Assembly: GCA_963708695.1 (NCBI GenBank) | Contig: CAVPTS010000018.1 | Span: 16,260-48,259 of the forward strand | DNA from: an uncultured beta proteobacterium | GTDB lineage: Bacteria > Pseudomonadota > Gammaproteobacteria > Burkholderiales > Burkholderiaceae | Reading direction: 5' to 3' | DNA length: 32,000 nucleotides | Part shown: piece after piece, positions 1 to 32,000 of the stretch | Position numbering within the stretch: the stretch's first letter is position 1 | Layout: every line of letters starts with the position of its first letter | The notes under the pieces: generated by a model | Told to the model about the DNA's origin: nothing | Seen by the model: only the letters and a program-made list of their open reading frames with translations | Databases searched by the model: none | Position numbers and translations under genes: made by a program

Positions 1-268
1 CGACAAGCACGCCGGCGATTGTGATGTGGCACAGCTTTCTCATGGGGCACCCTTGGAGATCAGGGCGCAATTGTATGACGGACCACGTGAGCGTCTCGGT
101 GAGGTTGATTGTGCTGCGGGGTGCGATTGTATAAGGAAGCGCTCAGCTGCGGGGCCCGGCTCTGTAAGGGACGGTGTTTGCAGTGCAGGAATAGTCAACG
201 CAGGGCCATATCGAATGCACCGGCCTTCTAGGACTCGCACCCTCGCGGATCCGGCCATCGACGCATCC

Positions 269-333
269 AACCTCCATCGCAACAGGTCAAGGCAAAATCT
301 TAAAAAAGTGTCGGCGACGGCTCCCGTTTTGCC
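269..333 (+). repeat. Direct repeat copy R1 (candidate att/junction sequence)
   Basis: The 65-nt sequence aacctccatcgcaacaggtcaaggcaaaatcttaaaaaagtgtcggcgacggctcccgttttgcc recurs at 11126-11189. About 58 of 65 positions match, with one A indel. Its core recurs at 17448-17472. Similarity ends at the same right-hand point (...gttttgcc) in R1 and R2. Confidence 0.6.
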
Positions 334-396
334 CTAAGCGACAGATCGGGTTGAACGCCTCCGTCAAAAGAATGGACTTAGCTTGCAGGTCTTTCG

Positions 397-654
397 ATGG
401 TTGCACTTCGAGGCCGCGTCGCCATCCGAAGAAAAGGAAAGACAGCACGCTCGCATTTACGCCTGGCTAACACGTTCATTGCCCTGCTGGCATTGGCGGT
501 AGGCGGATTTTCTGCTTACGTTTCATGGCTGTCAGATCCGCGCAACGCCGAAAATTTAGATGTCGTAGCGGACACCGAGTCGCTATGCACTTTGGAATGG
601 AGGCCGGATATCAAGGGATCGGCGACACTCAACTGCAGGGTCGTTGTCCTATGA
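397..654 (+). CDS. Hypothetical small protein with one predicted TM helix
   Basis: 85-aa ORF with the hydrophobic stretch FIALLALAVGGFSAYVSWL. The RBS is weak and I recognised no family motif. Confidence 0.3.
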   Translation: MVALRGRVAIRRKGKTARSHLRLANTFIALLALAVGGFSAYVSWLSDPRNAENLDVVADTESLCTLEWRPDIKGSATLNCRVVVL

Positions 655-708
655 AGCCTTGCTGCGTTCGTGGGAAACCCCTTCTATCGCAGTAAGGCCC
701 CGCTGATG

Positions 709-1056
709 CTAGCGTCGTCCGATCAGTAACGAGATTGCTTCTTCGAGCAGCGCCACCGAGGCATTGACGTCTCGGGCTTCAACATCCCCGCGACCGGAAA
801 GCGCCAAGTAGGCCATGTGCACGCTTGGCGAATGTTTCGCCAGTGCCACCAGGTGCGTGCCGCTTGGGCCGCGCACCGCGCTAAGCCAGTTTTGCACGGT
901 TCTCTCGCTGGCGCCCGTCCATCGGGCGATCGTTTTGACTGAGTGCTGCGAAGCCTGCATCTCTTCTCTCAGGGCCATGGCAATCGCGAGCGGATATTCC
1001 GCTCCGACTGAAATTGTTTGCTCCTCGCGCAAATTCTTGCTGTTTCTCGGCAACAT
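709..1056 (-). CDS. Helix-turn-helix DNA-binding protein (putative element regulator)
   Basis: ATG at 1056 is preceded by GGAGG. The HTH-like segment is SVKTIARWTGASERTVQNWLS. The gene is divergent from the recombinase, with a 108-bp shared intergenic region. The ORF track starts it at 1071 on a TTG. Confidence 0.6.
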   Translation of the reverse strand: MLPRNSKNLREEQTISVGAEYPLAIAMALREEMQASQHSVKTIARWTGASERTVQNWLSAVRGPSGTHLVALAKHSPSVHMAYLALSGRGDVEARDVNASVALLEEAISLLIGRR

Positions 1057-1164
1057 TTTTCGCGCCTCCAAACGTATATTTTCTGGACGGAAAGATGAAA
1101 CAAAACCAAGGGGAGCGTCGCTCGACCGTGCTGCTGTCGGGTTGCCCTGCCAAACGGAGGTGCC

Positions 1165-2739
1165 GTGAGCCGGCCAACGCGCGAAGAAGTTTCTAGCAAC
1201 TCAAAAACCGGGCGGGCGCGCGCGGCCGCATATGTGCGCATGTCGACGGACCACCAGCAATACTCAACGGAAAACCAAACAGACGTGATCCGGGCGTTCG
1301 CCGAAGCGCGCGACCTGGAAATTGTTCGGATTTACGCGGACGATGGCAAGAGCGGTCTCGTCCTGCAAGGACGCAAGTCGTTGAACGATCTGATTCACGA
1401 CGTCGAGTCCAAGTCGGTTGACTTCGAATTCATACTTGTCTACGACGTGAGTCGCTGGGGTCGGTTTCAGGATACGGACGAGAGCGCAAGCTATGAACTC
1501 CGTTGCAAACAAGCGGGCGCGCGCGTGCTCTACGTCGCAGAGCAGTTCGAAAATGACGGCAGCCCGATATCGAGCGTTATCAAAAGTCTCAAAAGAACCA
1601 TGGCCGCTGAATACAGCCGCGAACTAGGAGAGAAGGTCAAACTAGGCCAGATCCGCTTGGTCAAGAGCGGTGTTCGCCAAGGTGGGCCGGCCGGCTACGG
1701 ATTGCGCCGCGTCGCGATCGACCAAACGGGCAACGTGAAAGCCGAATTGGCACGCGGGGATCATAAATTCCTGCAGACCGAACGTGTGATCCTCAGGCCG
1801 GGGCCGCCAGACGAGGTAGCCACCGTCCAAGAGATTTACAGTGAATTCGTGCACGAGGGCCGCACGGAGTCTGAGATCGCGGTCTGGCTCAACTCCACCG
1901 GTAAGAAGACAGACCGGGGCGTCGACTGGACTCGCGGCACCGTCCATCAGGTCCTAATCAACGAGAAGTATGTGGGTCACAATGTTTGGAATCGGACATC
2001 GTTCAAGTTGAAGCAAGAGCGAATCAAAAATCCGCCCGCCGCGTGGGTGCGAAAGGACCACGCGTTTGAGCCCATCGTGGACACGCTGATGTTCGAAGCA
2101 GCGCGGCAAATCATCCTCGCTCGGTCTTATCGGCTGAGCGACGACGACATGCTCGGCGCATTGCGCACTGTTTTGCGGCAGAACGGCCTGTTGTCAGGCC
2201 TAGTTATTGATGAGGCTCCGGGGTGCCCTTCGAGCAGCGCTTTCCGCAGCCGCTTCGGAAGTCTGCTGCGCAGCTATACGCTGATCGGATATCAGCCGGA
2301 TCGAGATTATCGATTCGTTGAGATCAATCGGCGGCTGCGCGAGATGCATCCGCGCATCGTCGAGCAAGCGGTGAGAGCGATGCTCGGCGCCGGCGCGTCG
2401 GTGGAGAGCGACCCGCGCTCCGGCTTGCTTCGAATCAATGAAGAGTTCAAGGCGTCGCTGGTTCTCTGCCGCTGCCGGGCGACGGAGGCGGGCAGCAACC
2501 GATGGATCGTCCGCTTGGATGCCGCCCTAATGCCGGATATTACGGTTGTGGCGCGCATGGAGCCCGACGCACAGTCTATCCGCGACTATTTCCTGCTTCC
2601 GGCAATCGACGTGTGGGAAACCCGCGTGCGTTTGGAAGACCACAACGATTTTGGCATTGAAGCTTATCGCTTCGACGACTTGGAAATGTTGGTCCATCTA
2701 AGTCGTAGAGTTCCTTTGCGAGGGGTGTCTTATGGATGA
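1165..2739 (+). CDS. Large serine recombinase (resolvase/invertase catalytic domain plus recombinase domain)
   Basis: GTG start lies 5 nt after GGAGG. The N-terminal AAAYVRMSTDHQQYSTENQ is the catalytic-serine motif of serine recombinases. DVSRWGR and LINEKYVGHNVWNRTSF are typical of the recombinase domain. The protein is 524 aa and I saw no obvious Cys-pair zinc ribbon. Confidence 0.92.
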   Translation: MSRPTREEVSSNSKTGRARAAAYVRMSTDHQQYSTENQTDVIRAFAEARDLEIVRIYADDGKSGLVLQGRKSLNDLIHDVESKSVDFEFILVYDVSRWGRFQDTDESASYELRCKQAGARVLYVAEQFENDGSPISSVIKSLKRTMAAEYSRELGEKVKLGQIRLVKSGVRQGGPAGYGLRRVAIDQTGNVKAELARGDHKFLQTERVILRPGPPDEVATVQEIYSEFVHEGRTESEIAVWLNSTGKKTDRGVDWTRGTVHQVLINEKYVGHNVWNRTSFKLKQERIKNPPAAWVRKDHAFEPIVDTLMFEAARQIILARSYRLSDDDMLGALRTVLRQNGLLSGLVIDEAPGCPSSSAFRSRFGSLLRSYTLIGYQPDRDYRFVEINRRLREMHPRIVEQAVRAMLGAGASVESDPRSGLLRINEEFKASLVLCRCRATEAGSNRWIVRLDAALMPDITVVARMEPDAQSIRDYFLLPAIDVWETRVRLEDHNDFGIEAYRFDDLEMLVHLSRRVPLRGVSYG

Positions 2740-3649
2740 CCAAGTGAAAGGGATCGGGGCCACTCTGCCTCGCGAGGACAAGATCACGCTTATCCCTGCC
2801 AGTCAGTTGCGAGTGCTTAACCCCCGGACGCGCAATAGTTTGTTTTTCTCGCAGCTCGTAGAGAACATCGCGACAGTAGGACTCAAACGCCCTATCACCG
2901 TTGCCTTGGGTGGCCAGTCGGAGCAAGGCGACTGGTATGAGGTGCTTTGCGGGCAGGGACGCTTGGAGGCACTCCAAGCCCTTGGAGAGAGCATGATTCC
3001 ATGCTGCGTAGTCGAGGCGGATCGCGTTGAGCGGTATTTGATCAGTCTGACCGAAAACATCGCGCGTCGGCGGCACAGCACTGAAGAGTTGCTGAGCGGA
3101 TTGCAGATCCTTCGGGATCGTGGCTACACGGCAGAGCAAATCGCTCAAAAGACGAATCTCGACTCGCGATACATCACCAGCATTCTGCACCTTCTAGAAA
3201 ATGGCGAGCTTAGGCTTTTGCGTGCGGTGGAGAGGAAGGAAGTCCCATTGTGGCTTGCGATCGATATCGCTCGATCACCGCGGGAGGAAGTGCAGGCGGC
3301 GTTGGTCGCGGCTTACGAGAACGGGACATTGAAAGGCGACCAGTTGATGAAAGTCCGCAAGCTGATCACTCGCCGCGAGGCGTCCGGCAAGTCGTATTAC
3401 CCGAAAAAGAAACCTGCAAACGACACGCCCACGCCCCAGAAGCTGCTAAGGACTTACCAAGCCGAAGTCCGCCGCCAGCAATTCGTCGTTCAAAACGCGA
3501 AGATCCAAGAAAATCGACTGTTGCTCATCACCTCGACCTTCAAACGATTGTTGGCTGACGAGCATTTCCGGACACTTTTACGCGCGGAAAACATCAAGGA
3601 CATCCCTGAAACAATCGCTCGCCGCATTCCGTCGGAGTTGCTGCCATGA
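2732..3649 (+). CDS. ParB N-terminal-domain protein (ParB/Spo0J/sulfiredoxin-like fold) with HTH
   Basis: The start overlaps the recombinase stop (ATGGATGA). GLKRPITVAL...YEVLCGQGRLEALQALG resembles the ParB N-domain GxxRxxA region. The HTH-like segment is TAEQIAQKTNLDSRYITSILHLLE. Confidence 0.85.
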   Translation: MDDQVKGIGATLPREDKITLIPASQLRVLNPRTRNSLFFSQLVENIATVGLKRPITVALGGQSEQGDWYEVLCGQGRLEALQALGESMIPCCVVEADRVERYLISLTENIARRRHSTEELLSGLQILRDRGYTAEQIAQKTNLDSRYITSILHLLENGELRLLRAVERKEVPLWLAIDIARSPREEVQAALVAAYENGTLKGDQLMKVRKLITRREASGKSYYPKKKPANDTPTPQKLLRTYQAEVRRQQFVVQNAKIQENRLLLITSTFKRLLADEHFRTLLRAENIKDIPETIARRIPSELLP

Positions 3650-4545
3650 CCGAAATAAAGCACGGGTTCGAATCGCAAATCGTCGACGTTTCGCTCGCGC
3701 TGATTCGCCCGAGCTCGCCGACCCCCGCGCGTGTTTTGGCGACGCCCAAATTCCAAACCATTCTTGCGTCGATTCGCGAGTTGGGGATCATTGAGCCATT
3801 GGCCGTTTATCGATCGAGCGAGCATGCAGGTGAATACGATCTGCTTGACGGACACCTGCGCCTCGAAGCGTTGAAACAGCTCAATCGAGAAGTTGCGCCG
3901 TGCATGATTTCGCTGGATGACGAGGGATTCACTTTCAACCGCCACATCAACCGCAGCACCGCAGTCCACGAAAATCGAATGATTCGGGCGACTCTTGCGA
4001 AGGGCGCGTCTGCGGAGCGGATCGCGCAGGTGCTCAAAATCGACGTGAAGCGCGTTCGCGAAAAGGCCCATCTGCTCGACAGAATTGCGCCCGAGGTCGT
4101 TTCAATGCTCAAAGACAGGCAGGTAATCCCAAGGGTGTTCAAGGTGCTCAAAAAAATGAAACCCATGCGGCAGATCGAGGCGGCGGAGATGATGGTCGCC
4201 GCTAACCGCTTCACGGCGAGCTATGCGGAAATGATTTTCGTCACCTCGCGGCCTGAAGCGCTCATCGAGACCTCGCGCGCCAAGAAGACCGAAGAGATTT
4301 CCGCGGACGACATCGCGCGAATGGAAGCCGAGATGGAGCGGCTGCATCAAGACAGCCAAGCGGTGGAGGACAGCATCGGGGACACAATGCTTTCGTTGGT
4401 TGTCGCAAAAGGATTCACGAATCGGTTGCTGCGCAATGAGAACATCCACGAGCATCTAAGACGTCATCATCCGGATTTGCTCGCGAGCCTAGTCGGTGCC
4501 ATGGAAGCGATCGCCGCGGACAATCGCACGCCTGAGCGCGAATGA
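3646..4545 (+). CDS. ParB/RepB-like protein (second ParB N-domain paralogue with a RepB-type C-terminal region)
   Basis: ATGA overlap with the upstream gene. LGIIEPLAVYR...YDLLDGHLRLEALKQL is ParB N-domain-like. SAERIAQVLKIDVKRVREKAHLLDRIAPEV is HTH-like. The C-terminus is helical and acidic. Confidence 0.85.
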   Translation: MTEIKHGFESQIVDVSLALIRPSSPTPARVLATPKFQTILASIRELGIIEPLAVYRSSEHAGEYDLLDGHLRLEALKQLNREVAPCMISLDDEGFTFNRHINRSTAVHENRMIRATLAKGASAERIAQVLKIDVKRVREKAHLLDRIAPEVVSMLKDRQVIPRVFKVLKKMKPMRQIEAAEMMVAANRFTASYAEMIFVTSRPEALIETSRAKKTEEISADDIARMEAEMERLHQDSQAVEDSIGDTMLSLVVAKGFTNRLLRNENIHEHLRRHHPDLLASLVGAMEAIAADNRTPERE

Positions 4546-4878
4546 TGCAATTCATCATTTACGCAACTGATACCCTTGAGCAGTCGATACTCCGAAGTGT
4601 CCTCTGTTGCGGGATTATTCTGTAACGTCAGATCAAGTTGAATTGGTCCTGTTCGATAACTCTCACATCTTTGCTTGGCGCGAGAGCCCCGAGTCAGATC
4701 GTTAGTTGGCGCCTTTGTCCGAAAAAGTCTGGGACTTTCCGGATGGGCCAGTGCCGCGGTTTGCCATTGAATTAGATTCGGCAGCGCTGCATTTCATTTT
4801 TGAGTCTATGCATGCGTGCCAAGCGCGGCTACGATCCATTGTTCTTTTGCGATGACGGCCCTCTCAGCTAATCGCGCG

Positions 4879-4902
4879 CCCGTCGTGAGACGGGTTTTTT
4901 TT
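4879..4902 (+). terminator. Rho-independent terminator
   Basis: Stem cccgtc / gacggg with loop gtga, followed by eight T. It lies about 330 nt downstream of the ParB2 stop. Confidence 0.7.
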
Positions 4903-5472
4903 AATTAACGCAGGTTCGTTATGTCAGGACCCGATTAGTTACGCGGTGGGAAAGGACTACCGGCATGCCGACGATTTGCTATTCCGAAGCGCGTGCGCGA
5001 AATACTAAGGCGATAACTACGAAGCGACCAAATGACGTCCGCACCCCGCGCGTTTGCAAACGGCAGCCGTCGTCGATCCCCCGTAAATGCATTTTGTTCT
5101 ATTGTGATCGCGGGAAGCACGCCCGTTCAGCGCGATGTTGTCTTGGTTACCTCCGGTGCCGGTTGTGTCGAAAGGACGATCGCGCGGCGCGGCTGCGATA
5201 CAACCGCTATTGAAAGAGATCGAGACTTCGTGCGCGGCCACTGCGCGGGCGCTTCCTCCGCGCGATAGCCCGATGGTCCTTTGATGCCAGCACCCGTTAT
5301 TCAGGCCCTCCAGAACGTCAGCGCTATTTCGCCAGCTTCGTCACTAGTGATGAACTGCGTGCGCTTAACGTCAAGCTCTTGCCGTGTTAGCGACTCCGGC
5401 AGGCAACCACGTCGCACAGAGAAAGCATCACAACCCGGCGCCCATTTCCGGCGCAAGAATCAGAACCAAATC

Positions 5473-5689
5473 GCCCCAACTTATGCGCGCAAGCCCGCGT
5501 CTGCCCCAACATATGCGCTATTCATTCGAACGGCATGCTCCATCAGTCGAATTTCAAAGGGTAATCATGGCCGGTCCCGCTGCAACACGGCTAGGGCGAA
5601 CGGATCAACCCTGTGAAACCGCCGTTATTGACGCATACGGTGGACCGGACTACGCATAAGTTGGGGCGGCTTCACGCATAAGGTGGGGC
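5473..5689. promoter_or_regulatory. Array of a 16-nt motif GCCCCAAYWTATGCGY (two direct copies facing two inverted copies)
   Basis: The motif is GCCCCAACTTATGCGC at 5473-5488 and GCCCCAACATATGCGC at 5503-5518. Reverse-complement copies are ACGCATAAGTTGGGGC at 5652-5667 and ACGCATAAGGTGGGGC at 5674-5689. A partial copy lies at 5630-5643. The region has no convincing ORF. Confidence 0.5.
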
Positions 5690-6547
5690 AGATTCCACCT
5701 GACCGGTCGCTCCCCTTCTGTCTGTTCGATGGGCTGCGATGCTCTCCTCTCGGCTTCCATGGCACGCTCGATGGCCCAGTGATGCTCTCGAAGAAGGAAG
5801 CGCCGCGCGATCACGACACCAAGTTCAGCCGTGACATTCGGCGCGGCAACGCATTCGTGCGCTCACCTCATCCGTGATGGCTGCTCGAGTATTTGGCGCA
5901 AGCGGCTAACGAAGTGCTACGCCCGGCGCTTGGCAGAAAAGCTCACAACCAAAAAGTCATGGGCTTGCCCGATTCGTGGCGCGGAGATCGAGGTATATCT
6001 GCCCATGTTCGGGCCGAACGATCAGGACTGATGGGTCAAGGAGATCTTCTCCCACGTCAACGGCACGAACATCGTGCGACCGCGTGTGAACCGGGGGATC
6101 GCTGCGTGAGGGTGCTTCGAGGCGAAGTGATCTGCCTGATAGATAACGCGCTGCTCACCTACTGCGTCTATTTGCGGGCGGAAGCAACAAGACAAGCGGC
6201 GATCATGCTTCGATCGGCTCTTATTGCTAAGTGCAGCATGGCGGTTTGGCGGTGGAGCGGTCTGATTGTTGCGATAATGCGATAGACACTCGCGGTGAGA
6301 CAGACGGAGGCAGCGTCAGCGAAAAGGATCGCCGCGCTGGAGGCGCTGATACGCCGAGCTAAGCCCGACGTGGATGAAAGCAGCACGTGAAGTTGAAGCA
6401 GGCGATTTCCAGGTCGCCTGCAAATCAAAACTGCAGCTAATAACTACGAAAAGCACAAAATCTGGTATCTAATCGCGTCAGAGGCACAACATGTGCTATC
6501 CTCAGTTCAAAGGAAGCCTCAACTTCCTGCGGACAGGGAGTCCCCAC

Positions 6548-7249
6548 ATGATTACCGATAAGCGGAAGAAAGAGATTGAAGCGAGCGTTCGCAGCCTACA
6601 CTTGGAGGTTCTTCAAGGCGGTCGACTCAGGACAAGCGGAGGGCAACCGCATTTGATCGAACAGTTGTCTCCGGATGTTGCGATTGAGAAGTGTGGCTTC
6701 TCTTATGACGTGCGCTCAACGATGCCGTCTTCTCTTAGTGGTGCTAAGACAGAGACGGCCGGTATGATCGATTTTCTGCGCCAGATCGTGATCATTAAGG
6801 GCGGCAATTCGACGGAGATCCAGAGATTCACGGCAGGGCATGAACTTGGCCATCTTGTTCTTCACCGTGACCAGATTGGGTCGATGCCACACAGGGATCG
6901 ACCTCTGCCCGGTGGTGAAATGGGGCCGCGTTCGCCCATGGACGAAGAAGCGGATTTTTTTAGCGCGCTTTATACGGCTCCCGGGCCGACGGTGATCCAC
7001 TTCTTCCAGCAACGGTTTGGGAAGGCGCCGTTGCCTCTCAATGATCTTACGGCATACCACATCGCCGGTGAGAAAGGTCGAACTGACCTGCTGGCTGGCG
7101 ATGGCGACGCTAAGGCGTTTGCCGTTGCGGTCGCTCGGGCGGAGAAGTTCGGCGGCCATTTCAGGTTCCATTCGCTGGCAAAGCTCTTTTGTATGTCGCC
7201 TACAGCAATGGGTTTTCGACTGAGGGAACTCGGGTTGGTGGTCTACTAA
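6548..7249 (+). CDS. ImmA/IrrE-family zinc metallopeptidase-like protein
   Basis: The HEXXH motif sits in FTAGHELGHLVLHRDQ. ATG at 6548 follows GGGAG. The ORF track begins at 6491. Confidence 0.75.
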   Translation: MITDKRKKEIEASVRSLHLEVLQGGRLRTSGGQPHLIEQLSPDVAIEKCGFSYDVRSTMPSSLSGAKTETAGMIDFLRQIVIIKGGNSTEIQRFTAGHELGHLVLHRDQIGSMPHRDRPLPGGEMGPRSPMDEEADFFSALYTAPGPTVIHFFQQRFGKAPLPLNDLTAYHIAGEKGRTDLLAGDGDAKAFAVAVARAEKFGGHFRFHSLAKLFCMSPTAMGFRLRELGLVVY

Positions 7250-7303
7250 CGACACCGGTAACTTTTAGCTGTGTGCTATCTTTGAGCGCCTCTGGAGGAC
7301 ACC

Positions 7304-7942
7304 GTGCAGGCACTCAAAGACGTCGGAGAGATCACCGCTCTCCTAAGTAACACCCCGCTGTCTAAATCCCCTCTTTGGGACAAGCCGCTAGACGAACTCG
7401 ACCCGGCGCAACTTCATGCTTTCCTTACGCGACTGACCCTCGACGGACACGGCGAAGAAGCGCGGCGGATCGCGGAAGTGGTCATGGCGCAGATACGCGC
7501 TGTGCAGACACCGGCGGCGGTCGTGTCAATGCCGATTCTCGCGTTCGCTATACCGCAAGAGCGCATGACGCTTGGCGAGCTCAGACTCGGTTTAGAGAAG
7601 CTCACGCGGCCCCGGCCGGCGGCAGTCCTGTTCGGGCTTGAAACCGACATGGAGATCGATGCGCTGATTACCCTCAAATGGGATAAGGCGAACGAACTGC
7701 GCATGAGCGGCACGCTCTCGAAGATGGCAACCGATGTGCTGCGACTTGCGCCGCGGCACTTGAGCAGCCCTTACGTGTTCTGGCAGAACTTCAGCGACGG
7801 CGTGGCGCCGCTGTTCGGGTTGTCCCTGGAGCTCGCTGAAATCTTCGATATGGGTCGTTTAGGCCTAAATCCGAGCGCCGCGGGTCGGCCATATCCCAGC
7901 GTTTTGACCTTCTGCCACTCGTGTGTGCGACCGCTCGGATAA
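7304..7942 (+). CDS. Hypothetical protein, family X, copy A (N-terminus intact, native C-terminus lost)
   Basis: Residues from about DMEIDALITLKW to AEIFDM are closely paralogous to 15759-16067. After position 7853 the reading frame runs antisense through the 3' end of the ligase gene instead of the MEWPELRQAY...WLTN tail seen in copy B. Confidence 0.5.
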   Translation: MQALKDVGEITALLSNTPLSKSPLWDKPLDELDPAQLHAFLTRLTLDGHGEEARRIAEVVMAQIRAVQTPAAVVSMPILAFAIPQERMTLGELRLGLEKLTRPRPAAVLFGLETDMEIDALITLKWDKANELRMSGTLSKMATDVLRLAPRHLSSPYVFWQNFSDGVAPLFGLSLELAEIFDMGRLGLNPSAAGRPYPSVLTFCHSCVRPLG

Positions 7943-8597
7943 GGCGAGTTTAGTCGCTTGGCCACCATCCCCTCGAAGCCATGATGCTCAACCTGTTCAA
8001 AGACCCACTCGCCGGCGCCGACAATCCCGTTCATGAAAACAAGGGTGCCAGTGTCATCGAAGCTGTCTCGCAGGAACGCTTTACGTTTGATCAGCGTCAT
8101 GCCGCGCAGGTCTCGATCCCCAATCGTCAACATATCGAACATGTAGAGTCGCGCGGGCTTGGCGATCGCTGCTGCTTTAATCCGAGACGCCACCGAGGTC
8201 GTCGAACGTGAAAGCAGCTTTTCAAAGTTCGAATGGCCGCCCGGGTCATCGACCGTAAGCTCGGCGTCCACGTGAAGTCGCCCGGGACTTGAGCGACCGC
8301 GGCAACGATCTCGGGAAACGATCGGTTCAGAGAATTGCCAGGACGCGAGATGAGCTCCACGCTGTCGCCCTGCTTCCTGATCAAGCACCGGAACCCGTCG
8401 TATTTCCATTCGAAGATCCAGCCCTCGAGGGAGAACGGCGCGCGCTTGAGTGTGGACAGCATGAGGTCGGCCGCCTCAATCGGCTTCACAAGCGGCACAC
8501 CGGGAGGCCTGGCCCGGACAGCGATTTTCTTCGCTGTTGTCGGCGCTTGCAGAGCACGAGCCATTCGATCCCCGATCAGTCTATCGGCCGACATCAC
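7771..8597 (-). pseudogene. ATP-dependent DNA ligase interrupted by one frameshift
   Basis: Frame 1 (8597 to about 8274) contains motif I, EWKYDGFRCL. Frame 2 continues with VDAELTVDDPGGHSNFEKLL, FEGMVAKRLNSPY (motif IV-like) and EWQKVK (motif V-like). The frames switch at about 8268-8274. The native stop is missing relative to copy B. Confidence 0.8.
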
Positions 8598-8625
8598 TTC
8601 GCGACGTGAGCTTGAAGCGCATGCG

Positions 8626-9084
8626 CTACCGCCACTTGGAAAAATTCATGTATCGACCGAAGAGAATATCAATACGATTTTCCTTAAGCCACGTATTTGC
8701 TGCCTGAATTGCAAACCCGCGTCTCGGCCCGTCGGTCGAAGCGTTAACCGCATAGTAAGCGACTACATCCATAAACCCGGCAACTTCGCTCCCAAAAAGG
8801 AAGCGCGCTTCGACAGTCTTTTCTTTAAAGTCGCCTAGCGGACCAGAAAGCGCCTTTTCTCCTTGGCTTATTAGAGCGAGCATGTCAGTGGTTGCCTTAT
8901 AGACCTTGTAACGTTTGTCGAACAGGTCGAGATTAAGCTTTCCTCGCGCAATTTTATATTGCCTATAAGCAATCACGACCGCGACGAACGCCACTACGAC
9001 GGTGCACGCACCATTGATCGCAGTGAGCACCAATGGATTGATACTCGCCGCTAAAAGTTCGAGTCCAGCCAAGCCTTCCCCCAT
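8626..9084 (-). CDS. Hypothetical membrane-anchored protein (N-terminal TM)
   Basis: 152-aa ORF and last gene of the - strand operon. The hydrophobic N-terminus is LVLTAINGACTVVVAFVAVVIAY. It overlaps the upstream gene by 34 nt. Confidence 0.55.
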   Translation of the reverse strand: MGEGLAGLELLAASINPLVLTAINGACTVVVAFVAVVIAYRQYKIARGKLNLDLFDKRYKVYKATTDMLALISQGEKALSGPLGDFKEKTVEARFLFGSEVAGFMDVVAYYAVNASTDGPRRGFAIQAANTWLKENRIDILFGRYMNFSKWR

Positions 9085-9275
9085 TCCAGTCCACGCGCAT
9101 GAGCTGCCGCTTCAGTGTCGAAGCATCCGATATCACTGAAGTTGAAAATCTGCCCGTGATCTTCGTCCTCCCACGGACCACGCTCGACCTCGATCCAGGC
9201 ATGCCACAAGTGGTTCTTCCGTTCGGGCACCGACTCGATGTTCCATTCCCCGTGTTCGATTTTCATTGGTGACAC
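9051..9275 (-). CDS. Hypothetical small protein
   Basis: 74-aa ORF packed in the same-strand operon. I recognised no motif. Confidence 0.5.
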   Translation of the reverse strand: MSPMKIEHGEWNIESVPERKNHLWHAWIEVERGPWEDEDHGQIFNFSDIGCFDTEAAAHARGLEWGKAWLDSNF

Positions 9276-9348
9276 TCCACCGGTTGCTCACCCCTTCAGC
9301 AGCATCGAGCAACATCAATAGATGCCTCTGTGGCAGACCGTTAGTTGC

Positions 9349-9543
9349 TCAAATGATCTCACCCGACAGGGGATCGGGAACAAGATTCGCGCCGTTGAAG
9401 TAGCCGTTATGCAGCACGTTTCCATCGAACCACTGACAGTCGTAACAGTTGTTGTCGCGCACCGTGTGGATGACCATACGCGGGCCGCGAGTCTTGAGGC
9501 GAACCTCGTCGCCAATTTTGTATTGAGAAGGCTGCTTAACCAT
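9349..9543 (-). CDS. DUF2158 (YodC-like) small protein
   Basis: YKIGDEVRLKTRGPRMVIHTV...CQWFDG matches the GDxVxLKSGGPxMTV...C.WF pattern of DUF2158. I chose the internal ATG at 9543, but the ORF is open to 9651. Confidence 0.7.
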   Translation of the reverse strand: MVKQPSQYKIGDEVRLKTRGPRMVIHTVRDNNCYDCQWFDGNVLHNGYFNGANLVPDPLSGEII

Positions 9544-9622
9544 AATGTGCTCAAGAAAATTAAAGGGAAATGCAGTTTGGCGCCCGTCAAAGCTGATGCA
9601 AGAAGGGTCGCTGGCGAGCGAC

Positions 9623-9889
9623 CTATGACTGCTGTCGGCCCGGTTGATCATAGGGTTGCCGAAGCCTCCAAATCCGAGCGCCCCGCTCCCAAACGATAGT
9701 GTCAGCCGTCAGCGAATTGAACGCCTTAAGGACCGACCGGTGAATCGCCATATTTCCGTTATCGTTGATGTAGGTCCACTCCCGCCCGAATTGTTCCATG
9801 ATCATGCTCACCGCAACCTCTTGGTCTAGCACGTGCCCGGAAACAACCCTCGCGGTCATGAATTCGGCGATTTCCGCAGCAGTTGTCAT
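9623..9889 (-). CDS. Hypothetical small protein
   Basis: 88-aa ORF whose ATG overlaps the stop of the upstream DUF2158 gene (ATGA at 9886-9889). Confidence 0.6.
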   Translation of the reverse strand: MTTAAEIAEFMTARVVSGHVLDQEVAVSMIMEQFGREWTYINDNGNMAIHRSVLKAFNSLTADTIVWERGARIWRLRQPYDQPGRQQS

Positions 9890-10083
9890 TTCGTCGTGGC
9901 CTCTTCGTCGTGGACCAAAGTCTGTTTGCTAAAGTTCGCCCGCTCGGCCTTCGCTCCTGCGAACCACCGGCACGCGACGGTGTTGGTGTCTTCATATAGT
10001 TCACTGACCGTCATCTTCGGGCCGCCCGACTTAAGTTTCACAATGTCACCAACCGCAAATTTCCCGTCTATTTTTCCTGCCAT
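9886..10083 (-). CDS. DUF2158 (YodC-like) small protein
   Basis: FAVGDIVKLKSGGPKMTVSELYEDTNTVACRWFAG is the canonical DUF2158 pattern. Confidence 0.8.
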   Translation of the reverse strand: MAGKIDGKFAVGDIVKLKSGGPKMTVSELYEDTNTVACRWFAGAKAERANFSKQTLVHDEEATTK

Positions 10084-10233
10084 GGTCTCCGCCTAGGGTA
10101 TGTGTCGCTTGGCGCTGGCGAATTGCCGCTCCTATTTGTCGACACGGGTGAGAATACTCGAATATTGGGGCACGCAACATTGGTAGCTAACAGCCGCAGC
10201 CGAAACAGACAGTTAGTTGCTTTTGTTCTTCTA

Positions 10234-10692
10234 TCAGACTGTGATATTTTTCCCAATCTTTCTGATGCTCACGCCGTCATCGGGATCAGTCGGCGGCGTA
10301 GCCTTGGAAGAGTTCGCCTTGTCTTTGGCGGCCCAGCAGTCAACCGTTTCAGCTTGAGCTTCATACATGGCTTGCATCGTTTCACGACGTCGCTTGGCTC
10401 GAGCACCAAGTGCGCTGAAAAACATAACGCCCGCTGCTAATGTAGCGGCTATGTCAACAATCGCAAGGCCAATCTCCTTTCGAGACGGAACACCAGAGCC
10501 TTCAACAAATTGGTTAAAGCTGTATAGCGTTAAAACGATCAGTAAGAGCGGCATTCCTAGCTCGAGCACCAATGACAAACTCACCCCGAGCCAAGACCGC
10601 AAAGTCTTTCGCCCGTCAGGGTTCATGTTTGCCAGCGCGATGAGTATCGTGATCGCGCCGACGATACCGGTTACTACCGGAGCCCACTGCAT
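10234..10692 (-). CDS. Hypothetical integral membrane protein (about 3 TM plus a charged tail)
   Basis: ATG at 10692 is preceded by GGAGG, while the ORF track extends to 10833 through the motif array. Hydrophobic segments are VVTGIVGAITILIALA, LSLVLELGMPLLLIVLTLY and IVDIAATLAAGVMFFSAL. Confidence 0.6.
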   Translation of the reverse strand: MQWAPVVTGIVGAITILIALANMNPDGRKTLRSWLGVSLSLVLELGMPLLLIVLTLYSFNQFVEGSGVPSRKEIGLAIVDIAATLAAGVMFFSALGARAKRRRETMQAMYEAQAETVDCWAAKDKANSSKATPPTDPDDGVSIRKIGKNITV

Positions 10693-10755
10693 AAAGCCTC
10701 CGCTTTTGCGAAGTTCGAATGGTCGGAGAATACCTGTTCCGAAAGGCTTTGCAAC

Positions 10756-10972
10756 ATAGGTCGCACAGACGCGACCTATTGGATCTCGAAGCACCCTACT
10801 TTTGCGACCTATCCTGCCGTCAATAGGTCGCACGGGTGCGGACTATTCGGGGGAAAACCATCTGCCGAGAGGGTGCGACCGGTCGATCTGTGGACAACTG
10901 CCTACGGTTAAAAGCGATAGGTCGCACCGCAGCGATCAGTTGGCTACGATTCCTCGCTCCGTTGCGACCTAT
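10756..10972. promoter_or_regulatory. Array of the 10-nt motif TGCGACCTAT / ATAGGTCGCA in alternating orientation
   Basis: Exact copies lie at 10756-10765 (rc), 10803-10812, 10823-10832 (rc), 10917-10926 (rc) and 10963-10972. A 9/10 copy lies at 10770-10779. Degenerate copies are near 10836-10848, 10874-10882 and 10987-10996. The array sits between the membrane-protein gene start and R2. Confidence 0.55.
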
Positions 10973-11125
10973 TTCTTCCGGCATCGTAGGTGCGATCTTT
11001 AGCAACCGGGCTTTTAACTCGGATGGCAGCCGAACGTTTCGGGGAACGCTCGCGTTAACCATTGGAGATCGGGCCTGCCAAGCGGTCCTTCATTTGCGCG
11101 ACTGGGACGTGTTCGGCACCGGGCA

Positions 11126-11189
11126 AACCTCCGTCGCAACCGGCCGAGGAAAATTCTTAAAAAGTGTCGGCGACGGCTCCCGTTTTGCC
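11126..11189 (+). repeat. Direct repeat copy R2
   Basis: The sequence aacctccgtcgcaaccggccgaggaaaattcttaaaaagtgtcggcgacggctcccgttttgcc aligns with R1 over its full length. Confidence 0.6.
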
Positions 11190-11465
11190 GTGCAGCGATG
11201 GCTTACGCGACGGCCCCTTGAGCAAATTGCTAAGCGCTCCATATCTATCCCCAGCCTTACTACCTATGGTATTTGTGTCGCACTGCCTGGCTCTGTCGAT
11301 ATTGCGATCGGCTGTGATGACGGTTTGAGTGCTTATGCGCAAAAGCGCGCGTCCGCCCCGACGACTTGCGAGCCATCGGCGAAATCGCAGCGATTCTGCT
11401 CCTTCCTCACTCTGAGCAGCTAAAATCATCGCCCCAATGACTGAATTTATAAAAAAGGAAACACA

Positions 11466-11648
11466 ATGGACGAAGTTGAATACTTTGGGCTCGCCGAGTT
11501 CGTCGTCGAGCTAGATGCGGCCAACTACGCGGAGCCGTCAGTAGACGCAATTCATATGCTTGGCAAGGAAATGATCGCCAACGGCATCACGGATGTCGCA
11601 AAGAAGTTGCGCGCTCTCAAAGCGGCGTTTGCTATCAAACCTGACTAG
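11466..11648 (+). CDS. Hypothetical small acidic protein
   Basis: 60-aa ORF with a purine-rich RBS (aaaaaggaaacacaATG). Confidence 0.5.
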   Translation: MDEVEYFGLAEFVVELDAANYAEPSVDAIHMLGKEMIANGITDVAKKLRALKAAFAIKPD

Positions 11649-11965
11649 CAGGGACCCAGTCGTTCGTCATGAGCGAAAGCCACAGCGCGGACGCTTCCTC
11701 TGCGTCATCTTCCCGGACGACCTTGTTTCCGACTCCACGTCGTCAGTTCACCGATAAATCCGCGTGGCGTCGCAGAAGTGCTTTGCCTTGAAGATTTATC
11801 CCTCTGGATTCGCTGACGCGTCGCCTTCGCGTCATCCTTCGGCGTAACTCTTCGACCACGGGTCGAATTACCACAAGCGACGGAGCACCGTCGACGATTG
11901 ATTGCATCCCCACCCCCACTTTCCCGCTGTATCCTGTCCCTCATCCCCTTCCGAGGAGCGCTCAC

Positions 11966-12367
11966 ATGGACGCTGCCACGACTGCCACGTTGATTGCGAT
12001 CTTGGGTGTGCTCTCGCTGCTTTTCGGGCACCATCTAAGGAATTTGGCACTGATTTTTTGGGATGTTCTCTTTCCTCGTCGGTATGGTGGTGGTTCAAGC
12101 AGTCCTCTCTCTCCACCCGACAAAATCTCGTCCCATAGCGAGGACTCGCTCTCTCCCGAGGATCGTGAACGTTTAGTAAGAGCTTCAAATCTGACGCGAA
12201 GGGAGGCTGCCGAGCGCCGCAGGTTTTGGATGCAGGCGTTCGTTACAGTGATTGTGCTGGTGGCGGCTATATACGTCTTGGTGTTCAAGCCTGACGCGGA
12301 AACTTCGCTCAAAGACTTTTGCTATACATCGGTCGGAGCGATCATCGGCTTTTGGTTGAAGGGTTAG
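11966..12367 (+). CDS. Small membrane protein, paralogue 1
   Basis: GAGGAG RBS. It has an N-terminal TM, and its C-terminal FWMQAFVTVIVLVAAIYVLV...GAIIGFWLKG parallels the next gene. Confidence 0.55.
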   Translation: MDAATTATLIAILGVLSLLFGHHLRNLALIFWDVLFPRRYGGGSSSPLSPPDKISSHSEDSLSPEDRERLVRASNLTRREAAERRRFWMQAFVTVIVLVAAIYVLVFKPDAETSLKDFCYTSVGAIIGFWLKG

Positions 12368-12462
12368 TCCTTCCTTCTCTGGCACTCCCCGCTGTATCCT
12401 TTCCCGCAACCCTTCGTCTCCGTTGTCCGACCTATCCTCCTAACTAACTATAGGGGTGTGTC

Positions 12463-12771
12463 ATGGAAGAGCTGCTCGGTCCCTACGCGGTTGCGGTCAT
12501 CTTGATGGCGCTCGGAGTGCTGGCTCTCCTTCTGGTCAGCCGATTTCGTTATATAAAAATAGGCGGAGGTGGAGGCGTGCTTGCTCCACAGGCTGCAGCG
12601 GCAAGGATAGATATTCCAGCGTGGTTTAGGCTGGCCATGCAAGCCCTGATCTCTCTCGTCGTGCTGGCTGTAGCTCTCTATGTAATCGTGAAGGCCGCCG
12701 ACGAAGGTAGTAAGAAGTGGGGTATTGGGGCCGCTGGAACCATCGTTGGTTTCTGGTTACGCGGGGTTTAG
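12463..12771 (+). CDS. Small membrane protein, paralogue 2
   Basis: N-terminal TM. FRLAMQALISLVVLAVALYVIV...GTIVGFWLRGV is paralogous to 11966-12367. Confidence 0.6.
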   Translation: MEELLGPYAVAVILMALGVLALLLVSRFRYIKIGGGGGVLAPQAAAARIDIPAWFRLAMQALISLVVLAVALYVIVKAADEGSKKWGIGAAGTIVGFWLRGV

Positions 12772-12773
12772 CC

Positions 12774-13028
12774 CTACCAGATCCCGAACTCTGTGCGCGG
12801 TAGGGTTACTGGCGCCTCGTAGATCCACTCCTTTCTGAAGCCGTCGAAATCCGCGGCCATCATCCAGTCCTCGGTGGAGTTCTCGCCGTGCAGGCCGAAC
12901 TTGTTTCTCAATACGGTGGCGAGCACGATCACGTCCTCATTGGTTTCTGTGTCGTAGCCGGTGTAATAGCGCTCGCCTAGCTCGAGGTAGCCTGAGTCGT
13001 GCAGCCGGATGGTTGTCATGTCTCTCAT
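12774..13028 (-). CDS. Hypothetical small protein
   Basis: 84-aa ORF with GGGAG upstream and no recognised motif. Confidence 0.45.
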   Translation of the reverse strand: MRDMTTIRLHDSGYLELGERYYTGYDTETNEDVIVLATVLRNKFGLHGENSTEDWMMAADFDGFRKEWIYEAPVTLPRTEFGIW

Positions 13029-13047
13029 GGCCTGTCCGCTCCCGTAT

Positions 13048-13236
13048 TTACTCCAGGTAGAACAGTGAGACTAGACAGACCGCCGAGTCGCTTGCATCGC
13101 GATTGACCGGTGCCATAACCCGATCGAAAATTGTTGCGCCAGCAACGTCGCAGACTGCCACCAGCACCAAGATAAGCCAGACAAACCGCACGATACCCTC
13201 TTCTTTCCAATGTTCCGTGAAGCGATTATGGCTCAC
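13048..13236 (-). CDS. Hypothetical small membrane protein
   Basis: 62-aa ORF with the hydrophobic core IVRFVWLILVLVAVCDVAG. Confidence 0.3.
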   Translation of the reverse strand: MSHNRFTEHWKEEGIVRFVWLILVLVAVCDVAGATIFDRVMAPVNRDASDSAVCLVSLFYLE

Positions 13237-13838
13237 CAGACATCTCCGTAGCCTGGGTGGCCGTCTGCCCGAAGCTGACCGGGATCGGATCGTCGAATGA
13301 GTCCTCGGGACTGTTGCGGTAGGGCAGCGTGTATAGCTTTCCCTCGTATGCCTTGTAGTCTCCGCCGTGTCCGACCATCAGTGCGAGTGCCGGCGGGGAG
13401 ACATCGAGCGACACGCGAGTCTCCAGGACCAGTAGCGGGAAGGTCCGGTTCTGTGGGTCGAATCGCCTCCTCGAACGTCGTCTCAGGGTCGAGCCACTCC
13501 TTGGCTTCCTCGGCCGTCAGCACCAGCGGCCGGCGGTCGTGGACGTCGAGCATGCCGGCGTTCGAGGCGTCCGTGACGATCACGAAGCCGTCACCATCGT
13601 GGCGCTCACCACCAGGCGGGATGGTTAAGAGGCTGACGAGGAACAGCGGCTTCCCATCGCCGGGCTAAATGAAGGAATATTCCGCCTACACGATGATCGT
13701 TAGCAGACAGCCGCAGTGTTTCACCTGAGCCGCGCTCTAGTCTGGGCAGAAGTTTACGGTCCTCGAAGTTCAAGGAAGCGGAATGCGAATCGCAGTTACG
13801 ACTGCCGCACAATACGAGACAGGACCTGAGCTGAGCAA
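13226..13838 (-). pseudogene. SOS-response-associated peptidase (SRAP/YedK family) remnant
   Basis: FVIVTDASNAGMLDVHDRRPLVLTAEEAKEWLD matches the SRAP C-terminal pattern (..T..AN....IHDRMP..L.....WL). The upstream frame reads LCGSRN... and ...ARRWEAAVP, reminiscent of the N-terminal MCGR and RWGLxP. The frames are broken and the central part is shortened. Confidence 0.55.
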
Positions 13839-13979
13839 CCACAGCTACTGGACGCTCGCATCGCGGGCAATGCGGTCGCCGAGTGCGGGGAATGGATAAA
13901 AGAAACCCATGGTTGCCGGGCGTTTTTCGATCAACCGCCTTGATCTCGAGCGGACCTGGTTTAATAAAGCCCCTGTGAT

Positions 13980-14438
13980 TCAGCCGTGTGTGTCGTTCGA
14001 GAGTTCACGTAGCAGTGTAGGTCCGCTTCGGGCCATCATCCAGTTCATCGCGAAGCGGAGGAAAAATTCATATCGAATGCCGAGCTGATCTCCCGTTTGC
14101 CGCAGCATCCAGAGCGCCTTCTTCTCTTTCGCTTGCATGAAGTCTTCGCTGCCCTTGAAGGGGCGCATGAACTTGCCGCGCTGGTAGTCGAGCGTCGTCA
14201 CCATGAAGTCCTGATACGCCTTCAGATAGCACTGCGCGAACAGATACGTCGCCTTTGTCGGGTGCATGCGCCGGTAGTCGAACCACTTGGTCGTGAGCAA
14301 CTCGGGCTCGCGCTTGAGGATCTTGCCGTCGATGTTTGCGATTGCCGCGACCTCACAGTGCAGAAACGACAGGTCATGCCCGTAAAAATCCCCAAACCAT
14401 TTTTGGAGCTTGGGTTCCGCGATGATCAGTTGGGTCAT
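13980..14438 (-). CDS. Hypothetical protein
   Basis: Intact 152-aa ORF with a GGAAAGG RBS. I did not recognise a family. Confidence 0.55.
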   Translation of the reverse strand: MTQLIIAEPKLQKWFGDFYGHDLSFLHCEVAAIANIDGKILKREPELLTTKWFDYRRMHPTKATYLFAQCYLKAYQDFMVTTLDYQRGKFMRPFKGSEDFMQAKEKKALWMLRQTGDQLGIRYEFFLRFAMNWMMARSGPTLLRELSNDTHG

Positions 14439-14620
14439 CCTTTCCGCCTCGTCAAATAACTAATACTTATATTTAAGGCTTAATACTTCTTAAAACTAAC
14501 GGGAACGCTGTGGGAGCCCAAGTCGCGGACCCGGGAACCCAAGTAGCGCATACAAATGTGGCATAGCGTTCCTCCAATCCGTCGCCTATGGTTTAGCTAC
14601 CAAAAAGGGAGACCCAAATC

Positions 14621-15094
14621 ATGAGCACACGTCTAGGAATCTTCCTTGCTCTTCTTGCCTGCTTTACCCTGAGCGTCGACGCTTTCGCCGCCGACATAGG
14701 TTGCGAGCAGCCGGCTTACGACGCTTCAGTAAAAGGCAATGGCTGCAACCCTTATGCTGGAACCGACCCAGGCGGCTCTGGAAAAGGCGGTGGCGGTGGC
14801 TCCATTTCCACTGCCGAGGGAATAGCTGAACAGAGATGCACTATGGCACAGCGTGCAGGGGTAGCTGGATGCAAATCGAAAGGTGGCACGACGGCGCAGA
14901 TCACATCCTGCGAGAGCAACGTAGATACCACCGAGGAACAATGCATTAAACATGTTAAGGCCACTTACGACCCCGCCCCCGCCACTGGCGAAGCGAGCGA
15001 CAACTCCATCACAGGAAATTCCAAAAACGCCAAGGCGAAGTCTTCCGGCGTTCACGTTGGGATACCGGCGTCTGCACTTAAGCACACCCAGTGA
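14621..15094 (+). CDS. Secreted Cys- and Gly-rich hypothetical protein
   Basis: GGGAG RBS. The signal-peptide-like N-terminus is MSTRLGIFLALLACFTLSVDAFA/AD. The protein has several Cys residues and a GGSGKGGGGGS tract. Confidence 0.6.
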   Translation: MSTRLGIFLALLACFTLSVDAFAADIGCEQPAYDASVKGNGCNPYAGTDPGGSGKGGGGGSISTAEGIAEQRCTMAQRAGVAGCKSKGGTTAQITSCESNVDTTEEQCIKHVKATYDPAPATGEASDNSITGNSKNAKAKSSGVHVGIPASALKHTQ

Positions 15095-15137
15095 CCGTTC
15101 ATAGCTGCGAGAGTTGCCTCTCGCAGCCGGTGTTTCC

Positions 15138-15605
15138 CTACGCGGCTTCCCGTTCGTATGACTCCAAAATCTCCTGGATCACGCCGTGCCGCACGACATC
15201 CTTCTTTTCGAACCGCACGTGGCCGATGGACGGAATCCACGTCACACGCTCGATGGCGTCGGTGAGACCGGACTTGCCGCGGGACATCGACCTGCCCCGT
15301 TTCCCCGTTGATGATCAGGCGCGAGCCCTCCCCGATGCTGGTCAGGAACATCTTCATCTGCTCGGGCGCGGTATTTTGCGCTTCGTCTAAAATTACGATC
15401 GCATTTTTAAACGTCCTCCCGCCCATGTAGGCTAGCGGTGCGCCCTTGATGTTGCCCATGCGCTTGTGATACTCGTAAGCGCCGGTGCCCAGGCGCTCGA
15501 CCATGACTTCTTCGAACGGCACTAGGTAGTGGCTGAACTTCTCTTCCATCCCGCCAGGCCATAGTCGATCCGCCCGTTACCGGCACAATGGACTTGTGCA
15601 TCTTT
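15138..15605 (-). pseudogene. PhoH-family ATPase remnant (5'-truncated and frameshifted)
   Basis: APLAYMGGRTFKNAIVILDEAQNTAPEQMKMFLTSIGEGSRLIINGETGQVD matches the conserved PhoH core. The C-terminal GKSGLTDAIERV...FEKKDVVRHGVIQEILESYE lies in a different frame. No Walker A region is present upstream. Confidence 0.75.
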
Positions 15606-15627
15606 TTGCATCTTCATGACGCCTCAA

Positions 15628-16067
15628 TGACTGACCGGCTGGTTGCGCGCCCGGAGGAACTTCGAGAGACCCTAATCGAGGGGTCCGGCAAGCGGACCGC
15701 GGCTTTGAAGAAGCTTCGCGAGTCGGTCGAGAAGCACCCACCCTGATCCGTCGCGAACTTGCTCCGCTTTAAAACCGACATGGACGTCGACGAGCTGATC
15801 ACCCTCAAATGGGCTAAGGCGAACGAACTGCGCATGACCAGCACGCTCTCGAAGATGGCGACCGATGTGCTGCGACTCGCGCCACGCCACCTGCGCACCC
15901 CGTATGTGTTCTGGCAGGAGCTCAACGATAGGATCGCGCCGCTTTTCGGTCTGTCTCTGGAGCTCGCTGAGATCTTCGATATGGAGTGGCCAGAACTGCG
16001 CCAAGCCTATCGGACGATCATCAAATTGGATCCAGAAATTGAGCGCCTGACCTGGCTCACAAACTGA
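15628..16067 (+). pseudogene. Family X, copy B (5'-truncated, in-frame stop, native C-terminus intact)
   Basis: 15759-16067 is closely paralogous to 7645-7853. The upstream segment MTDRLVARPEELRETL...LRESVEKHPP ends in TGA where copy A reads through. Confidence 0.6.
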
Positions 16068-16372
16068 TCAGACCCAATCTGAGTCAGATCGAATCCCTTG
16101 CGTCGTCGTTGCCGCAGACGTTGTTCACGAAAGCCTGGAGAGCATGCCGTTCAGCGGGCGACATAAACGAGCGCACGCGCGCACGAATGTCATCCAGTCT
16201 TTTGCCATGAAGGGTTCGTTGAGCAGGTTTCACCTGACAAACAGGCTGAATTGCCACTCGATACCCAAGGTCTGACTCGTCGTATCGGGGACTGTTTGCC
16301 GACGGCGTTTCGAGAACGCCGCAAGGGTCTCAATGGGCGAATTCATCGCGTATTTTATATGGAACGATCGTG

Positions 16373-16741
16373 CTATTCACTCTCGTTAATCCACTTGCGG
16401 TAGCGACGAAAAGCGCGAACAACGAAAATAATCACAAGAACAAACCATGTCACCAAGCCTTGGCAAATAGCATATAGTAATCCAAAGTAATAAATCTTCT
16501 GGAAAGAAGGCGGCAAATGCGGGTTGACTAGTATGCCGTGGGGGACTAAAAGGTCTCCACTGCGGATGGTCGAAACCAGCATGTAACCAAAGCCCAAGCA
16601 ACTAACAACACAAATAACTAGCATTTCAATGCTTCGAGCAACCGCTCTTGGAGAAAGCTCGACGGGTCGCGTCAGCGCCAATACAACGGCAACAATACTG
16701 GCGAGCGCACTGACTATTCCGATCCATTGGTCGAGCGTCAT
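16373..16741 (-). CDS. Hypothetical integral membrane protein (about 4 TM)
   Basis: 122-aa ORF with four hydrophobic segments. It lies between family X copy B and the ligase remnant, and this gene is absent at the equivalent point in segment 1. Confidence 0.6.
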   Translation of the reverse strand: MTLDQWIGIVSALASIVAVVLALTRPVELSPRAVARSIEMLVICVVSCLGFGYMLVSTIRSGDLLVPHGILVNPHLPPSFQKIYYFGLLYAICQGLVTWFVLVIIFVVRAFRRYRKWINESE

Positions 16742-16781
16742 TTCACGATCCCCGCGATTCCATTTCCTTCAATATCGATGA

Positions 16782-17168
16782 CTATCTTGGGCCGAAACCA
16801 AGTGCCGCAGTTCGACCATAACCGGCGTATTTGATCTTCTGCCATTCATGGGTGCGACCACGCTGGTAAAGCGAATCGAGTCGCTTCGCCACCATGCCTT
16901 CAAAGCCGTGAAGCTCGACTTGCTCAAATACCCATTCGCCTTCGCCGCCGATGCCGTTCGTGAAGACGAGCGACCCTGTGTCCTCAAAGTTGTCGGGAAG
17001 AAAGCCATTCCGCTGACGTAACGGCAGACCGCGCAGATCGCGAAACCCAATCGTCAGCATATCGAACATGTAGAGCCGCGCCAACAGCGCTCCTTGGACG
17101 CATGGAGGAAGGCCTGTTGAGCACTCTTTCGCCCACCTGGAATCGATGAGTCGCGCGGACAGTCTGCC
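16782..17168 (-). pseudogene. ATP-dependent DNA ligase fragment (C-terminal part only)
   Basis: ARLYMFDMLTIGFRDLRGLPL...FEGMVAKRLDSLYQRGRTHEWQKIK is paralogous to 7771-8180. No motif I (KxDG) region is present upstream. Confidence 0.7.
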
Positions 17169-17447
17169 TTACAGGAACCGGGAGCGATAGTAGACGACCG
17201 CAGGTCAACCTCAACGGGCAAATGACAAGGTGGCAAACGGAAACGACGTTCGACGCACGTCTCTATCAGAAGAGGTGGTCCCGCTCGGCGTCGCTCTATG
17301 CGAAAGCGTCATTCACGGTCAGGAACGAGGAAGGGGATGCCACCTGCGCCGCTGAAATCTCCTAGGAGTCCGCCTTTGCAGCTGACCGGAGGCAAAACGC
17401 TAGGTCGCGCGCCGCACCAAGTTCCTCAGCGTCGAAATTTCGAGCAC

Positions 17448-17472
17448 GTGTCGGCGACAGCTCCCGTTCTGC
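17448..17472 (+). repeat. Direct repeat copy R3 (degenerate core)
   Basis: gtgtcggcgacagctcccgttctgc matches the R1/R2 core at 23 of 25 positions. A TAGGTCGC 8-mer, the core of the 10-nt array motif, lies at 17401-17408. Confidence 0.45.
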
Positions 17473-17568
17473 TGACCTACGCGTGACCGGCCAACGTCTC
17501 GATCTTCTCCAATAATGGGTCTATCGCAGCCGCGCGATCTTGCCTATTCAAAGCTTTTGACGATTTCA

Positions 17569-17919
17569 TCAGTGTCGCTGTTCACCACTTACATGTCGTC
17601 GTAATGACCTCGACATCGCACAATCAGAATGTTTTCTTGGGTATCGACCGTCTGCTGGCACGTCGAAGCCGATCCCACAGCCTTCCGCCAGTGCGTCGAC
17701 CAAGCTCGCCATGTGGACTGCGAGACGCTCGCTCACGCTGTTGAAGATAGCGCCTTCGATCAGTGCGACCGTCTGCTTGTGCTGGACGCGCTCCTTCATG
17801 GTGCTCACGACAATCGGCTCCGGCGCGCCCACTGTGCGAATGAGGTCCGCGCGGCGGTCCCATCCCATTGCGACGATGCGGGCGTTTTCGAGGACGGCGA
17901 TCAGATTCGTTCGGGACAT
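17569..17919 (-). CDS. Hypothetical protein
   Basis: I chose the ATG at 17919 (MSRTNLIAVLENARIV...), though the ORF is open to 18024. No motif recognised. Confidence 0.45.
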   Translation of the reverse strand: MSRTNLIAVLENARIVAMGWDRRADLIRTVGAPEPIVVSTMKERVQHKQTVALIEGAIFNSVSERLAVHMASLVDALAEGCGIGFDVPADGRYPRKHSDCAMSRSLRRHVSGEQRH

Positions 17920-18062
17920 GTGTGTGTTACACCTTGCCTTATGCGCTTTGTCGCGCGACTTCGATATGTGTATTTTCTTGACCGAAGCGAGGGCATTGAA
18001 GTTGATTTGCAAATGTCCCTTCAAAATGACCGAAAAGCGCGCTATGTTGCTGTTTCATAGAA

Positions 18063-18368
18063 ATGAAGGAGACTACGGTGGGCCAATCTAAGCGACTATA
18101 TGAAGACGACCAACGGCGCGGAATGAGCGCCTTGGATATCTGTATTGAGGCCGGTGCGGTGCAGCGATGTGAGATACATGAACACATATGCTTCGATGGC
18201 AGACAGCCAAAGAGCGCAGCCTATGAGTTAGCGAAGAAGACTTGGTATAAGGGTGAGAAGCACGGTTTTGACAGCCTTCCGAATTTGATGGAAGCCGTCG
18301 ATGAGGCTTACAACCAAAACTCGGAATCAAAGTGCGCGCAATGCGCATCAAACGCCGCTCGCGACTAG
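18063..18368 (+). CDS. Hypothetical protein with Cys clusters (possible metal-binding)
   Basis: 101-aa ORF with AAGGAG near the start. Cys clusters are CIEAGAVQRCEIHEHIC and a C-terminal CAQC. Confidence 0.45.
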   Translation: MKETTVGQSKRLYEDDQRRGMSALDICIEAGAVQRCEIHEHICFDGRQPKSAAYELAKKTWYKGEKHGFDSLPNLMEAVDEAYNQNSESKCAQCASNAARD

Positions 18369-19102
18369 AAGCCGTCTACTTCGAGTCTTCATCCGAAGGC
18401 TAGTCTCTATGTCGAGAATGCGCGCTTTTCACCTACAAGCGCGCTCAATCGGTCAGCGCTGCTGTCTGCGGGTGTCGGCGTGGAGTTGCCAGGGTGATGT
18501 CGCTGTATGTATGTGCGTAGCGCGCGTGCGTGATACACGTCGCGGCGAGGAAGCGCTGCGGGAAAATCGCAGCCTCATTAACGGCACGGAGACCCAGGCA
18601 TGCCCTATTATTACGACTTGGCAGAGGAAGTTGACGGCACGTCTTTTACACGGTCATCAAGAACCAACCGATGCCGCTAAGCGTTGGGGATCTGATCAAT
18701 CCGCCGGCGGAAGAAGTTCCCGCCCTTCTCCGAGGCAAGCTTTTGGGGTTGAAGGAGATCATTCAGGACTTGGATGCGGAGCGCGGCCCGGATCGGCACC
18801 GGGTGAAGGTGCTTTTGAAGGTGCTGAAGTAGCATTTGGCCGCGAGCCTAAGTAAAGCACCTAGGCTCTAAGGATGTGGGCAAGTCGATTGTCTTGCTGC
18901 ATGCGGCGATCGCACTGTTGTTGGGGCCGCCCTAGTAACGCCCGAGCTCGGCGGCGCTGAATCGCGCAAGCGGCCGTGCCAATCACGATCTGGTTTCGGT
19001 TGTCCGTCGCGACGGCGTCCATCGTCATCACAAGGCTCCCGAGCAAAGCCCTGATGCAGCCGAATCGAACTGTGCACGACGTCGTTCACAGCGCGGACGC
19101 CG

Positions 19103-19927
19103 CTAACTTGCAATCACCCCCGCGGGGTCGACGCGAGCCCCGCCGCTCACAATCCACTCTTCGTAATCCGCCATTACCAACTCGGCGCGCCGCATCAGCG
19201 GACTCATGAACGCCTTGCGATTAGGGTGAGCGAATATTTGCGGTTGCAAAGCAGCGCTATCAAGAAGTTCCTTGAACTTGGCGAACCGCTCTTCCCACGG
19301 ATAATCCGTGCGGTCCAAAGCCATAGACTCGATTAACTTTCGATGAATGTCCTTGTTCTTCCGTTTGCCGCTGGCATCCATTGCGCCAAAAAGCGCCATA
19401 AGGAACGCCTTCAACTTTTCGATCAGGTCGAGCTTATGCTCCTCTGTCAACTGCAACGCCACGAGAAGCTCCAAAGCATCTAGGGAAGCGGCAATCGCAG
19501 CGATCGACTGGGGCATGTCGTTTTTACGAGCAGGTTCTTTCCCCCTTTCCTTCTTTTTAGCGTCAGGGACTTCGTCGAGTCCCCAACCCTCAGACTCTTC
19601 GACCATATCGATATCGAATACGGCTCCGACGCGATCGTCAGCGTCTTTCGTCTTGACCGACAGATGGCTACCCTGATCGCCGTCCAGCAGTCGCAGAAGC
19701 CCCGTGAGGCGGAGCATTTGGGACGGAACAAGATCGTGTGTGTCACCTATCGTCAGGATGCGTTTGCACCAGTAGGCCTTGTCGAGGCCGACGATGCGCC
19801 TGCAATCGTCGTGTTGAGTTGCATATTTCACGGCAACTTCAAGATGTCTTATTTCCGCGTCCGCGAGTTGAGCCGCCTGGCGTTTGCGGCGAACGAGCGC
19901 TGCTCGTGGTTGAACGCGCGCACTCAT
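19103..19927 (-). CDS. Hypothetical protein
   Basis: ATG at 19927 is preceded by GGAGG. The protein is 274 aa with an acidic and lysine-rich middle. Its start overlaps the stop of the upstream ORF (ATGA). Confidence 0.6.
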   Translation of the reverse strand: MSARVQPRAALVRRKRQAAQLADAEIRHLEVAVKYATQHDDCRRIVGLDKAYWCKRILTIGDTHDLVPSQMLRLTGLLRLLDGDQGSHLSVKTKDADDRVGAVFDIDMVEESEGWGLDEVPDAKKKERGKEPARKNDMPQSIAAIAASLDALELLVALQLTEEHKLDLIEKLKAFLMALFGAMDASGKRKNKDIHRKLIESMALDRTDYPWEERFAKFKELLDSAALQPQIFAHPNRKAFMSPLMRRAELVMADYEEWIVSGGARVDPAGVIAS

Positions 19928-20190
19928 ATGGCTGCTCCTCCGCACAGAATGATCCGCAACGCTAACGATTTTCGTAGACGCCTCGTTCGCGAGAGATCCG
20001 ACACTTCCTTGGGTACCCCTACTTCGACTGATCTGACGACGTGTTTGCGTAACCCTCCGGTGAGAGATGCGTCACTGCAATGGCGTGGGCGATGCAAGGC
20101 CGCGGCATAGCGTGCTCGACGCTGGACATCCAAAATGTAAAGCCCGAGGAAAGTGGCCGCTACCAAAGAGAAAAGTTTGAGTCGGAGCAT
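19924..20190 (-). CDS. Hypothetical small protein (N-terminal hydrophobic segment)
   Basis: MLRLKLFSLVAATFLGLYIL... The ATGA stop/start overlap with the downstream gene suggests coupling. There is no clear RBS. Confidence 0.3.
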   Translation of the reverse strand: MLRLKLFSLVAATFLGLYILDVQRRARYAAALHRPRHCSDASLTGGLRKHVVRSVEVGVPKEVSDLSRTRRLRKSLALRIILCGGAAI

Positions 20191-20793
20191 GTTCGAGTTG
20201 GAATCAAATTGCGACGACCCATCTTCTCTATTCCGTGGCGATGTCAAGGCTAGCGAAGATGCGCTCGACGGCGCGCGAGGCTCCCCCTTTCCTCTCGGCG
20301 ACAAGCGCAAGTATTCAAAGCCCGATGTGCTCACGGCCAGTTCGCACCTTGTAGTGAATGAGGTCAAGCACCGCTTCATCCATCCTGGTGATGCAACCCG
20401 CACCTAGTCCAAAAGCCACATCGATTTTGCGACCTTTCCGGTTCGTGACGAATCGCGCAAGACCTAAACTCTCCTCATCCCCGCGCTACTGCGCATCGAT
20501 CCACAGATCCGGCGTGCCGGAACTTCATTTCATCTTTGTGATTTCACACGTCCAAATCTTTCGACGTGCATTTCTGCTTGTGCGCCTCGTCAGCCACGTC
20601 TTTCTAAAGCTGGCTTTTTATAGAGACGGAACTGACATCGACGCGCAGTCTGACCAAGCCTGTCTTTTCTAAGCAGTGAGGCCGGTATCTCGACCCGCTG
20701 TTGTTGCGCGTTGCCCACTCGGGCGATCGCTAACCCCCGCGGGACAAATCCCGCAAGGGAGGACGCTCGCCTTTCCTGAAGAGGTTCGCAGCA

Positions 20794-21255
20794 ATGAAGC
20801 TTGTTCCAGTAGAAATCAAGTACACGTGCGGCACGACCATCTATGATCGCGTCTCGCTTAACGTACAAACCTGCGAGGTGCACTTTGCCCCCCGCTTGAC
20901 AAGGATCTTAAAAGAGATGGAGAACACCGAGCCATCGCCGGTGATCACTATCGAAATTGGCCAACGGACGTTTCCTATCACAAGAGACGATAACGGACGC
21001 CACGTTGTTCTCGCGCACGCAAAGCAGTCCGTTAAGCCGTGCGTGTTTCGCTCGATCACTACGCCGAACCGAGCGCAACGTCATCTGAACGGTCGCTTGG
21101 TTCATTTGTTAAGCGGAGCCTCGTTGGCGGCGGCGGTCGTCAGCGCATATTCGGTAACAACGTGGAATGCAAGTTCGGCCGCTGGCGTAGTAAGCTATTT
21201 CGTGTCTGCAATGCTCCTGGGGGCGGTTGGTTTTTATTGCAAAATGGACGGTTGA
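20794..21255 (+). CDS. Hypothetical protein with C-terminal TM helices
   Basis: 153-aa ORF. Hydrophobic C-terminal segments are LLSGASLAAAVVSAYSV and VVSYFVSAMLLGAVGFY. Confidence 0.5.
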   Translation: MKLVPVEIKYTCGTTIYDRVSLNVQTCEVHFAPRLTRILKEMENTEPSPVITIEIGQRTFPITRDDNGRHVVLAHAKQSVKPCVFRSITTPNRAQRHLNGRLVHLLSGASLAAAVVSAYSVTTWNASSAAGVVSYFVSAMLLGAVGFYCKMDG

Positions 21256-21257
21256 TT

Positions 21258-21365
21258 ATGACCTTTTCTATTATCGTAGTAGCGGCAGCGGCTGTGCTCG
21301 CCTTATTCTTCGGGTGGACTGCTCACAACGGACGTAAGTTCGAGCGTGATCGGTACCGTCAATGA
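21258..21365 (+). CDS. Very small membrane protein (35 aa)
   Basis: MTFSIIVVAAAAVLALFFGW... starts 2 nt after the upstream stop and is followed by a strong terminator. Confidence 0.35.
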   Translation: MTFSIIVVAAAAVLALFFGWTAHNGRKFERDRYRQ

Positions 21366-21417
21366 CGCTTGATCGAGCAGACAACATCCGTGCTTCGTAA
21401 TAATCTTTGACGACAAA

Positions 21418-21446
21418 GCCGCGCCCAAATGGGTGCGGCTTTTTTT
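21418..21446 (+). terminator. Rho-independent terminator (A-tract upstream, so possibly bidirectional)
   Basis: Stem gccgcgccc / gggtgcggc (one G-U pair) with loop aaat, followed by seven T. Confidence 0.75.
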
Positions 21447-21641
21447 ATACTCGGGCTTCGCGCATCAGCATTTTTAGCTAAGAAAGAAATCTCATCTCCG
21501 TCATCCGCAAGTAAATCGAGCAACAGGAGACCCCTCAATGAAGATCCGATTGACGCCTGTGTCGTCCGCGCTAGATTCCCGCCAAGAAACACGAAGTTTG
21601 ACTCGCCTTCCGATCAAACTGTTTCTCCAACGGAGTCGACA

Positions 21642-22295
21642 CTAACGGAATCGCCACAGCTGTGGAACCTTTTCGCGGAGCATCGCCTCCAGCTCTGCTA
21701 ATTCCTCTGCGTTTATCCTTTTACTTAACACCTGCCTGACCGCTTGCTGGATTTCCCTCCTGTACTTAATAAGAAACGCCGGGTGAGCGCTTTCGATCTT
21801 CAGATACTTGTTTCCTGGGCTCCGGGTTATCCGGACGTGGATGCTATCGAACGGCAAGACGTTGTTGCCACGAAGCTCGTCAAACACATGTCGTTCGGAG
21901 CGCACTGCTGAGCACCGATCAACCCATAGCGCTCGCTTGCTCAGTTGCTCCAAGCCAAGTTCATTTTTTATCTCGAGTAACGCCGCCGCTCCGCCGGATG
22001 TCAGTGATTTGGGCATCAGGAATAGAATTCTGACAGGCGCCGGTAACGCGGCAACTTGAATCGCACGAGTCAGCGTCGTTCGCGTCACTCCAAGCTTTTT
22101 TGCGCCTTCCGTGATGGTCCGCCATTTTCCTTGCGCCTTCCCTTCATGGAATTCTTTCGCAAGCTCCAGTGGATAGACGTCCTTCGTAGCTCGTAATGGG
22201 ACCACACATTCATTGCTGTCTGTCATTTTGATAGTTCCAGGTTTTCTAAGTTGCCGGATAGCTTCCTGAGTCTCGGCTCTGTGCCTATTAACCAT
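21642..22295 (-). CDS. DNA-binding protein with a ParB/KorB-type HTH region and no ParB N-domain
   Basis: TITEGAKKLGVTRTTLTRAIQVAALPAPVRILF...LTSGGAAALLEI resembles the HTH and following helix of ParB-family proteins (..lG.s...vs..l.l..LP..v). The start codon is uncertain; the alternative is MTDSNE at 22226. Confidence 0.5.
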   Translation of the reverse strand: MVNRHRAETQEAIRQLRKPGTIKMTDSNECVVPLRATKDVYPLELAKEFHEGKAQGKWRTITEGAKKLGVTRTTLTRAIQVAALPAPVRILFLMPKSLTSGGAAALLEIKNELGLEQLSKRALWVDRCSAVRSERHVFDELRGNNVLPFDSIHVRITRSPGNKYLKIESAHPAFLIKYRREIQQAVRQVLSKRINAEELAELEAMLREKVPQLWRFR

Positions 22296-22403
22296 TCGCT
22301 AGTGAAAAGGGTTCATCGCCATATGATTGTTACCGTTCGCGGTTGATGCAGCTACGTCGTCGGGCAGATCGCGTTTGCCGAGCAACGCGCCAAGCGCAAC
22401 ACT

Positions 22404-22680
22404 CGAACAAGCGATTTGAAAGTTGTCGCCGGCCGAAACCGTCGGAATACCTCTGAACACCGCGCGACGGCAGTGGGTGTTACGGCGATACGCGAAGCAG
22501 GCACCAGCGTCTAGATCGCAACTTCATGATTCAAAAGAGAAAATGCGGGGTTTCCCGTTAAGATAATTTTTGAACATTTGAACGGCGCAGGAATCTGATC
22601 AGCCGATGCGCTCAGATTGAATCCATCGCGGTCACGGCGAGTAGCCACAGACTTGGCAATTCTTGTCGCACCCACGGTGA
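22404..22680 (+). repeat. Long direct repeat, copy 1 (contains TTGAACATTTGAAC at 22570-22583)
   Basis: It aligns by eye with 22996-23275 over most of its length. Shared blocks include gttgtcgc.ggccgaaaccg.cggaatacctctga, caggcacc.gcgtcta, gcggg.tttcccg, atttttgaac.tttgaacgg.gcagg.atctgatca.ccgat.cgctcagat. Confidence 0.65.
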
Positions 22681-22995
22681 AAGTCGATCATTTCCGTTGT
22701 CCCCGCCCCCTCCCCGGAGATGTTTGGCAAACCTTAGCGGGCGCGACTCGGTGGGCGTAGCGGAATGCAGGATCTGTCGATGTTGCTCATTTGGATTGCT
22801 CCAATTTTGTAATTCATCCGGTCGGCTGCTCATGCTGCTCGCCATGTGTGAGGTTTATCGAAGGCACCGTGGCCCGGTTAACTCCGAAGAGACGTTATCC
22901 GGATAATTCCAACGAACTTTTCTTTATCGGAAGATAAGGCTTTTGATTTAATTCATAGAATTCGACTTTTTAGCGTCACCTAAAATGTTGAACAT

Positions 22996-23275
22996 TTGAA
23001 CAAGCACCTTTGAAGGTTGTCGCTGGCCGAAACCGCCGGAATACCTCTGACCCCCGCGCGACGGCATGGGGGGGGTGTAATGGCGTTTCGCACAGCAGGC
23101 ACCGGCGTCTATATTGCAAATACATGATTTAAAAGATAAAACGCGGGTTTTCCCGCTAGGAAAATTTTTGAACGTTTGAACGGTGCAGGCATCTGATCAA
23201 CCGATTCGCTCAGATCGAAGGCCGTCGCCGTCACGACGAGTCTTGGCCTTGGCATTCCACGTTCACGGCATCGTG
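22996..23275 (+). repeat. Long direct repeat, copy 2 (contains TTGAACGTTTGAAC at 23168-23181, with an extra TTGAACATTTGAAC at 22989-23002)
   Basis: See copy 1. The offset between copies is about 592 bp. Confidence 0.65.
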
Positions 23276-24631
23276 CAGCGTTATCGCAACAAAACCGTTC
23301 CACTCATTTCCTTCTCCATATAAGCGGATGACCACAAACCAGATGCAGCCCCGCCGAATTCGCTGAAAGCCACCGATAGGCACACACGCGTGGCTACCTT
23401 GATCTTCCCCCCTCTGCGGCCGCACTCTCCCCGAGCACGCGTACCGATGCGATTCGCAGGTGGAAACGCTCAGTGTGAAAAGCCGGAACCAACCGATGAT
23501 CACATCGATTTTGATCGATGCATTTTATTGATTCACAATGCTTTCGTGCACAAAGTCGCGCAATTTTTCTCGTGTTAGAAACAGAAATGTTGTTAATTAA
23601 TGACAGTCTAACCAGCTGGCCTTTCTGAACATTACCTATTGAGATTTATAAAAGCGAAAGACGTATAAATTAATGCGTCTTTCGACGCAGCTGATGATTT
23701 TTTCACCATTCAAGCTTTGCGAAGCGGTCGTGATCGCCTCTCGATCTTAAAGACGATAAAAACCTGCCTGTTTAATGCTCACCTGATTTACCGACGCGGT
23801 GTTGTCTTCAGCGCGGTGGTCGGGAACGCCATTCAATCACCTGTGTCCGACACCCGCTGGCCGCATTGCAAGGCAAACGCGCACACGCAAATCCGATAGA
23901 TAGATCTTTTTCGAGTTCGTTGCTGCGGGGCCGATATCATTTGTCGAGACTCGAGAGCCGGTGCTTCATGATCCAGTAGACTGCGGCGATGGTGGCCATA
24001 GCGCGAAAACCTGGAGCACTTTCCGCGAAATGCTCAGACAGACTGTAAGCAGTACTTATGGCATGACCTTGCACGATCGACATCGGTCCGTGCGCGGCGG
24101 TCTAGACTGCGGGCGTAATTGCCGATGTCAAAGGCAGCGGCACTCCCACCACTACAGCAGCCCGTAAATTCGTTTGCTAATTATCTGGCTGCAAATAAGG
24201 CTGCAGGAGCGTGACGACCATTTGAGCCATCTCTTGAGCGGCCCTGCGCCCGGAAGAGGTTCCCAGATCCCATCTATGACTGCGAAAGGCTGCACCATAA
24301 AGGAGTCCCCCCGGAAATGCCCTAAGCATTTCAAAATACTTGACTAAGATGGCGACGTTGTGGCGCATTGATCGCCTTCCGCGATAACACGCTGAGTTGC
24401 CGGAGCAACCTTCTACTTTAGAACAGCAACGCAATCATCACGACCAGCGCTATCCGAAATTTCCAAACGACGGCACTATTTCAGGTTCATATGAAGCATC
24501 GGCGCCAAAGCGCCACAGTACTAGAGGCTCGATTGATCTGCATAAATGCTCTATTGATTACGGATTATTACACGTCGGCTCTTTCTAGATTGGCGATGAA
24601 ATTCGACTATGTTGTCGCTACCCGCTCAAAA

Positions 24632-24661
24632 TTGACACTTGGAGATTGACAGTTAGATAAT
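24632..24661 (+). promoter_or_regulatory. Sigma-70-like promoter candidate
   Basis: TTGACA at 24632-24637 with GATAAT at 24656-24661 (18-nt spacer), or TAGATA at 24654-24659. It lies about 510 nt upstream of the GT2 gene ATG. Confidence 0.3.
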
Positions 24662-25170
24662 CCCGCGACCGGCAAGTTTGCAGTACGAACATATGAATCG
24701 GGAGGATATTGAAATTCAAATGGCAAGCACCGCTTATACACCGGCCCCGACCCGGGCGTGGGTCGGGCATACCCTGCGGGCAACCATGGGGAACATGGCT
24801 GACGACAGTATTGGGCGCGAACCTCATTGCTAGATGAGGGAAAAGGCTCACTTTTACTGCGCGAAGCGGTATAAGCGACAACGAATTGGCCGGTTACTGA
24901 GTTAATTCTGTGGCAGTGCACTGTATAGCCGAGAACGAGTCGGGTTCAAGCAGTTAGACTCTGGAATCAAAATTGAGATATAACGGCTTCCACCGCTGCA
25001 TGCGAACGACTATGCGCAGCATCTAGTTTTCCACTAAAGTGCGCGCATTTGTTTTTAAGCTTGGGCGAGTATGACCGCCCTGACATTGGGCCGCTGGTCC
25101 ATCGCCTTTCAAGCTGCTCGACAATGAATTCGCTTACCGAAATGGTTCGTGTCCTTCGCCAGGCCAGACA

Positions 25171-26187
25171 ATGAAGTTGATCATCCAGATACCGTGTTTC
25201 AATGAAGCACAAACGATTGCGATAACGCTCGCCGCGTTGCCCCGCGAGGTTAAAGGCTTCGACAAGGTAGAGTGGCTGATCATCGACGACGGAAGTGCCG
25301 ACAACACGGCCGTCGTCGCGCGTCAGCATGGCGCTCATCACGTCGTACGCCATACCAGTAACCAGGGACTTGCTCGTGCCTTCATGACAGGTATTGAGGC
25401 ATCGGTGCGGCTGGGCGCGGATGTCATCGTTAATACCGACGCAGATAACCAATACGATGCCCGCGATATTCCCACTCTGGTGGAACCAATCTGTCAGGGC
25501 GTTGCGGAAATCGTAATCGGCGCGAGGCCCATCACTGAGATCGAACACTTCTCGGCAGCGAAAAAATTATTGCAGAAGCTCGGTAGCTGGGTTGTGCGAA
25601 CTGCAAGCCGCACGACAGTGGCGGATGCGGCAAGTGGGTTCCGGGCGTTCAGTCGAGATGCCGCCCAGCGACTCACAGTCTTCAGCGACTATACATATAC
25701 CCTCGAGACGATCATCCAGGCTGGCCAGAAGAATATGGCAATCGTTTCTGTACCGATTCGGGTGAATCCGGATCTTCGGCCGTCGCGACTTGTTAAAAGC
25801 GTCCCATCGTACGTATTCAGGTCGATGCTCACCATCTGCCGGATCTTCGTTATTTATCGTCCAGGCCGTTTCTTCGGCGTGCTGGGCACACTCTTGCTGG
25901 CTGCGGCATTTGTACCTGGACTGCGATTCCTGGCGTTATATCTTAGCGGTGAAGGGCAAGGCCATATCCAGTCGCTCATTCTTGCGTCTATCCTTGCCGG
26001 CATGGGCATCCAAACCCTGTTGGCAGCGGTGATTGCCGAACTGCTGGCGACCAACCGGAAGCTTCTGGAAGATATCCGCTACTCCGCGAAACGTTCCGAG
26101 CCGATCGCATCCTATAGCGAGAAGGGTTCATTTGCCCTTGTCGTGTCGCATCACCCGAAAAAACCGCGCGCGGCCGCACGCTCCTGA
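25171..26187 (+). CDS. Family 2 glycosyltransferase, polyprenyl-phosphate sugar synthase type (GtrB/ArnC/DPM-like) with C-terminal TM helices
   Basis: IIQIPCFNEAQTI, WLIIDDGSADNT and VNTDADNQYD (DXD) are GT2 signatures. The C-terminal hydrophobic segments FFGVLGTLLLAAAFVPGL and LILASILAGMGIQTLLAAVIAELL are typical of the GtrB/ArnC subgroup. Confidence 0.9.
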   Translation: MKLIIQIPCFNEAQTIAITLAALPREVKGFDKVEWLIIDDGSADNTAVVARQHGAHHVVRHTSNQGLARAFMTGIEASVRLGADVIVNTDADNQYDARDIPTLVEPICQGVAEIVIGARPITEIEHFSAAKKLLQKLGSWVVRTASRTTVADAASGFRAFSRDAAQRLTVFSDYTYTLETIIQAGQKNMAIVSVPIRVNPDLRPSRLVKSVPSYVFRSMLTICRIFVIYRPGRFFGVLGTLLLAAAFVPGLRFLALYLSGEGQGHIQSLILASILAGMGIQTLLAAVIAELLATNRKLLEDIRYSAKRSEPIASYSEKGSFALVVSHHPKKPRAAARS

Positions 26188-26217
26188 GCTGAACCCGAAT
26201 AAAGAAGGCACTCGCTG

Positions 26218-26868
26218 ATGAAGATTTCGCAGGGCATGGTCGAAAATGGCACCGTCGTGGGCAATACCTACGACAAGTATGGATCGAGAAATGTCATCGT
26301 TAGGCGGCTCATGCAGGGGTTCGAAAACTCGCTGACCGAGCTTGTGGACAAGATTTCCCCTCGATCCATTCATGAGGTTGGATGCGGTGAAGGCTATTGG
26401 GTCATGCATTGGGCGGGCCAAGGTATTGCATCCACCGGCTGCGACTTCTCCGGAAAAGTGATCGAGCTGGCCCGGGCCAATGCGTTGGAACGGGGCATGG
26501 CGCCTGATCTATTTTCCGTCGAAAGCATTTATGAATTACCCCATAGGCCGACAAAGCCCGAGCTGATCATTTGCTGCGAAGTACTCGAGCATCTGGAGCA
26601 TCCCGACAACGCCCTACGCGCGTTGCAAGCGGCAGCGAAGGAGTACGTCATTGTCAGTGTGCCTCGGGAGCCGATCTGGAGTGTATTGAACCTGGCGCGA
26701 GGCAAGTATCTGATGAGCGGCGGGAATACGCCCGGCCATATCCAACGATGGTCGGCTCCGGCGTTCAAAACCCTCGTGTCCCGGTACTTCGATATTCTGG
26801 AAATCCGGGCTCCGCTGCCCTGGACCATGCTGCTGTGCCGCGTGCCAAGCGTACCCCGTCCGAAATGA
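26218..26868 (+). CDS. Class I SAM-dependent methyltransferase
   Basis: Motif I is IHEVGCGEGYW. LIICCEVLEHLEHP is the post-II/III region. AGAAGG RBS. Confidence 0.85.
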   Translation: MKISQGMVENGTVVGNTYDKYGSRNVIVRRLMQGFENSLTELVDKISPRSIHEVGCGEGYWVMHWAGQGIASTGCDFSGKVIELARANALERGMAPDLFSVESIYELPHRPTKPELIICCEVLEHLEHPDNALRALQAAAKEYVIVSVPREPIWSVLNLARGKYLMSGGNTPGHIQRWSAPAFKTLVSRYFDILEIRAPLPWTMLLCRVPSVPRPK

Positions 26869-27734
26869 GCTCAACGCTGAAGCGCGTCCTGTCTTGGGGC
26901 GGCGGTGCGCTGGGTATCCTCGGCGTCGTTTTTGTGGCTCTGAAGCTGTTCGACTACGGCAATCACTTGCCGATGAACCGTATTGGCATGGGACAGTGGT
27001 TCGGCATTGCCGCCCTGTCGCTCTTGTACGGCGCATCGGGCTTTCTTCTCGCCATCGCGTGGCGGGACATCTTGCGACATCTCGGGGTCACAGTTCGCCG
27101 CGACTGGGCCGTCTGGGCATATGGCGTATCACAGCTCGCCAAGTATGTTCCGGGCAATGTGTTTCACCTCGCTGGCCGGCAGGCACTCGGCGCGTCGGCC
27201 GGCTTGCCACAGTGGCCGCTTGGCAAGTCACTGGCTTGGGAGCTCGGCACGATTGCGGTCATGGCCGGGCTGTTCGCGCTGTGGGTGATTCCATCGTTCC
27301 TGCCATTGCCGGCTTCGCTCGCTGCCGTTGCGTTCGCATGTGTCATCGGCAGTTCTATTGCAATCGTCCGCCGCAGGTTCAGTCCCGACCTTGCACGAGC
27401 TGCAGCACTTCAAACCACATTTCTCGCACTTTCCGGCCTCATCTTCGCAACGCTATTTAAGCTTTTGGGCGGCGAATGGAATGTGGTGGCTGTTTGTGGC
27501 GCGTATGTTGTTGCATGGCTGATTGGGCTGGTTACGCCTGGAGCACCGGCGGGAGTCGGGGTTCGAGAGGCCATCTTGTTTTTTTTGTTACGTCACGTTC
27601 TCGGCGAAGCGGATCTGCTCGAGATCATTCTTATTGGACGACTCGTCACCGCAGCGGGCGACCTGGCATTTTTTGTTACCGCGTCATTGTGCTTTTCAGG
27701 GCGGCCCACGGGGTTACGTGTTGAAACCGCGTAA
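26865..27734 (+). CDS. Flippase-like membrane protein (lysylphosphatidylglycerol-synthase TM domain / UPF0104 type)
   Basis: ATGA overlap with the methyltransferase stop. About 8 TM segments. AWRDILRHLGV...YVPGNVFHLAGRQAL resembles the conserved RW..LL and PG..G..R regions of this family. The ORF-track start at 26571 is an N-terminal over-extension. Confidence 0.7.
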   Translation: MSSTLKRVLSWGGGALGILGVVFVALKLFDYGNHLPMNRIGMGQWFGIAALSLLYGASGFLLAIAWRDILRHLGVTVRRDWAVWAYGVSQLAKYVPGNVFHLAGRQALGASAGLPQWPLGKSLAWELGTIAVMAGLFALWVIPSFLPLPASLAAVAFACVIGSSIAIVRRRFSPDLARAAALQTTFLALSGLIFATLFKLLGGEWNVVAVCGAYVVAWLIGLVTPGAPAGVGVREAILFFLLRHVLGEADLLEIILIGRLVTAAGDLAFFVTASLCFSGRPTGLRVETA

Positions 27735-27766
27735 CCCCAGATTTATAGACTAACCGGTACTTAACA

Positions 27767-29617
27767 ATGACGACACCCCCACCTAGAGTTCGCGCACGCC
27801 GAACTCTAGGATTAAATGCACTCTGCCTGATAGTGCTGCTTGCGCTTATCGCAGCGATCTACGGATCGATTCCGTTTTATTCGGCACCTGTGATGGGCCA
27901 ACTTGTCTGGGTGTCGTCATTCGCCCGATCCTTCGCGAACGAAGGTTGGCTCGCCGTGTTTTCGCACAACTTCGGTTACCCGCAGCCAGCGCCTATGGCC
28001 TTCGGCCTCCCGGGAGCGCTCGTAGAGGGCGCATTGCTGCGTCTTACGACACTGCGCGCCGTAGATGCGTACTCGGTCATGACCATCGGCTACCTGGCGC
28101 TTGCGGGCTGGGGTGCGATTCGTTGCGCGCAACAGATCGGGCTAAGCTACCGTGCGGCGGTTATCGCAGCCGTGGTATGGCTCACCATGCCAATGGTTTG
28201 GGCACATTCTGTTTACTCGATGCTGTCGATCGGCATTGCTTTGCTCCCCTTCTACTTAAACCAGTCTCTGCATGTTTGCCGTATCGACACCACTCGTATT
28301 GGGACCCTCGTTGTCCGATTCCTCAGTTTCACGGCAGCCGCAATCCTCTCGGTATTCATGGACGGCTATACGTTCGTGATGTTCGCGCTGGCAACCTGCA
28401 TCCTTCTCACCTCTGAAGGCTTGAGCGAACGTGGTCGCCTGAAATGGGTTGCCGTAACAAGCTTGCCGATTTGTGTCATGGGCTTTGCGATCGCGTATTT
28501 GCTGTACGTAAAATTTCTTGGTTTTCCAGTGTTTTCCCCTGAACCGCTCGATTTTTTCCGCGGTTGGGGGGTGGACATAACCATGCTGATCATTCCCACC
28601 AAGGGATTGTTCTGGCTCTGGGATCTCCTCGGCGCGGGACTGGACCGAAACGATGCGCTTTATTACGGCGACGTGTCGGTCTGGACGACGACGTTCTCAT
28701 TGTTTATCGGATTGTTTGGCTGCGCTGGCTTTCTCGTCGCCAAACGTCAGAAATATGCTGGTACCTTCCTCGTCATCGCGATCGTAGGAACCTATCTTTC
28801 GTTGGGCCCGTCCTTGAAGGTCTACTCGTTGCGGCCACACACTGATATCGTCGCCGGCCATTTTTCTCCATACATGCCAGCCGCCAACGCGGTCATGTCG
28901 ACGGGCAGTGGGTATCTGTCCGAGCACATACCAGGCTTTCGGAACATGCGCGCAAGCTATCGGTGGTTAGCTCTCGGCCTGTTCGGACTGTGGGCATTAT
29001 TTGCGATGTTGATTGGTGAACTAGATCGACGGGGCCGAATTCAAGTAGCACTCGCGCTCGTCGCCCTGACACTCGCCTGCAATTTCCCGAAACCACTCGT
29101 GACGACTCCTGGAACGGTCGTAAACCAGTCGGTTGCACGCGTGAAATTGCGAGCTCCGCATCATTGGCGGGAGTCGCTGATGGACATCGATGCGAGTCTG
29201 GTCGCATCGTTCAAACGCCTGATCCGGCCCGGAAGCGTGGTCGCCTTTGTGCCACAGGGTAACGACTTTCTTGCCGCATATCTGGCTGCTGAGGCAAATG
29301 CAAAGACGTTCAACGCGGGTGGTGACAAGAATGTCGAAATCGCAAAGGCAGCTTGGCCCGCGAACATTCAAGCACTGTTCGCCAGCGACCCCGAACACCT
29401 TGGCATGGCAATCAAACGCGTGCTCGAATCGCACGACACCGACTACGTCGTGCTTCCATTCATAGATCTACTTTGGGATGCCCACGAATGGCCTCCGGCC
29501 GCAACAAGTGTCGAAGCGGCGAAAGCACGGTTTGCCAGCGTCCTCGACCAGCTTCAGGCGGATACGAGATTCGTGGTGTCACGTGACCAGTACTTTGCGA
29601 CGGTAGCGCTGCATTAG
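27767..29617 (+). CDS. Large polytopic membrane protein with a C-terminal soluble domain (putative GT-C-type glycosyltransferase or polymerase-like)
   Basis: 616 aa with 10 or more hydrophobic segments in the first 440 aa or so, then a hydrophilic domain of about 170 aa. The layout resembles ArnT/PMT/GtrC/YfhO-type enzymes, but I saw no diagnostic DE/DxD loop motif. Confidence 0.6.
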   Translation: MTTPPPRVRARRTLGLNALCLIVLLALIAAIYGSIPFYSAPVMGQLVWVSSFARSFANEGWLAVFSHNFGYPQPAPMAFGLPGALVEGALLRLTTLRAVDAYSVMTIGYLALAGWGAIRCAQQIGLSYRAAVIAAVVWLTMPMVWAHSVYSMLSIGIALLPFYLNQSLHVCRIDTTRIGTLVVRFLSFTAAAILSVFMDGYTFVMFALATCILLTSEGLSERGRLKWVAVTSLPICVMGFAIAYLLYVKFLGFPVFSPEPLDFFRGWGVDITMLIIPTKGLFWLWDLLGAGLDRNDALYYGDVSVWTTTFSLFIGLFGCAGFLVAKRQKYAGTFLVIAIVGTYLSLGPSLKVYSLRPHTDIVAGHFSPYMPAANAVMSTGSGYLSEHIPGFRNMRASYRWLALGLFGLWALFAMLIGELDRRGRIQVALALVALTLACNFPKPLVTTPGTVVNQSVARVKLRAPHHWRESLMDIDASLVASFKRLIRPGSVVAFVPQGNDFLAAYLAAEANAKTFNAGGDKNVEIAKAAWPANIQALFASDPEHLGMAIKRVLESHDTDYVVLPFIDLLWDAHEWPPAATSVEAAKARFASVLDQLQADTRFVVSRDQYFATVALH

Positions 29618-29901
29618 TGTTGGATGGGGGAATCACCAAGCACGCATGTATGGAGAGGTTGTACTGAGCAATTTACCGATCCGCCCTGCCTGCCTTATGC
29701 GCTGCTCGCATTCGCGCTCGAACGGCAGCCACTGGCATATTTTATTTAGGGAACGGTGGAAAGGCCCTGAACGACAAACTACTCGGCTAAATGTGCACAC
29801 TTCGAAGCCAACCTCCGGGCATGTTTGCCGCCAGAGCCCACGCATTTGATTCAGTTATGAGCTGGGCGACAGTCTCAGGCACCAGAGTTGGCGGAACAAC
29901 T

Positions 29902-31773
29902 TCAACCAAGTCGACCCGACCGGACGCTCGTCAAAACCGGCGGCATCGTGGTCTGATACTCCGGTACCCATCGACGCAAGTCGCGACGTACCTCGTCGTC
30001 AGCCAGCACGCGATGCTGCATCAACCAAGGCAGCAATTCATCGAGGAAGTGATTCGGCACCTCGCGCGCCTGCGCGATCCGCAGTTTCGGATGCGGGGTG
30101 CGCGTGGTAGTTTCATCGTCGGCGAGAAGTTCTTCGTATAGCTTTTCGCCCGGCCGCAAGCCCGTGAACACAATCCGGATCTGCTCTTCCGAAAACCCGT
30201 ACAAACGAATCAGGTCGCGCGCCAGATCGACGATTCTCACCGGCTCGCCCATGTCGAGAATAAAGATCTCGCCGCCGCGTCCCATGCTCGATGCCTGCAA
30301 CACGAGTTGAGCCGCTTCCGGGATCGTCATGAAGAACCGCGTGATCTCCGGATGCGTCACCGTGACCGGGCCGCCCTTCGCAATCTGTTGCTGGAACTTC
30401 GGAATCACGCTACCCGCGCTGCCCAGCACATTGCCAAATCGCACGGTCTCGAACTGCGTGCGCGGCGCGGTCTGCTGTAATGCCTGACACGCCATCTCGG
30501 CGAGCCGCTTGCTCGCGCCCATCACGTTGGTCGGGTTGACGGCTTTATCGGTGGAAATCAATACGAAATGGCTGACCTGATGACGGATCGCCGCCCGTGC
30601 CACGCGCAAAGTGCCGAGCACGTTGTTGCGCACCGCCGCCCATGCGTTCTGCTCTTCCATCAGTGGCACGTGCTTGTACGCGGCCGCATGAAACACGATA
30701 TGCGGCGCAAAGCGCGACATGGTCTGATCGAGCAGCAGCGAATCCTTGGCATCGCCAATGACCGGGATCACCGATAAATCCGGAAAGCGCTCATGCAATT
30801 CTTCGATGAGCAGATACATTGCGTATTCGCTCAGGTCGTAGGCCACGAGTTGTGCCGGCGAGAAGCGCAGGATCTGCCGGCAGAGTTCAGAGCCGATAGA
30901 ACCGCCAGCGCCCGTCACCATCACCACGCGTCCATGCAGCAACGCCTCGACGTGCGGCATGTCGATCTTCACCGGCTCGCGCCCAAGCAAGTCTTCCAAA
31001 TCGATCTGACGAACCCGCGAGAGGAACGCCTGGCCTTGGGTCAGTACCGTAAGCGCGGGCAGCACCATCGCCTTGACGCCCGCGCGCACGCACATGGTCG
31101 CGACGCGCCGTTGCGCATCCACCGATGCCGACGGAATCGCGATAATCGCCGTATCGGCTTTAAGCTGCTCAGCCCAGAGCGGCAATTCGCTGAACGATCC
31201 CAGCACCTTGTGACCGAGGATCTCGCGGCCGCGCTTGGCGGGGTCGTCGTCGAGGAGACCGACCAGCCGCCATTCGCTCGAGCGCGCCAGTTCGCGCACG
31301 AGATTCGCGCCTGCCGTGCCCGCGCCGAGCACGATCACGGGCTTCCCCTTGCCGATCAACCCGCCATACAGATAAAACTCCTTCACCGCCCGGTAAAGCG
31401 CACGCGATCCGCCCGTGATCATGAACAGCAGCATCGGCGACACGATCAGCACGGAACGGGGAATGGTCGGCCACGGCTGCAGCATCGCCGCGCCGATCAT
31501 GACAATCATCGCGCCGCTGACGACCGCCTTGGCGATCCGCATGAGGTCGGGGAGGCTCGCGAACACCCACATGCCGCGATACAACCCGAAGACGCGGAAC
31601 ATCAGAGCGTAGATGACGACGACCCACACCAGCGCGTTGATGCCGCCGTGCCAGAAAGTGTCAGGGACCGAGCCATTGAAGCGTAGCGTGTACGCGGAGA
31701 GCCACGCGACGGCCACCGCCACGAGGTCGAATCCAAATGCTGCAATCGAGAGCCATGAAGGCTTAATTCGCAT
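29902..31773 (-). CDS. Membrane-anchored nucleotide-sugar 4,6-dehydratase/epimerase (CapD/WbpM/PglF/WbiI family)
   Basis: Four N-terminal TM segments and two Rossmann motifs (VIVLGAGTAGANL and VMVTGAGGSIGSEL). AAYKHVPLME and STDKAVNPTNVMGASKRLAE are hallmarks of the family. ATG at 31773 lies 2 nt after the upstream stop, while the ORF track extends to 31872. Confidence 0.92.
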   Translation of the reverse strand: MRIKPSWLSIAAFGFDLVAVAVAWLSAYTLRFNGSVPDTFWHGGINALVWVVVIYALMFRVFGLYRGMWVFASLPDLMRIAKAVVSGAMIVMIGAAMLQPWPTIPRSVLIVSPMLLFMITGGSRALYRAVKEFYLYGGLIGKGKPVIVLGAGTAGANLVRELARSSEWRLVGLLDDDPAKRGREILGHKVLGSFSELPLWAEQLKADTAIIAIPSASVDAQRRVATMCVRAGVKAMVLPALTVLTQGQAFLSRVRQIDLEDLLGREPVKIDMPHVEALLHGRVVMVTGAGGSIGSELCRQILRFSPAQLVAYDLSEYAMYLLIEELHERFPDLSVIPVIGDAKDSLLLDQTMSRFAPHIVFHAAAYKHVPLMEEQNAWAAVRNNVLGTLRVARAAIRHQVSHFVLISTDKAVNPTNVMGASKRLAEMACQALQQTAPRTQFETVRFGNVLGSAGSVIPKFQQQIAKGGPVTVTHPEITRFFMTIPEAAQLVLQASSMGRGGEIFILDMGEPVRIVDLARDLIRLYGFSEEQIRIVFTGLRPGEKLYEELLADDETTTRTPHPKLRIAQAREVPNHFLDELLPWLMQHRVLADDEVRRDLRRWVPEYQTTMPPVLTSVRSGRLG

Positions 31774-31775
31774 CG

Positions 31776-32000
31776 TTATCGTTCTAGAGTGAGGGTGAAT
31801 TGCCGCCAACGGCGGTCGATCTGCCAGCCAACCAATGCCAGGACGACGTACCACGCCCCGAACAGTGTCCATTGGACGACGGGCGGCACGTGAAGTGCTA
31901 CCAGTGCCACGCCGCCGCTACCCAACATGAGCAAGTAATACACCATAGCCACGCGCACGTGGCTTTCGGTCAGTCTCACCAGCCGCTGATAATAATGCTC
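31776..32000 (-). CDS. C-terminal part of a WecA/WbpL/MraY-family (GT4) polyprenyl-phosphate sugar-1-phosphate transferase, truncated by the window edge
   Basis: The frame is open to the window end. ...EHYYQRLVRLTESHVRVAMVYYLLMLGSGGVALVAL resembles the C-terminal H..HH.L...G.S....V region followed by TM helices in this family. It is tightly coupled to the WbpM-like gene, as in O-antigen loci. Confidence 0.55.
   Translation of the reverse strand, partial: EHYYQRLVRLTESHVRVAMVYYLLMLGSGGVALVALHVPPVVQWTLFGAWYVVLALVGWQIDRRWRQFTLTLER

Follow-up and report, generated by a model that had tools for sequence, protein, structure and literature searches.

A short repeat, R, that occurs three times in the same orientation (R1, R2 and R3) in a 32,000-nucleotide stretch of DNA (the window) from an uncultured beta proteobacterium is probably a family-specific asymmetric cis-acting motif, a putative regulator site inherited together with phage-plasmid remnants. 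A first-pass annotation had interpreted the three copies as att junctions left by repeated serine-recombinase integration. This is not supported, as the motif is present in multiple copies on a single strand of two viral genomes, G433 and G434, that are free of recombinases. The 17 kb spanned by the repeats instead lies in an island that measures at least 46 kb and is composed of rearranged, decayed remains of a viral genome of this kind, arranged as three tandem related blocks that have each retained a motif copy at the right end. A virus-encoded regulator would bind the motif in a manner analogous to the dispersed operators of P1 or the stoperators of L5.

R1 and R2 match in 58 of 65 alignment columns with one 1-nt gap, their terminal 26 nt (GTGTCGGCGACGGCTCCCGTTTTGCC) are identical (26/26), and divergence is immediate past this core (CTAAGC versus GTGCAG), while R3 matches the core at 23 of 25 positions. 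The similarities reported before, including the common right-hand stop of R1 and R2, were thus reproduced, and they are far above chance. Scanning the whole genome (6.4 Mb) with up to three mismatches returned only R1, R2 and R3, all on the plus strand, and zero matches for the reversed-pattern control; exact matches to the degenerate motif are confined to the same three sites. A degenerate fourth R-like copy (GTTTCGGGGAACGCTCGCGTT, positions 11036–11056), overlooked in the first pass, lies 128 nt upstream of R2. R1 and R2 are true paralogues as well, because the 39 nt that they share exceed what the family motif requires. A REP- or MITE-like host repeat was rejected on the basis of three copies and one degenerate neighbour in 6.4 Mb. 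A structured RNA or tRNA-derived target was also rejected: neither a tRNA nor an Rfam match was found at the repeat, fold z-scores ranged between −1.0 and +1.2, and a search of 20 motif copies gave no consensus RNA structure.

The motif core, GTGTCGG-N5-GCTCCCGTT, occurs in 3–6 copies per record in five viral records of ~41–113 kb, with forward/reverse counts of 6/0, 6/0, 4/0, 0/4 and 3/0 and 0 matches for reversed-pattern controls. All copies inside any one record share one strand. The full motif comprises AAA.T, about 8 nt and GTGTCGG-N5-GCTCCCGTT, and it is frequently preceded by a GGCCTAGG-type box at a distance of about 42 nt; it is asymmetric and bipartite, with 21 bp and a variable 5-nt centre. 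Complete viral genomes hold 4–6 copies, mostly in two pairs at a distance of about 1 kb, and the small genes between the pairs were without Pfam or informative PHROG match. G433 and G434 are collinear with 70–85% identity across the motif copies, which occupy matching positions; two copies of G433 (37619 and 37654) are merely 35 nt apart. Of the six copies in G434, the four clearest are intergenic and the remaining two overlap with nothing but weak ORFs, and one copy is situated ~95 nt upstream of PhoH. The viral genes run almost uniformly leftwards, on the strand opposite to the motif; in G434 this holds for 118 of 139 ORFs (85%), with gene strands in these metagenomic records taken from crude ORF calls. 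Every R copy in the window is flanked by minus-strand ORFs in the same way. An asymmetric motif with several copies per viral genome (five records), placed between genes and in fixed orientation to transcription, is what operators or stoperators would show. Neither a serine nor a tyrosine recombinase was found in the complete genomes G433 and G434; a complete viral genome with terminal repeats thus lacks both. Among all five records, a serine recombinase was not found and the only tyrosine integrase, in G435, is 42–53 kb away from the motif copies. Since the R copies are co-oriented at conserved viral positions, direct copies need no integration event, and since the motif occurs 4–6 times per related virus with no recombinase nearby, R would mark decayed viral modules and not integration junctions.

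The viral family also encodes family X, a small ligase and PhoH. Homologues of family X are found in contigs of 110–115 kb together with PhoH, Hfq, DnaB, primase, two ligases, Rep3/TrfA and ParA. The viral hosts have a G+C content of about 60%, and best hits suggest that they are close to Paraburkholderia.

Table 1. Coordinates of features in and around the repeats (negative positions lie left of the window).
Feature	Position	Strand	Remarks
Y stretch	128–237		~110 nt, upstream of R1; also before R3 and before R in contig L065
R1	269–333	+	core 308–333 plus 39-nt left extension common to R2
Four-gene module	709–4545	+	HTH, large serine recombinase, two ParB/RepB-like genes
HTH gene	709–1071	−	Pfam and NCBIfam
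Large serine recombinase	1165–2739	+	Pfam and NCBIfam
Two ParB/RepB-like genes	2732–3649 and 3646–4545	+	Pfam and NCBIfam
Block A1	5287–5746		paralogous to A0 (−4967 to −4500)
X1	7304–7853	+	family-X gene cut at residue 183, fused to ligase remnant
lig1	7859–8600	−	small ATP-dependent DNA ligase, Pfam PF01068, two frames
Leftward small-gene cluster	8626–10833	−	transcription away from R2 region
Array of six ATAGGTCGC copies	10756–10972	alternating	between leftward gene cluster and R2
Block B1	10974–11056	+	paralogous to B0 (−4501 to −4422); holds degenerate R-like motif 11036–11056
R2	11126–11189	+	core 11164–11189
Block C1	11785–11911	−	3'-end remnant of 538-aa gene; 85% DNA identity to intact gene
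152-aa gene	13980–14438	−	77% aa identity to G434 91507–91905, viral gene adjoining PhoH
PhoH fragment	15052–15549	−	Pfam, profile positions 72–167 only; G434 92099–92530
X2	15759–16067	+	family-X C-terminal fragment, residues 109–183 of X1
lig2	16782–17084	−	small-ligase C-terminal half, residues 86–184 of lig1
Y stretch	17257–17373		upstream of R3
gCTAGGTCGcg box	17399–17409	+	39–49 nt upstream of R3; viral counterpart is the GGCCTAGG-type box
R3	17434–17473	+	core 17448–17472

The island is non-core, extends over at least 46 kb and is made of decayed phage-plasmid DNA; synteny with the genus begins only at window position ~29916. Its cargo is of viral ancestry: X1, lig1, the segment 9051–9266, the 152-aa gene, the PhoH fragment, X2 and lig2 all match G434 between 79.4 and 92.5 kb. 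X1, whose homologues span just 86% of the ORF, has 60% aa identity to G434 81826–82374, lig1 aligns with G434 79966–80592 in two tblastx pieces that reflect its split frame, and 9051–9266 corresponds to G434 79476–79691. Paralogues of X and the ligase had been described for both segments and are indeed present there, with 74–84% DNA identity, but both sets are fragments. Of the tandem elements proposed in the first pass, the arrangement stands, with three mutually related blocks in tandem that are each closed at the right by R1, R2 or R3, but the mechanism via attL, hybrid att and attR does not. The DNA left of R1, which had been suspected to be the end of a third element, does contain a third related block in the order A0–B0–538-aa gene–Y–R1, with the 538-aa gene intact at −3217 to −1601. 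Left of the window lie more related blocks, overlooked in the first pass, but no fourth R that bounds the left block. Blocks B and C lie on either side of R2, in an order that is also that of the left block, and positions 5238–5398 are related also to L065 4982–5169. The tandem blocks may have originated through duplication or recombination.

Each repeat had also been said to be preceded by copies of a TAGGTCGC-type motif. An array does exist upstream of R2, with six exact copies of ATAGGTCGC in 217 bp and a further exact copy at 9618; the genome-wide count of this 9-mer equals expectation. The box before R3 is the counterpart of the conserved GGCCTAGG-type box that precedes the viral motif by ~42 nt. 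The weak ctaggactcgca before R1 does not belong to this motif and is homologous instead to 'tcctaggagtc' at 17360 before R3, both being located within the conserved ~110-nt Y stretch.

The large serine recombinase starts 832 nt past R1, matching the 0.8 kb given before. The module to which it belongs is independent of R: it occurs with 68–70% identity in G244, G403, G419 and the Paraburkholderia plasmid NZ_CP134199.1, where its flanks are unrelated, homology among the replicons stops at the gene ends, and R is absent from all four. The module would thus be an unrelated passenger that inserted 0.4 kb from R1. Metagenome contigs of a related island hold the exact 26-mer along with additional copies, each in the same orientation. 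R and the module are 0.4–3.8 kb apart in the window and its metagenome relatives L064/L075 and L065, with values of 0.66 kb and 3.7 kb in the related contigs. This proximity could hint at a link; the metagenome loci are not independent of the window because they are homologous by descent.

For the preferred reading of R as a regulator site, the closest parallels come from temperate phages. For the P1 repressor C1, 22 operators have been reported, whose asymmetric consensus spans 17 bp (PMC8546580). The P1 sites and R share asymmetry, a length of ~17–21 bp and many dispersed copies in a phage-plasmid genome of ~100 kb, but no sequence similarity, and the R motif has just 4–6 copies per genome, mostly as two pairs ~1 kb apart. 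The R motif is strictly oriented on one strand. Stoperators lie in short intergenic regions and in one orientation relative to transcription, and the R motif resembles those of L5 in being confined to one strand and intergenic. In cluster A mycobacteriophages such as L5, stoperators are asymmetric repressor sites spread over the genome (PMC9283540). However, they have 13–14 bp and about 20–30 copies per genome, compared to a bipartite motif of 21 bp with 4–6 copies. The sharp stop of similarity at the right edge of R would reflect the end of the functional motif there. A search for a regulator homologue in the island found none.

A variant of the regulator-site reading takes R as a promoter core or promoter-proximal element that a sigma factor or polymerase encoded by the virus would read in the leftward direction. 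This appears unlikely, although promoter and operator function cannot be separated by sequence alone. G433 has a gene for a sigma-70 region-2 protein of some 220 aa, motif copies lie upstream of leftward genes, and manual reading in the leftward direction revealed in several copies TTGAC/TTTGA-like and CCTAGG/TTTAGG-like boxes 17–18 nt apart that follow the motif at a fairly constant distance. However, the sites have no sigma-70 consensus, a sigma-70 scan at the motif gave nothing, and sigma-54 and ECF consensus sequences, checked manually, fail on spacing or conservation: by manual reading, the distance of about 12 nt from the AAC-type −35 to CGAC is too short for ECF. Moreover, the best-conserved 21 nt would fall upstream of the −35 element, and the spacing of 35 nt between the two neighbouring G433 copies is unusual for promoters.

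We regard it as rather improbable that R serves chiefly as a conserved short 'linker' where modules of related viral genomes are exchanged or duplicated through homologous recombination, a role that would be compatible with a regulatory one. Such exchange would yield tandem blocks and sharp mosaic boundaries. In five independent contexts, similarity does stop precisely at the edge of the motif, the window and its metagenome relatives have very different DNA between their copies while the viruses are collinear, and the island is a patchwork of related blocks of 60–350 nt in both orientations. On the other hand, the shared 21–26 nt are short for efficient RecA-dependent exchange, breakpoints are not demonstrably more common at R than at other conserved stretches, and module swapping at R is absent between G433 and G434.

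The original proposal, in which R1, R2 and R3 are attL, hybrid att and attR after tandem integration at one att site by the element-borne recombinase adjoining R1, has become very improbable. In its favour, near-identical co-oriented repeats are found at every junction, three related blocks are closed by them, the right-hand edge is sharp, and the recombinase or its module is close by in the window and the metagenome contigs. A confinement of the repeat to element boundaries with a cognate recombinase was not observed; the motif is multi-copy, strand-specific and conserved in position in viral genomes without recombinases, and four replicons carry the recombinase module but not R. The att sites of large serine recombinases comprise 40–50 bp with imperfect dyad symmetry and a 2-bp crossover, and their attL and attR are not long direct repeats. 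The best dyad arms of R1, R2 and R3 match at 9, 11 and 8 of 20 positions, compared to averages of 9.5–9.8 for shuffles, and on this ground an att site of this type was rejected. R resembles phiC31-, Bxb1- or TnpX-type sites in having a gene for a large serine recombinase in the vicinity of one copy, but differs in its lack of dyad symmetry and in a recombinase module that exists elsewhere without it. The additional R-like copy next to R2, the straddling of R2 by blocks B and C in left-block order and the left block that is not bounded by R are also at odds with integration. For a single-copy empty site, which the first-pass annotation had proposed to look for, 400 genomes of the family gave no credible match, and the exact 20-base core gave two matches among ~185,000 species representatives, both in unrelated Actinobacteria; an empty site is not definable because synteny with the genus starts so far to the right. 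Tandem att arrays share with the R loci co-oriented repeats that part tandem, related and partly decayed blocks, but R is an internal multi-copy viral motif rather than a duplicated target, an attB or empty site was not found, and a cognate integrase does not co-occur with R.

It is very improbable, too, that R copies are recombination sites of the HTH–recombinase–two-ParB module, with which the module would remove, invert or take up intervening DNA as an integron-like serine-recombinase platform for defence or other cargo: the module does lie between co-oriented R copies in the window and, if two contigs abut, in a metagenome relative, its orientation is opposite in the two, and a GmrSD-type gene separates it from R in L065, but every objection to the att model applies here too and the joining of the two contigs is only presumed. 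If true, the platform would have been borrowed from a phage-plasmid backbone motif.

Overall, the regulator-site reading replaces that of a serine recombinase with an unusually long att site of 65 nt and an accretion of tandem elements, and short repeats in the same orientation at the borders of related segments do not suffice as evidence for att sites. The ~110-kb phage-plasmid-like family with Hfq, PhoH, two ligases, Rep3/TrfA and ParA is previously undescribed. Its motif provides a sequence tag for spotting decayed remnants in bacterial chromosomes and, if it is an operator- or stoperator-type site, would give access to the family's immunity or regulatory circuit.

The first-pass annotation had marked three co-oriented repeats, R1, R2 and R3, and read them as attachment junctions of tandem integrative elements. 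The repeats themselves were recovered as described: R1 and R2 share 58 of 65 alignment columns, with one gap of 1 nt; over the final 26 nt (GTGTCGGCGACGGCTCCCGTTTTGCC) they show no difference, and they diverge from the very next base. R3 keeps 23 of 25 positions. When the 6.4-Mb host assembly was scanned with up to three mismatches, only these three copies were found, all in contig C18 on the plus strand; a control scan with the reversed pattern gave 0 copies. The shared motif R is therefore real and far above chance. Three copies in 6.4 Mb also mean that R is not a dispersed host repeat of the REP/MITE type. To the left of the window (16 kb) and across the rest of the contig's first 60 kb, no further copies rose above background. 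An 18-nt exact match on contig C4, inside the coding sequence of a UvrA-like ABC ATPase, is taken as chance, and an inverted R-like stretch at 5055-5113 was dropped because its score was no better than background. Two-mismatch matches to the degenerate motif in a genome-wide numpy scan were at background (9 versus 6 for the control). A chance origin is nevertheless unlikely for one degenerate R-like motif at 11036, inside block B1, given that it lies 128 nt before R2 on the same strand. The host genome does contain a separate dispersed repeat, about 300-340 nt long and resembling a MITE/REP-type family. Its copies, of which there are well over 100 at 75-87% identity, lie on both strands (outside the window, for example, C5:164798-165133, C4:394957-395296 and C18:222879-223181); the repeat surfaced in a comparison of this genome with the flank of a relative (G401:C2, about 308.3-309.3 kb).

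Features of the island in window coordinates (negative values lie to the left of the window) and viral records with their motif counts (up to two mismatches; five records searched with mismatches)
Feature or record	Position or length	Strand	Completeness	Motif copies, forward/reverse
Left block, A0	-4967..-4500			
Left block, B0	-4501..-4422			
Left block, intact 538-aa gene (C0), then Y stretch				
R1	269-333	plus		
HTH gene, divergent	709-1071	minus		
Large serine recombinase (Resolvase + Recombinase domains)	1165-2739			
ParB_N/RepB-type protein, first	2732-3649			
ParB_N/RepB-type protein, second	3646-4545			
Segment 1, A1	5287-5746			
Segment 1, extra DNA between A1 and B1	5.2 kb			
Segment 1, B1	10974-11056			
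R2	11126-11189	plus		
Segment 2, C1 (538-aa gene remnant), then other genes	11785-11911			
Segment 2, Y stretch	17257-17373			
R3	17448-17472	plus		
Viral record G433	111 kb		estimated complete	6/0
Viral record G434	113 kb		complete, direct terminal repeats	6/0
Viral record G435	110 kb			4/0
Viral record G436	73.9 kb		partial (69% complete)	0/4
Viral record G437	41.0 kb		partial (38% complete)	3/0

The reading of R as att junctions is not supported. Crossover sites of serine recombinases are expected to show dyad symmetry, and that of R does not exceed shuffled sequences (best arms 8-11/20); in addition, R is present in multiple copies in the recombinase-free viral genomes G433 and G434, and the recombinase module occurs elsewhere without R. 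The same four-gene block is found in three other species of the genus (G244, G403 and G419) at about 70% identity. These three blocks are about 91% identical to one another, have unrelated flanks and lose homology at the outer gene ends. The block is also present on a 30-kb Paraburkholderia plasmid (FT54; NZ_CP134199.1), where toxin-antitoxin, Abi and restriction genes surround it. Neither R-like sites nor flanking repeats were found around the module in the three genomes (up to 20 kb on each side, less at contig ends), and the entire plasmid likewise lacks both. Relative to R, the module is a passenger. In search of an empty site of the cassette, L065, a related contig from a metagenome, was compared over 4399-4981 with the window at 334-708 and 4546-5237; no similarity emerged. 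We found nothing specific in the literature on a recombinase and ParB module. The single-copy empty site to be sought in related genomes was not obtainable, the genus sharing only the module and scattered gene fragments with window 1-29916, and an exact scan of about 185,000 species representatives for 20 core bases returned only two chance-like hits, in Actinobacteria. On this evidence, site-specific integration at R is not needed, and no signs of it are left.

A single metagenome (Ga0256909) supplied two contigs with the R core. On contig 1000364 the 26-mer is exact and lies 0.66 kb past a homologue of the second ParB-like gene; on contig 1000208 the copy matches at 24/26 positions and lies 3.7 kb past HTH and recombinase homologues, with a GmrSD-type gene in between. 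That the two contigs abut is only presumed. They also hold further degenerate R copies, a homologue of the 538-aa gene and other island blocks, and are relatives of the island by descent. L065 contains a second HTH-like gene copy besides the recombinase-adjacent one (3695-3961 and 58-618), ending about 0.4 kb before its R copy, as well as PLD-SNF2 helicase, GmrSD-type and HSDR_N-type genes; defence genes appear to be abundant in this island family.

Beyond these contigs, the degenerate motif GTGTCGG-N5-GCTCCCGTT matches a set of IMG/VR records, and reversed-pattern controls gave 0 in all five. In the viruses, the usual arrangement of copies is two pairs separated by about 1-1.5 kb and a single copy about 8-10 kb further; G434 has an additional one. 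The motif region is collinear between G433 and G434 (70-85% identity), so their copies occupy matching positions. By crude ORF calls on these metagenomic genomes, four of the six G434 copies fall clearly between genes, and the strand opposite to them carries 118 of 139 ORFs. All R copies in the window likewise sit between minus-strand ORFs, and the pairing of R2 with the motif in B1 resembles the paired viral copies. Aligning 23 copies added two upstream elements to the consensus, AAA.T at about 10 nt and a GGCCTAGG-type box at about 42 nt, and the sharp right-hand edge is common to five independent flanking contexts. Neither a serine nor a tyrosine recombinase was found in G433 and G434; G435 encodes one tyrosine integrase, 42-53 kb from its motif copies. 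The two motif pairs at 37.6-38.7 kb of G433 and 24.9-26.4 kb of G434 bracket two small leftward genes without family match, which in G433 occupy 37763-38454, with dense CCTAGG-type boxes followed by a G/T-rich run (ggtttgggttggtttggtttt), a candidate for the family's control or origin region.

The cargo points to the same viruses. Homologues of family X are rare and occur in 110-115-kb contigs, G433 and G434 among them, beside PhoH, Hfq, DnaB, primase, a Rep3 or TrfA initiator, ParA and a large and a small ATP-dependent ligase. In a translated comparison, G434 matched both X genes and both small ligases of the window, together with a PhoH fragment (15052-15549), a small gene of the leftward cluster (9051-9266) and a 152-aa gene (13980-14438; 77% amino acid identity). 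All matches fall within 79.4-92.5 kb of G434, and PhoH is preceded at about 95 nt by the motif copy at 92959, which sits between two leftward genes. The host genome has a G+C content of 60.2%, and G434 one of 60.8%. These matches mark the island as the descendant of a G434-like virus. Compared with G434, X is inverted relative to the ligase in both segments, a derived rearrangement in common, and the segments are thus related to each other rather than independent captures. No named phage in the phage database encodes family X, and homologues on Acinetobacter plasmids of ~105-108 kb are distant (27% identity). Part of the PhoH fragment (15278-15450) matches almost all genomes of the genus at about 73% identity, since the phoH of the host itself is a relative; the stretch is a fragment of a viral paralogue and not a core gene. 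Another chromosomal remnant of the G433/G434 family is a 10.6-kb PhoH-to-X replication module in Paraburkholderia sp. GCA_047605525.1 (JASGFN010000003.1, 294145-314771), which includes Acb2/Tad1-like and Sequestin-like small genes, lacks the motif and has ordinary chromosomal genes on either side.

Between the left end of C18, which is 16.3 kb outside the window, and window ~29916, the only DNA in common with the genus consists of the recombinase module, IS110 pieces and scattered gene fragments. Synteny starts at ~29916 with a polysaccharide-synthesis gene. The 17 kb therefore lie within a non-core island that spans at least 46 kb and runs off the end of the contig on the left, where its border is lost. 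Related blocks occur three times in the same order. The proposed segmentation is thus retained as tandem related blocks, including a third left of R1, but without support for integration at R; likewise, extension to the left recovered A0, B0 and C0 but no further R bounding the left block. When its coding potential was examined, the Y stretch showed similarly weak similarity in frames of both strands. Duplication, unequal recombination or successive insertions are possible origins of the tandem arrangement. Another patchwork sign between related blocks is the best inverted repeat in the window (5187-5245 versus 17480-17535, about 47/59 positions with small gaps), in which one arm begins 8 nt past the end of R3 and the other is located between A1 and the recombinase module. 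The left flank (C18:1-16300) has features at 1201-2601, 6031-7015, 13042-14658 and 15056-15853, its genes being a PLD-type nuclease-like gene, a split IS110 transposase, the intact 538-aa gene of unknown family and a pentapeptide-repeat gene. Further right, upstream of the gene for a ParB-HTH protein on the minus strand (21642-22295), there are two direct copies of ~245 nt (22398-22642 and 22991-23241) with 82-89% identity and a spacing of about 595 nt; a AATTTTTGAACATTTGAAC-type 19-mer occurs three times in this region.

What, then, is R? A promoter is possible since G433 encodes a sigma-70 region-2 protein at 82.8 kb, although canonical promoter patterns do not fit R and a sigma-70 scan was negative. 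On manual reading, the sigma-54 pattern GG-N10-GC can be placed on R1 and R2 but fails on R3, L065 and the viruses, and for ECF/EcfG either the spacing is wrong or the -35 element is unconserved. A known RNA family or structured RNA was rejected: no Rfam family matched, folding was unremarkable on either strand (z-scores -1.0 to +1.2) and 20 R copies of different sources yielded no consensus structure. A tRNA or tmRNA target fails for want of any such gene within the window. The simplest account of the sequence data is that R is a putative functional, asymmetric, protein-recognised site of the viral family. Each decayed block would have inherited its R, and the sharp right-hand edge of similarity would be the edge of the motif. 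We infer that a protein may bind R and affect transcription. The nearest known analogues are the C1 operators of the phage-plasmid P1, 22 dispersed, asymmetric sites of 17 bp (PMC8546580), and the stoperators of cluster A mycobacteriophages (PMC9283540).

Follow-up and report, generated by a model that had tools for sequence, protein, structure and literature searches.

Several described systems resemble parts of the locus reported here. Tn4451 (TnpX) and Tn5397 (TndX) of the Firmicutes and SCCmec (CcrAB) are discrete elements which are excised and inserted by a large serine recombinase, and the target of Tn4451 and Tn5397 resembles the joined ends of the element. Phage serine integrases such as phiC31 and Bxb1, known also in complexes with directionality factors (RDFs), are a second group. 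The attachment sites of large serine recombinases are 40-50 bp long, with dyad symmetry around a central dinucleotide. The enzymes are valued in genome engineering, and the direction in which they act and the sites they choose are credited to the zinc-ribbon/coiled-coil region together with small directionality factors that bind the coiled coil. The CTP-dependent DNA clamps ParB, Noc and KorB and the RepB proteins of repABC loci form another group, and in RK2 KorA and KorB are known to act as co-repressors. RK2 also carries a par region (parCBA versus parDE), a plasmid stability region in which a serine recombinase operon is divergent from a small regulatory/stability gene; RK2 ParA is a small resolvase, and RK2 ParB is a homologue of staphylococcal nuclease and not a ParB/Srx-fold protein.

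We analysed a stretch of 32,000 nucleotides (the window) from an uncultured beta proteobacterium (GCA_963708695.1 CAVPTS010000018.1:16260-48259). A sequence-only reading had described in it a serine recombinase gene chained to two ParB-like genes by overlapping stop and start codons, with a divergent helix-turn-helix (HTH) gene and no ParA. The four genes at 709-4545 were confirmed as real, and every element of that observation was borne out. The features were as follows:

311-329, plus strand: candidate left terminal repeat S, TCGGCGACGGCTCCCGTTT; tentative, a 17/19 inverted repeat with 5058-5076
709-1071, minus strand: small HTH gene, an ORF of 120 aa; the probable start, ATG 1056, gives 115 aa
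1072-1164, no strand: divergent control region, studied by comparing intergenic sequences from 24 loci
1165-2739, plus strand: large serine recombinase, 524 aa, start GTG 1165
2732-3649, plus strand: ParB-like 1, 305 aa
3646-4545, plus strand: ParB-like 2, 299 aa
4790-4902, plus strand: conserved non-coding 3' block, with an intrinsic terminator at its end
5058-5076, minus strand: candidate right terminal repeat S, TCGACGACGGCTGCCGTTT; tentative, the inverted-repeat partner of 311-329

The recombinase and ParB-like 1 genes overlap by ATGGATGA at 2732-2739, the two ParB-like genes by ATGA at 3646-3649, and 108 bp lie between ATG 1056 and GTG 1165. This four-gene unit of ~4 kb (the cassette) recurs on hundreds of chromosomes and plasmids of Proteobacteria, and its range covers genomes of the alpha, beta and gamma classes as well as plasmids and metagenomes. 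Essentially all genome loci with enough sequence had the order HTH (-), recombinase (+), ParB-like 1 (+), ParB-like 2 (+) at constant spacing, and the last three genes kept their order in metagenome loci where ParB-like 2 identity was as low as about 38%. The layout recurs in about 150 independent loci, and it is therefore beyond chance. The three coupled genes thus are an ordered module as had been suggested, though the suggestion fell short in one respect: the divergent HTH gene is also part of the conserved unit. Most inspected copies were chromosomal, complete chromosomes included, and about 110 plasmid records also carried the cassette, among them plasmids of Paraburkholderia, Pseudomonas and Agrobacterium. 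A. fabrum C58 has an intact copy on pAt, and in Stutzerimonas two diverged copies were present within one genome. Toxin-antitoxin, Abi and other defence-type genes were often its neighbours. The cassette differs from the phage integrase systems in being no phage, with 2 weak matches among 50,697 phage records. The earlier reader could name no characterised system of this composition, and neither our literature searches nor PADLOC-DB 2.0 gave one: the sole PADLOC match was sub-significant, a type II methyltransferase model that matched ParB-like 1 at E 0.0029 and 14.4 bits, with nothing for the HTH protein, the recombinase or ParB-like 2.

The recombinase consists of an N-terminal catalytic domain (Pfam Resolvase, PF00239, 1.3e-20), with the YxRxSTxxQ nucleophile motif and the D..R..R motif of the serine recombinase superfamily, and of the Recombinase domain (PF07508, 7.4e-22) that follows helix E in integrase-type enzymes. 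The catalytic motif had been called unambiguous, and indeed YVRMSTDHQ and DxSRWGR (here DVSRWGR) were unchanged in 46 of 46 homologues. In the AF2 model (pLDDT 77), residues 1-300 are predicted to resemble serine integrases; Foldseek matched ~300 residues of the model to serine integrases (TM 0.44), with serine-integrase complexes, Bxb1 and phiC31 among the matches, suggesting that the catalytic and recombinase domains are structurally alike in the phage enzymes and in the cassette, and the structural matches to the model ended near residue 300. The C-terminal region of ~200 aa was modelled as helical at first and beta-rich further on. Its last 179 aa had zero Pfam matches even at E<=10, no conserved Cys cluster was found in the family (46 homologues), and neither Pfam nor Foldseek matched the protein to the zinc-ribbon/coiled-coil region of large serine recombinases. 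CcrB was the best, though far sub-threshold, NCBIfam match of the cassette enzyme, and TnpX was among its PDB sequence matches. However, its C-terminal region is unrelated to those of TnpX, TndX and CcrAB and lacks a zinc ribbon, a coiled coil and DUF4368. In contrast to Tn4451, Tn5397 and SCCmec, moreover, the cassette is hosted by Proteobacteria, is essentially cargo-free, and combines its recombinase with a pair of ParB-like genes and the HTH gene in what appears to be an obligatory linkage, the ParB-like pair always travelling with the recombinase. Source annotations call the recombinase a 'Pin-like invertase'.

Both ParB-like proteins have the fold and domain order of the ParB/Spo0J/Noc/KorB clamps, a ParB N-domain followed by an HTH domain (phmmer matches to Spo0J, Noc and ParB; Foldseek), and both match the RepB C-terminal family. 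ParB-like 1 (Pfam RepB, 6e-15; ParB_N, 1.9e-4, under the gathering score) comprises a ParB N-domain, a DNA-binding HTH domain and, at the C-terminus, helices of the RepB type; residues 10-183 of Spo0J align with it, and it retains the EN-type box III of ParB, Noc and KorB. ParB-like 2 (RepB, 2.2e-32; ParB_N, 4.9e-7) is its distant paralogue, with 26% identity over 159 aa. The first 200 residues of the ParB-like 2 model (AF2, pLDDT 79) are predicted to fit the N-terminal and HTH domains of ParB, Noc and KorB (Foldseek probability 1.0 over ~200 residues), and KorB and the KorB-KorA co-complex (8qa8, 8qa9) were among the top structural matches of this model. The arginine-rich GERRxRA nucleotide-binding box had been thought to be reduced in both proteins. 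Alignments with Spo0J and Noc agree, since they place GQGRLEA (ParB-like 1) and GHLRLEA (ParB-like 2) exactly on it. Both boxes are degenerate, and unlike in ParB, Noc and KorB the variants CGQGRxEA and DGhLRxEA are kept family-wide. Other invariants are NPRxRN, GLKRPITV and ENlARRxHS in ParB-like 1 (137 unique sequences) and LLDGhLR, DDEGF, QEH and MKPmRQIE in ParB-like 2.

The pair also differs from ParB and RepB in being fixed paralogues coupled to a recombinase with no ParA/RepA partner. No ORF of at least 150 aa in the window contains KGGxGK[ST], and the same regular expression, which is not a profile search, found a ParA-type Walker A motif within 10 kb of only 1 of 90 comparable loci. 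The adjacent Walker ATPase that marks ParABS and repABC is thus lacking, and sequence comparison found no operator and no parS-like palindrome or repeat kept across clades inside the cassette, although a binding site may still be present. Because ParA is absent from the window and nearly so from the other loci, and most inspected copies are chromosomal, the cassette is no classical partition module, as had been supposed. A further proposal, that arrays of motifs at 5473-5689 and at 10756-10972 are sites for the ParB-like proteins, found no support: these motifs occurred only in the window and in an identical Logan contig, and in 0 of 176 related loci.

Comparison of copies showed where the unit ends. 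Near-identical cassettes (93-99.5% nt) lie in unrelated flanks, and similarity ends no more than tens of bases from the outer stops; in many independent pairs the common stretch only begins at the HTH stop (-17 to +40 bp) and is over at the ParB-like 2 stop (-2 to +19 bp). The window and locus L004 are similar only over 791-4535. Three loci with 99.5% identical cassettes (L144, L148, L154) all differ in the left flank, and the right flank is common to L148 and L154 and different in L144. The C58 pAt cassette is 3,904 bp long, and a 96.9% identical copy lies in a different context in pAt1D1460. This 3.9-kb cassette is bounded by imperfect 20-27-bp direct repeats, CCTTGAAGGGAGTTGAACCG / CCTTGAGCGGAATCGAACC, and each of its flanks was found cassette-free, with a single copy of the repeat, in another plasmid; the left-flank and right-flank sites come from two different plasmids and not from one intact empty site. 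The target thereby resembles joined element ends, as in Tn4451 and Tn5397. In these identity blocks and the Agrobacterium insertion polymorphism the four genes, with no more than some hundreds of bases added, behave as the mobile unit. For the window's own copy, neither a circular junction nor a precise empty site was recovered. In loci L016 and L027 the cassette is the end of a larger 7-kb island adjoining a tRNA-Arg fragment, so in some genomes it may move within bigger elements. The sequence-only reading, which had suggested that the ParB-like pair may be a component of a recombinase-driven element, needs revision here: the four-gene unit is more than an accessory of some larger element of that kind.

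The ends themselves vary by clade, and no universal end motif was found across clades. Several Pseudomonas copies have terminal inverted repeats where inter-copy similarity stops; direct repeats were found in Agrobacterium only, and the junctions there have no clear dyad symmetry. Reading of the window sequence shows that its candidate right and left ends, once joined, form a ~44 bp near-palindrome, GCAAACGGCAGCCGTCGTCGA followed by TCGGCGACGGCTCCCGTTTTGC. The exact 19-mer S lies right of the cassette in unchanged orientation in L170-L172 and L100; in L101 it has a single mismatch. It also occurs at 11167 and 17451 in the window, away from cassettes, and is absent from L004 and L177; in L177, whose cassette is 91% identical, divergence sets in 7 bp beyond the HTH stop, and the 1.6 kb upstream contains no S. 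S may thus be a host repeat. The 3' block, whose terminator is formed by a stem at 4878-4895 plus a T-run, is about 92% identical in L170-L172 (90%-identical relatives) despite a frame-breaking indel, and similarity of the window to these loci stops at 4901. On the other side, the HTH gene is barely over the HTH_23 threshold (24.7 versus 24.6 bits). In loci of Paraburkholderia, Pseudomonas and Agrobacterium, as in most genome loci, its homologues occupy the equivalent position, and they have the conserved core K-T..RWT.A.ERTV.NWL.G..GP.G.HL..L..HS. In the 24 intergenic regions compared, ...CAT TTTTC..CCTCC.AA..TATATT is retained from the Burkholderia to the Pseudomonas clades, with the TATATT hexamer (1075-1080) beside the HTH ribosome-binding site, and the region 1072-1164 probably acts as promoter or operator.

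We conclude that the cassette is a compact mobile element, neither a partition module nor mere cargo. With a probability of roughly 0.55, the HTH gene, the recombinase and the ParB-like pair make up an autonomous integrative (transposon-like) element in which the ParB-like proteins are obligatory recombination accessories. We propose a size of about 3.9 kb for its minimal form and of about 4.2-4.8 kb in the window. The recombinase itself is the likely mover: it would excise the cassette and then re-insert it, acting on recombination sites at the extreme ends that may overlap the outward-facing stop codons or lie just past them. As the recombinase is without a zinc-ribbon/coiled-coil region, the ParB-like pair may take its place and supply site recognition, synapsis or directionality. 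Translational coupling would give the two proteins in fixed proportion, probably as a heterodimer, and they would act as accessory DNA-binding subunits of the recombination machine, possibly as nucleotide-gated clamps, with no role in partition; the small HTH protein would govern the divergent promoter. Accessory proteins may thus set the direction here as RDFs do for phage integrases. However, the cassette recombinase has no coiled coil for them to bind, and its candidate partners are two 300-aa proteins of the ParB family.

A mobile cassette could also carry the ParB-like pair and the HTH protein only as a KorB/KorA-like repression circuit, with sliding-clamp repressors that silence both the recombinase operon and any transcription coming into the element and that contribute neither to the chemistry of recombination nor to the choice of sites. 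The KorB and KorB-KorA matches of ParB-like 2, the small HTH gene divergent at a conserved promoter region and the RK2 precedent agree with this, and we regard it as unlikely but worth serious attention: a minimal selfish element would rarely retain two large regulators (600 aa together) loss-free from alpha- to gammaproteobacteria, no repeated operator or parS-like palindrome recurs across clades within the cassette, and both proteins have an altered GERRxRA box, which the CTP switch requires. It is less probable again that the pair guards an excised, non-replicating circle by tethering it to the nucleoid or a host partition system until re-integration, without a ParA of its own. Both proteins do have the full ParB-like architecture, including the HTH and the C-terminal dimerisation-type domain, and the circle of so small an element would be easily lost; yet there is no nearby ParA, conserved centromere-like repeats were not found, and the large-serine-recombinase transposons described so far are not known to need such help.

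We consider it very improbable that the cassette is not self-mobile and spreads as a passenger, being a stability module of plasmids or islands that joins multimer resolution to a partition-like function as in RK2 parCBA/parDE. The plasmid records, the frequent toxin-antitoxin or Abi neighbours and the RK2-like divergent promoter point that way, but copies are mostly chromosomal and show insertion polymorphism, identity blocks are cassette-sized with unrelated flanks, the Agrobacterium insertion has repeat-bearing junctions, and the recombinase is of the large, integrase-like type. Slightly fainter still is the chance of an invertible segment or a defence/addiction cassette, in which the recombinase flips the region between inverted repeats or a ParB-like nuclease hits invading or cured DNA. 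Such repeats surround the cassette in the window and in Pseudomonas copies, the cassette orientation relative to the flank sequence shared by the window (118-310) and L170 is opposite in the two, and the 'Pin-like invertase' label and defence-type neighbours would fit. However, PADLOC gave only the sub-significant ParB-like 1 match, the proposed flip switches no promoter or gene, half-sites of attachment sites predict inverted ends equally well, and the family invariants suggest no conserved nuclease-type metal-binding motif.

Beyond the autonomous element with ParB-like accessories, it is a tentative and rather doubtful idea that the cassettes form a widespread but so far overlooked family of minimal proteobacterial transposons, whose recombinase has lost the zinc-ribbon/coiled-coil module and depends on a heterodimer of nucleotide-gated ParB-family clamps that chooses or holds the sites and sets direction. 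A. fabrum C58 has an intact pAt copy, and thus the idea is directly testable in a model organism. Thousands of chromosomal genes bear the annotation 'plasmid partitioning protein RepB C-terminal domain-containing protein' or 'ParB-like chromosome segregation protein'; these are probably parts of a mobile element and should not be taken to indicate plasmids or partition systems. If the proposal is true, ParB-type control of serine recombinases would be a different control logic and a potential source of new programmable parts, and the biology of ParB/CTP clamps would extend past segregation, nucleoid occlusion and plasmid gene silencing to a new job for the ParB fold.

The four open reading frames described in the sequence-only reading were all found in the window, together with both overlaps by which the last three are chained:

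709-1071, minus strand: divergent HTH gene
1075-1080: conserved TATATT of the putative divergent promoter, between the HTH gene and the recombinase gene
1165-2739, plus strand: large serine recombinase (REC)
2732-2739: overlap ATGGATGA
2732-3649, plus strand: ParB-like 1 (PB1)
3646-3649: overlap ATGA
3646-4545, plus strand: ParB-like 2 (PB2)

The first operon gene had been read as a serine recombinase, and the Pfam Resolvase and Recombinase domains were both matched, with the catalytic motifs invariant among 46 homologues. The ParB N-domains proposed for the next two genes were recovered as a weak match in PB1 and a moderate one in PB2, and both proteins also gave a RepB-family match. In a residue-level alignment to Spo0J, Noc and Caulobacter ParB, the boxes GQGRLEA and GHLRLEA, previously taken as degenerate, indeed fell exactly on GERRxRA. 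The alignment of PB1 to Spo0J extended through the HTH domain, and the PB2 model (pLDDT 79) matched the N-terminal and HTH domains of ParB, Noc and KorB, followed by long C-terminal helices. The two proteins are distant paralogues (26% identity), and since each strongly conserves non-canonical N-domain motifs of its own (NPRxRN, GLKRPITV, CGQGRxEA and ENlARR in PB1; LLDGhLR, DDEGF and QEH in PB2), their pocket is altered, not decayed. The divergent gene gave a marginal HTH_23 match and was clearly homologous to the gene in the same position at other loci.

The trio is conserved as a unit. The order and spacing HTH(-) REC(+) PB1(+) PB2(+) were constant wherever the contig was long enough (80 genome loci, one genome sampled per species), and REC-PB1-PB2 was retained down to ~38% identity in 80 metagenome loci; the metagenome scan found no relative closer than 69% identity. 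Genera carrying the cassette include Burkholderia, Paraburkholderia, Herbaspirillum, Pseudomonas, Stutzerimonas, Azospirillum, Magnetospirillum, Rhizobium and Pantoea. PB2 matched more than 2,600 clusters in the protein database, and its relatives were encoded on ~110 plasmid records. On plasmids of Paraburkholderia, P. aeruginosa and A. fabrum C58 the same four genes are annotated as a hypothetical protein on the minus strand, a 'recombinase family protein' and two 'RepB C-terminal domain-containing' proteins. The cassette was nearly absent from phage records, and the PHROG families that matched both ParB-like proteins over their full length are families of unknown function. The reported absence of ParA from the window was borne out by a deviant Walker A regex scan, which found none; among the related loci, a ParA-type motif lay within 10 kb in 1 of 90. 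A 13-kb Lactiplantibacillus plantarum plasmid (NZ_CP110863.1) holds a proteobacterial-type cassette in a record labelled Firmicute (PB2 41% identity; recombinase 64% at the nucleotide level; hits H9 and H33), which may reflect contamination, a wrong assignment or true long-range transfer. In S. meliloti M162 pSymA (L178, 3440-4391 and 7055-7807) the recombinase is gone and only fragments of the ParB-like genes are left, with toxin-antitoxin pairs of RelE/ParE and RelB lying between them. In several further S. meliloti records the matches were likewise broken into two to three pieces, suggesting that these copies are decayed too, and the pSymA copies, being decayed fragments, were unusable for junction mapping.

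The cassette was shown to be a conserved, cassette-sized and insertion-polymorphic unit that encodes an intact recombinase. In the closest long relative (L004; PB2 88% identity), similarity to the window was confined to 791-4535 and the flanks were unrelated. All-against-all comparison yielded many independent pairs (nucleotide identity 85-99.5%) that share the cassette stretch only, bounded by the HTH stop (-17 to +40 bp) on one side and the PB2 stop (-2 to +19 bp) on the other; in some clades a few hundred bases more are carried on one side. Three loci (L144, L148 and L154) were 99.5% identical over ~4.3 kb, with left flanks that all differ and a right flank shared by L148 and L154 and different in L144 alone. 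One Stutzerimonas genome carried two copies at 78% identity. The clearest case came from Agrobacterium pAt plasmids. The 3,904-bp cassette of C58 pAt, with locus tags ATU_RS24150-24135, was found again in pAt1D1460 (96.9% identity) beside other genes, and both of its flanks occurred without the cassette, the left one (AbiEii) in pAtCFBP5507a and the right one (Fic) in an A. pusense plasmid. The C58 junctions form an imperfect direct repeat (left CCTTGAAGGGAGTTGAACCG, right CCTTGAGCGGAATCGAACC), of which each unoccupied site holds one copy, and the joined ends of the Agrobacterium cassette read ...CACCTTGAGCGGAATCGAACC+GTTGGCCCG... These junctions are the signature of site-specific insertion, the putative target resembling the joined element ends.

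Several Pseudomonas copies showed inverted repeats terminating the shared block at the break points of similarity (for example TCGACCCAAAGCTGCC / TCGACCCATAGCTGCC and CGGCCATTAGCGGACA / CGACCCATAGCGGACA). Direct repeats at the ends were sought in 76 loci and were convincing in the Agrobacterium copies only. A universal end motif, TCGRC-N-GCTSCC, was rejected: it was defined post hoc and is absent from most loci, though enriched in the expected orientation in the window and in some Pseudomonas and Herbaspirillum loci. tRNA genes were also dismissed as targets, none being adjacent in 51 loci, and the Agrobacterium repeat probably resembles a T-arm by chance. Searches for an empty site of the Pseudomonas megaplasmid copy and for small circular contigs with the cassette found none. 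In two Burkholderiaceae loci (L016 and L027) the cassette forms the right-hand end of a common 7-kb island that starts with the 3' 45 nt of tRNA-Arg (L016:3872-3916); the full tRNA is present in L027 only (692-767), where an extra 3.1-kb insertion lies within the island (2947-6103).

For the copy in the window, similarity to L177 (91% identical) starts at 702, 7 bp outside the HTH stop, and similarity to L170-172 (90% identical) extends 356 bp beyond the PB2 stop, to 4901, over a stretch that holds a conserved non-coding block and an intrinsic terminator. Two copies of a 19-mer, S, flank the cassette as inverted repeats:

311-329, plus strand: S, TCGGCGACGGCTCCCGTTT, candidate left end
5058-5076, minus strand: S with two mismatches, candidate right end

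If joined, these candidate ends would give a near-palindrome of ~44 bp. S as an end is supported by its presence at other loci to the right of the cassette and in the same orientation, exact in L170-172 and L100 and with one mismatch in L101; PB2 of L100 and L101 is only 61-65% identical to that of the window. Doubt is cast on it by further copies of S at 11167 and 17451-17469 (the latter with two mismatches), both without a cassette, by its absence from L004 and L177 and by the lack of a match in plasmids. We take 702-4901 as the conservative core and give 311-5076 as a candidate for the full element. A 40-nt direct repeat that includes S (294-333 and 11150-11189; 93% identity) brackets 10.9 kb, and a Logan contig (L176; 10,885 bp), 100% identical to the window, has both ends exactly in these repeats. 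Together with the copy at 17451, they could indicate a composite element of larger size, or be solo ends or a repeat of the host. Two metagenome variants, L170 and L173, are 99.4% identical over a shared 2-kb block and differ by a 724-bp segment (L170:2391-3114). On this segment lie the terminator of the operon, S in two copies and, inverted, a copy of the left flank of the window (118-330); with this flank as the reference, the cassette lies in opposite orientations in L170 and the window.

The surroundings, ~25 kb, have the appearance of a decaying accessory island. Encoded there are an ATP-dependent DNA ligase that is broken across two frames, part of a PhoH protein, a peptidase of the IrrE/M78 type and another protein that has a ParB HTH domain; chromosomal genes for polysaccharide synthesis begin near 25 kb of the window. 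Two motif arrays in the window had been singled out for binding tests with the ParB-like proteins. A role as their binding sites was not supported: both motifs were missing from all 176 related loci and are unique to the window, so the arrays are probably not partners of the cassette.

5476-5690: array 2, two inverted pairs of GCGCATA[AT]G[TG]TGGGG
6491-7249, plus strand: accessory-island feature
7771-8597, minus strand: accessory-island feature
10757-10971, also 9618 and 17401: array 1, hairpin-type units TAGGTCGC-N-GCGACCTA (octamer, 8 copies observed against 0.67 expected)
15052-15549, minus strand: accessory-island feature
21642-22295, minus strand: accessory-island feature

Downstream of PB2, the non-coding block at 4790-4902 of the window is ~92% conserved, more than the 250 bp before it; it may represent an RNA derived from the 3'UTR or a region bound by protein. 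A fifth small ORF here was ruled out by a frame-breaking indel against 90%-identical relatives (L171 within this block). In 26 related loci, not including the window, another non-coding block of ~105-135 nt lies 8-76 bp past the PB2 stop (pattern GGGGACC[CG]GGACCCGA.AAGCGC...GGAGCCCAC), with 75-99% nucleotide identity to the L144 copy; examples, besides ~22 other loci, are:

L030:5325-5449
L031:10914-11039
L047:10941-11065
L144:4545-4670

RNAalifold gave 31 pairs, 12 with compensatory double changes, and the block had no Rfam family match, which makes it a candidate novel structured RNA associated with the operon. The covariance model (R1) matched within one subclade and not in the window; Rfam likewise gave nothing for the window or for L170, L100 and L101. 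In six Pseudomonas loci (L071, L076, L079, L081, L083 and L084) a common ORF start, …GGAGGAATC.AGATGTCCAACGCAGACCTGCTCCC…, directly follows the PB2 stop, pointing to a fifth gene in this subclade.

In integrase-type large serine recombinases, a zinc-ribbon/coiled-coil module is the defining feature and mediates outer-site recognition and directionality. In the AF2 model of REC (pLDDT 77), the match to serine integrases was limited to the catalytic and recombinase domains; the last ~200 residues, helical and then beta-rich, had no Pfam match and no conserved cysteine cluster, and the module is therefore absent or replaced. We propose that REC would move the cassette, that the coupled PB1/PB2 pair would be an obligatory accessory DNA-binding complex taking over the functions of the missing C-terminal module, and that the HTH protein would regulate the divergent promoter. 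For the pair, a KorA/KorB-like repression circuit and tethering of the excised circle are serious alternatives to such an accessory role. The cassette as a whole might also be a plasmid stability module, but it occupies chromosomal locations and the Agrobacterium junctions favour insertion. An inversion or defence cassette is a further rival; in PADLOC the sole match was sub-significant, of PB1 to a type II methyltransferase model (E 0.0029).

Among known systems, TnpX/TndX-type transposons and phage serine integrases come closest to REC, and ParB/Noc/KorB clamps to PB1 and PB2. A description of the cassette was not found in the full-text literature, searched also by protein accession, which given incomplete coverage amounts to no more than absence of evidence. 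The finding holds up and is more specific than first proposed: a compact element, widespread and apparently undescribed, in which a large serine recombinase would be the driver and is accompanied by a fixed ParB-like pair, whose role is the point of interest of the element.
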